Assembly (NCBI GenBank): GCA_001724265.1
Contig: MEDY01000164.1
Span: 62,001 to 126,000, forward strand
From: Rhizaria sp. SCN 62-66
Lineage: Eukaryota
Reading direction: 5' to 3'
Length of the DNA: 64,000 nucleotides
Part shown: in pieces, positions 1-64,000 of the stretch
Numbering within the stretch: the first letter of the stretch is position 1
How the letters are laid out: each line of letters opens with the position of its first letter
Program-made: the position numbers and the translations under genes
Notes under the pieces: model-generated
Told to the model about the DNA's origin: nothing
The model's database searches: none
The model's input: only the letters and a program-made list of their open reading frames with translations

Positions 1-2184
1 AGCCTCAGCCTCCTCCTCAGCCTTGATGCGGGCAGCTTCGGCAGCCGCCTCCTCCTCAGCCTTGATGCGAGCAGCTTCAGCAGCCGCCTCCTCAGCCTTC
101 TTGGCGGCGGTGGCAGCCTCTGCCTCAGCCTGAGCCTTGGCAGCAGCCTCAGCAGCAGCCTTGGATTCGGCATCGGCCTCAGCGGCAAGACGAACAGCCT
201 CAGCCTCCTCCTCAGCCTTGATGCGGGCAGCTTCGGCCGCCGCTGCCGCAGCAGCCTCCTCCTCAGCAATGAGTGCAGCCGCAGCCGCAGCCTCGGCCTT
301 AGCAGCAGCCTCGGCAGCAGCCTCGGCAGCAGCCTCCTCTTCAGCCTTAGCAGCAGCCTCAGCAGCAGCAGCGGCAGCAGCAGCAGCGGCGGCGGCCTCA
401 GCCTCAGCGTCGTCATTGCCGCTGGTCTCCTCAGCGTTGGCAGTGCTGATGCTGTCAAACGAGGCAGTCGTGGTAGCCTTGCGACGCATAGTGCCGAACT
501 TAGGCTTCAGCGTGTGCTTAAGCACAGGCGCTGCGTTCTCAATCTCAGCCGCAACGTCCGCCGTCTCCACCGTATCCGCTGTCTCAGCAGCCTCGGCCTC
601 GGCAATGCCGGCGGTCACGGTCTCCAACTCAACCTTGGCAGCCTCAGTTTCGCCGGTAGTAGCGTTAGCGGCCGCGGCGGCCTTAAGCTGATTGATCTGA
701 GCTACGGTCAGACTGCCCGCGCCCGCGCCCGCGCCGCCGATTGCCGCGACGCCGATTGCGCCGATACCGGCAAGGCGGGAGGCGTCGAGCCTCTTCGGCT
801 TGAGGCCACTGCTGGTGGTGTTCGCAGCCGTGACGGGGACCGGCTGCTCTTCGGAGTCGGCCTCGGGGAGGGTGCCCAGGGCTGGGGCGCCGGGGACTAT
901 GCGGGAATCACTGTTGTTGAACGGGGTTGCGTTGCGATCGATGGAGAGACGGCCTGGCTGCTGCTTCTCAGAGCCAGCGGCGTTGTTGTTGCTGTTGTTG
1001 AGGAATGAAAGATCGCCGAGCTTGCCAGGAGTGCGCTTGACGTCGGAGCCGTCGTTGCCCTCAGCGTTTGTACTGTTGGTCAGGAAAGAAACATCGGTGA
1101 TCTTGCCAGGAGTGCGTTTGTTACTATCACTATCAGCGTTGCTGCTGTTGTTGCTGTTAGCAGTCAGGAATGACACGTCACCGATGCGGCCAACAGTGCG
1201 CTTGTTACTGTCACCGTCAGTGTTGTTGCTGCTAGCGTTGCTGTGCTGAAGGAATGACAGGTCACCAAGCTTGCCAGGCGTCCGCTTACTGCTAGCGCCG
1301 CCGCCCTCGCTATCGCTGTCTGCGCCGCCGGCGTTGGCAGCGGGCTTGGCCCCGCTCTTGGTCAGGAAAGCGAGCTTGTCCTCGGTGAACTTGTTCGCGC
1401 TGCTTGCGCTGCCGCTCGCGTTGTGGTTGTTACTGCTGCTTGGAGCTGGAGTGATCGCAGTCAGAAAGCCGAGCTTGTCGTCGCTGATCTTGCTAACGCT
1501 GCGGGAGCGGCTGGGCGTGGTGGCGAAGTGCGCAGAGTCGACGTCCGCACTCGCCGTCGCGCCTGGGGTTGTGAGGAAGCCAAGCTTGTCTTCGCTGATC
1601 TTACCAACGCTTTTCGGCTGCGGCTGCGGCGCGTCGCCGTCGTCGGTGCCCGCGGCGAGCCCCGCGGTGGAGATGGCGGCGCTGGCACTGCGGACGCGCC
1701 CCGTGGACGAGAAGATTGACGCGTCCGGCCCCGTAGGCAGCGCGATGCCGCGCGCAGTTAGGCTGGCGTCGTTGACCTCCTCGCCGTCGGGGAAAACGAG
1801 CTGGCCGACGTCGTTCAGGCGGATATCGTAGCCGCGGTAGCGGATGTCGAGAAGATCGTCATCGAGGCGGCCGGGTGTGATGCCTGGGCTGGGCTTGTAG
1901 GCCGAGTCGGCGCGCGCCTTGTCCAGCGCGGCGATGCGGTCCTTGATCGACTGCAGAGTACGTAGAACGAATGAGCAACAGGATAATAGTAAAAGTGAGT
2001 GAGCATATAGATACGGTGTTATTCTATACGAATACTCAAGAGATAGCTCTGTGATGAGCTGATGTAAAAATAAACGTACAATTTGCTTCTTGGTAGCGGA
2101 AGCTGGCGCGGGGGCGGGGTCGACCGAGATTGAGACGGGCGCGGGCTCAGCCTCGGTGATTGAGATGTCAGCAGCGGAGTCCAT
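1..2184 (-). CDS. Repeat-rich Ala/Glu-rich protein, possibly cytoskeletal; 3' end lies outside the window. Exons 2184-2080 and 1950-<1
   Basis: ATG at 2184 gives MDSAADISITEAEPAPVSISVDPAPAPASATKKQI. The intron 2079-1951 (GTACGT...CTGCAG) is phase 0 and continues SIKDRIAALDKAR..., open to the window edge. Contains seven (K)RTPGKLGDLSFL-like repeats and EEEAAAEAARIKA helical repeats. Not listed in the ORF track, probably because no stop lies in the window. Confidence 0.8.
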   Translation of the reverse strand, partial: MDSAADISITEAEPAPVSISVDPAPAPASATKKQIVRLFLHQLITELSLEYSYRITPYLYAHSLLLLSCCSFVLRTLQSIKDRIAALDKARADSAYKPSPGITPGRLDDDLLDIRYRGYDIRLNDVGQLVFPDGEEVNDASLTARGIALPTGPDASIFSSTGRVRSASAAISTAGLAAGTDDGDAPQPQPKSVGKISEDKLGFLTTPGATASADVDSAHFATTPSRSRSVSKISDDKLGFLTAITPAPSSSNNHNASGSASSANKFTEDKLAFLTKSGAKPAANAGGADSDSEGGGASSKRTPGKLGDLSFLQHSNASSNNTDGDSNKRTVGRIGDVSFLTANSNNSSNADSDSNKRTPGKITDVSFLTNSTNAEGNDGSDVKRTPGKLGDLSFLNNSNNNAAGSEKQQPGRLSIDRNATPFNNSDSRIVPGAPALGTLPEADSEEQPVPVTAANTTSSGLKPKRLDASRLAGIGAIGVAAIGGAGAGAGSLTVAQINQLKAAAAANATTGETEAAKVELETVTAGIAEAEAAETADTVETADVAAEIENAAPVLKHTLKPKFGTMRRKATTTASFDSISTANAEETSGNDDAEAEAAAAAAAAAAAAEAAAKAEEEAAAEAAAEAAAKAEAAAAAALIAEEEAAAAAAAEAARIKAEEEAEAVRLAAEADAESKAAAEAAAKAQAEAEAATAAKKAEEAAAEAARIKAEEEAAAEAARIKAEEEAEA
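998..1612 (-). repeat. Seven intragenic peptide repeats: 4x KRT[PV]G[KR][IL]xD[LV]SFL and 3x K[IF][ST][ED]DKL[GA]FL
   Basis: Units near 998, 1079, 1163, 1248 (81-85 nt period), 1361, 1460 and 1571, separated by Asn/Ser/Ala-rich spacers. Confidence 0.85.
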
Positions 2185-2777
2185 GGGTCACTTAAACCTC
2201 ACAAATGCACAATGATGCGCGGTGTGAGCTCTGGGTGAGAGGGGACTGTGCTGCGATGGTCGAGAGGAGGATGGAGAGGAGGAGGTGAGGTGAGCACGCG
2301 GTCGGAGGAAACCGAGGATATTCCCACATATATCAGTTAACTATAGAGATAGCACAACATAAATTAGCTTCTAAACCAGATGTACAGTTTCATGCTCCGC
2401 CCGCACTCCGACTATCGGTCATACTGATGCAGTAGAACGATGCGAAATATGATATCTTGAGAGGCACAAGCTTGGATGGCGCGCTGCCGGTCTGGCAACC
2501 ACACCGTTCGGCTGCTCGAGAGTGCGTCGCGCAAACATCTCCAGCGCACCCAAACGTCCGTTAATACGAAATTCATGCTACATAAGAAAACCAAACGTAC
2601 AATAACATCTTTTACTAAAACTGTATTTGAAAAATAGTTTGTTTTCCACACCTAGGCGCCTGTCTCCGCGACCCTTTCCGGACCGGCCCCGACTGAACCT
2701 CTCCAACACCTCCGCTCCGCCGGCGCTCGCCGCCCTTACCCCTCGCTTAGCTCTAGCCTGGCTTTTCAAGCGCACCC
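2185..2777. promoter_or_regulatory. Candidate bidirectional promoter between the repeat-protein gene and NOL9
   Basis: 593-nt spacer between divergent ATGs, with AT-rich patches. Confidence 0.45.
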
Positions 2778-5700
2778 ATGTCCAAGGGGTCTCGATTTGC
2801 CGCGCTCAACTCGTCCTCGGACGAAGACGACGCCGAGGCAACGCGGCCGAGCCTTCGCACCACCAACAACAGCAACAGCAGCAGCAGCGCAGACACGACC
2901 GCGAACTTCAACGGACGACGTCCTAACGCTGCTGCTAGTGGCGACAATGAGAACACGCTGCTCTCTGCCGAGCGTTATTCCTCCCGCCGCACCTTTGACA
3001 CTGGGCTCAGCAACGCCTACGGCAGCGGCAGCTACGGCGGCTACGGCGGTTACGGCCACGCCGCACATGCTCCGCTGCAAAGCCCTGTCGGCGGCCCCAA
3101 GGCGGGCGCGAGCGTGAGCAGCGGTGACGGCAGCGGCGGCGTTGCGTCGGCTGGCGACGCGAAGCGGCCCCGCCTCGCCACCGCGAACCCCACTTCTAGC
3201 GTTTCCAACAATAACAACAAGCAACAACAGCAACAGCAACAGCAGCAACAGCGGCAGCAACAGCAACAGAAGCCGTATCGGCCTGGACAAGGCTCCGCGT
3301 CTGACGCGTTGCCAACGCTGATCCTCTCTCGGTCACGCTTTGCTGACTTGGAGCGTGACAGCAGTGATGACAACAATGACAACACTTCCACCGCGAACAG
3401 CAACAAGAGCAACGCTAAGAACAAGGACAAACAGCGTGCGAATTTAAAGACTAGCCGCGTTGCAGCGACGGCGACTGCGCGTGCTCCGTTGTTCACTCTC
3501 GGTGGCGCAGGCAACAAGGATAGCCACAAACGCGTTTTCGCTTCATCGGACTCCGAGTCTGGCGAGAGTGGGTTCACAAGCGGCCGCACAGACGACGACG
3601 ACGACGACGACGACGGTGATGGTTATAGTAACAGCAACACAACCACGGACAGCAGCGCAAGCGCTAGCGACTATGACAGCGACTGTAGCGCGAGCTGCGT
3701 CTCTGACGACAGCAGCAGCGACTGGGACGGCGACACCGAAGCCACGTCTCTGGCACTCACGGTCACATCGCTCCTCCGCGGTAGCCGTAGCAGCAACAGC
3801 AACAACAACATCACCAGCAGTAGCAGTGCTAGCAGCAGCTCTAGTGACGCGTCGAGTCTGTTCAAAGTTAAGCCGTACGCCGAGTCGGGCCTTCACACCT
3901 CCGCCGCCACGGCATTCGCCACCGACGCCGCGTCTGCGACTGAAACTGATGTGCTCTCGACCGTGGCCTCTTTGACCGCCGCCATGGCTGCTGCTGCAGC
4001 TGGTCTCACGACAAGCGCGCTCTCGCCCGCGACCGCAGCAGCTACTGTGAGCCCTGGTGCGACTGCTGCGGCTGAGAGCGCGAGTGCCAGTGTGTGTGTA
4101 AGTGCGTGCGAGGCCGTGATTGCTGGCAGTATTAGCAGCGGCCTCAAGCAAGGCAGCACCGTTTGCGACGTTGCGCTTCTGAGCTTACTGCAGCAGCAAC
4201 AGGAGAAGCAGCAGCAACATCAGCAGAGTTTATCTGGCGGTCCTACTTACACCAGTCTAAGTACTACCCCTCTGCTCGAAGCTGGTTACCCGACTCTGAT
4301 CTCGACATTTCCCTTCTCCCCAGACCGCATCCTGCCCGTCTACGTCGCAGACCCCCCCTCAGACCGCGATCTAAGCCCGCCGCCCCCCGCGAACCCCGAG
4401 TCCAGCGACGACGATGTAAGTGTGGTGCCGGGGTACTTAGTCCGCCTGGTGCCCGGCGAGAGCTTTGTCGTCTGTGGCGGTGTAAGGGTTCAGGCGCTCG
4501 CTGGCACGGCCAGTGTTGGCGCCGGCACGGGCGCTCTCATTGAACCCTTTATCCAAACCTCTCTTTGCAGCAGCAACAACAACAGCAGCAACATCGCTAG
4601 CAGCACTCGGCATAACAGGAGTACGAAGAGTGGTACTGGCATTGACTATTCGTGTTTGTACTGCGATAATCCAGCTTGCGCCAGTGCTTGCAATAGCGAC
4701 TCACGTGTAAGTACCCAATCGGACAGTCTAAGTACCTGGTTTCCTCCTGCCGGCTGTCCTGTTCCTCCCATCCCTGCTCGCACTCGCACTGCCCTCAACA
4801 ACAAAAGCGGCAATACTACGGTCGGAGTCAAGCGGCTGCTGCTGCGGCGGCCCCTGATGTCGAGTGTGACTGACATTCACGCACCTGTCTGGTCGTCGTC
4901 CTCGTCAACCGTGATCACAGCTTTGCCCCCCACGAACTGCCAGCAACATGCGCAACAACAGCGGGCGGGACCTCACATTACGAGTGCGAATGCTAGCGGT
5001 GCTGGGGCAAAGAGTACAGGTGTCAGCTCTGCGGCGAGCCGTGTAAGTATCGACACCGATGTAAGTGGCAGTGTAAGTGCCCCATACGGCTCGCTCACGG
5101 TCACTGCACTCGCTCTCCCGGGCAGCGCCACACACAGCTCTCTCGCTAAGACGGCAACTGCGACGAAGACGCATGCTGCCAACAGCAGCAGCAGTAATGG
5201 CGCTGCTGTGAGCGACATCGCCAGCGCCAGCACCATCACCGAGGAGAACGAGGACTATGTCAACGACGACGATGATGATAGCCACGATAATTATAACGCT
5301 CTGGATACCCATGTCAGCAGCGGCAGCGGCAGCGGCAGGGAGTCGAGTGGTGACGCCAGTGATGTCGATTCGGATTCACCGTCGACTCAGTCAACGTTCT
5401 CGCGGCACGATAAGCGCTACACTGCGTTGTTGAAGCGCTCTGCTGAAGCAAATGCGTCTCCGTCTAAGAGGGTTGTATTGGCGACCTATCACACGCCGAA
5501 CAATCTAAGTACCTCCTCTGAACATGAGGCGGACGCGTCCGATGTAAGTGCGACCGCGAGTGCCATCGCGTCGTTGTTCACCCCTTCCGTGCTTCTGCTC
5601 CTTACACCGAGTCTAAGTACCATGGAGATCAGCTGCCGCGGCCTCGGCATGCTGCCTCGGGCGACTGCGACTGCCTCAGCCTTGGCTGCGGCAGCCGCTG

Positions 5701-8700
5701 CTCACGGCCACGGCCACGGCCACGGCCACGGCCACGGCCAAAGTCACCACGCGCACAGTCGCTCCAAGCATAAGCACAACACGGACACGGATCACGATAA
5801 CCGGGAATCGCGTCGCAACAGTACGAGTGCGGGTTTGAGTAAGAAGGAAGCGCAGCGGCAGGAGCAGCAACAGCAGCAGCTTCAATATGAGCAGAAGCAA
5901 CGCCGGCGTGCTCGATTGCAGCAGCGTCACACTGTCACTCAGCACATCGCATCTCTCAGCAGCAAGTTGAACGCTAATTCTAATTCTAGCGCAAGCTTTC
6001 CTTTGAACAACACGAACAGTGCTGCTCTTATCAGTGGGTACACTAACGATAGCGAGAACAACAATGCGGCTTTTGTTCGTGAAAGTGAGGCGACTTATAT
6101 TCACAAGCACGCGGTCTGTGCGCTCACAGTCATCCGCAAACACTTAGACGAAGTCTACGCTGCACAAGAAGTACTCACATCCGTTCTCAGCTTGACATCT
6201 GTCGATAGCAACGGTTACAGCAACAACAGCAGTAATGCTAGTTCAAGCTCACGGTTGCCCCTGCTTTCCCCAGTGCTTTCACAGTCGCTGCCTCTGGCCG
6301 CTGCGCTGGCCGCCGCGGCGTCGGTGCCTGCTGCTGCAAGCCTGCTGACTCTGTACCACGCTAGTTTGCCTGCCATTGTGGCCGCAGATTGTGAGCGGCT
6401 GCTGGCCGGCACCGTCGCGTCCGCTTTCACGGCCACTCACAGTCAGAGTCAGAGTCGCAGTCGCGGTGATCACCAATCACTGTTGCCGTCGGAGAGTGGG
6501 GCGACGGGCGTGGCTGTCGGTGCGCTGGCGCCCGGCGCTGTGATGCCGACAGCCGTCGCGGCTGCGTTCATCACTGCTGTTGCTGCCTACAAGAACACTA
6601 CCATTAACAGTAGTCGCAACGCAACCGGGAAGTCGTCTTGTTTTGGGCCGTTTTTGACTGCCTCGGCATCAGACACTGCGAGTCTTCTCTCCAAGAAGCA
6701 GCTCAATGCTGCTACGTCGCGCGACGGCTTAACTTCTCCACAGAACAGCTTAGATTCCATCACGCTTCCAGTATCACTGCTGCAGCAATACCAGGCCCCC
6801 CTTCGTGCTCAGCAGTTCGCGCACTATGTCGCCAGCCCTTTTTTCTCGGAACCGCTGCCTGGCTTCGCACCGATCCTTTTTTCGGTCCAGCCCGACCCCA
6901 CTCTGCCCATCAACACGATCACACAGCTCCCGCTTCTCAGCGGCCGCAGTGACGGAGCCGGTGAAAAGGGACAGCAGCTGCAGCAGGCTTTCGTGGCTGT
7001 GCCCTCCAGCGTGGCTCAGACAATCACGGTCACCGGGCCGGCGCACTCGCCGATGGCGCCAACGCCGCCGCTACCACTGCCGTATATCTTCGCCCCCAAG
7101 GCGGCCGCGGCGAGGACGCTGTGCAGGCTTGCACTCGCGCTCGCGCACGCCACTTCTGTTGCGGCGCCCTCATTGTCACAGTCGAAATCAAACAACGGCA
7201 ACAGCCGCTCTATGAATGTGAGGGTAAGTGCGGGCGCTTTGGTGACGCCGTTTTTAACGCAAGAAACTGTGCTTCAAAGCCAATCCAGCAACAAGAGTGG
7301 CAGCAACAATGGCAACAACAGCAACAACAACACCAACGTAATGCAACTTGCATTTGCTCCTGCTGAGCAGAAGCGGCGGCTTAGCTTGATGCAGCAGCGG
7401 CTTAACTTCCTTCTCTCGCACACGCCCATCCTGACCCCATTTTCCCATGCGGCCTTTTCGGGCGCGGCGGGTACTTACACCGCGGCCCTTACATCGGCCC
7501 GCGAGCTCCTCGTCGCCCACAGCCGCTTTTTCGCGCCGTCGGCTCTCGGCCCGCGCTGGCGCGCCGCCATCGCTAGCATCGCCGCTGCCGCCACCGCAGC
7601 CCGCGGCCGCGCCCTGGCGGCGGCGCCCGCGCTGGCCGCGGCAGTCGCCGTGCGCTCGCTGCGGGCGCGGGCCGCGGCGGGGGTGGAGATGTGGCTGGCG
7701 CGGCGGCGCGTGAGGAGGTTCGTGCCCGTCGAGAGCTGTCTAAGTCGCCCCTTAGACGAGATCATTGGTGTGTGCGCAATGACTGCAAGTGGTGGTAAAA
7801 TGATGACTGACAACGAATATGCCAATCTCACCAGCAATGTTAAGGCAAAGTCAGTCGTTCCTTTGACTCCGGGCGTCGCGGTCCTGGAGGAGTTGCAGCG
7901 CTTAGCCTCCTCTCACAGTCACTTGTTCGTCATCAACGGCCACGCGAACGCGAGCCCGCGTGGGAGTGGTTGTGAGGCGGAGATTTGGCGTGAATTCTTC
8001 AAGACATTGCTGACAGCAGCGTGTCACTTTGCGCGTTCTCAGTCAGAGTCAGGCTTCAGGGCACAGGCATTGACATCAGCCAGCGCCAGCGCCAGTGCTA
8101 GTGTTGCGACTATTGTCGATGCTTGCAGTGTGCAAACAGCCGTTGCCACTGCTTTCATCACTGCTGTCGTCAAGCTAAGTCGTTACGCGCAAATGAACAC
8201 TTGCGCAACGGCGAGCGTTAAGTCAAGGGCCGAATCCGTGCTCACCTACGTCATGTTCCGTGTCTGGACTGCTTTGTACGCGCTCTCCCAGCAAGACAGC
8301 AGTGATAGTAATGATCACACGGACTCCGTGGCGCAGTGCGTGGCGCAGTCCGTGCGGCACGCCGTGGCACAACACCTCATTGTGCGCACGGCATTCGAGC
8401 TGCCACACTTACTCTTGCCTCTCCACAACAACAGCACGAACGCGTCTGTTTCGAGTGCGAGTGCCGGTGTGCCTGCCAGCGGCGATAGCGCAAGTGTCAG
8501 CGCGTTGTTTGCTGTCAACAGGCTGCGACTATTGTACTCGCGTGTCATGCTGTCTTTCCTGACCCCGTCGACTCCACCCACGATCAACAGCCTTAACTCG
8601 AGCTCGGGCGGTGCCACTGCGAGCGCCACGGCCGTGCCCTGCGGCGTCGCAGGCGTCGCTCTGCTCTCTCTCTGCGCGACGACGCCGCTGTCGCCCGCGT

Positions 8701-11700
8701 TGCTCACGCTCGTGCTGGCGCCCCCTTACACGTCTAAGTACCTGCCGCGCCCCTGTCCGCCGCTGCCGCCGTTGCTGACCTACTTACACCCTACAGCCAG
8801 CACCCTGATTTTGAGCGAGACTGTCTCGCAGTCTAAGTCAAAGTCTAAGTCACAGCAAGCGCAGTCACCGGCGTCGCCGCAAAGTAGTGGCTCACAGGCG
8901 CAGCCACAGCACGCGCACCCGCCGGTACTCCCGCGGCCGCCGACGGTGCTTTTGACCGGCGCCAGGAACCACGGCAAGTCGACCTTCGCGCGGTCGCTGG
9001 CGACCGCCCTGTTGTCGGGCTCGCAGTCACTTGCGCTCACGGTACACCCCTCGGTCGTCAGAGTCAACAATAACAGCAAAGCCGGTGGCAGTAACTCGGA
9101 GGCTGTGGTTATGGCCGAGTCGACGACGGGTGACACCGACAGCCAGTCATCCGTGAACGCTGTCGCCGCTGTTGTTACTGCCGCGACAACTGCTCGTGCT
9201 GCCGTTGCCGCCGCTTTCCCCGCCGTTGCGATTCTGGAGGCCGACGGCGGCCAGAACGAGTACGGCCCCAGCGGCACGGTCACGCTAACGCTGGTACGCA
9301 GTGCGACTGCGACGGTGCCGACGGGCCACTTGTCGTGGGCGCTGCCGGACATGGAGGCGCGCGACAGGGCTAAGTACCCCTTCGGCGCGTCTAAGTGGGA
9401 GACCAGCGTGAGCGGGTTTAATGGCGAGAGTGTGAGCGCTTTGACTGTGTTTACGGGCACGATCACGCCGAACCAGGACCCGCAGACGCATTTGACTGCA
9501 ATCGCGACAGCCTACACTCGTTACCTCTCACTGTTGTATGACCAAGCTACTTACACGTCGGTTGACAATGGCACTTACACCGTCGGCGTGAGTGAAGCGC
9601 CGCCGGTGCTGCCGCTCATTGTCAACACGCCAGGCTGGGTGACCGGGCTCGGCAAGAGCGTTGTCTCGCATATTGTGTCGCTCGTTAAGCCGCACCACAT
9701 CGTGGAACTCAACGACAAAATTACTGTGCCTGCGACACTCCTGTCCTCCGCTGGCGGCAGCAAGAATAAGCGTGGCGCTAGCAGTAGCAACATCGATGAC
9801 GGAACCGATAAGCACAGTCACACCGGCCCAGTTAGCGTTGCTTTAATTCCTCGTACCACAACGTCCGCGAATGCTAATTCTGTCTCAGCATCTGTCCTCA
9901 CTGCAGTTGATCTTGCGGCCACAAATACGCCCTGGCTGTTCTCGGACTCCTTTCACTGCGACAACTCGACCCGCGGACGCCACCGGTCGCGGTTTGTCAT
10001 CCCACCCGAGGACGCGTTTGCGCTCGCACACGGTAACAAGGATCACCCGCAGTCTTCGACTGGTACATACCCATCTTTTACGCTCACTCTCAAAACTTGG
10101 CGAAGTTTTGCTCTATATTTTGTTCATGAATGTCTTTCGCCACTGTGTTTTCAATTGCTTGAATATATTTGCAACTAAGCTCATGGACTTTCTTTTTTCT
10201 TCAATTTTCGCTTTTCTTTTAGGTGCTGCTGCGGCGTTGCTGTCCGCGCTCGACTCGGTCCCTTTGCCTCAGTACCGCGCCAGTGATTGGCACTATGCGA
10301 CTGCTTTGTCCAACGGCATTAGTGGCAGCAATTCCAGCGGCGTACTTACTGCTCCGTCGCTCGCGCGCAGTCTAAGTACCTCGACCAAGGATGGTAAGAA
10401 GTCGGTCAAGACCCCAGTCGCTGCTGACGGTGTGAGCGCCGCAAGCAGTCTCAATACCGCCTGTCTTAGTACTGTGAGCAGCTGCTACGACACGGTGTCG
10501 CTGTCCACAAGCATGGCTGCCGCACTCCGACTCGCTATCCCCCTGACTCAGCCAACAGCCCTGACGCAGTCCGCTGCGTCTGCGAGCGACACTGCGTGTG
10601 TGGCGTTCTCTGATGCCGACATTGCGGCTGACTGGCCCTTTTTTGCGAACCGCGCGTTACCGTGCGGCAATAGCGGCCTCGGCAGTGCGATGAAGCTGCC
10701 GTCTCGTTCGCACCCAGAGGCGTTTGTGACCGCGAGCATGGGTGTGTGGGCTGCTGCTTGGTCGCAGTATGAGGCTGCAACAACTCCACTGACTACCGCG
10801 ACAGCATCAGCGACAACTACAACTGCAGCGCCTGCAGCGATCGCGGGCGCACCTGTTTCTGCGTCTGTTTCGGCTGCTGCTGCTGCTTTCACTAATTCAA
10901 TTGCACAGGCTTCTGCCTCAGACGCTGATCTGGTCCGTCGCGACACAATGACTGATACTGACACTAATCATACTCCAACTGCCAACGCTATTGCTAGTTC
11001 TAACGCTGTGGCTATGTCTGATAACGACACCACTGCTACTGTTTCCAGCTCGAGCACCCACTCGAACGCTGGTGACGGTGGAGGTAACGCTGCTGCTAGC
11101 TATGAAGCTAATGCGGGTGCTTCTGACTCGAGTAATTCTGACTTGATTTCAGTTCAGATGGCTGTTAACACTGATGCAACTGTCACCGTTTCTATCACTG
11201 TTTGTCGCAGCTGCAGCACAATCGCGAGCAGCGGCATCGCAGTACGCGGATTGACGCCGCTGACCATCGCGAGCAGCCACAGCAACAATACGGCCGATAA
11301 GATCACTGAGGTTTCCGCCGACCCCAACGCGAGCCCCGTCGACGACACTTACATGCCGAGTCCGAGTACTTACCTACCTAGCCCGGCGACTTACACCGGT
11401 GAGACCCCTTACATCGCCATCACTCCATTCTCACCTGGCACTCACAATACCGCAATGCCCCTCGCACTTGCACTGAGTGATAACAACACTCCAAGCACGA
11501 ATGTCTCTCTCGAACCTATTATTAACCCTAGCGCTAGTGCAAGCGCAAGCGCGAGTGCAGGTGCGAATCTCAGCACTCTTGGCGCGACGACCGGCTTGAG
11601 CTCTAGCTCTGGGTTCCCTAGTTTTACCTCGTCGGGTGTTGCTGGTAAGGTTGTAATCAAGGCCAAGACCCGGGAGGAGGCTCTTGCCAAGTACCAGGCT

Positions 11701-14672
11701 CAGCGCCGCTTGCTTAAAAAGCAGCAACAACAACTGCAGCAGGCTTTGCTTGAGGAGCAGTCTCTGTCACGCTCGGCCTCTGCTGCATTCGGCGTCTCGA
11801 TTGACACTGCAACGATCACCATTGGCGCCAACAATGCAAGTGTGATCAACGGTGTTCTCGCAGCAGAGACTGATGCGACAGCTATCATTAATGCGAACAT
11901 TCGCTTTAACGCCTTTGTCAGCAGCATTCTTACTGCTTCTGGTGTTCCGACTCCATCCAAGGACTCGAACGCTGACACTGCGAACTTGCCCATAACCGAA
12001 ACCAACGCCAGCGCGATTGCGACTGCCGCCGGTGAGGGCAAGGGCAAGAATAGCAAGAAAACACCGAGCCCCGCTGCCAGTTCCACCCTGAGTAGCAGTA
12101 ACAGCAGCAGCAGTGTTCTGCTGGGACACCTGACAACCATCAGCGGCTTAACTTTAACTGAGGACAGTTATAATCCCCGTGTGTACTTTCTCCCGCGGCA
12201 CACGAACGACCTCTGGCAGCCTCTGCTTTTCACGAACAGTGCAAGCAGTAGCAACACCAACAGCTTGAGTGGCTCTAAGACTAGCTCTGTGAGCGGTAGT
12301 AAGCAGCAGTCGGCGCTGAGTTCTCGCACGTCTCGTATCCAACTTACCAAAGGCCACCTGTCGCGCACAAATAGCGTGAATGCGGCCGTGCTCACTCATA
12401 ACAACGCTAGTAATATCACACCGACGAGCTTTAAGGGGCGTTCGATGACTGACACTGAGGTCCCCCCTCTCAGCCCATCTTCTAGCTCACAAGACTATAG
12501 CGCGTACGTGCCATGGTCTGCTTTGGCCGTGCTTTGCGCACAGTCGCTTCCGCCGCGCTCACAGTCAGTTGTCGCCGGTGTCGAGACCGCGATCACGCGC
12601 CAGCCCCTTACACCGCTGGGTCCCTTATATCCGCCTGTTCCGTCAGGCACCAGCATCAACGATGTCTTTGACAACCCCTCATCTGCGAGTGTAAGTGCAA
12701 ATGTAAGTGTAAGTCCCATTGCCAGCTCTACGAGTGGCCCTGTCGTTGCGACTCTAGCAACGCCCACCGTGCCGAGCCTCAACAGCATCACTGTCTCTTT
12801 CACCGTCGCAACGCCGTTGCCGCACGCTATCGTGCGCTCAACCCTGCTCGCGAGCTCTATCGCAGACGCCGCCGTGGCTGAGGCGACCCAGGGCCACGGA
12901 CTGAGGGCCGGGCAGTGCCAGCTGATCGCCGGTTTGCGGACGTACGCCGGCCGCAACCGCCCCCGCTCTCTCACTATGGACTGCAATTCAAGCGCTGTCT
13001 CTAGCTCGAGTAGCTATGCGCGTCGTCTTAGTGACGGCCGCTGCCACTGTGTCCAGGCTCCCGCAAGTAAAAGTCAAGTCGCGACCGCTAACGCCGCTCT
13101 TGCGGAGAGTTGCGCTTTTAGTCAAGCCGTCCCCGGCGCCGCGAGCGATTCTCTGTGGGGCTTGATCGGCCTCTTCCACAACCACGCCGCCTTCACCTGC
13201 GGGCTCCTTCCCCCGCCTCCCCCCATAGTAACCCCCGCAGGCACCGCCCCGCCCGCCGCCGTTGTCGCAGCGCATAATAGCGCGCACGCGGCGGCGGCGG
13301 CGGTGGCGGCGGCCGCGCGCCCCCTCTGGTGCCCGCCGGCGCCGATCACGCTCAAGGGCGCTACGGCCGCCGCGGTGGCGGCCACGGCGGCGGGCGCGGG
13401 CGCGGCGGCGGGCGGCACGGCGGGCGCGGGCGCGGCGGCCGTGGCGGGTGCGGCGACGGCGGCGGATGTCAGGCTAGCGGCGCAGGTGGCGACTCTGTGC
13501 GGTGGCGTGCGCTTCAGTGACCCCAGGGCTGAGTTGCGCGCCGCAGCCGAGGCTACTGCCGCTGCGAATGTCTACAACAACATTCATCTCCTTTCGAGCA
13601 GTGGCACTACCGTGATGACAAACAACACCCGGATTTCGGGTTATGAGACGCTTCGCTCGTTGGTCAAGTCGCGTCTATGCGGCTTGCCTTTGATTTCGCA
13701 CCCGTGCGCGCGTCGCAGCACGGTTTATCCCCAGTTCTGGTCACTTACGGGCATTAGCTACTTCTCAGCGAGCGATATCCTGATGTCGACCCCGCCGTTT
13801 GTGCGCTCCGTGCGTGGCCTGCGCGTTTTGAGCGCTTCTGATGCGGTCAACAACAGCGAGCGCAGTGCGGAGTATGGGCAGTGTGCGGGGGTGGAGGCGG
13901 CTGAAGCGCGGCTGTTGCAGCTAGCGCTCTCTGAACTCGGCATCAACGGCAGCAGCAACAACAGCAGCAGCAACAACAACAACAACAACAACAACAACTC
14001 TAGCACAAACACCTCGAGTGCGATCGTGACTGCCACTGATGGCGGTGTTTTGACGGTGAAACTGGCTCAATCGATGATCAACACCGTGGTTGGACTTGGC
14101 TCTGCATCAATGGCTTACACACTGTTGCCACATCATTTCAAGAACAACAGCAAGAGTTGCGTCAAGTCGAAGAGTGGCAACGCCGCTAACGATGATGGCA
14201 ATAACGGTGATGATGATGATGATGGCGAAGATGACATAGCAGTGGCGCCGTTCATGCCTGTTCCTTGCTTAGGTATCGGTGTTATCAGGGGGGTTGACGT
14301 TGAGCGCGGTTTGGTTTATATCACTGCAGCCGTCCCGGACTCTATTATGGTACGTTTACGACACCTTAAGCCGTTCTACTGTCACAATATGATACGAACT
14401 TGTTCCATAACTTCACTCACTGCATCTCTTCACTTAATATATTGCTTTACTATTCATTTTGTTGTTTTCGCACGTCGATTTAGGCGCGGGTGGATACTCT
14501 GTTGACCGCAGACGCGAACATGGTTGCGGTGCCACCACTGCTCACGCACTCGTCGCTGCCCCCCGGTTTGCTGCCGTACTCACTCACGCTGGACGGCAAG
14601 ATCAAGGTGCAGGGCGCGGGGCAGATGAAGAGCCGCGGTAATATTGCGCGCGTATCGCAACAAGGCAAGTGA
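2778..14672 (+). CDS. NOL9: NOL9/Grc3-type polynucleotide 5'-hydroxyl kinase (Clp1 family), about 3866 aa. Exons 2778-10062, 10223-14349, 14484-14672
   Basis: Walker A TGARNHGKST (~8955), LEADGGQNEYGPSGTVTL (~9234), PLIVNTPGWVTGLG (~9613), C-terminal PCLGIGVIRGVDVERGLVYIT, and an N-terminal beta-rich segment LVPGESFVVCGGVRVQALAG. Two AT-rich GT-AG introns join the three ORFs in frame; stop is TGA. Confidence 0.88.
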
Positions 14673-15243
14673 GTGCTGAGGCCATTATTAGTCTCCGCAC
14701 TTTGTTGTGCCTTTTCCATTTTTAAAGGATCTCACGCATAATGTGATGAGCTGATATCGAACTAAAACTTTGAAGTTACCTAAACTATATGATATATTAG
14801 ATTGCGTTGTAATATAGTGTTTGTATTCATTTGTTAGCCCCGCATATGCGTTTGTTTTCACTCACTGAGACAGCTCTGAAACGCATCAAATTGTATGTAT
14901 ACGAGACCAGATCATGGATTAGCAGAGACAAGTTGGGATATGTCACGTAAAAATATTACACAGATCAAAAACGTTGATTTATGGGCGGATACACAAATCT
15001 TGCGTTGCAACATCGAGCTAGATGTGCACGTTACACATGCACTTGCGTTTGGTTTGTGGTCCACAGCGGGGGTTCGTCCAGCCTGTGAAGAGGAGAGAAA
15101 CGGACTGATCGAAAAATCAATGTTTCCATTCACAAACATCCGTTAATCCTGACAGCACAGAAATGAGCTACAATTCACGCTCTGATTTATTTGAATTTGT
15201 TTTCTACAGTTTCTAAAGTAGACATCGCGACGCTTTGCACGGG

Positions 15244-18200
15244 ATGTCCCATCACTCCCCCGTCTCAACTGCGGGCCATGCGACCTCTTCGCGTTCATAC
15301 GGCTTCCAGCCCGCCACCGACGCCGATGCACACGTTCTCTCCATCTGCGAGCAGGCAATGGACATCCTCCAGCACGAGTACCGCCGCCTGAACCGGACAC
15401 AGATGTTCACGCGCCAGTTCGTGGTTTCCCCGCTGCTGAAGCGGTTCGTCTACACCCAGATCAGCATCGACCTGATCAAGTCCCTGGCCGACTACATCAA
15501 GACCTGGCTCGTGGCCAACTCTGACCTGGAGTTCGTGCTGCGCGACTTTGAGCTGAACGCAAACCGGCCCGACTATGACGAGGACGACGGCATCTACAAC
15601 GACGCCATCCAGCCCATCAATGACCCCGCCGCCGAGGCCTCCGCACGCGCACGCCGCAACGCTGAGGCCGCGGGCGCGCACATGGCGTTCGGCCCCGTGT
15701 CCGCGCACGATTCGACGATGACGGCGCGGCGGCACGCCAACAGGAAGACCGCGCACGCCTTCGTGGCGCGCGTTTTGCACCAGCTCCACCACCCTTTGCA
15801 CGCCGCGCGACGCAGGCACATGATCGTTCGCAAACGGCTCCTCGCGTTGTCTACCGCGGCGCAAACGCTGCCAAAGAAGATGTGGGCGCTGGGCAACGCG
15901 TACTACCGCATGCTGTCGTGGCGCATGTCCGTCACATGTCACCTTGATTCGCCTTCGTCAGTCTACCTCCAAGTACGTGTCGGTGCTTTGCTCAGGAACA
16001 AGAGCCAGGAAACGCTTCGCTCATCTCTTTCGGCTTAAGTGATCTCTACGATATCGACACTCCTTTATCGCGTAGAGAAAAGTGCATCAATTTTAAATAA
16101 CGAGTTATAATTTCACTCGAGTTGTAATCTCACAATGTATACTTTCTTTTTTCTCCTTACTTCTCCTTGCTTCTCCTAGCCCACGTCGCTGAGCAGCATG
16201 CAGTCCTCCCAGGCCGACGAGGCGTACTGGGAGTCGCTCTACCTCTTCTGCGAAAAGACCATTGAGATCATCTACCCCACCTATTGGGTCGTTGTGCGCC
16301 ACGAAATCACGCGTCTTTTCCGCTCACACTTCTTCAACGTTTCGATCAAGCGCCACCGCGCGCGCGCCGGCGCCGCCTCGGGCCCCGGCACCGCCGCGGC
16401 CGCCGCGGCCACCGGTGGCGGCGGCGCCGCGCACTCGCAGTCGTTCCGCGCGCTCTCGACGCAAGCGGCGGCCGCGGCGGCGGCCGCGGCGGCGGCGGCC
16501 ACAGGGGCGTCTAGAGCGGGCGCGGGCGGCGGCACCAGCGGTGTTGGCGTCGTCGGGCTCGGTGGTGCAGGGCTGGGCTGGAACGCGCGGTCTGCTGCGT
16601 TGTCGTCGCTCGGCGCATCGCAGACTACGGCGTCGTCGTCCGTGTACTTGCCGCACATCCCCAACAGCAACAACAGCAGCAACAGTAACGCCAACAGTGA
16701 TCCTGTTAAGGCGGCGGCGGCCGTGGCGGCTGCTGCGGCGGCTGCGGCGGCGGAGGGTGACAGTGACCCGCTAGCAGCCGCAGCGGCCGCCGCTTCAGTT
16801 ATCTCCAACGGCAACAACGGCAACAACAGCGATGACCAGACCTCTCACGAGCACAACGTTGAGAACGAGGACGACGACGACGACGGTGGTTACTATGACG
16901 GCCGCGACGATCCTTCTGGCGCTCTGCTCGGATTCTCCGAGAAGGCTCTAGCTCGCGCCGCCGCCGCCGCCGTCGCTGCGACCTCAGCTGCCGGCTCCAA
17001 CGCCGGCAACAACAACGGCGGCGGCGGCGGCGGCGTTGTGATCGGCGCTAACGGCTGCGTGCGCATGTCTTCGCTGCCGCCGGTGCCTGGCAGTCTGGTC
17101 GCGAAGCAGCAGCGCCAGGCGCAGCGCGAGCGCGATGTTCGACTGGCTGAGGCGGCCACAGCGGCCGCGGCGGCGTCGGCGGCTGCGACGGCGATGGGTG
17201 CGGGTGCGAACCGGGCTCAAGCGCAGGCGCAGGCTCAAGCAGCGCAAAAGCAGCAGCAACAGCAGGCGCAGCGCAAGCAGGACCAGGCTGAGAGCAGCGC
17301 TGATGGCGGGAACGCCAATGTGAGCTCGAACTCTAATGACAACAACAACGGCAACAACAGTAACAGCGCGAATGCGGGTGCAGCTGTGAGTGCTTCGGCA
17401 CCCACTAAGGGCGCTGACAACGCAGCCGTAGCGACCGCGGCTGTCGCCGCCGCCAACCCAGCCGGCGCTGGCAGCAACGGCGTTAGCATCAGTCAAGACT
17501 TACTCTCTGCGGCTGACACATTGGAACTGCACGACTTGTTCCCTGAGCTGTACCCGACCCACCGTGGCCAACCGCTGCACCGGCAGTTTAACACGCAGAC
17601 CTCACTCGACATCCGGTCGCCGATGCTCGACTGCATCCTGCCGTCCTTCTCCACGCTGCGCCAGTACCAGACCACGATGCTCTCCGTGCGCGCACACCGC
17701 CTCCGCATCGAGACCGAGCGACAGGCGCGCGCGGGCGACCTAACTTCGGACCAGGAGGGCGCGCGCAGTGGCGAAGTCGGCCACTACAACACCAAGACTT
17801 CGAATGTGGTGATGGGCGACGAGGTCTTTGGGGAGATCGCGCATAAGTTCCAGGGCAATCTGCGTGCTAATTTGCGTCAGGCTGTTAAGTCGCCGCCTAA
17901 GGCGCGCTTTTACGTTAACGACGTTGTCGCTCCTGGTGATGCTGCGGCGGGACAGAGTCAAAGTCAGGCCGCCGCAGTGTCAATGCTGCCCCGGACCGCC
18001 GCCGGCGTCTCTCGCGCGCACGGTCACTTGGCGAAGTCTGGCGTCGGCAGTATCAGCCATGGCGGCCACAGCCACCACAGCGGCGACCTGAGCGCGCGCG
18101 CGTACGAGGAGGCCGCGGCTCGGCGCGCCGCTGCTGCGCCGTTTTACGCTCAGCGCGCGCGGCCCGTTGGCGAGACGCTCTCCGCAACGGCGTCGTTTGT

Positions 18201-18567
18201 CTCCGCACCAGTGCTGACCATGAAGCTGCGCCACGGCAGCAATGCTAACGCGAACGCTGGAGCGGCTGGTAGTCTCAGCGCCCGCAATGCGGGCGCGAGT
18301 GTAGTCGGCACTGGCGCTGGCGCTGGCGCTGGCGCTGGCTCTGGCAATGGGAGCTGGAGCGGGAACGGACTGCACGCCAGCGGCTGGATCGGCAACGGCA
18401 TGGGCGCTGGCACCGGCAGAGGCTCGCTCACGCAGTCGCAGCTCTCGGGCAGCACTGGCGGCAGCTACTCCGCGCGCGGGCATGGTGGCGACGCGGGCGC
18501 ACATCAGCAGCAACAGAGGGAGAGCTTGGACGAGTTGATTCGCGAGATTGCGTATACGTCTCGCTAA
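15244..18567 (+). CDS. PPP1R36: PPP1R36-like protein (protein phosphatase 1 regulatory subunit 36 family), about 1038 aa. Exons 15244-15972 and 16180-18567
   Basis: DEAYWESLYLFC...RHEITRLFRSHFFN and the downstream LDIRSPMLDCILP resemble PPP1R36 conserved blocks as I recall them. Phase-0 intron GTACGT...CCTAG joins the two ORFs; stop is TAA. Confidence 0.72.
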
Positions 18568-18745
18568 TATTACGAAGGTTTCAACTCCTTAATTCCTTAA
18601 TTGACTTACCTCTTTCCTTCCCAGCCAACTTAGTTGTCGAAATTGAACGTTTTAAAATTACGGGAAATTGCTATTTAGTATCATATGTATTGATGATTTC
18701 GCTTATTTTTATCACTGATGAGTGACGAATGGCATACACAATTGT

Positions 18746-21694
18746 TTACTCATAGTCGTCAAAAGCTTTATCGAGTTGCTCAATGAACTCCTCGTCGGTG
18801 ATGTAATCCTGACTCCATGACGTCTTGGCCATCTCCAACACATACTTGATCCTAAGTAGCACCTGAAGTGGCTCTACTATGAATTGCCCCAACCACTCTT
18901 TCTGGAATGCGTTGAGGATTTTCTTGTTGCCTTCAGATGGCACCCATACACACATCGTGCGCACTAACCGTCCGAGCAACAACCCGACCTCTTTCTGCAC
19001 TTTCCACCCCGCCGCGGGCGCCAGCGCAGCGAGCGCCCGCAGCAGGCCCGCGCGCACAGCGAGTCCCAGGGTCTCCCAGCCGGGCACCATCCAGCTGCTC
19101 AGATCAACCGACAGCACGTTGTTGATGAATCGCACCGCCTGCGCGACGGTTTCGGTGTTGTCAGCGTCCAGGGCCGTGTCGTGCAACAGCGCGAAAACCA
19201 AGCCCAGTGGTGATTGAGACATATCCACGCGGGCCTGCTCCAGACTGGCCGGGATCGAGAACCTATTGGCAGCAAGCGCGGCGAGACTGTCGTGCCACTC
19301 TGCGCCCAAGCGGTTCTGGTCTGGCAGCGCGCCGCGGACAACGCCGACGAGGAACGGCGTCGCTGCAACGGCGCGCATGAGATGCAGCACGTCCCGCGCG
19401 ACGCGGTGGCCGGCGTTCCACACCGCGGGCGAGAGCAGCTGCAGCAGCGCGTTGCCGCCGCCGCGCCGCATGACGGCGTAGATCTCCTCGAGCGGCACTG
19501 TGGGTGAAATCAGTACCTAAGCAAGCTTTTTCCAGCCGTAGAAGCAGGTCCGCGAGAAGAACGCCGGCGGAATATACGGCACCAGCGGGAGCACTGCAAA
19601 TGCGCTGGCCGAGAAGACTTCGGCCATGAGCCACACAAAGGGCATCCGCGGCATGTCAGCTTCCGCTTTCAGCTCATACTTGGGATCCCACGTGTATCGT
19701 TTCTCGCGCCTGTGCGCCGCCACAGCCGCGGCAAACGCGCGTATGTTCTCTTCCGCCGTCTGCGCCGCAGCAGCGACCTTGGCGGCCACCGCAGATAGCA
19801 CGGACTCGTCGCGCACAGCCACGATCGCGCGGTCCGCGGCCGCCTTCCACGCCGCCACGGCCGAGGGGTGGCGCTCCCACAGCGCGGCGTCAAACGCGTT
19901 CTGGGGCAGCAACGCGTCGCTGCTGCGCGGCTTCTCGCAGGGCAGCGCAAGGCCGATATCAAGCATGTTGTTAAAGATAATCATGCAGACCTCTTTGCTC
20001 ATCCGGGCGGCAGCCGCGAGCCGTAGCAAGTCCGCGCTAGGCGCGGCAAGCGTGTCGTTATGCTTCTGCCTCTTTCCCTTTTCCGTAACATCAGCAGCAG
20101 CGGCAGCGGCAGCGAATGCGGTGGCCTGCAGCGTCGGGTCCCCGATCATCGCAGTGTAGGCAAGCGCCACGATGGGCGCCGCGGCCAGCGTGTGGGCGCA
20201 AATGCGGGCGGTCGCGTAGTGCCGCGTCACATACCCGGTCTCCGCCAGAAACACCTGGTAGAGCTGCAGCGGGGAAATCGAGGTTTTCTCGGAAACTATT
20301 GTCACTTTCTGAGCCAGCAACGCCAGCGCGCTGAGCATGTTCGTGTAGACGTTATCTTTGCAGGATAAAGTGCGCAATGCACGCTCAAACAGACGCAGTA
20401 GCTGCATTTCGATGCAACCGTCAAACGAAGTCGGCAAAAGCTCAACTGAGTCATCACAGAGGCGCACTTCAGTTTTTTCAGTTCTAGTTTCAGCAGTTCG
20501 AGTGCCGCTCTCAGTCGCGTTGGTTTTTATGCTATCACTTTGGCATTTTCCGTTGATCTCGTCTGCGCCACAGTCGCCACCATCGTCGTTATCATTGCCG
20601 ACCACGCCTTTGTTGTTGTTGCTCTCGTCATCATACTCGCTCGGTAGCTCGATCGGCACCGGGCTGTTCGCTGTCCACGCCGCAAGGCCCGCATAAGGGC
20701 TATACAGGAACGCGTACCTCACCGCACGCGCAAGCGATTCGATCATCAGCGGGTTAGTCAGCGGCGCTGTTAACAGCGCGGGCAGCAGAGCAGGCGTCAA
20801 TGCACGCGCGAGTCGGGCGCGATACCGGCGCGGGGCCGCCGCTTGCAGCCCGCACAGCGCAATAGCCGCCAGCGCGGCGTCGGTGCGCACAGGTGAATAG
20901 AGCAGCGGCACCAGCGCGGCGCGCGTGGCGGCCACGGCGGCGGGCGTGTCGTAGCAGTGCACGACGCGGCGGCGCAGGAAGCGCAGCACGCGCTTGACGA
21001 GAGCCAGATGCGTGATTTTCTCGGCATTAACGCGGACGGCGGTCGTTATCGCGCTGGTAAGCTCTTCGTCTTCGTTTGTGGTGCTGACGGGCGACGATAG
21101 GTCCTCGCGGTCACCAAGGTGCTCGCAGCACCATTCTTCGTTATTATCATTATCTTGATCACATTCACCGATTGCATCACCCTCACGGGACGCGTCACCC
21201 TCGTTGCCTTCGACGCCTTTGTCGCATTCATCAGCGTTATCGCCAACATTAGCGTCAGGATTAGTGTCAGTGTCTTCGTCAGCACGTTCAACGGCTTGTC
21301 CGCCTTCGTCCGCGCGGCGCTTGGCCAACCGGCCAAGAAGATCTGAAGAGCTATAGATGCGAAGGTGTGTCAGCAGGTCTGTGAAGGCAGCGAGCCGCAA
21401 CAACGCGGCGCGGCGCTCGGATGCGTTGCCCGACTGCAGTTTCGCGATTGGTGGGATTTCAGGGAAAGAGATATCGAGTGATGATAGCAATTGTTCCGAG
21501 GAGAGCGGATAGTCCTTACGATCATCATACAACTGATAATCGAGCATGCGAATGCCTCGAGCGAGTTCAGATATGAAGGAGCGGGCCGGAGAGGAGAGCT
21601 CCAGTCCAATCAGAAGCTTGACATCCCGAGTGATAGCGTGAGCAAGAACCAGGTCGTCAGCTACCGTGGCCATGCTTATGCTAGTGTTTGCCAT
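18746..21694 (-). CDS. Alpha-helical, ARM-repeat-like hypothetical protein, about 982 codons, with one in-frame TAG at 19519-19517 (recoded gene or pseudogene)
   Basis: ORFs 21763-19517 and 19498-18746 share one frame, separated only by TAG GTA CTG ATT TCA CCC ACA. First ATG is at 21694; ends TAA. Leu/Ala-rich helices; GLLRALAALAPAAGWKVQKEVGLLLGRL resembles an ARM repeat. Confidence 0.6.
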
Positions 21695-22122
21695 TGATAC
21701 ACAGCTTGGGATGTGTTTCTTTGAGGTTCTACGGCTTCGCAAAGTTTCGAGGACGAGGCACAAGACAAGACGAAGGACGTTTACTCACTATGAATTTTGT
21801 GATAGAAAGAAACAAACAATATTATAAATGTACAGCAGAAAGTAAAATAGGGGGTATAAATAAAATAATGTATCTGCTGTACATAATCATTGAATACAAT
21901 TGAAACATATTAATATCATTTAATGCGCAATTAACGTGATGTGGCGCCGGTTTCCCAGCCCAAACTATCGATTGTAGTGAGAAAAGTTAGGCCGCATCAC
22001 TGGAAAAGTGCCTCTCCAACTTCATCTTACGAAGTCACCGTGTGTTCACGCCCGCAATTACACCTCTGGTTTCATTATTTCTCACATGTATCGGTTTTTA
22101 ATTTCATTTTATTTATTTAGAC

Positions 22123-23242
22123 ATGGCATTACGCGCACTGACTCTCCAGGAGATCGATGACAAGATCGCTAAGGCATAGGTCGATAAAGCTAACCTTGTC
22201 AAGATTCGGGAGCTCTACTTGGCGACCTTTACGGAGGCTTTAAGGAACAAGGCTCCCACAGAGTTCATCACGAAGGAGCTCACGACGATCTCCGCGTCCA
22301 TGGCTGATGTGCAACAGAAGATCGAGAACCTTGAGAAGGAGAAGCTCAAGCTTCCTGCTCTTAATCCCACCACAGTAATCGCAGCTGAAGGTTCGTATTT
22401 GGGCTCCTGGCTCTTCTTATTGGTAACGAAATTTCGAGTAAATTTGATTATTTATCTCATATCCACCACACCACTCTTTTTCTCCTCCTTTTCTAGAGAT
22501 CTTTGAGCAGGCTCAGTATGCCTTGTTTCTCGTCAAGCATCCCAGCGCCAACATCGTGGACTACGACTGCGGGACTGGTTTTTTCGTGACAGAGGACTAC
22601 GCCGTGACTGCTAAGCACATCTTCCCCGAGGCGCTCAAGGGGCACTTTTTTATCAACTGCAAGTTCCTCATCAGCGGTCACGACCCTGTCCACTTCGACC
22701 TCGCAGTGCACCACATCTCGCCCGACCGTGACTTCGTCGTGCTGCGGCGTCCGACCGAGTTCGAGTTCGAAGCTAATGTGAGTCTGAAACGCATGCTCCT
22801 GGCACCGCGCCCGTTCCCCATCGGCAGTTCTAAACTCGGACAGTGCTACGTCCCTGCGTTCCACCACACCACTGATATCGCCTCTACTGGATTGCATTTG
22901 GAGGCCGCCGCCGTCACACGCCTCGCGGATGATGGCGCTTACTTCACCGCGGAGATGTATCCCGGCGATTCGGGGACCGCTGTCGTGCTCAACAATGGAT
23001 GCGCCATTGGTGTGTTCTTGGGTGTGCGCACCGGGACTCACACCCACTCCATCGAGACACCTGATAGTCCGTCCGAGCGCGTCCTCAAGTCTGGTGATCA
23101 GCAGGTTCTGGAAGAGCTGGACAACCTCTCGGTGGCATCGGTGGCGAACTCGGTGAACAAGAGCAAGCACAACTTCATGCTCTCCATGTCACACATCACC
23201 CCCTACCTCAGCACATCGTCGCTTGCACAACGACTTAAGTGA
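22123..23242 (+). CDS. Trypsin-like (PA clan) serine protease with an N-terminal helical domain, about 337 codons, in-frame TAG at 22177-22179. Exons 22123-22390 and 22497-23242
   Basis: CGTGFFV...AVTAKH (His), DRDFVVL (Asp) and YPGDSGTAV (Ser) form a catalytic triad. Phase-1 intron GTTCGT...TTCTAG joins ORF 22219 to ORF 22523. ATG 22123 is in frame with ORF 22219 across a TAG; stop is TGA. Confidence 0.8.
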
Positions 23243-23671
23243 TTTAAATGTTTTGCTCTGGTGCGCGCAGGTCTCCTATTCCTTTATTTCTTGGTTTTGT
23301 ATCTACCCTGCGCTTGACTTTTGCCAAAATGTTGGTTCGATCGTCGTACAGTAAGATTGGTTTCTTTATTTTAGTGGAACATATGTATGCTGTTGTGCAC
23401 GACAAATGGCATAAACGACTGTGAGACGTGTCTCGGTTAATATTTTTCATTTATCGGAGTTTAGCCAGGAGTTCACCAAGATGACGACACCAAAAACTGT
23501 CGTGTGGTTGGTCAAATTTCGTTAGGTTCTTCAAATGCTGTCCACTTCCTGGAGAGCTTCTTCAAGTTCCTAACAATAACATGTTTCGAAACGAATCAAG
23601 AATCGCGTTTTCCTTTCTGAGTTGTTTTGTATAAGACAGAATTTGCCGCTTTTTCTCTGATGTAGTGCATC

Positions 23672-24366
23672 ATGTGTCGCCTGTGGGAGGCGGTATTGCA
23701 GTGCGCGCGTTTGCCACGACTGCGAAAAAGACTGCAGACAAAGCCGACCCCTCCGCTGCTGCTCCTTCGCCGTCTTTGTCGTCCTCCTACTCATCATGAG
23801 ACGGACGGCACTGACGATGATGGTGACGACTCCGAGTCCTTCTCAGGCCTGGATTTCACGGATCCCTCCCCGAGCGCGCGGACGCTTGCTTACGAGAGAG
23901 CGTTGCTCCCGTTCCGCGCCAAAGCCCGCGCACTTCAAATGCCTCAGCGTTGAACTCGGCATTGAGGTGCTGACTCGCACAGGGGCCGGCATAGGGTCTC
24001 TGGAGCGCGATCCGGCGCTTCGGCATCTCTCGAACTGGAAACTGAGGGAGATCGGATCGGGGCTGAGCACAACGCAGTCAGGGAAGAGTCTCAAAACAAG
24101 CTCGTTGAGTGGCTCCGGGCCGACCCAATCCCGGCCGAGCGCTTCATGTATCGCGACATCCAAGAGTCGCCGAGAGGGTGCGCAATGAAGAGAAGCGTCA
24201 ACAGCTCGAGGATGTCATGATAAGCCACCCTGATGGTTAGCACCCGCTTTGGTGTCTAAGTGGATTTCCACGGTGCGTGCGAGCTATGCGTAATGAAGGA
24301 CGACTTGGAGGGTGGTGCAGAGCAACGTGCATTGATAAGACTGTCTGCGCGCTGAGTAAGAAATAA
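23672..24366 (+). pseudogene. Possible degraded coding fragment of unknown identity
   Basis: Coding-like GC content between AT-rich flanks. Protein-like stretches switch between frames (TDDDGDDSESF...ERALLPF; ELGIEVLTR...LSNWKLREIG; QNKLVEWLRADP; RNEEKRQQLEDVM). No recognised motif. Confidence 0.3.
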
Positions 24367-24480
24367 AAATGTGTTTTCTATGTAAAAAGTTTTTTTGTTT
24401 CCGTCCGGCATCATCGTTTTATTTGATGACTTATCTGAAAGGCACTCGGTTACGACTTGACATGTGTGACCGCACAAAGG

Positions 24481-27400
24481 TTAGACTTGAGCTCCAGTCT
24501 TGTCACCCCAGTCCAAGTCGATACTCAGCCCAGCCTCGCCACCTTCAAGCTCACCATCAGCTTCTTCCTTCGCCGCGCTGCTGCTCTTTTTGCTCTCTGC
24601 CGGGTTAGCCGGGTTACTTGTGAAGCTTGAGTCAAGGGCCATAATATCAGCCAATGCATCATCTAAACCACCGGTTTCATCAACAACAACGTCGTTCGAC
24701 TCTGGAACAGCATTAGGCTCCGCTGCAGCATCAGTCTCAGCCGCTACAGTCGGACCCTCCGTTTCAGCTTCAGCCTCAGGCTTCGCCTCATGCTTGGTCT
24801 CGTCATCCGCGGCCGCAGCCTCGGTCTCCGGCACAGTCTCGCTCTTGCTCTCAGCCTCAGCAGCAGTCGGGTCGTCAGCTGCAGCCGCATCCGTCGGCTT
24901 CGCTTTACTGCTCGCTTTACCACTGGCTTTCGGCGTTGCCGTTGAGCTGCTCTTGCCATGCCCAGCCGCGCTAGACGCAGATGCTGTGTCCTTAGTTTTG
25001 GGGCTCAGCGCCCCCAGCAGTGACGACATGCGGCGGCCGCCTTGTCCGAGCGCCGCCTGCTCACTCTTCGTATTGCTGCTGTTGCTGTTGCTGTTGCTGC
25101 TGCTAAGGTTGGCGTTAATGCCGCCAACGCTACCGCGGGCGGGCGAGATCAAAACACCCCTAGACTTGCTCTCGCTGGTGGTAGATGTGTGTGCGTCAGA
25201 GGCAGCGCAAGCGCTGCTGTTGTCCTTCGCTTGAGCAAAGGAAAGTCCAATCGGCGTTCCGTACTCGTGTCCACTGCACACAAAAAGATCAAAATACAAA
25301 ATTAATCATAGAAATGTGAGCAATTATAACATCAAAACCATGAACAAAAAATAACATGAATGAATGACCAAGAAAACAATAAGTGCATACGATATAGAGA
25401 ATATTATGTCATCAGCAAGCTGCGTTATGAAAGTATGCGATAACGTACCGAGGGAGGACGACGACGGGGAGCTCGTCCCTGGGCAACCGCGGCAGCCCGT
25501 ACTGCTGCCGCGTCCGCGCCACCACAAGCGTGAACTGCGACTGCGCCTGCTGCAACAGCTTCGCGCGCCGCGCCGCCGCAGCAGCAGCAGCAGCCTTGGC
25601 CGCGGCGGCCGACGCAGTGGCAGGGCTGCCCCCGGCGGCCGCGGCGGCGGCGGCGGTCGCGGCAGCGCCAGTCAACATTGTCGCCGCGGCGGTCGTCAAC
25701 ATAGGCACCACGGACCCACCGCCGCCGCTGCCAGCGCCGGCGGCGGCGCCAGGGTCTGATTTGGGCAGCGCGACCGTGGCGGCGACCGCGAGCGCGACCT
25801 TGGAGGGCTTGAGGGTGGCATTCCGGCTCACCATCGCCGCGCCAGCGCTGCTGTTGGTCGCGGCGACGGCCGCGGCGGTGGCGTCACCCGTGCCCGAGCC
25901 CGCCGCGCCCGCTCTGCCGCCGCCGGCGCCGGTGCCAGCCGGAGCCGCGGCGGCGGCGGCGGCGTCGGCGGCGGCGGCGAGCGCTGGGTTGAGTGCGGGG
26001 CCGAACACACCGTCGGTGTGGAAGATGGCGAGCTCTTCGGGAGTCACGACGAGGTCGGGGATGCCCGAGATGAACATCGAGCCAGACAGCGCGCTCGCAG
26101 TCGTGCTGAACGCGCCGCCGCTGCCGCTGCCGCTGCCGCTGCTGCCGACGCCGGCGCTGCCGCTGCTGCTGTGGCCGCTGGTCGGACCGGAGAAGAAGCC
26201 GCTGCTGCTGCCCGCAGCGTGGACGACGCGGGCGCCGCTCTCATTACCATTCGCACCAGGCTGCTGCTGCTGTTGTTGCTGCTGTTGCTGTTGCAATGCG
26301 GTGTTGCCGTTCATGAGGGAGCGGCGGCGGTTGAGACTGTCACTGGCGCCGCCACTGCCGGCGTTTCCGCCAGTGCTCGAGTAGGCGTTCGCGGTCGCAT
26401 TGTTGCTGTTTGAGTCAGCGTCATTGATGCCGGTCGCCGCGGCCACAGCTGACACCGGCAGCGGCGGCGGTGTGTAGGCGTTGCTGCCCCGCAGCACACG
26501 GTCGATGATGCCGGACACGGCGCTCAGCGCAGTCAAACTCGCAGCAGCCGACCCTGCCCGAGCACCACTACTAGTAGCGCCAGCGCCAGCGGTCAACTTG
26601 TTGCTGTTGCCGTCAGTGCTAGCCGAGGCGGGGTTGAGCAACGGCAGACCGCAGCCGATCGTGACGTGCTTGAGCCAGCCGGATACGGTCTCCACAGCGC
26701 TGGGGTCGAAGTTCAGCGTCGGCACCACAAAGCACGAGTTGTGCAGGGACCGGAAAAATGGCTCCACAGCGACGAGGCGGGACCCGTCGAGGAGATCGGT
26801 GGGGCACGCCAGCGCGCGCGCAATGGTGGCCGTGATTGTTGACAGCGGCGCGAGCGGGTCAGCGCGCATCCAGCGGTCGCGGATGTCGTGCAGCCTGACC
26901 ACCTGCGCTGTGCTGCCGCTAGGGTTGTTGATATTACCATTGTTGTTGTTGTTGTTGTATACGGCGAGGGAGCTGGAGCTCGAGGATGGGTTGAGCGAGC
27001 TCGCGCTGCTGCTTGAGTTCATGTCGCCGTTACTGGCCACGCTGTTGCTCGGAGCTGGACGGGCAAACACCATAACTTGCTCTTTCAGCGCGGTTGTAAA
27101 GGACTTGATCTCGAACGCGTGCTGCGAGCGCACAGTGGCCACGAACTCGGTCTCGCAGTTGCCACGGGTTTCCTTCAACAGCAGAGAGTAGTCGCTGGCG
27201 GCGGCGGGGATGGCCGCAAACGTCAGATCTAAGGCGGCGATGAGTGCGTTAAACGCGGTCTCCGTCTTTTGAGGGAAAAACAGACGCAGAGCGTACAGCA
27301 GGAGACCACGCGGGAGACGTTTGGCTGCGTTGCTAAGGAAACCGCCAGTGCTTGACGATGCGGGGCCACTTGCAGAGGAAGCGTCCTTGGAGTCATCCGC

Positions 27401-30400
27401 GTTGGCAGCAGTAGCGGCAGCGGCAGTGTCAGCGTTGCTGGCGCCGCTTGCGTTGTTGCGGGGAGAGCTGACGTCAGCATCCTTGCTGCTGCCGTTGTTG
27501 TTGGCACGGGGCGTGGTAAGCGGGGTCTCGGTGCTGGAGCCGAAGCTGCCGTTACCGCCGTCACCGCTAGCGTTGACAAAGACTGAGCTGTCCGGCAGAG
27601 TTGCGACCACCTGCTTCCGGAGGATGTCAAGGTTCACAAAGAGCAAGTGCAACTGATGCAACATCGCAGCCTAAAGAGTAATTTATCAAAACAGAAAGTC
27701 ATAATGGGAAAAAATGTGAGAGAAAGACGACACAAAAACTGTTGGTGAACATGTATGTCATTCAGGTTTAAAAATAACATTTAAAACTATGCGTTTTGTT
27801 ACGTTTAAAGGTGAAACACGTACCTGGTTGTAGTAGAGCTCCTCTTGGTATTGGCCCGAAAGCACCTTAAGGAAGACATCGCAGTCGCTAAAGGCCTGGT
27901 AGCGGTACGTGGCATCGATCAAATTGTAGCTATAATCAGCCACAATTGACGGCAGCCCGAACTTACCCCTGAGATACATCCCGAAGTAGTCAGCGAAGTT
28001 GAGGTCCAAGTACCCGCGGCGCGTGTCGTGGAGCATCTTGGACCTCCAGACGTCGTAGATAAACTGCTCACAGTCGCGGCGCGCGATGACACGGTGGCGC
28101 ACCTTGCCCGTGATGCGCAGGAACTCGGGAATCGGCGCGTCACGCGTGCCCTGGCCGAGCCCCTGCAGCGTCTTGCTAGCGCCCGCCAGGCGGAATACGA
28201 GCTCAGTGCGCTTCTCTTGCGGCAGCAGGGTGTGGAGGCCCAGGATCGGCGCAGACACAGCGACATCGCCGCCGACGCTGCCGTTGCTGGCCTCGCCGTC
28301 GCCCATGGAGTTGTTCGCGTTCAGCATCGCCAGCGCGTTCGCGGTGCCGTTGCCGGTGCCGCTGCCCATGTTGTTGTTGCCGGCAGAGCGCTGCTGCTGG
28401 CGACTTGTGTTGCCGCCGCCGCCGCCGCCGGCCGTGGGGTTCATCATCAAAGTCAAGCCGCCCGCCTTGAGCGCCTGCACCTCGGATTTGAGCGCGGCGA
28501 CCGTGGCTTTGGTGGCCCTCTGCACGTCAACCGAGAGCACGAGCTGCGCAGAGAGACTGGCCTCATGGGCAGACGCGGCGCGAAGACTGTTGAGCAGCGA
28601 CGTGACGTGAAACTGCGACGACCGGATCTCCTTGACACCGCCGCCAACGACATTACTTGCAGCGACGGTGGAGCTGTTCGTGCGCACAATTGACTGATGG
28701 TGACGGTGGCCGAGATCGCTGCCAGCCACAGTCGTGTTGCCGCTGTCAGCGCCTCTGCCGCCGGAGTGGCCGCCGCCATTGTCGTCCTGTTCTGATGCAA
28801 GCACCAGCGGGGGCACGGTCGCGGGCGCCGCGTAGGACGCCAGTGTGGCGGCCGCGTCGACGTCGCGGTACTCGACGTACAGCGCGCCCCAATCGGGCCG
28901 CGGCGTGAAGGGCCGCAACAACTCCTCGCGTGAGACGCGGAGCCGGGCGATCTCAGCGCGCGCGTCAGCTAGCTCGGCCACCACGGCGGCCTTCTCTTTC
29001 GAGACGCGGCGGCACGAGGCGAGGCCGACAGCGTGGACCTTCTGGGCCGCGAGGAGCTTGTTCGTCAGCGCGGTGCCGCGGGCGACCTCCAGGTGCAGAG
29101 CCTGTGGGAGGAAGCAAGTGAAACAACAAATCAAAAATAAAGGATATAACATGAGTTAGCTCAAAGGAGAAGGTGGTTCCTCACATAGATATAAAAAATT
29201 TCAATTCAAATTAAAGGACAAAAAGTCTAAATCTTCCTATTTTGATTATTTATAAGACGTACTTCGCGGAGCTCGTCGACCTGGTGGAGCATCTCAGCGC
29301 GGCTCGACAGCTTCTCGGTCCGCTCATTGGCGACCTTGAGCTGCTCCTTGAGCTCGCTCTCGTTCACACAGGCGACGATATTCGCCTCACGCGTCGCCGT
29401 GAGCTCGGTGGTCAGCGCTGCGATCTCGGCCTCCAGCTCCTTCACACGCTCCTGCGCCGCCGCCAGGTGCGCGCTGTGGCCGCGCTCGAGCGACCGGGCC
29501 GCCAGCGCGGCACGCTCGGCCGCGGCGGCGGCGGCGGCGCGCGCGTTGGACGCGGTTGCGGCCGCGGAGGACGCTGCGGTGGCGGCATTAGTCTGCTGCG
29601 CCAGAGCCGTGGTCAGAGAGAAGATGAGGTTGGCCTGCTCCAGAACAACGGCGCGCGCGCGTGCGTAGAGCTCGATGTACGAGTAGCAGTCTTGTTGCGG
29701 GGCCGCAGCGTGGCCGTGACCGTGGGCAGCAGAGGTACCGCCGCGGCCGCCGTGAGTACCGCCGGCGTTGGCTTTGCTCTGGATGTTGTTGAGCACCGAG
29801 TTGGGGTCTGGCCGCTGGTGGGACGAGAAGAGCGACGAACGGATGGCAGCGGCGGCCGACTTAAGCGAGTCCGATGCATCGGGGAAGATGGCTTCAAGAT
29901 CTTGCAGCAGGCTGAGCGCCGGGGTGACCGACGAAGTGACTGAGTCCGCCGCCGCAGCGGAGACAGCTGGGCCCAGCGTCGTCGCGGTGTTCGCGATCGC
30001 GGTCAAATCCACAGTCAAATGCACGCCGTTGCCGGAGATCACAACCGGTTCCGTCAAACTCGCACCGGTTTTGCTCGACGTAGCGCTCGAGCTCATGGTG
30101 TTGGAGCTGGAGATGATGTGCGCGGCCGCGGCGGCGTTGCGCGCGACAGCCGCGGGGCCAAACGCAATCTCCTCCGCAGCGGGCACTGCAGGCGGCACAA
30201 GCGCGGCCCTGGCGTGGGCGTCGGTCGTCCGCTGCGCGAATGAGGCGAGGGCGGAGACGAGCGCGGAGCGGAAGGCGGGCGAGCCGGGGTCGCTGGCCGC
30301 GGCGGGCAGCGAGCGCGCGACCGGGGGCGCGGGGCGCGCAAATAACGGGGAGCCGGCGCCGCGCATCGGGTACGCGGCCGCCGCGGCGGTCGCAGCAATG

Positions 30401-30591
30401 ATGGCAGCCGCAGCGGGGGAGGAGGCCGACGCAGAGCTAGAGCCAGCACTGGTGCTGGAACTGGCGCTGCCGATAGCGATTGTGTCGACGGAGTGGAAGG
30501 AGTGGGCCAGCACGGGCTTGCGGAGGGGACCACCGGTGCCCGTAATAGGCGGAAAGGCGCTGGGAACGTCGCCTGCGGGAGTGCGCTTCAT
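24481..30591 (-). CDS. TSNAXIP1: Translin-associated factor X-interacting protein 1-like (ciliary coiled-coil protein), about 1873 aa. Exons 30591-29263, 29101-27824, 27670-25449, 25273-24481
   Basis: Coiled coil followed by FTPRPDW, GLG...IPEFLRITGKVRHRVIARRDCEQFIYDVW, FADYFGMYLRGKFG...YSYNL...FLKVLSG and LRLFFPQK. Three GTACGT...YAG introns join four ORFs in frame; stop is TAA. Confidence 0.8.
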
Positions 30592-31036
30592 CGTGGGAAG
30601 CTAGAGCAGGGGCTGGGGCCCAGCAGTGAATAGCAGAAACGGCTTGCGAGAGTGGAGTGTGGAAAGTTGGTTCCTGCAATAAAGATGATCATAAAGGAGG
30701 ATTGTTGTGAATGTAAAAACAAATCAAAAATCGAATGTTACCATATTAATAGCCTGCTTTCACATGACGGAACTAGAGCGAGTTGTAGTTGATTGAAATA
30801 TCGCTCACAGGAAGGACTTGCCAACGGAAGGGAGCCAGCCGCGACTGTGGGCCCCAGTCCAGCTTGAATTTTTGAACCAAATACTATGCTCATACATCAT
30901 AACCACATCGTTAAACCGGACTGCGGTTGAATTCCCAAACTGAATAACGCGCTTTATCTGTCAAATTTTAATATTTTTTCTCATCATGCTTTCCCTGTCT
31001 CTGCAACTCGCGTTTTGTGTATAGCCCATCTAGCCG
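30592..31036. promoter_or_regulatory. Candidate bidirectional promoter between head-to-head TSNAXIP1-like and SFI1-like genes
   Basis: 445-nt spacer, AT-richer than the exons, between divergent start codons. Confidence 0.5.
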
Positions 31037-31417
31037 ATGGATCCCCGCCCCTACAGCGGCGGGCCACCTGGCTCCCGGGCCGTCCCTCCATTGGCACGCG
31101 GCCAATCCGCGTCCATCCTTGCCCCCACGCGCGGCGGCAGTGGATCCGCGTTGTCTGCGAGGCACGCAAGCTCTTGCGGCTGCGCATGTGCCGGCTATAG
31201 CGCTGCCTCTGGCGCACCACCCTCCTCTGTCTCCTCCGGTGCTGCATCTGCCTTTGGCACAGGCTCTGGCGTTATCTCTGGCCGCCGCTCTGCTGCAACC
31301 AAGTCCGTCCAAGGTATTGCTACATGCAGCTGCTCTTGTCATTCTCTCAGCCGCAATGTTACTGCCATAAGCGGCGACAGTGGTGGCAGTGTCAGTCGCG
31401 AAAACTACTTCCAACCT

Positions 31418-31496
<79 letters not shown>

Positions 31497-34400
31497 CAAC
31501 AACAACAACAACAACAACAACGCGAAGCCAAATGGTAGCAGCAGCAGCAACAACAGCTTGAGCAAGCCTAGTGCGATGCAACTTCCTTTGCCGCCGAGCC
31601 ACCCGTACTACAACAGCAGCAGTGGTGGCAGCAACAGTAGCAGTAGGCACGCCAGCACTAGCAGTGCATTTGCGCCCACTGACGCAAGCAGCTCTCGTGG
31701 CAGCACGGCTTCTGCTGCCGGCGGCTTGACTTTGCACCCTGCGTTGTGCTTAGACGCTCTCCGTGCGTCGCTGGAGTGCCCGTCGGCCACCGTCGCCTCT
31801 GCGTTACGCGCTCAGTCGCAGTTACAGTCTAGCTCGCAGGCAAAGGTGACATCACCAAGCTCGAACACGGATGCAAGCTGCAACCCGTACATTCGCGGTG
31901 GTAGTGCGTACACTTACCCGGCTCGGAGTACTTACATGCAGCCGACTGCAGGCATCGACAGCAACAACCTCAGCTCAAGCTCAAGTGATCACAGCACGCT
32001 CCCCGCTTACACGAACACTGGTAGGAAGACTGCTTCACAGGGCAGAAATGGGCTACCTGTGCTGCTTGATACGACGACGACGGCTAAGGCGGGCTCTGTG
32101 CTGGCTGCAACGGCGAGACAGCCCTCGTACTTTGCAGACGCAGACTCCCCCACTCGTTCAAACAACTACGCTCCAGCGGCACAACCACCGCATCAGCAGC
32201 AACAACAAGCTCCGCTGTCTAAGCGCTCCAATGTAAATCTGAGAACCCCCTTGCAGCATGTGAGTGACCGTGAGACTCAAACTAACAACACTCCTCCCAA
32301 ACAGCAACAACAAGTGGCTGCAAATGCAGATAGCGGCAATAATCGACACAAGGTTGAGTGTCCCAACTGCCTCCGTCTGTGTGTCCCAGCCCCGACCGGC
32401 ATGCCCGCCTCTCAGGCGGTTACTTGCACATCTAAAGGGGGGCGCTCATCATACGCCGACGCTGACGCTGAGGCTGAAGCAGCCGCCGAGGCCGAATATA
32501 ACTACATCGATGGTAACGACGACGAGGAGTATGACATCAGTGTCGATGCCGCTGGCGGCGGCGAGAAGGCTTTGGTGTCGCTGCTGCGTCGGTGTTGCTC
32601 CCCAGTCTGCGCCGCTGCGTTGGCCGCTCTGTGGTCGCGCTGCGACTGGGGCATCGCGCCAGTCGGGGCCTTTGGCGAGCTCCAGCAAGGGAACCTAAGT
32701 CAGGCCGCGCCCGGTGCGAAAAGTCAAGCTGCGTCGGCTAGCGCTGCGGTGCCTGGTGTCGCCCCGACCTCGCTGTCAGCAACTGTTGCCACAACATCCA
32801 CAAATTCGGCGAAAACTAGCCCAAGCTCGAGCTCGAGCTCTAGTCTTGCTTTGCCTCCAGTGACAGTCGGCGAGCTTTTTGCGGAACCGCCCATGCCGCT
32901 TTTCTCGGACACAGTGCCTCTGGAAATCCTTCGTAATCGACTTAGAGTCGCGACTGCTGCGCTGAGCAAGGTGTACGACCACTGCCGCCGCAACGGCCTC
33001 AGCAAGGCAGTGTTGATCGACGGCGTCATTAACAACAACATCGATAGAAACAATAACATCACTGCCAACACTGATGATGCTCAAAGTCAGATGCAGAGTC
33101 CAAGGCAGCACACCGGTGCGTCTTTTGCGGACGCTCGCGGTCAGATTGAGCTCTCGCCCAAGTCGCTGGCGCGGCAGTCGCGCTCGCTGCCACGGTCACG
33201 GCCTTCACACGAGTGGTTACTGCCGCTTGCGCGCAGTGCACTCGGCATTCCCAGTCAAACTATCAGCAACAGCAACACTAGCTCTACAACAGCGAGCAAC
33301 AACAATGCTGACACGTTGAATCCTAAGACGAACGGCGTTCTTGTTGTGAGCAATGGTAGGACTTCGACAGATGCCGCTACGACTCACCGTGTCCGTTTAA
33401 GCAGGCCGTTGGTTCTTGCTCCTCGTGACCAATGGCCGTATACTGATGCTTTCTCACCGCTGGCAACGGTCTGGGGCCGTGACGCGTACTTGCGCCGTCT
33501 AAGTACCCACTTAGATCACGACAGTAAGCAGCTGGCTGGCGTGCCTGTGCCGCGCAAGACGATGCTGCCTCTGACCCCCGCGGTGTTGACAGCAGCGTCG
33601 CTGTTTGCAACGCCGTTGTCACTGTACAAGGCCCGGTCACTGCCCAGCCTTCCGAGCTTCGTCGACGTCACTGACGCTGAATCTCAGTGGACGCAGTCAC
33701 TCTCACCCGAAGAGCAAGCCCAAGAACTGCAAATTGCGCAGGCACAACCGCAGTGTCGATGCCCGCCGCAGCAACAGTCGCCAAGTGCAGTTGAGGTGCA
33801 GCCAGCGCGGACGTTCATGGCTGCGACGCGCTCTGCGACTGCCAAGAAGCGGTGTTTGTGCGGCGGTAGCGGCTTAGCTTCCCCGTGCCAGCCAGGCGGC
33901 TTAACTTCCCCCTGCCAAGGCGGCCTGGGTTCCGCGGCCAATCGTCGCCCTTTCATTGCAGGCTCTCTCTCCTCGTCCTCCCTCTGTCCTTGCTCGAGCG
34001 CTGGCGGCGCTAGCCCAGCTGCGTGTGGCAATGTCACGAGTCTCGATGGCAGTCTCTGCGGCTGCAGTGCCGGCCCTAGCCACAGTCAAATCACGGCTAC
34101 CCGCCGCGGTTGCGGCACCGGCCCCACTGTCACCACCACTGCGCCGATCGCGCGCGCGATGGGCTGGCGGAAGGGAAAAGGATTACTTCCCAAGGACTGC
34201 GCCGAACTTGAAGCCGAGGACGTTGCTCGTCGAAGTAGCAGCAGTGCTAACGGTGGCAGCAGCCCCAATAGTATCGAGGCGGGGGAAGTTGAGGCCGCGC
34301 GCCAGCGGTGGCTTACTGCCCTCGCAAACGCGACTGCTGCGAACGGCGGCAAGTCATCCGCCGAGCAGAAGTTAAGCCGCCACGTGAACAACAACGCTGC

Positions 34401-37400
34401 CCACAGTCACCGCGACTGCGCGTGTGTGAAGCGTCACTGCATCACTGACCACTTACACTCTGCCGCGCAAACAGGTCTAAGTAGTATGATCACAAAAACG
34501 TGTTCGTGCACTAACCCTGGTCTTTTAAGTCCCTTGTCATCACCCGCAGCGATGAACTTCGCCCCCGCCGCCGCCAGCATCCGCGCCGCGCGCGTTGCCT
34601 GGCTTTCCCTCGCGCGCGCCCAGTCCGAGGCGCGTGCACTCGCCCGCTGCCGCGCGCACGCACGCCGCGTCGCGCACTTGCGCGAGGCGTACGCCGCCGC
34701 CGCTGCTGCGGCCGCCGCGCGCGCCGCCGCTGCCGAGCGCGCGCAGCTCGTTGCCGCCGCCGCGCTGGCCGAGGCGCGTGTCATCGCGCTGACGCAGGAG
34801 CTGCGCGCGCACACGCACGCGCGGCGGCTGCACTGGACCGTCGCGCGGTGCGCTTGGCGGTGGCGCGCGGTTGCACGGCGCAACACACTGCGCAGCACGC
34901 TCGCCGTTTGGGTGCACTCAGCGCAGGTCGCCAAGGACGCGCTGGCCGTGATGACGCGGTTCGCGGGGAAGTTTGCTGACCTGCGCAGTGCGTACCGCGC
35001 GTGGCGGCGGCGGCGCGTGGTGCTGGCGTGGCAGCGGTGGCACTCCAAGGCGGCGACACTCTTCGGGGGGCACGGCGGTTTGACTTCGTACGCCGAACGG
35101 GGAGGTGCGCTGGGGCAGCAGCAACGGGCCGAGCTGGCCGTCGAGCTCGACAAACACGCGCTACTGTCGCAAGCGTGGGCTGTCATGCGGACTCGCTGGC
35201 GCAAAGTGAGGCCGCGTGTTGCACGAGCGCGCGATAACGCAGCTTTGACTCGGAATCAGACTCGGAGTTTGACTGGCGCTGCAGAGAGGGCTGAGGCTGA
35301 GGCTGAGGTGAAGACTCAGGCTGCTGTTGCTGCACTGGCAGGTGTGAGTGCCGCCGGTAAGATTATCGAGTCTAGGCGGGACGGCTGGAGACTAAGGGGT
35401 GCGTTCAACCATCTAAGGGGGTTGATCGGCGTGCTTCGGCCCGGTCTAAGCGCACAAGCGCCCGTTACAGCACCCGGCGGCCCCGCGCTTCGTCTCACGG
35501 CCAACAACACTGGCCCTAACACTCCTGCTGATGACGGTGACGACGCTATTGATCTCGACACACGTCATGGGCAACGCATTGGCAATCAGCGCGTTATGAG
35601 TCGCCTTGGTCGGTACAGTGCGCACACGGTCTCTGTTGCTGGCGTAGTTGCGCTATTCCAAGCGCGTGGTGTGCTGCCTCCGACAATTGACAGTGCAAAC
35701 GCCGCGAGAGTAACTAGTTCGACTGCATATAGCGCTGATGCGGACACGGAGACAACTCGTGAAGCAGTCGGTCGCTATCTCACTTACCACGCCTCGCTAG
35801 ACTTAGGCAGCAACGGCAACAATCACCGCATCTATGACGACGACACTGACGACGACGGTGTCGACGGCGATGACGTGGAGTACCACCTTCGCCGCCGCTC
35901 TGCGCCTGCGCCTTCTCGCAGCGCCTCTCGTGGCAGTCGTTCTGCTGTCTCGAAGCTAGACCCAGACCAGTCCCGCCTTGTCACCGCAGCACTCTACGCC
36001 CGCGCGCGCGCTCTCTTCACCCACCTCCGCGCGTGGCGCAACCACTACCGCCTGACAGTTGCCCTCCCGCGCCTGCGCCGCACGCTCGCGCTTACCTCCG
36101 CCTTCACCGTCTGGCGCCGCCGCGCCACGGCTGGCCGTCTCGCGGCCGCCAAGGCCGCGCTCGCGGCCGCCGCAGCGTTCAAGAAGTGGCGCAAAGTCGC
36201 CTCGCTGGCCCGCCAGCGCGCGCGTGCCGTGGAGGCCTGTCTCGCGACCGTGGCTAACAGAGCGCGCGCGCTCGTGCTCGAACAGTGGCGACTGCGCATC
36301 GCCGAGTCGCGCGCGCAGGACGCGTCGCTGTCGGCGCGGCTGCGGGCTGCGGTGAAGCTCTGGCGCAGGCATGCGGTACAGCAGGCGCAGGTGCACTCGA
36401 AGAAGATGCGCGTCATCCGGCTAAAGTCAGCGCTTGCGACTTTTCGACACAACTCCGCTTTCTGCACGGAGCTCCGCGCTTTTACTGCACAGCGGCTTGT
36501 GCACTCCAAGGCTGCGACCACGCACAGTGTGTTTACGAACTGGCGTAAGCTGGCGCTCGCTGCCAAGCACCACCGAATCACCAGGTTACGCGACGCCTTC
36601 CGTCGCTACCGCGATACAACGGCGGCGCTCGCAGCCACGACGGCCACGGCCACGGAGAAGCTGACTCGCATGCGCCTCGTCGCTGCGGTCAAGAACTGGC
36701 AGCGGCGCGCCAAGAGGACCGCCGCGGACAACTCCACCGTCGCCCGCGCGCGCTCGACCCTCCGCGGCCCGCTGCTGCTGCAGAAGCAGACGTTCAAGCA
36801 CTGGGCGGCGCTCGCGGCCGCAGCGACCGCTGCGCACACCGCGGCCCTGCGCCGCCGCGTCATCGCATCCGCGGCGCTCGCGGTCTGGCGCCGCCGCGCC
36901 GCCGCCGTGCGCGCCGCCGCGCTGGAGCGCGAGACCGAGGGCGCGGCGCGGCTGCGCGCGGTCTGGCGCGCGTGGCGCGAATCGCACGCCGCGCGCCGCC
37001 GCGTCGACCGCATCGGCGTGCGCGTCGCCGCGGTGACCGAGCGCAACACACTGGCGGACGCGCTCCGCAGCTGGGTCGCGGTCAAGGCGGGCCGCGAGCG
37101 ACAGCGACGCGAGGGCTTCCGCCGTTGGCGCCGCGCTGCGTGGACCCAGGCGGCCAACCGCACCGCGGCCACGTACGCGCAGTCACGGGTACGCGCGGAC
37201 GCGTGGGTGCAGTGGCGCGCGTTTGTGCAGCGGCTGGGTGATCTAAGTCAGGCCGCGGCTGCGCACACCCGCGCGCGCGCACTGCGGACGCTGGCGGGGT
37301 GCTTCGTGCACTGGCGCCGCGTGCGCAGTGACCGTGAGCAGGCCCGCGTCGACGATGACGCGATCGCGCATTTCCAGGGCGTCACCGCGCCGCGCAACGC

Positions 37401-40400
37401 GATGCACCGCGCGGTGTTGTTCCTGCGCTACCGTGCCGTGACCCGCAAGCGCGGTGCGCGCCTCGACGCCGACGCTGACGCCGCCGCAGCGACGCTGAGC
37501 CTGCGTCGCGGCGTCGCTGCGCTGCGCGAGAACGTCACGCGCACCGACGCGGAGCGAGAGATATGGGGCCGCGCGCAGGAGCACCGCGACAGCGCACGCA
37601 AGACCCGCATGTTCCGCGGCTGGCTCCAGTACGCGCGCCACGCACGCGTGCTTGCCAAGTCTGGCGGCGCCGCCGAGGCCGCGGCCGCGAGCAGCGTGCT
37701 GCGTGAGTATTGGAACAAGTGGCGCCAGGCCGCCGCCTTTGCGGCGTACACGCGCGACGCCGCGCTGTACATGCTGCGCTACCGCGCGCAGCGCGCCGTG
37801 TTGGCGCTGAGCATCAACGTGCGCCGCAACCAGACCGTGCGCAACCTGCAGCTTTGGCGGCGTGACGAACAGCTTAAGTCCGCCGTCACTGCGCTGGCTG
37901 ACAACGTGCGCCGGCAGCACTGGGAGCGCGCCGCCGTCACCACTGCCGACGCCGCCGCGGCCGCGGCCCGCTCGCGCGACGCGTTCTGCTCCTGGCGCAA
38001 CGCGGCCGCGATCAACCGCTACCGCCGCGCCGCGATCACGCCGGCGTTCCAGCAGTGGCGCGACCAGGCCGGCCGCCGCGCGCGGTTGCAGGGGCTGTCT
38101 GCGGTTGTTCAACTCACGGTCACGCGTCCACATGCAATGCGCAAGGCCATGCGCGCGCTGCGCGTTGTTCTCGCGCGGTCGATGGCCAAGCGCCGCGAGA
38201 TGGCTGACGCCGAGGCGGCCTTACTTTGGTACCGCCGCCGCAACGCGCTGGTGCAGCTGCGCACGGCGCTGGCGGCCAAGGAGCGCGCGCAGTCGACCAA
38301 GTACCGCATGTACTTGCTCTCAGGACGGCTGAACTTCGAGTCGCTGCAGCGCTCGGCGTGGGAATCACTGCGCAACGCGTACTGGGCGCGTGCTGCTGAC
38401 CGCAAGTCCCGCGCGTTCCTGCTGCAGCACCTGGCGGCCCCCGCGGTTGCAGCGCTGCGTGCGCTGGTGTTTAACCGCAGTGACTGCGAGCGGCGGCGCG
38501 CGGCGCAGGCGCAGTGGTTGCGTTGCCAGCGCCAGCGCCGCGCACTGCAGCGCTGGCGCGAGGCTGTGGCGGCCGGGAAACAACGCGAGGCCACCGCCGT
38601 CCAAGCCGCTCGTGCGCTTGCACTGCGCCGCGCAGTGCTCGCGCTGAGGCGCTCGATCTGGCTGCGCGACAAGAGGCGCGTCGGCGCAAGCGTCGCGGAG
38701 ACCGCGGAGACCATGGGGCTGTTGCGCAGTGCGTGGCGCACGTGGCGCGCGCGGCTTAACTTAACGCGCGACCTTGAGCACGCGCGCACGGTCACTGCGC
38801 ACAACCACCAGCAGCGCACGTTGGCAGGCGTCTTGTCGCATTGGCGCGAGCTTACTCAGTCCAAGAGACTAGAGGCAGAGCTTGATGCCAAGGCGTGTGC
38901 TTTCCATTTGCTGTCGGTTGTCCGCAACTGGCGCGCTCAAACGCGCGAACGCACACTCGCAGCCCTCACCAAGGTACGGCTGTTGACTGCGGCCGCGGAC
39001 CTAAGGGTCGTGGCCCTCACGCGGTCCGCGTTTGTGCGCTGGCGCAAGGCGTACACGGCTAAACTTCTCCACGCGCGCGCGCTCACAGTCGCCCCCAAGA
39101 TCCGTGACGCGTATCTGCTGAAGCAAGCGTGGCAGCACTGGAAGGACGCGACTGCGGCAAAGCTGCAACAGCAACTCTTTGAGCTGCAAGAACAGCAACA
39201 GCTCGAACAGCAAGAGCGCGAGCGTGAGCTGTGGCTGCAGCAAAGGGAAGCAGCTGAAGTTGAGGGTGCATTCGGTGACCGTGAACGCGAGGCGGCTTTC
39301 ATTAAGAGCGTGCAAGGCCGCGTTCTTACAGTCGTTTCGGAACCGCACCCGCACGCGCCCCCTGCCACACAACGCGGCTTTACTTCGAACAACAGCGGCA
39401 GCAGTGATAACGAAAGTGGCGACGACGACTCTGGTGTCGTAGGCTTTGCTCCCTACCGTAGTCGCAGTGGCCGTGAGCGTGAGCGCAATGCTCGGGCCGT
39501 TGCGTTATCCCTGGGCACTGGCAACCGCCGCGATGTTAGTAGTGGCAGTGACCGTGCGGCGTTACTTGTTGCGGACCCCGATGGAGGCATGCGGCCTAAC
39601 TTCGAGGGCGCGGGCACGAACATTGACGCAGAGGCGGGCTGGGACACTGAGGACGAGGAAGCGCCGGGCACCAGGCAGACTAGCCTCAACCAGGACGGCA
39701 GCAATAACAGCTTCGATCTCAACATCACGCTCACACCTCGCCGTCGCCACCGTGACGCTGGCAGTGTCTCCGTCCACGTCCACGCCCAAACGAACGACGG
39801 CGAGGATGGCACTGCACTCAGTGTGGATTCGCGGGCACTGGTTCCCGCGTTTCCTGCTCTCCGCCTCTTTCGCAAGCGCGCCACTGCGTACGCACCGCTG
39901 CCCGCGAGCACGATTTTTCGGTCCTGGCTCTCCTGGGCGCGCGTGCGGTCAGCGCACCGTGCCGCTGCTACTCTGCAGTCAGTGGCTGTGAAACGCGCTG
40001 CGTTCCGGCGCTGGCGCGGTGTTGTCGTTGCGGAGGCGGAGGCGGAAGTGCGGACGCTGCGGATGGCGGCCGCGGCCGCCCTAGCGACGCAGAGCAATGG
40101 CGCGATTTGCACGGCGACTGTCCCTGCTTCTGCGGGTGCTGTCTCTACCGCTCTGCGTCGTAACTCGGTCACTGGCTTGCCGGTCTCCGTCGACGTCACA
40201 AGCTACAACAGCGTTAACCGGGAGGACGACGCTCGGTATGCGCGCCTTCTCGATCCTGACGCCCACAGCAAGTCTGCTTTCAGTGGCGGCGTCGCAGCGC
40301 AAGCGGGGGCTGCGGCGGCGGAGGCTGCTGTTACGGGGTATGACGAGAGCGAGAAGGCGATTGGCGAGGCCCTGAGACAGCTAAGTACTCCGAAGAAGAG

Positions 40401-41868
40401 GCGGTCTTGCCGTCAAGGTGACAATGTGACTGTAAACACTCACAATAACTCGCATACGTTATCATCGTCGTCGTCATCAGAGTCGTCATCGTTGTCGTCT
40501 GAGCTGTCTTTGCTGTCACCATTGCCGACGACGTCGATCTCAGGAATGTCATCACCGGAGTCTATGTCACCGCTCTCACAGCTCCACTCACACTTGCAGT
40601 CGCACGTGCAATCGCGCTCGCAGCCGCAGTCAAGCTCGCAGCCACAGTCAGGGCGTTCACAGCCGCAGCTCCGGCCGCACAGTGACTCCGCCAACAGTAG
40701 AGGGGTGAGTCGTGCCGCGTTCGACTTGATTGAAGAGCACAATGATGAGAACGACGACGATGCTGACTGCTCTTTCACATTTGCGGGCCATACTCGCATC
40801 ATCCGCACAAGTGACCGTGGGCGCCGCAGTGGCCGTGACCGTGAGCAGTCCATGCGTGACCGCGATTGTCAGTGTGAGCAGAGTGACTGTGAGCAATGCG
40901 AGAACTCTGACTTTGAGCGGATGCTTTATAGAGCAGGGGTTGAGGCGCATGCTCTGCTTGTGAAGCGCAAGGTGTTCACTGCGTGGCTGGGAGCCTTTAT
41001 CAACAAATTCCACGCCAACAGTCACAACCTGAACAGATACGTAAAGGACGACGACGACGACGATGGCGACGATGCTCACGATAGTACGAACAGTGTCTTA
41101 GATACATCGATCGACGAGGACTCGTCTCACTTGAAGTATAGCCGCTACGTGCCCTCAAAATTAAGCCCCCAAGGAGATGACCTTGTTTCTCCGTTCTCGT
41201 CGCCAGCTGCCGCTCAGAGTCACAGATCGCAAACTGCTAAGACTAATCACAACAACGGCGGCCACACGCCGAGTGGTTTCACCTTAGCGTCTCCAGTGTC
41301 TGCGCACTTGCTCGCAACGCCGGACGCTTTAGCTGTGAACAGTAGCACGGACAACTCCTTCGTCAACCAGCAGCATGGCGCTCTGCCTGTGAACATGAAC
41401 ACCAGTCTCGACTCGACCGCTGATCACCGCACCGGTCGTTACAACGCTGCGAACGCCAATGACGCCGATGTGGATGGTTATCACTACAACAACAGCTTCA
41501 AAGAAGAGGAAGATGAAGACGGTGGCCGTGAGCAGGGACAGATGAGCGCCAAGAAGACCTCTCCTGGGCGGTACAGCGTTCGCTTCACTCACGATGACAG
41601 CCCAGCGACTGGCGCCGACGGCGGGAACAACGATAACGAACACAACAACAACGAGGATGACGCTGTTGTTGCTAGCTCGACGTGGATTAGCCCGAGCATC
41701 CCTCTGACTCAAATTCCTGCCCCCACGGCCACGGCCACGGCCACGGCCACGGCCACGGCCACGAGCAACACGAGTCACAGTCCTGGCTCTAGCGCTGTGA
41801 CTGCAGCTGCTGGCAGTGTGTTTCTGACTGGTCAGCCCCTAAAGATCACTCTTCGCAAAAAGACATAA
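31037..41868 (+). CDS. SFI1: Sfi1-like centrin-binding repeat protein, about 3610 aa if a 1-nt deletion in the poly-Asn tract at ~31496 is repaired
   Basis: Many Arg/Ala-rich helical repeats ending [AF]xxW[RK] (AFTVWRR, AFKKWRK, VFTNWRK, AFQQWRD, AFVRWRK) over about 34800-40020. ORF 31037 runs into (AAC)n and the frame of ORF 31558 runs out of it. No intron seen; stop is TAA. Confidence 0.75.
31418..31521 (+). repeat. Microsatellite (AAC)26-AC-(AAC)8 encoding poly-Asn
   Basis: Directly visible; one unit at 31496-31497 lacks an A. Confidence 0.97.
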
Positions 41869-42330
41869 GTACCTTGCATTTGATGCGTGGTGCAACAAGT
41901 AAACTCTGATATTTACACATGCTTATCTAGAATTTCTACGAATTCAGCGTTAGCTCTACAGTTTTCACGCAATACATTTATCTCTTTATCTCGGTTAAAC
42001 GCTTTTCAATCGGAACAAATATCATGTATAGTATATCAAAAGTATGGCCAATCTACACGCGCTTATTTTTTTTAAATAGATCTGATCTATAACTTGAAAT
42101 CAGATGCTTACTTGAAGACTTGACAACTCGTGACGTTTTGTGACCAGGGTGACGTGACGAGTGGCGAAAGACGCCACACTCCTCAGGCGGTTTCGACATG
42201 GTTCAGGCATTGTTTTCTCTACCCTCTGACCGTTATTCGCTTCAATTTCCCAGTACCCGAATATTTACGTTTTGTGGTTAGATTATATTTTATAGTTTTT
42301 GCACACTTCTTTAGAAAGAGTGCAGACCCG

Positions 42331-44569
42331 ATGAGTTCGTCTTCTCAGGTGGCGCCTCCCACCGCCAAGCCCGTCGCCGTCTCTTCTGACGACCCGACAC
42401 TCACGCTCAGCAACCAGCGCGTGAAAGAAGGTACGCTTAAACGGATAAACGCACTATAGCATACACATTTGCGCTATCTATGCTGTTGTATCGCCTGACT
42501 CTACTCTACACGAGTCAACTTTCTCTCAAATCCCCCCACATTCTTTACCTTGCTCCTTTTTCAACAAACACGCCACCCTTGCTCCACCCCAGCGCGTGAG
42601 GCGGTCAAGAATGGCACCGACAAGGTCTACCGCATCTACACCGACGGTATCTTTGACATTTTCCACCTTGGTACGTTCTCTAACCTCTGGCCGCGTCTCG
42701 AACGCTCTAACTAATCACGAAACCATCCCCGTCTCTCATAACGCATACACTCTCACGTTAGCTGTCTTATTTCCTTCATTATGCATACTATGACTACAGG
42801 GCATATGAACGTGCTTAAGCAAGCCAAACACGCGCTCGGTGATCCTTCGCGCGTTCACCTCATCGCAGGTATCTGCTCCGACGCCGACACCAACCGCGTA
42901 CGTCCCTCGACACCACTCACTAAAACAATAATATCTCACTCAAATAGCAACATGTATTACTAGAAGCGCCACGGTGAATTTAATACTCGCATTTGTATCT
43001 GTATCGAAATTGTAACCCAACTCTCATGTAATATCATCGTATACTCACTGATATCATGCTTTTGCTTTGCTTTTGCCTCGCTTGTTTGCACACCGCTTGT
43101 TTGCGCGCGCGCGCAGTTCAAGGGTCCGCCAGTGATGGACGAGCAGACCCGCGCCCAGTCCGTCGCCCAGTGCAAGTGGGTCGACTCCGTCATCTGCCCC
43201 GCGCCCTGGATCGTCGACGACAAATTTCTCGAAGCCAACGGCATCGACTTTCTGGCCCACGACGCTGCGCCCTACGCCAGCGCGGACGGCACCGATTGTT
43301 ATGCACTCGTCAAGTCTAAGGGGATGTTTCTGGCCACTGAGAGGACGGATGGCATTTCGACGAGCGATATCATCGTCCAAATCGTGCGCGACTGTACGTA
43401 TACGTGCTTTCTTGACAACAAAGCAATGTTTAGATGTCATCTTTACCTTTTGACGTTGATCATGTGTTTTGCAAGCATACTTGCTCTTGATGTGTTTGTT
43501 ACTTGTTCAGTTTGCTCACATTTGCTCGCCACGTCCTTTTTTTTCCCTGTCTAACTTCTCCATGTTGTGATCCCTTTCACGGTTGTTTGCGACTTTAGAC
43601 GACAAGTACATCGACCGCAATCTCTCCCGCGGCTTCGACCGTTCCAGCCTTAACGTCGGCCGCACGTGGGAAATCCGCGCCGTTGCGCACGAAAAGGGCC
43701 GCAAAGTTGACGCATCCCTCAGCGCCGTCTCGGCGGCCAAGTCAGAGCTGGCCCAGACGTGGCACGCCTTCTTGGACGAGTTTCACCGCGTCAAAGTGAA
43801 GGATCTCGTCACGGGGCAGGTGAAGCGTGTCGTGCGCGGGGTCCGCCGCCGCGCCGGGAACGGGGGCCGCGGCCATAGTAACGCGGCGGGGGCGGGCAGT
43901 GCGAGCGATGCGGAGAGTAACGCGAGTGCCAGTGTGGGCGTGTGCACTGATAACGAGGGCGAGTGGAGTGATAGCGCAAGCAGCATCACGGACACCGAGC
44001 ATAACAACAGCAGCAACAACAACAACACGCAGTCTAAGAATAGTAGTAACTGTGGCATTGTGTCTGCGTGCGATGCTACCACTGCCACTGCGAATGCGAA
44101 GCCCGAGTCCGAGTCTGAGGCTGACGCTGACGCTGATGCTGAGTCAAAGAGCGCGGCTGATGCGGCCACGAGCTCGAATGCTCTGCCTAAGACGAGCTCT
44201 GATGATAACATCGGCATTCGCGCCCGCAACGCCCCCAACACCAGCCAGAGCCAGAGCGCTATCTCTAACTCCAACAGCAACAACAACAACAACAGCATCA
44301 GTAATAGAACCCCCGCTGGCACAGGCGCCAAGCCTGCCGTCACATTCACGGACGTGACGGATTATGCCGCGTCTGCTGCGGGCGCCAACGACGGCGACAG
44401 TGACGAAGACAGCGCCAGGTACAGCACGACTCTGGGTAAACAGCTCGCTGATGTCGCCAAGCACTCCGGTCGGCTCTGCTGGGCGGTGACCATCTTCCTC
44501 GTCTCGCTGCTCTCGTACCTCAACATTCTCTCGTATATCAGCAAGTGTCGCCAGACTAAGCGCTTTTAA
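42331..44569 (+). CDS. PCYT1: Choline-phosphate cytidylyltransferase (CCT), about 507 aa. Exons 42331-42430, 42593-42670, 42800-42897, 43117-43393, 43599-44569
   Basis: Spliced product reads YRIYTDGIFDIFHLGH (HxGH), KGPPVM, CKWVDSVICPAPW, IDFLAHD and [31 protein letters not shown]. All four introns preserve the frame; stop is TAA. Confidence 0.93.
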
Positions 44570-45035
44570 GCCGTTTTGCGCGTTACCAAGGCTTTCTTGG
44601 CGGGATTTTGTCGTTTTTGTTTTATTTTGTGTTGTTTTTGTTCTGTCTTGTGTTCAAGTTGCGCATGTCTCCAAGAGTTATTTTGGTGTGAGCTTATGAT
44701 CCGAGGATCAAATTTTCAGTATTTTATGGAAAATAAAATTAGTAAATACGTTTCACATCCTGTAGATGTTACCAATCATGAAAGAATATCTCACTTGTAA
44801 TAAAAATTAGGAGTGTATGACTGTGCTTCTTTTTAAAGTAGTGACTGGTGTGATGAAACAAAAACAAAAACAAAAACCTTTGTGTGATTAAACTTGCTAA
44901 ACGAAACTATAAACAATGACTCTGCGAATTTTCAAACGCATGAATCGAAAACCTACACATATGACGTCATTCATGACCTGAGCTTTCAACAAGCCGAAAG
45001 TGACGTTTAGGCGTTGACTGCTATTGCTGACGCGC

Positions 45036-48000
45036 TTAGAGACTCGAGTCGTCCTTGCCCTTGGCGGTGGCCGCCGCCGTGGCCGCAGCCGCCGCGGCGG
45101 TGGCGAGCGCGTCCCTGCCGACCGCTGAGCCCGGCGTGCGCACGGTGAGGTCGGTGCCGAAGCGCGACTGCGGCATCAGCGCCGAGTCGTCGACCGCCAC
45201 GGCGCCGCCCGCGGACGGCGCTGACTGCGCTGACGGCGCAGTTGGCGCAGTCGGCGCGGTGGAGTCGGGAGCAGCGGTGCTGGTGGCGGCCACCTTGGCG
45301 TTGGCCGAGCGAGCGCTCCCGAACGCGGACGGATTGCTGCTCTGCGCGGGTGGGCTGCCCGAGGATAGCCACGACGCGGAGGCGCCGAACACGGGCCCCG
45401 TGACGACGCCGCTTGTGCTCGCGCCAGCACCTGCGAGAGGGCTGGCACTGGCGGCAGCGTCAGGGCCAGTGACTGGGCCAGTGGATGCGCCAGTGTTCGC
45501 GATCGTGTCAGAGGTGCCGGGGACCGAGGTCGTACGGAACAGCTGTCTCTGCGCCGCCGTCACTCTCTCCACCGCGCCGGTACTCGTGTTGAAGCTCACG
45601 CTGCTACTCGTGTTGCTGCTGTTGTTGCTGCTGTTGTTGTTGTTGTTGTTGTTCGCCGGTGTTGACGTGCTGGAGAAAGCGGCCAGCGCGGCGACGGCGG
45701 CCGCAGCCTTGGGAGTGCCGCTGCTGGCCAGTGACCGCGCCGCGCGCGCACCGGCGGCGGCGTCGGCCACGGCGGCCTCGGCGGCGCGGCGCTGCGAGTG
45801 CGCGGCGGCGGCCATGGTCTCGGCCACAGCGTCGAGCAGCGGCAGGTTGAGCTGGCACAGACGCCAGAGCAGGTTCCACAGCAGCGTCGGGTGGCGGTGG
45901 CGGAACGACGGCGACAGCAGGTACGCCGCCGCAGACGGGTCCGAGAACACCGACAAAATGTTCGCGGCGGAGTGCGATTGTGACTGTGAGTGCGTGGCGT
46001 CGCCGCTGCTGAGCTGGCGTGCGCGGAGGACGCGCGCCAGCTCGAGCAGCAGCACGCGCGGCGGCAGACAGGGCACCGTCGCCACAGGCCGCGGCGCGCG
46101 CGGCTGTGACCGAGCCGGCCGGCGCAGCGCGGACGCGGGGACCAGGCCGCTCACACTGGTAGTCGCAGGAGCGGTGGCGCCGACAACAGGGGACGCGCCG
46201 CCAGCAGCCGCGGTGCCACTGCTGGTGTGGGCGTTTGTGTTGCTGGATACAGGGCCCGAGAACGACACGCTCAGCGGCAGCGGCGGCAGCGCCGCGCCAG
46301 CACCCGCGCTGTTCACGCCCGCGACTGCGTTTGCGGCAGCCGAGGGCGTGGGCGTGGGCGCGGGCGCGGGGTCGAGATTGAGCGCGCAGTCGTAGTCAGC
46401 GAAGGGCGAGTGCAACAGCGCCAGCGTCGCGGGCGGCAGCGTGCGCGCGGGCTCCACCGAGACCGTGAGCAGCGGCACGAACGCGCAGCCGCACGACGGA
46501 CACGCCAGCGCAGCCGCGGAAAGGTACGGCTGCGCCACAGCCAGCGGGCAGTCGCCAGCGAGCGCGACGGCCTCCTCAGCCTCGGCGTCGGCGTCGGCCG
46601 CGGCCTCAGCCTCCGCCGCAGCGGCCTCCGCCTCGGTCTGACTGTGACTGTGCCCGCGACCGTGGCTGTGGCGGGCCCGGCGGCGGCGCGCGGCGGCGGC
46701 CCGGGCGGCGTGCCTGCGCGCGCGCTGTGCCTTGTAAAGCGTCGTCGCGGCGTCGATGTGCCAGAGCAGGTTCAGCTCGGTCGCCAAACTGCAGCCGCAG
46801 CGCAGGGCCGCGCCCGAGCCGTCCGCGTCGGCCTCGTCGCCGTCGTCACCGTCGTCGCCGTCGTCGTCCCTGGAGGCGACAGAAGCGCGGGCGCTGGCGT
46901 TGGTGCTGGCGTTGGGGCGTGAGTCGGAATCGGGGAGTGACAGCGCGGGGGGCAGCGGTGGCAGCTGCGGCATCAAAGTTAAGCCGCCGCCGCCGACACC
47001 CGCGCCACCACCGGTGTTGTGGATGGCCGTGGCGGTCATGTCAACGGCTGCAGCACCGGTGTCGCCGCCGACCGCGACGGCCGCGATCGCCAGAGCGGCG
47101 GCCGACGCGCGGGGCCTCTGCTTCTCGCTCGCGCTCACTCTCGCCGAGCCAGCGCCTGTGCCAGTGCTGATGGTCGACGCGGCGTGTCCGTTGCGCGCGG
47201 CGACTGCGGCGGCTGCGCGCGCGAGAGTGGCCGCCGGCAACGCGCAGCGCCGGCAGCCGCACACCTTCTCGCCCGCACTGACCAGACTGCTGCTACTCGA
47301 GCTCGCGTGCGCAGTGCTTGCGGTGGTGTTAGTGCTGGTGTATACTAGCGTGTCGCCGCGGACGCCCTTGAGCGCGCGCGCGGCGGCCGCGGTGGGCTGA
47401 CAGCGTGCGGTGACGGCGACGGTGAGGCCGCGGAAGAGCGCCTCGAAGCGCGCCACAGCGTCGTCGTGCTGCTCGGCCTGCGCGCGCGACGTCGAGAGCG
47501 ACAACAGCACGGCCGCAGGCAGCGCCGCGTCGCCCGCGTCCGCGGGAGAGGCGGGGTACGCGGCCTCGATCGCGGCCTCGACGTCGCTCTCGCTGCCGGT
47601 ATCGCCGGGCGCGGTGGTGCTGTAGCGAGTGAGCGAGTCGTCGTAGAAGGCGTCAGCCCGCTCGGTCACGACGGTGTCCGTCGATGGGCTTGCAACAGCA
47701 CCCGCTGCACCCGCACCGGCGCTGGCACTGGCGGCAGCGCCGCCGGAGCTCGAGGTCGCGCTCGAGGTGGTGTGGCTGCTCGCGAGAGACTGCGGCGTCA
47801 AAGGCGTCGCCAGCCGGTCGTTGCCGCTGCTGGCGCAGCCCAAGCTGTCGCTGCTGCCGTTGCCGTTGACGCGCAAGTGGCGCTGGGACTGCTCCTGCGA
47901 CGACGGCGGCGACTGCAACTGCATTTGCATCTGCGAGTGCGCGCGCGTGAGCGGCCGCGGCAGCGGCGCGCGCGCGGCCTGCCACACGGCGACGACCGCG

Positions 48001-51000
48001 AGCGCGAGGTTCGCGAGCACTGCGAGGCGCACCAGCTCGGGCCGTTCAAGCGAAGCCACAACCTGTTGAACGGCGGCGCTAGCGCTGGAGGAGCCGCCGA
48101 CGATAACGCTGACGCTGACGCCGGTGGCGCCGACGCTGGCGGAGGCAGGGGCGGGCAAGACGAAGTGCGACACGGGCGCCGCTGACATCAGCATAGCGCC
48201 GCTCGCGGGCGAGTTAATCGCGGCGGTGGTGGGGGCGGCGGTGAGGCTTGGCGTCGGCGCCGCGGTTGCCGACGTCGCCGTGGCAGAGGGGCGACGGCTG
48301 AAGAAGTCCGACAGCTTGCGCTTCAGCAGCCCCGGCGTCGACACCGGCGCAGCCGCGGCAGCGTTGGCGTTGGCGGGGGGCTGTGCGGGGGACGACGGCA
48401 CAGAGCCGCGCGCGCGCGCAGACGCAGAGGCAGAGGCGGGCGCTGCCGCGGTGAGCGATGGCGAGTGCAAGTGCAACGGCGGCGGCGACGGCGACGCGGC
48501 CGCCTTGGCCGGAGCAAACCCAGCCGGTGAGCCCGCGACAGCGTTCGCGGCCGCAGCGGCGTTGCTCGGTGTGGTCGGCGCGCTGCGGTACGCGTTCGAG
48601 TTGGACTGCGCGTGCGCGCGCGACGCCAGCAGCGCCGCGGCGGCCGCGAGGGGCGCGTACGGCAGCGCGCGCAGGCGGCCGGTGGGCCACAGCAGCGCGG
48701 GCACGGAGACGGAGCCAGAGCCAGACATCGAGACTAAGTCCAAGCTTGAACTCGAGCTCACATTGGCGCTAGAGCCAAGCGTAAAGGTAGAGCTCGCGGT
48801 GTTGTTGTTGTTGTTGTTTGTGGCAAGGTCGGCGGCTGAAGCGGTCAGCAGCGACAGATACAGCGGCACCAGCGGCAGGCTCTCGGGCGTCGCTGTGAGC
48901 GCGAGCCGGTCGGCGACGCCCACCGCGGGGGGCTCCCATAGTGAGGAGCCGGGGGACGCAGCAGACCGCGCGGCGACACCAGGCACAGTCAGCGGCAAGA
49001 ACTCGACGTTACCCGCGCTCCTGTCACCGCTGTCAGCGTTTGTCTCCTGCGCATCAGCGGCAGCGGCAGCGGTCGCAGTCTCGGTCGAGGTCGCGACCTC
49101 GACCGCCGCGGCGGCGACGACGTGAGGCGGCGGCAGCGGTTGCGCGCGCGCCTCCCAAGCCACGCGCGCGGCGAGGGACGCAAACCACTCGGGGTAGCCT
49201 GGCGCGGAATCGGCCTCGGCGGCCGCGGCCGCGGCGGCCAGCGCGGCGCCGGTCACCGCGACGGGGCTGGCGCCGACAAAGCTCGCGGCGGGCTGGAGAG
49301 AGCCGGTCGCACCGCTGATGTTGAGTGTTATGCCGCTGATGTTCGCGATGCTGTTGCTGTTGCTGTTGCTGTTGTTGTTGGGCCAGCCGTCCGCGCGCGA
49401 GCTAGGCGGCGCGACGACGACGCGCGCCTGCGGCACGACCGCAGACCCAGCGGCAGCGCTTGCACTAGAGCTGGAAGCGGTCGGGGCGAGCGGCGACGAG
49501 GACGACGAGGAGGACGAGAGCGAGAGGGTGTAGGCCTGTTGACGCGCCTAACCCCGGTCGGCGCTGTTGGCGGCGCTGCTGCTACCGCCGACGACGCTGC
49601 CGCTGCTGGTGCGCATCGGAGACAGCGCGCTCAGGGCGGCGCCGCTCGCGTTCGCAGTGGCGCCGCTGTTGTTGAACATCGGCGGCGGCGGGGGCGGGGC
49701 GCGGCGCGCACCGAGTCCGGGGCTAGCGCCAGGGCTCAGCATCGGAGAGCCGACGAAGCTGCCGCGCGCGGTGCCGGAGCTCTGCAGCGGCGAGCCGACG
49801 AAGCTCCCGCGCGCCGCGCCTGCACCGGTGTTCGCGCCAGCGGTAGCGCCGGCGGTGTTCGCGGAGACGGGGCTGCTGAAACTGGGCCGCGCGCTGCCGT
49901 TGGCGCTGGAGAGCGCGGCGAAGCCCGGGGAGCCGGGCGCGGCGTTCATGCTCGACCTGCGGAGCGCGGCGGCCGCGGCGGCGGCCGCGGCCGCGGGGGC
50001 CAGAGCCGCGATCGCCGCGACGGCGGCGGACGGTGGCGGCGCGGCGCCGGCGTGCGGCGGCGGCGGCGGCGGCGGGGCAGAGCCAGAGCCTGAACTCGCA
50101 GTGATGGCATGGGTAGTAGAGGGGGAGGCGGCGACAGGGGGCGGCGGCGGGGGCACGCGGGGCGGGGGCGAGGCCGGCGTCGAGGCCGTCGCACTAGCGC
50201 CTGCGCTGAGGTTGCCGCTGCTGCTATTGCTGCTGCTAGAACCGCTCGAGCTGGTGCTTGCGGCGGCCGATGTGGGCCTGTTGCGCGAAGCCCGACCCGT
50301 GGCGCCACCACCCTTGCTGCGGAGCGCGGAGCGGCCCGCGCCAGAGAGCCGGCTGCGGTGCTCCCCGCCGAGCCCGCCGCCGCCCAGCAGCGCCGCGGCG
50401 GCGGCCGTGTCGACGCCCGAGGCCACGGAGAACCCGCCGCCCGCGCCGCCGGCGCCGCCGAGGCCCAGCCCCGCCGCGGCCGAGCCGGGGTTGAACGACA
50501 GCGAGAATCTACCGAGCCCGTGCCCGCCGCCGCCGCTGCTGCTGCTGGAGGTGTAGCTGTAGCCCGAGCGGCCGCCGCGGGCAGAGTCGGCGCCGGCTCC
50601 ATAGGGCGGCGACAGCAGCAGCGTCGCGCCCGCGCCCGCCGCAGCGTTGGCGCTGAACGTGTCGAGCTGGGACGACGACGCCGAGCCTGAGCCGATGTTG
50701 TTGGCGCGCAGGGCCGAGCGCTCCGGCAGGAAGACGTTGGCGCCCGAGGCGAGTCTGACCGAAACGACCTCGTCAGCGCGCGCGACGCCGAAGGGCGTAA
50801 AGACGCACGGCAGCGGCGGGTGCGGCGACAGCAGGGCCAGCGACAGCGACGCGTCTGGCGGCGCGAGCGCGCGCGGGGCCGGGAACGCGGCGCCCGAGGG
50901 CGACACGGCGGCGGGCAGCGCGGGTGCCAACGGCGCAGGCCGGCACAGCCAGTCGCGGTACAGCGGGTTGAGCGCGTGCCAGCCGTCGGCGGGCGCAGAG

Positions 51001-52842
51001 TTATCGTCCCAGCCCACGCTTGCGTTGTTGCTGCTGCTGCAGCTGTTACTGTTGCTGTAGCTGTTGCCCGGCGACGCAGGCGTGTTGTAGGCGCCGGGGC
51101 CGTTGCGCCCGCTGTTAGGAGCAGACGAGGACGCGGCGGCGGCGGCGGCGGCGGCGCGGGCGCGCGCGCGGGCGCGGCGGCGGCGCGAGCTGGCCGGCAG
51201 CGGCGTGGGCAGCGGCACGGCGGCGGGCCCGTTGAAGAGCTCGGCGGCCCAGGGACCTGAGCACAGCAGCTGCAGCACAGCCGCCAGCAGCGGACACGGC
51301 AGCGCGGACGGGAACGGCGAGTCGGCCAGCGCAGACGCGTCGCTTGTCACATTCGCCACGCGCACCGCCGCCGCGTCCGCGCCCGTGGTGTTGGGCCCGC
51401 CAGCAGCGGCGGGACTCTTAGCGTCTGCGCTGCTGCTTTGGACGTGCGCCGGCCACATGATGCTCGCGTTGACCGCGGGCTGCGCGTGGGCGTGGTGCGC
51501 CGCACCGGCCCCAGGCCCAGTCAGCGGCGTCGGGGGCGCGGTGACGCTGCCACGCGGCGGCGGCACGGGCGGGGGCGCGCTGCTCGACGTGGGGACCGCG
51601 GCCTGCTTGCTGGCGGCGACTCTGGAGCCCGCGTTGGCCGTGGAGCCGGCGCCCGACGCGGACGCGGACGCGGCGTCGGCGGCTGAGGTGGACTGCAGAG
51701 CTGAGGCGCCGGGGACGAGGTAGGGCGGCAGCGTCATCGAGATCGCGAAGGTCGACGCCGGCCGCGACAGCGACGGAGCGGCCGCGCCGTTGCCGCCGTT
51801 GCCGTTGCCGTTGGCGGCGGCGGCGCTGACCTCGGAGAGCGGGCTCGAGGCGGGCGGCGCGGCCGCGGTGATGGACGGCGACAGAGACGACGAAGATGAT
51901 AGGAACGACTCCAAGCTGAAGGTCATCGCAGGCGGCGACAGCACGACGTTCTGCTGCGGGCCCTCGGTGCCGGTCGTGGTGACATCTGCGTTATCGTCGT
52001 TGGTGTTGTGCTCATTGTCGCTGGGCACGTCCGCGTCGGTGTCGGCGTCGGGCAGCGGCGAGAGCTTCCTGACCCCGCTGCGACTGCTGCGCGCGCCCGC
52101 CTTGCGCCCGCCGCTGCTGCTGCCGCTTTGTGTGCGCGCAACCGAGGGCCGTGGTGTCGCCGTGAGCGCCGCCTGCGACGCGGACGTGGCCAGCGGCTGG
52201 TACAGCGGCAGCAGGAATGACGCGGCCGAGGACGCGAACGACGCCGCCGCCGAGGGCAGGAACGACAGGCCATACTGTGACGGCGACTGCAAAACGGCCC
52301 CGTTGCTCCCGGCCGCCGCGGCGGTGGCCGGGCTGGCGGCCGCGGCCGCGCCGGTGCTGCCGGTCTGCGACGCGGCGGAGGGCCCGCGCGCGGCGGCGCG
52401 GTAGTAAGGCCAGTGCTTGGCGGCGGCGCAGAGGGCCTCGGCGAGGGCGTGCGTGGCGTCGGCGTAGGACAAGTAGAGCTGGCCGGCGATGAGCGCGACG
52501 CGCGGGGACCGGTCGCGGGGAAACGCTCCCGACCACGTGGGCGTGAGCGCGAACGGCGACGCGAACGAGGACGAGAGCTGCGCAGACTGCAACGACGGCG
52601 GCGGCAGCGGCAGTTGCGCCTGCGCCGCCTGAGGAGACGGCGACGGAGACTGTGACTGTAAGGCAGCACTGGGGAGGGGAGCGAGGCAGTGAGCGCAGAC
52701 GATGACATCGGTGTACTGCGCCTGCTGCTGCTGCTGCTGCTCGGAGTCCTTCTCTTCACTCGCATGCCCGCGAACAACGAGGGCAGTCGTCGAGCTCGCG
52801 CTCGCATTCGCATCTGCGCGGTCCGACGCAGCAGCAGCGCCG

Positions 52843-52874
<32 letters not shown>

Positions 52875-55800
52875 CGTTGGCGCAGCGGAGGTCGTAAGCA
52901 CCGTGACGGTCATCAGATCGCCGCGCCCGCGCGGCAGCCCCGGCGCCGCGCACAGCGCGCAGAGCGACGGCGGCAGCGCCGTGTCGCGCGCGAACTGCGG
53001 TGCGAAGAGCGGGAACGGCGGCGTCGGCCACACAGGCTCGTCGCCACCGAGCCCCACACCGCTGGCGTTTGCGCTGCTGCTTGCGCTGCTGCTCGCGCTG
53101 CTGCTTGCACTGTTATTTGCGCTGGCGCGCACGCTGTGGGGTCCGTGCGCGAGGGCCCATGCGCGGCGTTGGTAGTCGTCGTAGCCGCGGGGCAGTGCGG
53201 CGGCCGCGGCGTCTGCAGCCAGGCACGCCGGTGTGAACATACCCGCGAAACTCAGCCGCTGCTGCGACGCGCGCGGCTGCTGACCGCCGCCTCCGCTGCT
53301 GCTGCTGTTGTTGTTCATCCCGGCAGGCGGCGAGAGCGACATGGAGCCACGCGCGGTCGACAAACCCTGCGACTGCGAGGTGGACTGTGAGTGGGAACCG
53401 GGCAGCCCGAGCAGCGACACGGAGCCGGTCCCGGTTCCGGCCACGACGCCCGGTGAGCCCGCCGCGGGCAGCGTCGACGCCGCCGTCACGGTCACACTGG
53501 GCGTCGCTCCGACAGCAGCGCCCGCGCCTGCACTGGCGCTGGCGCTCATGCGAGCAGCGGAGGCGGAGGCTGAGGCGGCAGCGGCGGCCAGCGCGCGCTG
53601 CGCCTCGAAGGGCCGCGAGCAGTGCAGATACGGCACGAACGGGAACCCCGCCATCGGCGTCTCCTGGATGGTCGCCTTGACCGGCGCGGCCGACAGCCCG
53701 CCGACGCCGGCGCCCGCGCCCGGCAGAACCGCGCCGTTGCCGTAGCCGGGCGCCGCGGTGGGGTCCGCGCCCGCAAGAGCCGCGCCCGCGGCGGCCGCGG
53801 CGGCGATGGCCGAGGCCGACATGGACTGCTGCGACAGAGTAGCCGCGGCGCTGGCGTTGGTGGGCGTCGTGTTGCCGACCGCGGCCGACACGATGCTGCT
53901 GCGCCACGGCGCGCTGCTCGCGCCTGCGGCCTTGTCCGCCGCGGAGGCCGCGGGCGTCGCGAGCGAGTCAGGACGCAGCAGCAACGCGACGTACGTCGGC
54001 GTCGCGGCGGGCGCGGCCAGCAGCGCGGCGGCCGCGGCCTGCGACGTTTGCTTGCGCCGGCGGTGCCGCGCAGTCTGCATTGCCACCGCGGCGGCGGCCG
54101 CGTCCGACGGGCCGATGGGCGCGGGCAGCAGCGGGCGGCGGCGCGCGGCCGAGAGCGTCTGCAGCAGCAGCTGCCACACGCGCGACTGCAGCACGTAGCC
54201 GGCGTTGTTGTGGAACGATGCGTGCCCGCCGTCGCCGTGGGTGTTGGATGGCGGCATCAGCAGCGCCGGCGCGCGGTACAGCGGCGCGGGCCGAACCGGC
54301 GGCCGCGGGGGCTGACTGGGGACGAGGCTCTTGCTCTGCGTGAGGACGCTCTGCGCGTGGCCGTGCGCAGCGGCAGCGGGGGGGTTGCTGGCGAGCGCGC
54401 GCGCGAGCAGCGCGGCCTGCGCGCGCGCGTGCAGCGCCGGCGCGGCGGCGAGCAGCGCGAGCGGCGTGGCAGCGAGCGCGCCCGCGAAGGGCGGGAAGAG
54501 CGCGTCTTCAAGCAGCGGAAACGTCGGGTAGCGCCAGGGCCGCGCGAACGACAGCCCGTCGATGGCGGGCGGCGGCGTAATGAGAGTGCACGACACGCGG
54601 CCGCCCGGGAAGGTCAGAAACGGCGTCGGCTGCGTGCGCGTGAACGTGTGGCGGTTGCGCTTGTCAGTCACGGACTCGGAGAAGAAGAGCAGGTGGTGCG
54701 CCACGGTGACGGCGATCGAGGGGTAGATGCGCTCGTCGAGGAACGTCTGGAACGCCTGGGAACCCGTGATGACCTGCAGGAAGCGCCGCGACGCAGCGGG
54801 CTGCGACTTGAGGAACGCGGCGCAGTTGAACGCCGAGTCCGTATCTAACCCGCGGCCGAAGCCGGTGTGCGATGGTGACACCGCGGAGGACGCGCCGGCA
54901 GCTTTCGCGCCCGCACCAGCGTTGGCGTGGGAGCCGGCGTTTGCGGCGTGGGGCTGCGGCGAGGGCTGCAGCGCGCTGTCGGTCGTGAGCAGCGGCGCGA
55001 GGCCCGCGGGCGGCTGCTGCAACAAGCCGGGCGCGGACTCGCTGTGCTTCACGCCGCCGCCGCCCACACCCGCGCCGGGACTCGCATTCGTCGCGACAGC
55101 GGTATCAGTCGCCTTCGCAGAGCTGCCGTGAGCAGCGCCGCTCTCAGCCGCCGTGCCGCTGTCCTGCACCGCGACTGCGGCCATGGCGTCCGCGGCCTCG
55201 GCGGCGGCGAGCGGGGCGACTAGTCCGGCCCAGAGCCCGTCCTTGGCTCCCGGCCGCAGCGCCGCCTCGAGCGCCTTGGCCTCACTGCGGGCAGCCTGCG
55301 CGGCGGCCGCGGCGGCCGCGGACGAGTGCGGCGCGGGGCCCGGCGCGTCGCCCGCAAAAGCCCAGGGCCAGAGCGGGTGGCCCAGGCCCCAGATGCTCGT
55401 GGCCGACGGCGGCACGGGCACCACGGCGCCCGCGGCACCAGTGCCGAGAGTCGCGCTAGAAGCGTTGATGTTGTTGTCGCCCGTCGACGTTGTGCTGTTG
55501 TTGTTGTTGCGCGCGTACCCGGTGGCGGCGGCAAGCGCGAGTTCCTCGACGGCCCGCGTCTGCGCGCGCGCGCGGTCATTGAGCCTGCGCTGCACCGCGT
55601 CCTGCCCCGGCGGCAGCGTGACCGTGAGCCGCGCGGGGTCTAGCCGCCGCGGCAGATGCTCCTGGATGTCTGCCAGGAGCGAGATCTGCGCGCGGAAGAA
55701 GGCGCGGCGCACGACACGGTCCAGCGCGGCCAGCTCCAGCGGCGTCCACACACGCCATTCAAGCCCGACGGTGGTAAGCCACGTCGCCGTCATGGCACCG

Positions 55801-58800
55801 ATCACCGCGGGCGTGAAGGCGGACACGGGCGGGGGCGCGACGCCGGTGCCTGCGAGCGCCTCGGCCGCGGCCTGCGCGGCGGCCAGCGCGGCGGCGCCCG
55901 TGGCCGCGGCGGCGTGCGGCGACTGCGTGGCGCCCAGTCCCACGTTGGCGCTCGACTGCAGGAAGAACGGGTTGCTCTTGACCAGGCGCGCGTCGACCTC
56001 CGGTGACAGCAGGGTTGCCAGCGCCGCCGACGGCACGCGGATACCTGGGCCCGCGCCGGAGGCCGCGGTGCGCGGACTGGCGGCGATCGCGGCCGACATC
56101 GCGGCGGTCGCGGCCGCGCTGGCGTTGCTGGGGCCCGCGGCGGCTGCGGCGGCCGCGGCGCGCGCGGAGGCCGAGAGAGGGACCGCGCCGCCGCCGGGCG
56201 CGTGGCTGGCCGCGGCGGCCGTGGCGGCCGTGATGGGATCCAGCAGCGGCGCCAGAATGCGGTTGTAGTCGCTGTCGGGCACGGTCAGCGGGCCGGAGCC
56301 GATGGCGAGCGGCAGAGTAACGCCGCCGCCGCCGGGCAGCGGGAGCCCGCCCGCCGAGGCGGCACCGAGCGCCTCCGTGTCGACCACGTCGTCGTCGTCT
56401 GGCGGCGGCGCGAACGCGAAAGCCAGGTCCGCGTTGGCGCCGGACCAGCGCACGAGCGAGAGAGGGGAGAAGGCGGCCGGGCCCAGCGTGGCCATGACGG
56501 CCTTGGTGGCGGCCGCGGCAACGACCGAGGCTGCGGCGGGCGACGCGAACGCGCTCGACGGTCCCACCACCGCGGGCATCGCCGCAGAGACAGCGAACTG
56601 CCCCGCGGCGCCCGCGCCCGCATGCGCGCCCGCGCCCCCCGAGCCCGAATGCGAGTTGTTGAGCGAGGAGCTGAAGGGCGAGGTGAGCGGCGCCGTGAAC
56701 GCCTGCAGCGGCGCTGAATACATACTCGTGTCCCGCCCCGCGCGTGCGATGCCGCGGTTGACGGCGGACTTGGGGTCGCGCATCACGGACCCCACGGGCT
56801 CGATCGCCTTGAGCAGCTTCTCGCGCACGCGAGCGGGCAGCTGCACGAGCGCCTCGCCGCCGTGCGCCTGCGCCGTGCCCTGGTCCAGGTGCACGACGAC
56901 GAGCCCGTCGAGCGCGCCCAGGTCCTCGTCCAGGAAGGCCAGCGTCGACGTGTGCGCGCCGATGAGGTAGGGCATGGGCGCCGAGACAAACGAGATGAGC
57001 TTGCGCGGGAGCAGCGGAACATACACGTGCGGCCAGCGCAGCGGGTACAGCAGCAGCAGCAGCGCCTCGCACACAGGCACCAGCAGCGACACGTTGCTGG
57101 AGAGCACGAGCACGCGCCGCTCCTGCATCAGCGCCTCGACCACCGAGAGAACCACGGCCGCGGGCAGGCACTGCAGTAGCGGCAGCGCGGAGACCGCCGA
57201 CGGCTCCAGAGGGTTCTGCGGCGGCGGGCGGTGGAAGAAAATGTTCACGCCTATATAGAAAGAAAAGAAACAACGCAAATGGTCAAAGAGAGACTTGAGT
57301 TAGACGCGTGTCGAGATAAAAAGAATGAAAATGAATAGAAAAGAATATTAAACGAAATAAAATCGTAAAATTGTGTTATTTTCGTGATTTGCGTGAAATA
57401 AATATTCGTGTTACGTACCGGGCGTCACCGTGCCGCCGCCGCCGGCCTTGCCGACGAGGCCCGTGGCCGCCGTGTAGACCGCCAGGCGCGCCAGGAACGG
57501 GTCCGGGCCCAGGTGCGGCAGCGGCATGCGCGAGTGCAGGAACAGCGGCGGCGCGCCACCGGAACCAGAGGCGGTACCCGTGGGGGGCATGAGGGCCGGG
57601 AGCGCGCCCGCCGCGGCGACGGCGTGGTAGCCCGCCGTGTCCGCACCGTTGCCGCGAGGAGAGCGGCGCGCAGTGCTGCTGCTCCCGTTGTTGTTCTGCT
57701 TATCGTCGCCATCATTGTTGTTGTTGTTGTTGGAATCGTCTTGATCGGGGTCGCTGCCGAGGTTTTCGCTGTCGCTGTCGCCGTCGTTGCCGTCGCCATG
57801 GTAGTCATCGTCGTCGCCGTCGTCGTACAGCAGGCCGTCGCAGTACGCCCACAGGTCGGCGTGCTCCTGCTCCTCGTCTTCGTCCTCATCTTCATCTTCG
57901 TCGCCGTCGTCGTCGCCGTCGCCGTCGCCCGACTCGGGGGCACTCGAACGCTTTTTGGAGCCGCCAGCCAGCACCACGGCAGTCGAGTCACTCTTAGCAT
58001 CCTTGTCTTTGTTGTTCTTGTTCTTCCCGTTCCCGTTGCCGCTGCCGTTATTGTTCCCAAGCAGACTGAGCTTCTCCAGCAACGGGCCCATGCCGCGGCG
58101 CACGGCCTCACGCCGCGCCGCCAACACCCGCTGCCCGTGCAGCCTCCGCAGCACGAGCGGATCGAACGAGGACAGGTTGAGCTGCACCCGGGCACCTCCC
58201 AGCGCGGGCAGCGGCGTATCGTGCAGCAGCACGGAGAGGTACCGCTCCAGCGGCAGCGCGCAGGGGGAGAGCGTGAGCCGGTAGAGCTCGATGAGCGTGG
58301 TGCGGAACTCGGCCAGGAAGGGGAAGCATGACAGCAAACAGATGACCTTGGTGGTGTACAGTGTAGGCAGTGCGGGGAGCTTCGCGCGTACGGCCGCGGC
58401 CAGGCGCGGCGACGGCGGCAGACGCAGCCAGGTGGGCAGCGAGCTACTGTTGTTGCTCGCGGCGGCGGCGGCAGCGGCGGCGGACTGAGAGGTGGCCGAG
58501 GTTGACGGCGACAGAGTCGGAGGCGCCAGTCTAGAGCCAGTACTCGCACTAGGATTAGAGCCTGAGGCCGAGGCAACGAGTCCACCGCCGCTGCCGCTGC
58601 TGCTGCTCGCCAGCGCGGCCTTGCCCGCGGCGGTTGAGTTGGTGGGGCTGGCGCAGGCGTGTGGCCCGAAGTGCTTGGCCTCGTACTGCGCCTCCATCGA
58701 GCGCAGCAGCGTGACGACTTCGGCCTCGGGCACAGGCTCCTGGATCACGATGCACGTGCCAAACATGCGCTCGCCGCCCGCGAGCGTGCACGCGAAGTAC

Positions 58801-59612
58801 GACAGCTTGGGCAGGTCGGGCGCGTCCGTCAGCGGCACGCCGCCCGCGGGGACGCAGAAGAGCGAGACCGTGGGAGGCATGGGGTGCGTCGGCCGGTCGC
58901 AGCGCGGGTACCGGTCGAGGAGTCCGCTGCGATACAGCCGCGAGCGCGCGAGCGTGAGCAGCGCAGACTGCAGCGTGCGGCGGTGGTCCAGCAGCGCGGG
59001 CAATAGTGAGGACCCGTGGGGCAGGTCGAGCCGGCCGCGCGCGTCGAGCACCACGCCGGGGCCGAACGCGGCAGAATGAGACGCTGCATTAGCCGCTGAC
59101 GCTGACGCTGAGGTGGGCAGCAGTTGGGACGCAGGGGCGCCGGGCGGGCGCGGCTGCGGCAGCGGCTGGGGCGGCGGAGGACGCCTCGACTGAGACTGTG
59201 ACTGGGCGTTGAGACTAGCAGCGCTGAGGGGGGCGTCCGAGTCGGCGCAATTAGCAGCAGTCTTATTCGCACTGTTCGCGGGGCCGGCCTCGGTGTCGGA
59301 GTCGTTGTCGTTGTTAATATTGTTATCGTTAAGTGGGCCTGCCCAGTAGTCGCAGATGGGCCGCCTCGATACAGCAGAGGCAGCAGCGGCGGCCGCGGCG
59401 GCGTCGGCGTTAAGCTCGTCCTCGTCTTCCGAGTTCACCGACGACGTCTCCGAGCTCTCGTCAATGTCGTCGGTGAAGTCTGCGTCCGTGGGCGCCGCGG
59501 CGGGCCCGCCAGCGTCGCCGCTGTCGTAAAAGACTGGCGAGAGCCCGCGACGGCCGACGGTGACGAAGTACTCGATCAGACGCGGCGACGCGTCCTGGTC
59601 GATCAAGTTCAT
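45036..59612 (-). CDS. DENND4: DENND4/CRAG-like DENN-domain Rab GEF, about 4802 codons, with one in-frame TAG at 49550-49548. Exons 59612-57419 and 57250-45036
   Basis: uDENN (PRLIEYFVTVG; LLDRYP...VSLFCVPAG; ICLLSCFPF), cDENN (ERRVLVLS...YPLRWPHVYVPLLP...APMPYLIG) and dDENN (FNCAAFL...SQAFQTFLDER). After the TAG comes a DENND4-type C-terminal block (CPSC...FVPLL; VPCLPPRVLLLEL; HPTLLWNLLWRLCQLNLP). Stop is TAA. Confidence 0.85.
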
Positions 59613-60600
59613 CACGGAAGCAGCAGCGCGGGAGCGGCGGAGAAACGCGAGGGAGGGAAGAGATAGAAGGCAGCTGCGAGGGCAGGCGCGGCAGCGATGA
59701 GAGCGGCAGCGGCGGCGGCAGCGGCGGGGGAAGCGCGGGCGCGGGCGCTGTCGCGGGCGCTGGCGCGAAAGGGGGAAGATTAAGGCCGGGGAAGGGACTT
59801 AGAGGCGGGAATAGCGCCTGGGAGTGTTAAACAGTCTCTTAGCAGAAGAAATTTCGTTGTGATGCGGGAGTTCCGCAAGGGACTATGGTAGGCACAGTGA
59901 GGAAGAGAGAAGAGCAGGGTCGTTGTTGGAGGTGTGAGTGAAGGGTGCGCGGAACAGCAAAGTAAAGGAACTATACAAGCGTCAGTAAAAGTATAACTGA
60001 AATATGGTATTTCAATAGTGTGCAAATCTCCATATCACGCAATAAATCTGTGTTATCTGTTGAAACCATTGCTCAAAACTCAGGATTGGTGGAGGTCTGT
60101 CCGAGTCAAGCAAGTGGATATCGCGCCTTACGAAAGAGCGGAATACACCCATGTCTTCGTTCCTGTGGTTGCATCGCTAAAGTAAACACAAGAAATCCGT
60201 CGTGTCTTTCCCAAAGATTGTTAAAACATCGACTATTCACGTCGTGTGAGTGTCAAACCGAAACCAAAGACGACCGCGTCTCGGTCGTAGGTTGGCTCGC
60301 GCTGCACCGACTGACTGAGGAGGAGGGCGCTGCAGTCACCGGTCACCGAGTCACAGTCCGCTGCGTAACATCTTCAGCATCAGCATAGTATGGGCTGATT
60401 GGCGTGTGCAATATGTGTGTTTTATTATTAAATTAAGTATCGCACAACGTAGTGTCGTACATAATATACAAATACATTTGAAAATATCTATAATAATTAT
60501 TAAAACCGTTAATCAACAACAATATGATCAGCAGTTCGTCACAAACTGAACAACAACAGAAATGTTGACATGAAGTGCTGTGTGCGTGCCAATCGACACT

Positions 60601-62559
60601 TTACGCCTTGATGTGCGCGTCAACAAAGGCGCGCAGACGCGTGGCAAACTCCTCCAGCTTCGCCGGAGGAGCGCAGAAGACGACACGGAAGAAGTTCTCA
60701 GCCTAAATGAGACAGCATAACAAAAGTGACAAGATGAACATAAAAACAAGTCTAGTGAGCTCATATCATAACATATCATAATAAACCTTGACGCACAGAT
60801 ATAACATATCGACTTCAGCTGTTTCCCACATTTTCAAAAAATAGAAGTCACATATACGCGAGATATCTTAGGCGTCAGTGATATTTGACGGTGCGTACCT
60901 TGAAGCACTTGCCGGGCAGCACCATGACGTTCTGCTCGTTGAGGAAAAGCTCGGTGAAGGCCGTGTCGTTGGGGATATCGCGGAAGGCCTCCGTGTCGAT
61001 GCGGATCATGGCGTACATGGCGCCGCGCGGGGTGATGAGCTCCAGACCGGGGATGCCAGTGCACGCCCTAAAATAAGGCGAAAATAGCGAAGCAAAAATG
61101 CAGAAACAGTGAGTGATAAAGATATAAACACATTTTTCAGTAACTGCAACCATGTAAACACAAAAATGGCAAGAAAACATCTCAAAACATATCTCTTGAT
61201 GTCAGAATAAGTGTGACGCGTGAAAAGCGATCATAGCATGACCGACGTACTTGATGACGAAGTTAGCGTGCTCCTCGAGCGTGGCGTTGAGCTTGTCGTA
61301 GTAGTCCTCGGGCACGGCCGTCAGGAAGCGCGTCACAGCGGCCTGCATGAGCGTCGACGTGCCCAGCACGACCTGCGTGAGCGACGTGAGCGGGCCGCGC
61401 AGCGACTTAAGAGCGCCCGCGCGGTCGCAGAGCAGCATCCAGCCGACACGCCAGCCAGGGACGAGGAACTGCTTGGCGGCACCGCCGATGGTGATGACGG
61501 GGACGTCGCCGGCCACGTCCGCGAAGGGCGTGAAGACCTCTCCCTTGAAGACCATGTCAGCGTAGATCTCGTCCGCGACGACGGGCAGGCGGTGCTTGCG
61601 AGCCATCGCGGCGACGGCGGCCACGTGCGCGGGCGCCCAGTTCGACCCCGTCGGGTTGCCCGGGTTGTTCAGCAGCAGGAACTTGATCGACCCGGCGGGC
61701 GCGGCGGTAATAAGTGCGTCCATGGCGTCCAGGTCGACCTCCCAGCTGCGCGAGGGGAGCAGGGGGTAGCGCACGGGGGTCAGGCCGAGGTGGCCCGCAA
61801 TCGTCTCGTAGAGGGAGAACGCCGGGGCGGGGGTCAGGAACGAGTCGCCGGGGTTGCAGAAAAGCTGCGCGGCCAGCAGCAGCGCCTGGGAAGAGTTTGG
61901 TTATAGTGGCAACAACAAAAGTAATAAGGGTAGATTTGGTAAGATATATGTTGGAATATGAAGACAAAAAGTTAATAAAATATAAACAATGCAGGGCCAC
62001 AAATAAAACTAAGAGAATGAAGTTACATCTAAAAGGATAAGGACTCCATCGAAGTCATATAAGTATTCTCTCACTTGAAGTTAAGACGCACCTGGGAGGC
62101 GCCGCAGGTGACGATGACGTCGTCGGCAGTGTACTTAGTCGCCTCGGACGACTCATACGCGGCAACGGCAGCGCGCGTGGAGGGCAGGCCGAGCGAGTTG
62201 GTGTATCCGTTGGCGTTGCCGGCCGCAGCGGCGTCGGCGACGGCGGCGGTGACCTCGGGGGCGGGGGGAAGGTTGCCGAAGACCGAGGGGTCGCCCAGGG
62301 CCAGGTCGATCAGAGCGTTCTTGTGGTTCTCGGGGCGCTTGATCTGTGTATAGCAACGCAATAAGCGGGGTGTGTAAGAGAGAAGTGGAGCAGAGAGTGA
62401 GATGGGGTGATGAAGTGAAAAGACGGGGTTACAGAAGCGAGATTCATGTGGGCCATAATTGGTGAGAGACAGAAGACGGACCTTGTCGACGACGGCGCGG
62501 ATGGGGTTGAGGGTGTTAACCGACATCTGGGACGGGGTGATATTCCACTCGGAAGACAT
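60601..62559 (-). CDS. TAT: Tyrosine aminotransferase (PLP fold I), about 411 aa. Exons 62559-62482, 62343-62092, 61885-61251, 61067-60899, 60702-60601
   Basis: NPIRAVVD, LALGDPSVFGNL, NNPGNPTGSNW, VADEIYADMVF, the PLP-lysine motif GGAAKQFLVPGWRVGW, PRGAMYAM and VLPGKCF. Four frame-preserving introns; stop is TAA. Confidence 0.95.
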
Positions 62560-63308
62560 ATTTACAACGCTACGTGAGCAGATGGCATGGCAGCGAGAGA
62601 AAGAGATGGAGTGAGCAAGAGAAGGGGCGACGTGAGAATGACGTAAAGGCGAAGGGAAAGAGGCGAGTTCGCTATCATAACAAACCATATGATGCTTATA
62701 TTGTTGATATATTCGCTAAAACCTCAAATGTTATGCTATACTTAACAGATTTTATCCAATAAAAGGTCTATAGCATGTGGGAGATAAAAAGCGAAGAGGT
62801 TTCGGGAACCCACATGACCCTAATATCCGGACGGCGAAAAAGGCTCGTGCGACATAAACTAAACGTCAACGCCGCCATCATTACTAATACAGGCAGAAAA
62901 GTTGCGGTGATATGCATACGTCATTATAAAATCCTAGAATAAGGATCTACTGTCGAGATGCATCTATTTCACGAACGCGCCAGATGCTTACCGAAGAGCA
63001 GGCCCAGTCCTGCCGGCCGAAAAATGGGTGGACCCGAAATGTATTTTCTCGGCCAAAGGAAGCGATATCTCGAGGTGTGAAGCGCGATATCCCATCGTTC
63101 AAACAGTGCCCACGCATCCCACTCTTCTTTTTTTCTATTATCTCACTCCCACTATTATCTTTTTCCCTCTTGACCCGCTCGTGTAGCCCGTTCAAGTCAC
63201 TGCCCCTTGCTGTGACTCAGAGCGACTCCTCTCAGACTCTCCAGTCCCATTCCAACCCAGTCGTCATCTCCTGTCCTCGCACCGCGCGCGCTCACCCAGC
63301 CGCCCCCG

Positions 63309-64000
63309 ATGTCCGGTGCGCCTCCCCGCGCCTCCGCGTCCACCGACGGGCGCGACGCCGCCGCCTCCCCCGCGTCCCCCATCTCTCCTGTATCTTCCCT
63401 CGTCTCGTCGTCGTCCGCGTCGTCCTCGCTCGTCGCGTCGTCGTCCGCAGCCTCGGACCTCACGGCGGGTGTGCTCGTTGCCCCCGTCCCGCTCCCGCTG
63501 CACCACCTGCATCCGCACTTCAACCCCCACAGCAACAGCAACAACAACGCTCATAACAGCATCAGCAGCAGCAGCAGTTCGAGTGCGAGTGCCAGTGCCA
63601 ATGCCAATGCCAGCGCCAATGTCAGCGTCGGCGGCGGTGGCGGCACCAAGCCGCGCTTCGCGAAGCCCGCGCTCTCCGGCCGCAGCAACTCCCCCTCGAC
63701 GGAGCTCGAGATCGGTTTATCGCCCTCGATCGCGCCGCACAACGCCTCCTCAGCGGCGGCCACCGCGGGCGCCATGTCACCGCACTTCATCGCGTCGCCG
63801 CACACGCTAACGGCGGCTGCGGCGTCGCCCGGCTCGGCAGCCGCGGCGGCGGGCTTTCCCGCGCTGTCTCTGTCGACGCTCTCGCTCGCCACCCAGCAGC
63901 AGCAACAGCAGCAGCACCTTCCGCCGCACGGCCACCATCGAAGCTCCCCCCGCGTCGTCGCGCAAGGCCACAGCGCAACCCCGAACTTCAACACGGCCGC
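63309..64000 (+). CDS. Low-complexity Ser/Ala-rich protein N-terminus, running off the window end
   Basis: ATG 63309 gives MSGAPPRASASTDGRDAAASPASP..., open to the window end, with the same composition (poly-S, poly-Q, NA/SA dipeptides) as neighbouring genes. Confidence 0.65.
   Translation, partial: MSGAPPRASASTDGRDAAASPASPISPVSSLVSSSSASSSLVASSSAASDLTAGVLVAPVPLPLHHLHPHFNPHSNSNNNAHNSISSSSSSSASASANANASANVSVGGGGGTKPRFAKPALSGRSNSPSTELEIGLSPSIAPHNASSAAATAGAMSPHFIASPHTLTAAAASPGSAAAAAGFPALSLSTLSLATQQQQQQQHLPPHGHHRSSPRVVAQGHSATPNFNTA

What the first reader, a model, noticed from the sequence alone, without database searches (positions are those of the whole stretch)
1951..62481. Shifted 5' splice-site consensus GTNCGY, with C at +4 in 17 of 17 introns
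Donors: GTACGT x11 (2079, 14350, 15973, 29262, 27823, 25448, 42671, 42898, 43394, 57418, 61250), GTACGC x2 (42431, 60898), GTACAT (10063), GTTCGT (22391), GTCCGT (62481), GTGCGT (62091). Most eukaryotes prefer A at +4 and budding yeast prefers U. Position +4 faces the U6 ACAGAGA box, whose METTL16-dependent m6A is linked to the +4A preference. Inference: altered U1 5' end or U6 box, or loss of METTL16/SNRNP27K, in this lineage.
Basis: partly seen in the sequence, partly recalled or inferred. Interest (0 to 1): 0.75.

Follow-up and report, generated by a model that had tools for sequence, protein, structure and literature searches.

The report
Intron donors fixed on GTACGT
An uncultured, GC-rich, intron-poor eukaryote starts nearly all of its introns in this stretch with GTACGT, with C at the fourth intron base where other eukaryotes have A or U, so it could show what reads that position in the spliceosome.

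Summary
All 17 hexamers are at the stated coordinates. Each sits where GC-rich coding sequence switches to an AT-rich stretch of 106-219 nt that ends in a pyrimidine tract plus AG. Eleven junctions align without a gap at the junction to homologous proteins, one with a 3-residue indel beside it: aminotransferase 4, choline-phosphate cytidylyltransferase 4, an unnamed gene 3. Five more rest on frame shifts or in-frame stops. One (2079) rests on composition and signals only.

C at +4 is 17 of 17, G at +5 is 16 of 17, and A at +3 is only 14 of 17. Among all GT sites in the window, C at +4 is 24.5%. The introns share no sequence, target-site duplication or inverted ends, so they are not one transposon-like family.

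A second shifted signal turned up: CTCAC in 12 of 17 introns, probably the branch site.

No genome is held, the window has no snRNA, and no spliced RNA was seen. No paper describing such a consensus was found.

The parts
1951..2079 (-). intron, 129 nt, donor GTACGT, CTCAC 45 and 49 nt before CTGCAG
   Evidence: Composition step, splice signals and a GC3 drop only. Length is a multiple of 3 and there is no in-frame stop. Not checked by homology.
10063..10222 (+). intron, 160 nt, donor GTACAT (the only one without G at +5)
   Evidence: Joins the 2435-codon and 1375-codon frames of a giant gene with a +1 frame shift. The alternative donor GTAACA at 10033 is also frame-compatible. No homologue was found.
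14350..14483 (+). intron, 134 nt, donor GTACGT
   Evidence: Frame shift (length mod 3 = 2), GC 0.37, CTCAC 64 nt before the 3' splice site.
15973..16179 (+). intron, 207 nt, donor GTACGT
   Evidence: In-frame stop at intron nt 64 if retained. Joins ORFs of 252 and 795 codons. CTCAC 47 nt before the 3' splice site.
22391..22496 (+). intron, 106 nt, donor GTTCGT
   Evidence: Frame shift (length mod 3 = 1), GC 0.38, pyrimidine tract plus TAG. Not checked by homology.
25274..25448 (-). intron, 175 nt, donor GTACGT (gene 5, third intron)
   Evidence: No gap at the junction against homologue P0069. In-frame stop at nt 35 if retained. CTCAC 43 nt before the 3' splice site.
27671..27823 (-). intron, 153 nt, donor GTACGT (gene 5, second intron)
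   Evidence: No gap at the junction against P0069, inside a conserved block. CTCAC 46 nt before the 3' splice site.
29102..29262 (-). intron, 161 nt, donor GTACGT (gene 5, first intron)
   Evidence: P0069 residues 2-70 and 72-149 align to either side, with no gap at the junction. CTAAC 54 nt before the 3' splice site.
42431..42592 (+). intron, 162 nt, donor GTACGC (cytidylyltransferase, intron 1)
   Evidence: The junction fits 14 homologues on the donor side. The window has 3 extra residues just after the junction. In-frame stop at nt 27 if retained.
42671..42799 (+). intron, 129 nt, donor GTACGT (cytidylyltransferase, intron 2, splits the HxGH motif)
   Evidence: No gap at the junction against 14 homologues. 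CTCAC 44 nt before the 3' splice site.
42898..43116 (+). intron, 219 nt, donor GTACGT (cytidylyltransferase, intron 3)
   Evidence: No gap at the junction against 14 homologues.
43394..43598 (+). intron, 205 nt, donor GTACGT (cytidylyltransferase, intron 4)
   Evidence: No gap at the junction against 14 homologues. CTAAC 44 nt before the 3' splice site.
57251..57418 (-). intron, 168 nt, donor GTACGT (giant gene with a DENN domain)
   Evidence: In-frame stop at intron nt 6 if retained. GC 0.30 between exons with GC3 of 0.92-0.94. A DENN domain match starts 33 residues into the downstream exon. The upstream exon has no match to a solved structure.
60703..60898 (-). intron, 196 nt, donor GTACGC (aminotransferase, intron 4)
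   Evidence: No gap at the junction against 16 homologues.
61068..61250 (-). intron, 183 nt, donor GTACGT (aminotransferase, intron 3)
   Evidence: No gap at the junction against 16 homologues. One contig of the poly-A RNA library X1 runs through it unspliced.
61886..62091 (-). intron, 206 nt, donor GTGCGT (aminotransferase, intron 2)
   Evidence: No gap at the junction against 16 homologues.
62344..62481 (-). intron, 138 nt, donor GTCCGT (aminotransferase, intron 1)
   Evidence: No gap at the junction against 16 homologues. Read through, it would add 46 residues that no homologue has.

Best explanation
What it is. The 17 sites are genuine major-type (GT-AG) spliceosomal introns of an uncultured, GC-rich, intron-poor eukaryote from wastewater or activated-sludge samples. 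Its donor has collapsed onto one hexamer, as in other intron-poor lineages, but the hexamer is G|GUACGU. C at +4 and G at +5 are more constant than A at +3. A branch-like CUCAC lies about 42-69 nt before a pyrimidine tract and YAG.

Shown: the introns are real, the motif is far beyond chance, and it is not inherited from a repeated element.

Inferred mechanism (my best guess, about 45%). U1 keeps ACUUACC and U6 keeps ACAGAGA. U1 tolerates the +4 mismatch, as budding yeast does with GUAUGU. The choice of C is then set later, when the 5' splice site is handed to the U6 ACAGAGA box. The cause would be a changed protein or modification environment there, for example an altered METTL16 or SNRNP27K state or some other factor. 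With few introns per genome, all of them have drifted to that single optimum.
For: - All sites are present.
- 11 of 17 junctions show no gap at the junction against homologues, and 5 more are required by the frame.
- A relative encodes the same aminotransferase as one uninterrupted ORF, so the window's interruptions are insertions relative to it.
- Position counts: +4 C 17 of 17, +5 G 16 of 17, +6 T 15 of 17, +3 A 14 of 17, -1 G 11 of 17.
- Background C at +4 is 0.245.
- 11 of the 20 GTACGT in the window are donors. The sense strand of the exons holds 12 GTAAGT, none next to an intron-like stretch.
- The introns share no sequence, target-site duplication or inverted ends.
- Few introns: 17 in about 55 kb of exon.
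- Precedent for unchanged snRNAs under a shifted +4: U1 ACUUACC was invariant in all species where U1 candidates were found (227 of 230 Saccharomycotina, 9 of 10 outgroups), and the U6 ACAGA box in all 240 species, across repeated +4A to +4U switches (PMC10581693, passages).
- One relative at 60% identity over the 144 query residues matched has its single visible intron, at a different position, also starting GTACGT.
Against: - Only one 64-kb window was examined. By my own arithmetic, 17 of 17 bounds the true +4C frequency only above about 0.84 at 95%.
- No spliced RNA was seen. One contig from the poly-A RNA library runs unspliced through intron 61068-61250.
- C at +4 pairs neither with U1 pseudouridine 5 nor with the U6 A. 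An invariant C is therefore hard to explain without a partner that reads it, which favours the rival below.
- A possible 5'UTR intron upstream of gene 5 would need a donor such as GTGAGC, with A at +4.
- Donor 10063 lacks G at +5 and has an alternative.
- METTL16 and SNRNP27K status is unknown.
Confidence: 0.5

Rival explanations
1. Compensatory snRNA change. Either U1 carries G at position 5 (ACGUACC), so that GUACGU forms six unbroken Watson-Crick pairs, or U6 carries G at the central A of the ACAGAGA box, so that +4 to +6 CGU pairs with ACG. The invariant C is then read directly by an RNA partner.
For: - +4 C (17 of 17) and +5 G (16 of 17) are more constant than +3 A (14 of 17). Two donors have a pyrimidine at +3, one of them checked by homology. 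That pattern fits a reader of +4 to +6.
- Exon positions -1 to -3 are weak, so recognition leans on the intron side.
- Twelve canonical GTAAGT sit unused in the sense strand of exons.
- A second signal is shifted in the same direction: branch motif CUCAC instead of CUAAC. That C would face a U2 pseudouridine (pairing register recalled, from no call).
- With few introns, co-evolution of an snRNA and all donors is feasible.
Against: - No snRNA of this organism could be examined.
- U1 was invariant in the 236 species where it was found, and the U6 ACAGA box in all 240 species, despite +4 switches (PMC10581693).
- Explaining both the donor shift and the branch shift this way would need two separate snRNA changes.
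Confidence: 0.3
2. Sampling effect. The window is not representative. Genome-wide, the organism has a looser GTNNGT donor in which C at +4 is merely frequent.
For: - Only 17 introns in 8 genes were seen.
- The candidate 5'UTR intron near 30808 lacks a GTNCGT donor.
- 10063 departs at +5.
- Relatives differ: GTAAGT in L002, and GTAACA, GTAATC, GTGAAA in the loci L029 and L058, whose best-matching query is the Allomyces javanicus protein.
Against: - 0.245^17 = 4e-11.
- The 11 junctions fixed by homology, independently of the motif, are all GTNCG.
- The introns come from 8 unrelated genes spread over 60 kb.
Confidence: 0.12
3. The introns are copies of a transposon-like introner family and share the donor by descent.
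For: - Intron positions are not shared with relatives. The aminotransferase gene is intronless in L003 and has an intron at another position in L018. The introns could therefore be young.
Against: - An all-against-all comparison of the 17 introns finds only two matches, of 13-14 nt.
- Direct repeats across the ends are no longer than in mismatched controls (mean 4.2 vs 4.1 nt), and there are no terminal inverted repeats.
Confidence: 0.03
4. The AT-rich stretches are not introns but in-frame insertions, assembly chimeras or intergenic spacers.
For: - No spliced RNA was seen.
- 2079 and 62481 can be read through without a stop.
Against: - 11 junctions align to homologues with no gap at the junction once the stretches are removed.
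- 15 of 17 stretches carry a frame shift or an in-frame stop.
Confidence: 0.02

Closest known systems
Near-invariant donors of intron-poor yeasts (budding yeast type, U at +4)
   Same: Few introns, one dominant hexamer, and a +4 base that mismatches U1 position 5. The general link between intron poverty and more conserved 5' splice sites is stated in PMC8476143 (passage) and PMC11732430 (passages).
   Different: The +4 base here is C, not U. U can pair with the U6 A, but C cannot. The introns here are 106-219 nt and AT-rich in a genome whose 4-kb windows run 53-75% GC.
+4A to +4U switches in Saccharomycotina linked to loss of METTL16 and SNRNP27K (PMC10581693)
   Same: The variable position is the same one, and the setting is the same: reduced intron number.
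   Different: That work treats only A versus U, in the passages I read. A C state is not described there. Whether METTL16 or SNRNP27K are missing here is unknown.
Canonical eukaryotic donor GURAGU with branch CURAY
   Same: GT-AG ends, G at +5, U at +6, a branch-like motif and a pyrimidine tract.
   Different: +4 is C in 17 of 17 and never A. The branch-like motif is CTCAC in 12 of 17 introns against CTAAC in 4.
Blastocladiella emersonii introns (PMC2773782)
   Same: An early-diverging fungus from the phylum of the best named homologue of the window's aminotransferase, Allomyces. It has GT-AG in 102 of 105 introns and a CTAAC-like branch site (passages).
   Different: The loci L029 and L058, whose best-matching query is the Allomyces javanicus protein, have A at +4. 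The window's organism is not shown to belong to that phylum.
Introner elements (transposon-borne introns; recalled, from no call)
   Same: Lineage-specific intron positions and uniform splice signals.
   Different: No sequence similarity, target-site duplication or inverted ends among the 17 introns.

Membership tests
Major (U2-type) GT-AG spliceosomal intron | GT at the 5' end and AG at the 3' end | tested here: met
   17 of 17.
Major (U2-type) GT-AG spliceosomal intron | Removal restores a reading frame collinear with homologous proteins | tested here: met
   11 of 17 show no gap at the junction against homologues. 5 of 17 are required by a frame shift or in-frame stop. 1 of 17 (2079) is not testable this way.
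Major (U2-type) GT-AG spliceosomal intron | Branch-site motif and pyrimidine tract upstream of the 3' splice site | tested here: met
   13 of 17 introns have CTCAC (10) or CTAAC (3) 42-69 nt before the 3' splice site; 4 of 17 have no strict CTVAC in that range. CTCAC is in 12 of 17 introns against a shuffle mean of 2.97, and 0 of 2000 shuffles reach 12.
Major (U2-type) GT-AG spliceosomal intron | Spliced RNA observed | tested here: inconclusive
   Contigs of four runs were laid on 42380-62379. None of the 15 joints shown is at a claimed intron, and 116 more joints were not shown. One contig of the RNA library is unspliced across 61068-61250.
Minor (U12-type) intron | Donor of the RTATCCTT type (motif recalled) | tested here: not met
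   0 of 17; the first 12 nt of every intron are listed.
Introner or transposon-derived intron family | Copies alike in sequence, with target-site duplications or terminal inverted repeats | tested here: not met
   Only two matches, of 13-14 nt, among the 17 introns. End repeats are no longer than in controls.
Simplified 5' splice site with METTL16/SNRNP27K loss (Saccharomycotina type) | U preferred at +4 | tested here: not met
   0 of 17 have T at +4.
Simplified 5' splice site with METTL16/SNRNP27K loss (Saccharomycotina type) | METTL16 and SNRNP27K orthologues absent from the proteome | not testable with these tools
   No genome or proteome of the organism is held.
Splice site and snRNA co-variation | U1 position 5 or the U6 ACAGAGA box changed to pair with C at +4 | not testable with these tools
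   No snRNA in the window, no genome, and the relative's contig is not searchable.

The most novel reading that the evidence does not exclude
This uncultured eukaryote has re-tuned the RNA core of its spliceosome. A G replaces pseudouridine 5 of U1, or the methylated A of the U6 ACAGAGA box, so that C at +4 is read by a Watson-Crick pair. The CUCAC branch motif may reflect a matching change in the U2 branch-recognition sequence. The two in-frame TAG codons seen in passing may point to a non-standard genetic code in the same lineage. That would be a natural case of a spliceosomal snRNA co-evolving with all the introns of a genome.
Probability: 0.3. Interest if true: 0.85.

Novelty: new variant of a known kind. 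Interest (0 to 1): 0.6.

Why it matters
Current work on 5' splice site evolution treats +4 as a choice between two states. A is favoured by m6A-modified U6, and U pairs with unmodified U6 after loss of METTL16 and SNRNP27K (PMC10581693 and PMC11732430, passages).

A lineage fixed on C is a third state that neither pairing scheme explains. Recovering its U1, U6 and U2 genes and its METTL16 and SNRNP27K status would show directly whether +4 is read by RNA pairing or by proteins. It would also show whether the snRNA cores, held to be invariant, can co-evolve with the introns when introns are few.

There is a practical side. Gene finders trained on GTAAGT or GTATGT would mis-annotate this organism and its relatives in wastewater metagenomes.

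Tried and rejected
RNA evidence.
- One run search found a poly-A metatranscriptome (X1, share of words 0.28), two wastewater runs labelled RNA but flagged as probably DNA (X2, X3) and one run of unknown kind (X4, 0.66).
- Laid on 42380-62379, they gave contigs that run on through introns and no joint at any claimed intron among the 15 joints shown; 116 more were not shown.
- This says nothing either way about splicing.

Search of solved structures with whole spliced proteins.
- This was not run.
- Junctions were checked instead exon by exon, by reference, and by alignments computed from coordinates.

Giant gene holding introns 10063 and 14350.
- No solved-structure relative and no homologue in the large protein collection.
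- Donor GTACAT stays unverified.

Intron 57418.
- The downstream exon holds a DENN domain, but the upstream exon has no match.
- The junction therefore could not be checked by homology.

Lineage.
- The named best homologues are scattered: Allomyces javanicus 48% and Phlyctochytrium arcticum 44%, Vermistella antarctica, Pelomyxa schiedti, Paulinella micropora, Fonticula alba, Rigifila ramosa.
- No lineage could be assigned.
- The protein atlas gave no usable hit.

Relatives.
- The 20.6 kb of the 58%-identical relative (L003) shows long uninterrupted ORFs and no clear intron, so its donor type is unknown.
- Its 216-kb contig could not be searched for snRNAs.

Introner hypothesis.
- Rejected.

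Exon depletion test.
- GTACGT occurs 3 times on the sense strand and 4 on the antisense strand of exons; GTAAGT 12 and 17.
- The counts are too small to show avoidance of either.

Literature.
- Three searches for GTACGT or GUACGU, of which 25 of 35, 30 of 554 and 40 of 152 hits were listed, gave no paper describing such a consensus.
- Donor logos printed only as figures cannot be searched.
- The supplement of PMC2773782, which lists B. emersonii introns, was closed.

Full report
**Where the window comes from.** The window is GC-rich (0.53-0.75 in 4-kb windows). It carries very long open reading frames broken by short AT-rich stretches. No whole genome is held for it, and no Rfam family reaches its gathering score in it. 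Its DNA is found in contigs of activated-sludge and wastewater runs.

The best named homologues of its two conserved enzymes are scattered:
- Allomyces javanicus 48% and Phlyctochytrium arcticum 44%.
- Vermistella, Pelomyxa, Paulinella, Fonticula and Rigifila.

The closest relatives are unnamed environmental sequences, at 77%, 58% and 55% identity. I take it to be an uncultured eukaryote without a sequenced close relative, and I could not place it further.

**The observation.** All 17 hexamers are at the stated coordinates: 8 on the + strand, 9 on the - strand. Each lies where GC-rich coding sequence turns AT-rich. An acceptor with a pyrimidine tract and AG follows 106-219 nt later (mean 166.5 nt).

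GTACGT occurs 20 times on both strands of the window, and 11 of these are the claimed donors. So 16 of 17 fit GTNCGY, while C at +4 is 17 of 17.

**Are they introns?** I checked the junctions independently of the donor motif.

- *Aminotransferase gene* (minus strand, 62559 to 60604). Homologues found with exon 3 alone give tblastn pieces that end and restart at the claimed borders. The protein spliced by coordinates shows no gap at any of the four junctions against 16 homologues. In a relative at 58% identity the same protein is one uninterrupted ORF (L003).
- *Choline-phosphate cytidylyltransferase gene.* All four junctions fit 14 homologues. One has a 3-residue indel next to the junction.
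- *Gene 5* (three introns). All junctions show no gap against the only homologue found, P0069 at 66% identity. P0069 is a single sequence, and I do not know how its gene was called.

That makes 11 of 17. Five more (10063, 14350, 15973, 22391, 57418) carry a frame shift or an in-frame stop, together with a drop of GC3 from 0.46-0.94 in the flanking exons to 0.22-0.50 in the intron.

Intron 2079 can be read through without a stop, so it rests on composition and signals only. For 10063 a second frame-compatible donor, GTAACA at 10033, exists, and no homologue could be found. For no intron is there another GT..AG pair of the same length within 9 nt.

**RNA.** The contigs of all four runs behave like DNA. 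None of the 15 joints shown is at a claimed intron, and 116 more were not shown. One contig of the poly-A library runs unspliced through intron 61068-61250.

**The signal.**

| Position | Count |
|---|---|
| +1 G | 17 of 17 |
| +2 T | 17 of 17 |
| +3 A | 14 of 17 (T, G, C once each) |
| +4 C | 17 of 17 |
| +5 G | 16 of 17 |
| +6 T | 15 of 17 |
| -1 G | 11 of 17 |
| -2 A | 9 of 17 |

- C at +4 is 24.5% over all 7271 GT sites in the window and 23% in intron bodies. So 17 of 17 has a chance of about 4e-11, and the 11 homology-fixed junctions about 2e-7.
- By my own arithmetic, 17 of 17 puts the true frequency above about 0.84 at 95%.
- A scan for GT at GC-to-AT steps, blind to the hexamer, found no overlooked canonical donor on a coding strand.
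- The sense strand of the exons (55,032 nt) holds 12 GTAAGT, none beside an intron-like stretch, against 3 unspliced GTACGT.

The shift from A to C at +4 is therefore real in this stretch, and it is stronger than the preference at +3.

**Not a repeat family.** All-against-all comparison of the 17 introns gives only two matches, of 13-14 nt. Direct repeats across the intron ends are no longer than in mismatched controls, and there are no terminal inverted repeats.

Intron positions are nevertheless young or unstable in the clade:
- L003, the 58% relative, has none of the four aminotransferase introns.
- L018, at 60% identity over the 144 query residues matched, lacks the first two. It has one at another position, which also starts GTACGT, with CTCAT about 40 nt before CACAG.
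- L002, at 56% over 178 residues matched, has GTAAGT.
- The loci L029 and L058, whose best-matching query is the Allomyces javanicus protein, have GTAACA, GTAATC and GTGAAA. I read these by eye at the breaks of the tblastn pieces.

So the trait is not general to the named relatives and may be confined to a narrow clade.

**A second shifted signal.** CTCAC is present in 12 of 17 introns. Mononucleotide shuffles give a mean of 2.97, and 0 of 2000 reach 12. In 10 introns it lies 42-69 nt before the 3' splice site. CTAAC is present in 4 introns, in 3 of them at 44-54 nt. I read CUCAC as the branch motif. Its C stands where yeast has the A that pairs with a U2 pseudouridine; that register is recalled and comes from no call.

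**How it may work.** From passages of PMC10581693: +4 pairs with U1 position 5, a pseudouridine, and later faces the central A of the U6 ACAGA box. Across repeated +4A to +4U switches in Saccharomycotina, the ACAGA box was invariant in all 240 species. U1 ACUUACC was invariant in all species where U1 candidates were found (227 of 230 Saccharomycotina, 9 of 10 outgroups). The switches went with loss of METTL16 and SNRNP27K.

By that precedent the most likely state here is unchanged snRNAs, with the preference set by proteins or modification at the hand-over to U6. I hold this at about 45%.

Against it: U at +4 gains a pair with the U6 A, while C gains a pair with nothing canonical. Yet C is invariant and better kept than +3. 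A G at U1 position 5 or in the U6 box would explain that directly. I hold this at about 30%. None of it could be tested here.

**Is it known?**
- Searches for GTACGT with intron and splice site (35 papers, 25 listed), GUACGU (554, 30 listed) and GTACGT with introns, consensus and genome (152, 40 listed) gave no paper describing such a consensus.
- Two hits that I opened were irrelevant.
- The review PMC11732430 speaks only of A and U at +4 in the passages I read.
- Logos in figures cannot be searched, so an earlier report may exist.

**Verdict.** I rate it a new variant of a known kind: an intron-poor lineage with a fixed donor, but fixed on a base that current pairing schemes do not explain. 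Interest is 0.6.

Noticed in passing
window 49548-49550 and 19517-19519, minus strand: In about 17,500 curated codons, the only two internal in-frame stops are both TAG. Each sits inside a very long reading frame whose GC3 periodicity (0.83-0.85) continues in the same frame afterwards, with no AT-rich spacer. The 9 gene ends visible in the window use TAA x7, TGA x2 and TAG x0, despite GC3 near 0.85. This may be TAG read-through or reassignment. There is no tRNA in the window and no homologue to show the residue. In the distant relative L003, two long ORFs do end in TAG.
   Followed up: partly
all 17 introns, 42-69 nt before the 3' splice site: The likely branch motif is CTCAC (12 of 17 introns; shuffle mean 2.97, 0 of 2000 reach 12) rather than CTAAC (4 of 17). 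The distance to the 3' splice site is unusually long and regular.
   Followed up: partly
window + 2556, + 15072, - 62976; - 30808: There are candidate 5'UTR introns at GC steps upstream of three genes, with donors GTCCGT, GTTCGT and GTTCGT, each followed by a pyrimidine tract and AG. A fourth AT-rich stretch upstream of gene 5 has a good acceptor (TTTATTGCAG) but only donors such as GTGAGC, with A at +4, so it is a possible counter-example. None is verified.
   Followed up: partly
L018:1740-1930: An environmental relative (aminotransferase 60% identical over the 144 residues matched) has an intron at a position where the window has none. Its donor is GTACGT, with CTCAT about 40 nt before CACAG. 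It lacks the window's first two aminotransferase introns.
   Followed up: partly
window 45036-59798, minus strand: This is a giant gene at about 75% GC (793 + 4070 codons if the TAG is read through). A DENN domain starts 33 residues after intron 57418. The rest is low-complexity sequence rich in Ala, Ser and Gly.
   Followed up: partly
window 4098-7224 and 12691-12709, plus strand: Eleven of the 12 sense-strand exonic GTAAGT lie in the giant gene 2757-14672. One of them is AGG|GTAAGT at 7224. All are inside an uninterrupted frame and apparently not used as donors.
   Followed up: no
window 31440-31540: A long run of AAC repeats (poly-Asn) lies near the start of the 3482-codon ORF. Poly-Q, poly-N and poly-A tracts are common in all the window's proteins.
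   Followed up: no

Follow-up and report, generated by a model that had tools for sequence, protein, structure and literature searches.

Does UAG still end translation in the organism from which this DNA was assembled? The stretch analysed here (referred to as the window, 64 kb of a metagenome assembly, with GC reaching 70-75% in stretches and with giant low-complexity genes alongside genes of the DENN family) contains three genes that are each interrupted by a single TAG, beyond which the same frame continues. Its source is a eukaryote, uncultured, rich in GC and poor in introns, that turns up repeatedly in metagenomes of bioreactors, wastewater, activated sludge and fuel cells. An earlier note on this DNA had suggested a variant code, readthrough or editing, and of its proposals the one that leads is that UAG is an inefficient stop; a genome-wide change of the code, on the other hand, is not demonstrated by 3 in-frame TAGs among 16,575 codons. 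We put the probability that this organism decodes UAG or terminates leakily at it at roughly one half. The features discussed below are listed in Table 1.

Table 1. Interrupting TAGs, the gene parts on either side of them and further gene ends, in window coordinates
Feature	Position	Strand	Basis or remark
Site 1, in-frame TAG of the ARM-like gene, context GCT TAG GTA	19517..19519	-	ORF map, matching contigs
ARM-like gene upstream of TAG, 725 codons from ATG at 21694	19520..21694	-	GC by codon position 0.63/0.48/0.67
ARM-like gene downstream of TAG, 256 codons, TAA at 18746-18748	18746..19516	-	GC by codon position 0.67/0.41/0.77
Site 2, in-frame TAG, codon 19 of trypsin-like protease exon 1	22177..22179	+	ORF map, paralogue alignment
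Protease exon 1, coiled-coil N-terminus	22123..22390	+	Followed by a 106-nt intron, 22391-22496
Protease exon 2, Trypsin_2 domain, ends in TGA	22497..23242	+	Pfam PF13365, E 4e-08; relatives P0008-P0010
Site 3, in-frame TAG of the DENND4-like low-complexity tail, context GGT TAG GCG	49548..49550	-	ORF map, stop-codon scan
DENND4-like exon 1 ORF, uDENN and N-terminal DENN	57419..59798	-	Pfam uDENN 7e-09, DENN 3.4e-06
DENND4-like intron, 168 nt, GC 0.30	57251-57418	-	Between exons 1 and 2
DENND4-like exon 2 before TAG, C-terminal DENN, dDENN and long Ala/Ser-rich tail	49551..57250	-	Pfam DENN 4e-27, dDENN 1.6e-08
DENND4-like exon 2 after TAG, 1503 codons, TAA at 45036-45038	45036..49547	-	Same frame
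NOL9-like gene end, TGA	14503..14505	+	ORF map, gene-end tally
End of gene 16180-18567, TAA	18565..18567	+	ORF map, gene-end tally
End of three-exon gene 25412-30591, TGA	25412..25414	-	ORF map, gene-end tally
SFI1-like gene end, TAA	41866..41868	+	ORF map, gene-end tally
Cytidylyltransferase gene end, TAA (model approximate)	44567..44569	+	Gene-end tally

All three TAGs lie where the earlier note had located them, in the contexts KKLA*VLISP (site 1), KIAKA*VDKANL (site 2) and ADRG*ARQQAY (site 3). A following G, which the note had described for each, is present directly 3' of all three, but a related contig has a fourth TAG, and there the next base is C. The wider context GCN-TAG-GTN is common to sites 1 and 2. 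Every stop codon of the window with at least 80 open codons on either side was scanned and its flanks were scored for coding, and the TAGs at 19519 and 49550 were the top two for coding score on both flanks. The note had seen no in-frame TAA or TGA in its gene models, and the scan gave none with two coding-like flanks in a sense frame. Several scored or apparent candidates were rejected: a TGA at 61204 lies inside an intron, five further coding-like TAG junctions on the plus strand are an artefact of the antisense DENND4-like frame (CTA codons on the sense strand), and the TAGs at 27671-27673, 29224-29226 and 30601-30603 fall in introns or in the 5' leader of the gene at 25412-30591. Sites 1 and 3 are robust and site 2 is weak. 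When TAG is read as sense, the minus strand carries an ORF of 1013 codons across site 1 (18746-21784, joining ORFs of 755 and 256 codons) and one of 4088 codons across site 3 (45036-57299, joining ORFs of 2583 and 1503 codons), each with a single TAG, and it is in these long, coding-like, same-frame ORFs past sites 1 and 3, not in the codon tally, that the strength of the observation lies.

Removal of the TAG by splicing was considered for both robust sites and rejected. Genuine introns in the window measure 106-168 nt, have a GC of 0.30-0.38, begin with GTACGT or GTTCGT and end in YAG, and genuine spacers are at least 178 nt long with a GC of 0.33-0.37, whereas the GC within 100 nt is 0.64 at site 1 and 0.72 at site 3. 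In-frame GT/GC-AG candidate introns spanning the two TAGs number 529 and 495, respectively, no donor among them scores 6/6, and the top eight candidates per site have a GC of 0.60-0.73; there is thus neither a plausible in-frame intron nor an AT-rich spacer at either site. At site 1, an RNA-library contig (X5 record 19) spans 19082-19540 unspliced, with 0 gaps and 10 differences (positions unlisted), and has just 21 nt beyond the TAG. A tiny intron of 19 nt (GT...AG) just 3' of site 1 was also rejected, as it leaves the TAG exonic, is not a multiple of three and is retained in the RNA contig.

The ARM-like gene provides the most detailed case. Its TAG is present in a metagenome contig from a different study (X6 record 26, covering 19442-19592 with 0 differences), and two database proteins of 725 aa each (P0001 on 5 contigs and P0006 on 1 contig) are ORFs that terminate at this TAG; the base error that the earlier note had kept as a caveat is excluded at site 1 by the identical contig of the independent study and by the six database contigs ending there. 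Across the site, the predicted peptide would read ...LA-?-VLISPTVPLEEIYAVMR, where the question mark stands for TAG. The 256 residues after the TAG share 60% identity with proteins of a relative (P0016/P0018), and 131 alignment columns are invariant, forming long blocks; this part is therefore, to judge from the alignment, kept under selection, and recent decay of the ORF downstream of site 1 appears unlikely. Neither does site 1 look like a nonsense allele in other respects, as six contigs carry the stop and an uninterrupted form is absent among proteins of 556-1771 aa, where the sole match was the window's own cluster. The likeness to the relative's protein starts before a Met that both share (IYAVM versus MYAAM) and that lies 16 codons past the TAG, the intervening 45 nt being free of any AT-rich spacer. 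In the relative, the post-TAG homologue is called as a stand-alone ORF of 238-242 aa, starting at the conserved Met or 4 codons earlier, and one of its records carries the flag FL=1, which we take to mean full length; an ordinary sense codon would account for this arrangement no better, and perhaps less well, than a conserved stop or a two-cistron layout. Pfam families were not found in either ARM-like part, a PDB profile search gave nothing better than E 0.43, the 38 pattern matches in metagenome contigs included 0 relatives of the protein, and an AlphaFold2 model of 497 residues across site 1 had a mean pLDDT of 43.5 and was unusable. As a lead only, the post-TAG part taken alone resembles MEI1/PRD1-type helical-repeat fragments (Atlas: 0.91, 135 shared features).

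At site 3, some 1,700 residues separate the last domain recognised in the DENND4-like protein from the TAG, which lies in Ala/Ser-rich low complexity. A separate downstream gene does not explain this site, because the first ATG past the TAG is 273 codons away and these ATG-less codons are still coding-like (GC by codon position 0.63/0.65/0.81, the GC3 pattern of coding sequence). No Pfam family was recognised in the tail, and an exact look-up of four ATG-started DENND4-like ORFs in the protein collection found 0 of 4.

The protease is the only one of the three genes with aligned homologues at the TAG, sites 1 and 3 having none that can be aligned there. Its N-terminus upstream of the TAG, MALRALTLQEIDDKIAK, is common to the intact paralogues P0002-P0004, which have K, Q and K at the interrupted position, in an exon lacking evident constraint; in X3 and X4, GCA TAG is replaced by GTC AAG (K) on a variant contig. 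The TAG is included in a contig (X6 record 29, 22016-22193, 0 differences) that extends just 14 nt past it, the ORF call following it (P0005) is found on 3 contigs, and 41 codons further on the frame has an ATG. Compared with the related 1,092-bp contig (L001), exon 1 of the window differs by about 7%, similar to the flanking promoter and intron, and about 15 of 17 exon 1 differences, read from the alignment by eye, change the amino acid. Because the family is multi-copy, exon 1 is apparently unconstrained and an in-frame Met follows, site 2 seems to add little evidence. Exon 2 of L001 has a single open frame, the one that the exon 1 phase dictates, and the fourth in-frame TAG (974-976) lies in it; this exon 2 has no Pfam match. 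Searched in metagenome contigs, the exon-1 alignment returned 1 locus, of 1,092 bp, and DNA of the relatives was found in 0 genome contigs and 0 viral contigs. The RNA run X5 gives no cover over 21408-24077, a gap to which we attach no meaning.

What do the codon counts add? The nine gene models end in TAA (5) or TGA (4), with 2 or 3 of the ends uncertain; the earlier note was right that none of nine ends is TAG, its own split being 7 TAA and 2 TGA. If TAG were used at 20-30% of normal gene ends, its absence from nine would arise by chance with P 0.13-0.04, in what is a small sample. The NOL9-like (ORFs of 2473 and 1552 aa) and SFI1-like (3482 aa) genes are free of TAG, as had been noted, and together make up about 7,500 codons with zero in frame. 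The three in-frame TAGs are spread over 3 of about 12 gene models, and they would make up 0.5% of Gln codons if TAG means Gln, a usage 10-60 times rarer than that of documented UAG-sense lineages; a count so far below theirs argues against a settled reassignment. Given the codon usage of the window, TAG would be the outcome of about 60% of nonsense mutations arising at random, and the probability that all three interrupters are TAG is about 0.22 under a null of nonsense alleles, so that the identity of the codon cannot separate a decoded UAG from nonsense alleles. Searches within the window found 0 tRNA genes and 0 Rfam matches, with no spliced-leader or other RNA family.

The standard code would be kept if the TAGs were true premature stops, that is, a truncating allele tolerated in the DENND4-like tail, an ARM-like gene that is truncated or split, and a protease copy that is a pseudogene or whose translation begins at the Met further on. 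Such a reading, which we regard as rather unlikely, would draw on the high share of TAG among random nonsense mutations and its rarity in frame, on the distance of site 3 from the last DENND4-like domain, on the multiple copies of the protease with its exon 1 showing no sign of purifying selection and its downstream ATG, and on the database gene calls, every one of which halts at TAG. However, stops fixed in 2 of about ten large genes per 64 kb would be very improbable for a free-living organism, and the ARM-like break must be old, because the relative shows it too, yet the ORF downstream of it is undecayed; moreover, an intact ARM-like allele is missing from the proteins of comparable length and site 1 is identical in another study's sample. 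Errors of sequencing or assembly are hardly credible as the origin of the TAGs: a metagenome assembly may contain them, but the independent contigs repeat the TAG without a single difference at site 1, where the ORF stops on six database contigs, and at site 2, where P0005 is likewise present on three.

Unlikely, too, in our estimate, is an explanation by gene-specific expression under the standard code, either through programmed UAG readthrough yielding short and long isoforms or through a two-cistron ARM-like transcript with a second start at the conserved Met. Retroviral gag-pol, in which UAG-G is followed by a pseudoknot, is an example of the former, and the window resembles it in having one in-frame UAG with G after it, a long downstream ORF that is predicted to be functional and a break apparently present in a relative. 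The relative's stand-alone homologue beginning at the same Met, which suggests a conserved stop or break, and the shared context of sites 1 and 2 would also be accounted for. The resemblance does not extend to the 3' side, however: 120 nt from each of the four TAGs were folded and compared with 200 shuffles, and none precedes a stable RNA structure (z -0.78, -0.76, -0.09 and +0.53), the TAG of L001 is followed by C, and G at +4 constitutes a strong-termination context. A second cistron is difficult to reconcile with the 45 nt between TAG and Met, much shorter than the real spacers and not AT-rich, with a likeness to the relative that reaches upstream of the Met and with the lack of a spliced-leader RNA family in the window, and at site 3 it would face the long ATG-less stretch. 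A-to-I editing of the mRNA, by which UAG becomes UIG and is read as Trp, is very improbable. It operates in the sexual stage of Sordariomycete fungi, where UAG is the preferred editable triplet and genes with an in-frame UAG in the DNA encode full-length proteins, and the window is alike in that its genes have UAG in frame at the DNA level and that the interrupting codons are all UAG. No hairpin signal surrounds the sites, however, the paralogues have K or Q rather than W at site 2, and we found no fungal affinity and no mark of a Sordariomycete one, given the GC-rich stretches, the giant genes of low complexity and the genes of the DENN family. The aminotransferase exon, compared with the Atlas, yielded no hint of taxonomy.

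The reading that UAG is no efficient stop leads because base error at site 1 and introns at sites 1 and 3 are excluded and decay downstream of site 1 is unlikely. It is supported at the DNA level by TAGs that recur in independent assemblies (sites 1 and 2) and by coding-like flanks in the same frame with neither intron nor spacer (sites 1 and 3). Ribosomes would pass UAG and insert an amino acid, either by means of a UAG-reading tRNA or through a general leakiness of UAG termination, and both large interrupted genes would then be single ORFs ending in UAA, with 981 codons for the ARM-like one and about 4,880 for the DENND4-like one. On this reading, translation would continue past TAG throughout the genome, and Gln is the best guess for the inserted residue, by precedent and with CAG as a frequent one-step neighbour. 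Avoided at gene ends and very rare as sense, UAG may have been reassigned recently, be weakly used or still be ambiguous, rather than belong to an old variant code. A more specific version, which we offer as quite doubtful, places the reassignment at an early or ambiguous stage: gene ends would already have lost UAG, reading frames would tolerate it about once per 5,000 codons, and at least one UAG, that separating the conserved parts of the ARM-like gene, would have persisted since the split from the relative with 60% protein identity. That UAG would act as both stop and sense in one gene and give rise to short and long isoforms.

UAG-only nuclear codes are known. The rhizarian exLh is described as reading UAG as Leu, with 384 in-frame UAGs in 71 genes, located at conserved Leu positions, with gene ends of 56 UAA, 15 UGA and 0 UAG and with its eRF1 examined, and Iotanema spirale as having a UAG-only code in which UAG means Gln (PMC5304391). 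The window is similar to both in that UAG alone interrupts ORFs and genes end in UAA or UGA, and differs from exLh in its few TAGs, none of which falls on a residue that distant homologues conserve. Among phyllopharyngean ciliates, according to a second report, UAG means Leu in TARA MAGs or Gln in Hartmannula sinica and Trochilia petrani, documented UAG-sense species have an internal UAG in 78-91% of genes and use it for 6.5-32% of the amino acid's codons, and tRNA(CUA) genes are present in two of the MAGs (PMC11687900). These ciliates share with the window that only UAG is reassigned and UAA is the main stop, and they too were recognised from metagenome-derived genomes, whereas the window, with its high GC, long genes and introns of 100-170 nt, is not ciliate-like. 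The literature matches listed for an in-frame UAG in a wastewater eukaryote include no such organism.

One consequence is practical: the gene calls that databases give for this organism all break these genes at TAG, so that proteins from such metagenome bins are truncated. If the reading of UAG as decoded or leaky is confirmed, an unrelated GC-rich lineage would join those with UAG-reassigned codes, and its very low UAG usage could show what reassignment looks like while UAG is being lost as a terminator or soon afterwards. It would then bear on the debate, set out in PMC11687900, over whether a new code arises through an "ambiguous intermediate" or through an "unassigned codon".

Three genes of the window contain an in-frame TAG, the ARM-like gene (site 1, 19517-19519, − strand), the trypsin-like protease gene (site 2, 22177-22179, + strand) and the DENND4-like gene (site 3, 49548-49550, − strand), all at the positions and in the peptide contexts claimed by an earlier note on this DNA and each followed by G, as the note had also stated. 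When TAG is read as sense, 755 and 256 codons are joined at 18746-21784 (−) and 2583 and 1503 codons at 45036-57299 (−), with one TAG in each fused ORF. Every stop codon both preceded and followed by at least 80 open codons was scanned, with the two flanks scored by a codon model for which the long ORFs of the window served as training set. TAG 19519 ranked first and TAG 49550 second, and no sense-frame TAA or TGA with coding-like flanks on both sides was found across the window, in agreement with the earlier note. A TGA at 61204 falls within an aminotransferase gene intron, and five more TAGs (46393, 51721, 53743, 56266 and 56968, +) are artefacts, read antisense across the DENND4-like gene. 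The antisense frame there has hundreds of open codons and a coding-like score and is broken only by TAG (sense CTA), a trap through which GC-rich genomes could seem to have in-frame TAGs. None of the nine gene ends in our models is TAG, as previously noted, but they divide into five TAA and four TGA rather than seven and two, with two or three ends uncertain.

The window is eukaryotic nuclear DNA (GC 53-75%), and both strands hold genes that are very long and have few introns. The DENND4-like (~4,880 codons), NOL9-like (~4,000) and SFI1-like (3,482) genes far exceed the usual size of their orthologues, being expanded by low-complexity sequence rich in Ala, Ser, Gly and Asn with GC up to 75%, and the SFI1-like ORF starts with a run of ~25 Gln. 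Positions 18700-23300 are at least partly present in seven of eight metagenome runs from four studies (one run may be the source), covering bioreactor, wastewater, activated sludge and fuel cell samples, and the organism is thus an uncultured protist.

Main genes of the window and their identifying features
Feature	Position	Strand	Remarks
NOL9-like gene	2757-14505	+	CLP1_P and NOL9_C domains
SFI1-like ORF	31420-41868	+	3,482 aa
DENND4-like gene	45036-59798	−	uDENN, DENN and dDENN domains
Trypsin-like protease gene			holds site 2
Cytidylyltransferase gene			
Aminotransferase gene			one intron contains TGA 61204

Introns at sites 1 and 3 are ruled out by GC content and donor sequence. The four introns delimited in the window are 106-168 nt long, with GC 0.30-0.38, GTACGT or GTTCGT donors and YAG acceptors, and two intergenic spacers have GC 0.33 and 0.37; unlike any of these, the sequence within 100 nt of the TAG has GC 0.64 at site 1 and 0.72 at site 3. 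In-frame GT/GC-AG candidates that span the TAG number 529 at site 1 and 495 at site 3; a full-consensus donor is absent from all of them, and GC is 0.60-0.73 in the eight that rank best at each site. Also rejected were 19 intron-like nucleotides (GTACTG...CACAG) just past site 1: the TAG would stay exonic and the frame would shift, and they are covered, with no gap, by a contig from an RNA library (X5 record 19, 19082-19540). Base error, a caveat of the earlier note, is excluded at site 1 by X6 record 26 (19442-19592), a contig of 151 nt from another study with 0 differences, and by a recurring ORF of 725 aa that has the TAG as its end and was found in two variants (724/725 identical), one on five contigs and the other on one. 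At site 3, a separate downstream gene was rejected, as no ATG occurs for 273 codons, over which the coding pattern is kept (GC by codon position 0.63/0.65/0.81).

The 256 residues after the TAG of the ARM-like gene have a relative, represented by P0016 (238 aa, five contigs) and P0018 (242 aa, three contigs), with 60% identity and 131 invariant columns; the long invariant blocks include LLSPAVWNAGHRVA and GLAVRAGLLRALAALAPAA. This sequence conservation indicates that the post-TAG part is kept by selection and hence translated, at odds with a tail left to decay after a recent nonsense mutation. The relative's homologue is likewise called as a stand-alone ORF, starting at the same Met or four codons earlier, so the break is probably old. 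Such a separate ORF can be accounted for by readthrough of a conserved in-frame UAG and just as well by a conserved stop subject to programmed readthrough, by two cistrons or by an intron in the relative. No homologue of the whole ARM-like protein was found beyond its own cluster among the proteins of 556-1771 aa searched. By language-model features, the nearest neighbours of the post-TAG part (P0015, 18746-19516) are fragments of meiotic helical-repeat proteins of the MEI1/PRD1 type, 1,000-1,300 aa long (score 0.91, 135 shared features), a predicted likeness for which Pfam gave no support and which is a lead only. Divergence along the gene is uneven, since X4 differs from the window at the 5′ end and promoter (20992-21829; 32 differing places and four gaps in 838 nt), whereas an X4 contig covering 18371-19061 is identical in the post-TAG stretch 18746-19061, both of its differences lying within a 178-nt spacer. 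In the upstream part, at 19688-19782, 93 nt are swapped for 90 other letters in one contig each of X3 and X4, with 19 differences in the 117 nt of the flanking piece; the replacement represents an allele or paralogue that has diverged.

Exon 1 of the protease gene encodes a coiled-coil N-terminus, and in P0009, a distant homologue, a coiled coil precedes the protease domain too. Because three relatives (P0002-P0004, 84-101 aa, 75-81% identical) have MALRALTLQEIDDKIAK in common before the site 2 TAG, the upstream ATG was rejected as a stray uORF. Their residues aligned to the TAG are K, Q and K, which says little on the amino acid encoded, and a variant contig in X3 and X4 has GTC AAG where the window has GCA TAG. 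Site 2 could be a dead or shortened paralogue, since exon 1 is multi-copy (up to six contigs of one run map there) and appears unconstrained, and an in-frame ATG lies 41 codons past the TAG. In an alignment with L001, a related 1,092-bp metagenome contig, identity is ~93% alike across promoter, exon 1 and intron start, and no sign of purifying selection on exon 1 was seen, because ~15 of 17 exon differences (read by eye) change the amino acid. A fourth in-frame TAG, followed by C, lies at 974-976 of L001. It stands in exon 2, where one frame alone is open, the one given by the exon 1 phase; no family was recognised for this exon 2. A cassette that runs from the promoter through exon 1 to the first part of the intron is shared by window 22020-22500 and L001 1-63 and 431-800, the second exons behind it are unrelated, and L001 starts with a second, truncated promoter copy and the first 13 nt of the CDS. 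This pattern suggests a multi-copy family that recombines or is mobile.

We put the probability that UAG is decoded or leaky as an organism-wide property at about 0.5. In its favour we count two large single-copy genes whose coding sequence stays intact past their one TAG, one conserved downstream part, a TAG reproducible across samples, the lack of TAG terminators and the fourth case in L001; in our judgement, one organism-level property covers all three sites. Against it stand the rarity of TAG (3 of 16,575 codons) compared with documented UAG-only reassignments, the lack of any tRNA gene or Rfam match within the window, and the expectation from window codon usage that random nonsense changes would yield TAG ~60% of the time, giving P ~0.22 under a nonsense null for three of three interrupting stops being TAG. 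The rarity of TAG and the ~60% share also speak for true premature stops, yet each site would then need an ad hoc story of its own (truncation of a tail, splitting of a gene, a pseudogene), and we consider such stops unlikely. Slightly more doubtful is readthrough specific to individual genes, or a bicistronic ARM-like locus: no RNA structure was found 3′ of the TAGs (folding z-scores −0.78 to +0.53), which argues against classical programmed readthrough, and two cistrons would be separated by a TAG-to-Met gap of just 45 nt, GC-rich, with the relative's similarity running upstream of the Met (IYAVM versus MYAAM). Editing, which the earlier note had proposed beside a variant code and readthrough, is very improbable, and sequence error, given the exact match to site 1 from another study, is the least credible of all.

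By analogy, the nearest known systems are UAG-only nuclear codes, in which UAG is read as Leu in the rhizarian exLh and as Gln in Iotanema (PMC5304391), and as Leu or Gln in phyllopharyngean ciliates (PMC11687900). In these codes only UAG interrupts genes and UAA and UGA terminate, as in the window. Such codes are defined above all by frequent UAG at conserved positions, a tRNA(CUA) and a changed eRF1. Usage differs: 384 in-frame UAGs are given for 71 exLh genes (PMC5304391), and in the documented reassignments UAG supplies 6.5-32% of the codons for its amino acid and is present in 78-91% of genes (PMC11687900), whereas the window's three TAGs compare with 160 CAA and 441 CAG. As TAG is so rare, any code change here would be young, weakly used or still ambiguous. 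If confirmed, it would be another UAG-only nuclear code, one that stands out by a GC-rich genome and by how seldom UAG is used.

Follow-up and report, generated by a model that had tools for sequence, protein, structure and literature searches.

In the rhizarian exLh (Sainouroidea), UAG is described as a leucine codon, with 384 UAG in 71 genes that end in UAA (56) or UGA (15) (PMC5304391). Published accounts give UAG as Gln or Leu in Iotanema spirale and phyllopharyngean ciliates and as Ser in Scotinosphaera (PMC5304391, PMC9161772, PMC11687900); Thr32 of eRF1, a residue reported to touch the G of UAG, is mutated in Iotanema (PMC5304391). In Oligohymenophorea sp. PL0344, UAG is reported to specify Glu and UAA Lys, with ten tRNA(CUA) genes that are closest to tRNA-Glu (PMC10553269). 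Peritrich ciliates and Blastocrithidia are described as reading UAR as Glu, in AT-rich genomes (PMC11687900, PMC12153298).

Here we describe a DENN gene interrupted by an in-frame TAG in a 64,000-nucleotide stretch of DNA (the window). Judging from genome-wide sequence comparisons, UAG is very probably a sense codon throughout this genome, and we consider it likely that the nuclear code assigns UAG to an amino acid, Glu being the best candidate, and keeps UAA and UGA as its sole stops. A one-gene tree indicates that the organism is probably a rhizarian; its SSU rRNA is divergent and yielded no placement.

The DENN gene and its in-frame TAG

The gene comprises the following features, numbered by position in the window:

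57419..59612, minus strand: exon 1 of the gene model, from the ATG at 59612, with uDENN and the start of cDENN (Pfam uDENN E 6.5e-9, DENN E 3e-6)
57251..57418, minus strand: GT..AG intron of 168 nt, 29% GC, with the sole donor that keeps the frame
49551..57250, minus strand: exon 2 upstream of the TAG, with the remaining cDENN, dDENN and a long low-complexity linker (Pfam DENN E 6.5e-27, dDENN E 9.4e-9)
49548..49550, minus strand: in-frame TAG, codon 3299 of 4802, from its frame and the genome-wide evidence a sense codon, probably Glu
45039..49547, minus strand: exon 2 downstream of the TAG; its 1503 codons are coding and evolve under purifying selection, as judged by synonymous differences and a match to the relative P0243
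45831..46502, minus strand: conserved C-terminal block, CPSC ... VPCLPPRVLLLELARVL ... HPTLLWNLLWRLCQLNLP, of which 54 aa align with P0243 at 67% identity
45036..45038, minus strand: TAA, the true stop of the gene, with AT-rich DNA beyond; P0243 ends at the same place

The minus-strand frame 57299-45036 contains a single internal stop, the TAG at 49550-49548 (context GGT TAG GCG), preceded by 2583 open codons and followed, as originally predicted, by 1503 more before the frame terminates at TAA 45038-45036. The domains uDENN, cDENN and dDENN are present in order, all above the Pfam cut-off, and the part of exon 2 before the TAG also matches structure chains of DENND1A/1B (E about 1e-16). The surroundings had been predicted to be GC-rich, with neither an AT-rich intron nor a spacer for a second gene, and this was borne out: GC per 100 nt falls no lower than 0.58 within 600 nt of the TAG, compared with 0.29 in the gene's real intron, and the nearest in-frame ATG past the TAG lies 274 codons on. 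An intron over the TAG was ruled out, given that no AT-rich stretch is present and that the three frame-keeping GT..AG candidates spanning it are GC-rich (0.73-0.77) with T-poor acceptors. Downstream of the TAG, 21 of 25 differences to other runs are synonymous, and P0243 aligns with this part of the protein up to its last residue. The predominance of synonymous differences, together with the lack of an intron that would remove the TAG, suggests that the pre- and post-TAG parts likely form a single DENN polypeptide of 4802 residues.

Among 32 listed contig pieces from other runs, no piece bridges the TAG and 48441-51191 has no coverage from a DNA run; two of the runs, X2 and X3, seem to be a single data set. 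No difference falls at 49548-49550 among the 40 of 47 rows listed. The 15 joints listed from the read comparison were rejected as short-sided chance matches. The 118 nt following the TAG fold no better than shuffled sequences (z 0.10), and an Rfam search of the window gave no matches.

The predicted C-terminal motifs, CPSC near 46500 and a second at about 45840-45895, were found at 46502 and, as HPTLLWNLLWRLCQLNLP, at 45893-45840. In our view they resemble those of DENND4, whose unique C-terminal globular domain may be the counterpart of this block. Searches of the block in Pfam, PDB and Atlas returned no family or structure match, only a fragment from a relative. DENND4A/B/C are described as Rab GEFs in which uDENN-cDENN-dDENN, a long unstructured linker and a conserved C-terminal block belong to one chain (PMC12311110). 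The protein encoded here has the same domain order and a long linker, followed by a conserved C-terminal block, probably in one chain; it differs in its predicted 4802 residues, its large low-complexity inserts and the absence of a detected MABP domain, which in DENND4 is N-terminal (no Pfam match in exon 1 at E 0.01, where the inserts may mask one). The predicted DENND4 assignment is compatible with the architecture of the protein; the DENND4-type name for its C-terminal block is tentative and drew no support from the three databases.

UAG, its tRNA and eRF1 across the genome

The original prediction took this TAG as a site of readthrough. It is most likely translated within one polypeptide, but it is not special to the DENN gene, because TAG occurs in frame in many unrelated genes, hardly ever ends a gene and is matched by a cognate tRNA. 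In 47 stretches analyzed with one pipeline (524 kb, 121,507 codons), coding frames contained 16 internal TAG, no TGA and no TAA, which corresponds to approximately 1.3 TAG per 10,000 codons; several hundred would be expected in the whole assembly. Five of the 16 came from stretch L133, two from the window and one (L102) possibly from a wrong-strand call. TAG and TAA are roughly equally abundant in shifted frames (999 and 1180). Gene ends, called heuristically (n = 70), comprised 39 TAA, 30 TGA and a single TAG, beyond which come 16 GC-rich codons and a TGA. At 2 of the 70 ends a TAG lies no more than 16 codons ahead of the closing TGA. The share of TAG among the ends is at most 2/70 (P 0.001 under an assumed share of 15%). 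The second TAG of the window lies in an unrelated gene:

19517..19519, minus strand: in-frame TAG with 755 open codons before it and 256 after, up to TAA 18746-18748

A paralogue of this gene on contig L075 extends across the corresponding region and carries a TAG of its own, displaced by a few codons. In-frame TAG was judged genuine at six kinase-domain sites and in eRF1. Five of the kinase sites came from a first set of nine single-TAG matches, the other four being dropped as intron acceptors, and one from three new matches of this kind; two mixed TAG matches and a TAA match lay inside introns and were dropped, and two TGA+TAA matches fell outside the check for introns. Overlapping NOL9 frames were explained by an ordinary intron. 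No usable TAG site was found in 17 dynein matches or in 149 WD40 matches, and the 39,883 dynein codons contained no TAG (5.3 expected, P 0.005). The +4 base at 29 TAG sites was near background (G 10, C 9, A 5, T 5). Most in-frame TAG sites fall in low-complexity regions.

One tRNA gene with a CUA anticodon was found in the genome, on contig C84 (Rfam 58 bits, with a T-run past its 3' end). The composition of this contig resembles that of the window (r 0.73 and 0.79, against a median of 0.72 for 46 stretches). In structural register (n = 57), the tRNA is identical to Glu(CUC) at 39 positions, to Glu(UUC) at 33, to His at 30, to Gln(CUG) at 25 and to Gln(UUG) at 22. Its outer five acceptor pairs are common to both tRNA-Glu and occur in no other tRNA found; 11 of 15 acceptor positions are shared with tRNA-Glu and 2 with tRNA-Gln. 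By these comparisons tRNA(CUA) is built on a tRNA-Glu body, with a short variable arm and a 4-nt variable loop. Pyrrolysine tRNAs typically have a 6-bp anticodon stem and lack the GG and TTC loop motifs; tRNA(CUA) has a 5-bp stem and both motifs, and the ARAGORN label 'Pyl' follows the anticodon alone. A pattern allowing Gln-type T-arms gave 47 matches, none of them a second tRNA(CUA), and no tRNA(UUA) was present among these matches and the scanned loci, where intron-bearing tRNAs could escape; a strict tRNA-Glu pattern gave no match.

eRF1 is encoded by a single gene with its own in-frame TAG, at the conserved Glu107. Across 116 homologues this column has E in 106, D in 9 and V in 1, the closest relative having V. 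The TAG recurs in a separately assembled and 100% identical contig, L143, which may share reads with G000. The stop-recognition motifs of its N-domain are changed by T32S (GTS to GSS), G57S, T58K and K130Q, of which T58K occurs in 1 of the 116 homologues and the others in none. The relative to which P0004, P0121 and P0243 belong shares T58K.

The in-frame TAGs, the few TAG gene ends, tRNA(CUA) and the changed eRF1 are evidence at the level of DNA, and the remaining steps are inferred. A copy of tRNA-Glu may have acquired a CUA anticodon while still being charged by glutamyl-tRNA synthetase; it would decode UAG and not UAA, and the eRF1 changes may weaken the reading of G at the third stop position. 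Through this combination the ribosome would move past codon 3299 and produce the 4802-residue protein. TAG is rare and shunned in conserved genes, probably because a tRNA from a single gene is slow or competes with termination. Its rarity and its absence from dyneins hint at a costly or unfinished reassignment. In bacteria, RF2 has an internal stop in its own gene that acts as a feedback switch. By analogy, the reassignment could stand half-way, with one tRNA-Glu(CUA) opposed by an eRF1 that has kept termination at part of the UAG codons, and the UAG of eRF1 could provide negative feedback, a conjecture that we consider doubtful. TAG has been purged from conserved genes yet is present in eRF1, a codon-biased gene; of the 22 Lys codons counted there, the sole AAA stands directly after this TAG. 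By chance, about 1 in 18 genes as long as eRF1 would contain a TAG, so the feedback idea remains a hint.

The amino acid and the competing readings

The residue inserted at UAG is probably in the main Glu, as judged from conserved columns and from the tRNA. Two highly conserved columns bear a TAG, and both are Glu. One is Glu107 of eRF1; the other is a kinase hinge (IVT-TAG-LCEGG), where 22 other kinases of the genome have E in 18, D in 3, P in 1 and Q in none, 120 CaMK homologues have E in 104 and Q in none, and P0242, the sole independent database homologue, has E. Among five PDB alignments listed, the hinge has S in four (KSR) and Q in one (TNNI3K). Pfam bits summed over six sites were highest for E (564.5), followed by Q (560.7), K (560.0), S (556.8), Y (552.3), L (549.3) and W (547.0), which places Leu, Trp, Tyr and Ser 7.7 to 17.5 bits under Glu; the lead over Gln is 3.8 bits, of which 2.4 come from one site. 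When 22 TAG-flanking segments were searched with Pfam, a single TAG (L048, in a kinase insert) lay inside a matched stretch. A neighbour-composition test was uninformative (E came 8th of 20 and Q 16th, every score negative).

The main rival is Gln, because the nearest relatives carry Gln at three variable sites. At a variable CaMK column both nearest relatives have Q (best 49: Q 17, K 13, E 3), and Q also stands opposite a TAG in human NEK1 and in one paralogue; the other paralogue columns have D, D, T, W, S and S, and never E. UAG could be a genome-wide sense codon for Gln, or for a Gln/Glu mix, read in large part by the near-cognate tRNA-Gln(CUG), which has seven locus matches, some overlapping, or by a missed second tRNA(CUA). 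CAG to TAG is one transition, and UAG-only Gln codes have been described (PMC5304391, PMC11687900). Against this, the only tRNA(CUA) found has a Glu-like acceptor, the Gln-tolerant pattern revealed no second one, and Q is absent from both highly conserved columns in the large alignments. We regard this reading as unlikely.

It is much less probable that UAG still serves mainly as a stop. In that case the affected genes would be leaky, truncated or in decay, and the TAG of the DENN gene would mark gene-specific programmed readthrough or a nonsense allele. The rarity of in-frame TAG, its absence from dyneins and WD40 matches, the low-complexity setting of most sites, the site opposite Trp in a paralogue and the two TAGs shortly before a final TGA would suit this reading. 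However, a stop should be frequent at gene ends, the essential and single eRF1 would be cut at residue 107, TGA and TAA never occur in frame, no structure follows the TAG, and a cognate tRNA is present.

Errors in sequencing or assembly, since the genome derives from a metagenome, are a scarcely credible source of the TAGs. In favour of errors, the contigs that hold TAGs have a depth of about 6-10, and the TAG of the window is in none of the listed read pieces. Against them, errors would yield TGA and TAA too (observed 16 : 0 : 0), the eRF1 TAG reappears in L143, even if that contig may share reads, P0241, a gene call of another assembly, begins just past the hinge TAG, and the tRNA, the eRF1 changes and the missing TAG ends would be left unexplained. 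Equally hard to credit is a division into two genes, or the loss of the TAG from the DENN mRNA by splicing or RNA editing. In its favour, no bridging RNA contig is among the listed pieces; against it, neither an AT-rich intron nor a spacer nor an ATG for 273 codons is present, and editing at hundreds of scattered sites would be needless given tRNA(CUA).

Comparison with described codes

Nuclear codes that split UAG from UAA are few, and the reports cited here have UAG-only codes for Leu, Gln and Ser, with Glu only alongside a reassigned UAA. The literature searched contained no code in which UAG is Glu while both UAA and UGA are stops. If our reading is correct, it adds such a code, with both the tRNA and eRF1 identified; the genome is GC-rich, which AT-driven codon capture fits poorly; if the organism is rhizarian, it would be a second, independent UAG capture in Rhizaria. 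Because TAG is used so sparingly, the code may represent an 'ambiguous intermediate' or 'unassigned codon' stage, and eRF1 and tRNA(CUA) are amenable to testing in yeast. Standard gene callers split such genes, as with P0241, and surveys easily miss codes this sparse.

As in exLh, UAG alone appears reassigned, UAA and UGA end genes, and the supergroup is probably the same. Unlike in exLh, Leu scores 15 bits worse than Glu, the tRNA has a short variable arm and UAG is rare rather than common; exLh eRF1, as described, keeps GTS and has L69A, whereas here L69 is kept and GTS has become GSS. Iotanema shares a UAG-only code and an eRF1 altered at the same residue (reported as T32G, here T32S). The probable amino acid differs from those described for Iotanema, phyllopharyngeans and Scotinosphaera, and ciliate UAG is reported in 78-91% of genes, as opposed to the sparse use seen here. 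The code resembles that of PL0344 in its probable reading of UAG as Glu through a tRNA(CUA) nearest to tRNA-Glu, but UAA, reported as sense in PL0344, is here the main stop, and one tRNA(CUA) gene was found. With peritrichs and Blastocrithidia it shares a tRNA(CUA) derived from tRNA-Glu, and in Blastocrithidia codon use is reported to differ by gene class; it departs from them in its GC-rich coding DNA, in having no tRNA(UUA) among the loci scanned, and in a UAA that is not Glu.

The DENN gene and its internal TAG

Apart from its terminal TAA, the minus-strand frame at 57299-45036 of the window has one stop, the TAG at 49550-49548. The in-frame TAG with a long open frame behind it, as originally predicted, is real. 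Once a 168-nt intron is removed the gene has 4802 codons, the TAG being codon 3299. No plausible candidate was found for an intron spanning the TAG, in agreement with the original prediction that splicing does not remove it. Downstream, 274 codons pass before an ATG occurs in this frame. The features of the window are as follows.

57418-57251, minus strand: intron of the DENN gene, 168 nt
2757-14505, plus strand: very long NOL9/CLP1-like gene
31420-41868, plus strand: open frame of 3482 codons
60662-62559, minus strand: intron-containing aminotransferase gene ending in TAA, presumably tyrosine aminotransferase-like

An ordinary intron at about 10063-10222 accounts for the two overlapping frames of the NOL9/CLP1-like gene. 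Pfam at E 0.01 gave no match in the 3482-codon frame.

The frame downstream of the DENN-gene TAG is coding, since 21 of the 25 differences found within it in other runs are synonymous (21/25 also lie at third positions) and its HPTL block is 67% identical over 54 residues to the relative P0243, whose C-terminal end coincides with that of the DENN gene. Contigs of the polyA sequencing run are present on either side of the TAG, in pieces; none of the pieces listed bridges it, and they therefore confirm neither the TAG base nor a through-transcript. Pfam places uDENN, DENN and dDENN upstream of the TAG and finds no domain downstream. The C-terminal motifs are putatively DENND4-like. In human DENND4 a single chain runs from DENN through a long linker to a C-terminal domain (PMC12311110, available text), a plan matched by the DENN part, linker and C-terminal block here; the predicted DENND4-type block fits in layout, but searches of Pfam, PDB and Atlas returned no family or structure match. 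Readthrough had been proposed for a feature that is real, but as a cause it is too narrow, this TAG being one of many.

TAG codons elsewhere in the genome

The most likely explanation is a nuclear reassignment of UAG only, most likely to glutamate and very sparingly used. The source assembly is eukaryotic (34.9 Mb, 714 contigs). One pipeline, allowing each stop through in turn, tallied stops in the window plus 46 stretches of 10 kb (47 in all, two of them chosen beside a TAG-rich stretch). Across about 121,000 codons there were 16 internal TAG, no TGA and no TAA; the window contributes two of these TAG and a single other stretch five, and a further one is possibly called on the wrong strand. 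Gene ends called heuristically in all fetched loci (n = 70) were TAA in 39, TGA in 30 and TAG in one. The lone TAG end is followed by 16 further GC-rich codons, and another gene has a TAG 11 codons upstream of its TGA; given these two late cases, TAG could be the stop of at most 2/70 genes.

The assembly's sole eRF1 gene carries an in-frame TAG in domain 1, aligned to human Glu107 and present also in a separately assembled, unspliced contig. Further eRF1 matches belong to a Pelota-like gene. Among 133 matches of a first kinase search, nine had a lone TAG, five of them genuine and four dropped as intron acceptors; a second search (143 matches) added one genuine site.

The 10-kb stretch L133 (G000:C42:20001-30000), whose coding DNA is lower in GC, contains five in-frame TAG, of which two lie upstream of a ubiquitin hydrolase domain; its two 10-kb neighbours together have one. 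Two paralogues of an unknown family (window 18746-21673, minus strand, and L075 1398-4361), 63% identical locally, each contain an in-frame TAG, at positions that differ by a few codons. In a lower-GC kinase and helical-repeat family (L049, L050, L051) there are several TAG codons, of which one falls at a Trp column; decay of some copies is possible.

eRF1, the CUA tRNA and the residue at UAG

Direct observation covers the codon distribution, the tRNA gene and the eRF1 sequence. In the proposed mechanism, a tRNA(CUA) would be charged with Glu, eRF1 would no longer recognise UAG, and the DENN gene would be translated full-length. A pattern search of the genome found one tRNA with anticodon CUA, single-copy on contig C84, scoring 58 bits against Rfam, with a T-run behind the gene and a composition resembling the window's. 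A wider pattern (47 matches) gave no second CUA tRNA and no UUA tRNA; since scoring covered only 63 of the 506 Rfam candidates, the known set of tRNAs is incomplete. Aligned in structural register, the tRNA(CUA) most resembles the two tRNA-Glu types (39/57 and 33/57 positions, vs 30 for His and 25 and 22 for Gln), and its five outer acceptor pairs are common to both. Many of the genome's tRNAs look unusually divergent (L004, L021, L011 and other tRNA loci), for example a tRNA-Ala that begins with GUG and a tRNA-Gln(UUG) whose variable loop is 5 nt long.

The eRF1 changes T32S, G57S and K130Q are absent from all 116 homologues compared; T58K occurs only in the 84%-identical relative P0004, which also has M34V in common with this genome but keeps GTS. 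P0004, P0121 and P0243, with identities of 84%, 81% and 69% to their counterparts here, point to one or more close relatives. The codon after the eRF1 TAG (L033 1594-1596, minus strand) is the only AAA among the 22 Lys codons of exons 2 and 3. UAG within eRF1 could be a feedback device, but chance alone would place a TAG in about 1 in 18 genes of this length. In three metagenome eRF1 loci of another lineage (L156, L157, L164) the frame is interrupted by TAA (two loci) or by other stops, which probably reflects ciliate-like codes or assembly faults.

That UAG encodes glutamate is probable. Both strongly conserved columns holding a TAG are Glu: eRF1 column 107 (E 106, D 9, V 1 in 116 homologues) and the kinase hinge (E 18, D 3, P 1 in 22 of the genome's own kinases; E 104, D 12, N 3, one gap in 120 homologues; E in the homologue P0242). 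With Pfam scores summed over six sites, E ranks top and leads Q by 3.8 bits, K by 4.5 and L by 15. Glutamine, or a mixture, is unlikely. Several columns nevertheless speak against Glu. Gln stands at the TAG column in both nearest CaMK relatives, in NEK1, in one paralogue and, at eRF1 107, in 1/16 metagenome eRF1 loci listed; the hinge kinase's PDB neighbours have S or Q, and the remaining paralogues show D, D, T, W, S and S. Such columns would fit Glu if CAG-to-TAG transitions were tolerated as Q-to-E changes, but their fit to Gln is direct.

Rarity, placement and known codes

The frequency of TAG is about 1.3 in 10,000 codons, roughly one-fiftieth of that of GAA or CAA, and none was present among 39,883 dynein codons (5.3 expected; 3.1 if scaled to GAA use). 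This rarity and absence suggest that the reassignment carries a cost, or is young. In a quick one-gene tree, CaMK falls in a 50-row clade (SH-aLRT 98) that includes two rows with a crustacean name; since its only named protist is Plasmodiophora, the organism is probably rhizarian. The SSU rRNA gene (L036, G000:C706, 1500-5945) spans 4.4 kb and is very divergent; it has several insertions resembling group I introns, and an open frame within one of these may encode a homing endonuclease.

In the literature on genetic codes, where coverage of subscription papers and bioRxiv supplements was thin, we found no description of a code that reads UAG as Glu and keeps both UAA and UGA as stops; an earlier description is possible. 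In the available text of these sources, UAG-only codes are known for Leu, Gln and Ser (PMC11687900), UAG = Glu is known only together with UAA = Lys (PMC11687900; PMC10553269), and UAR = Glu is known in peritrichs and Blastocrithidia (PMC11687900; PMC12153298). Thr32 of eRF1 bonds to the G of UAG (PMC5304391, available text). In Iotanema, T32G is described alongside UAG reassignment (available text of PMC5304391; PMC9161772), whereas here the change is T32S, altering the same residue.
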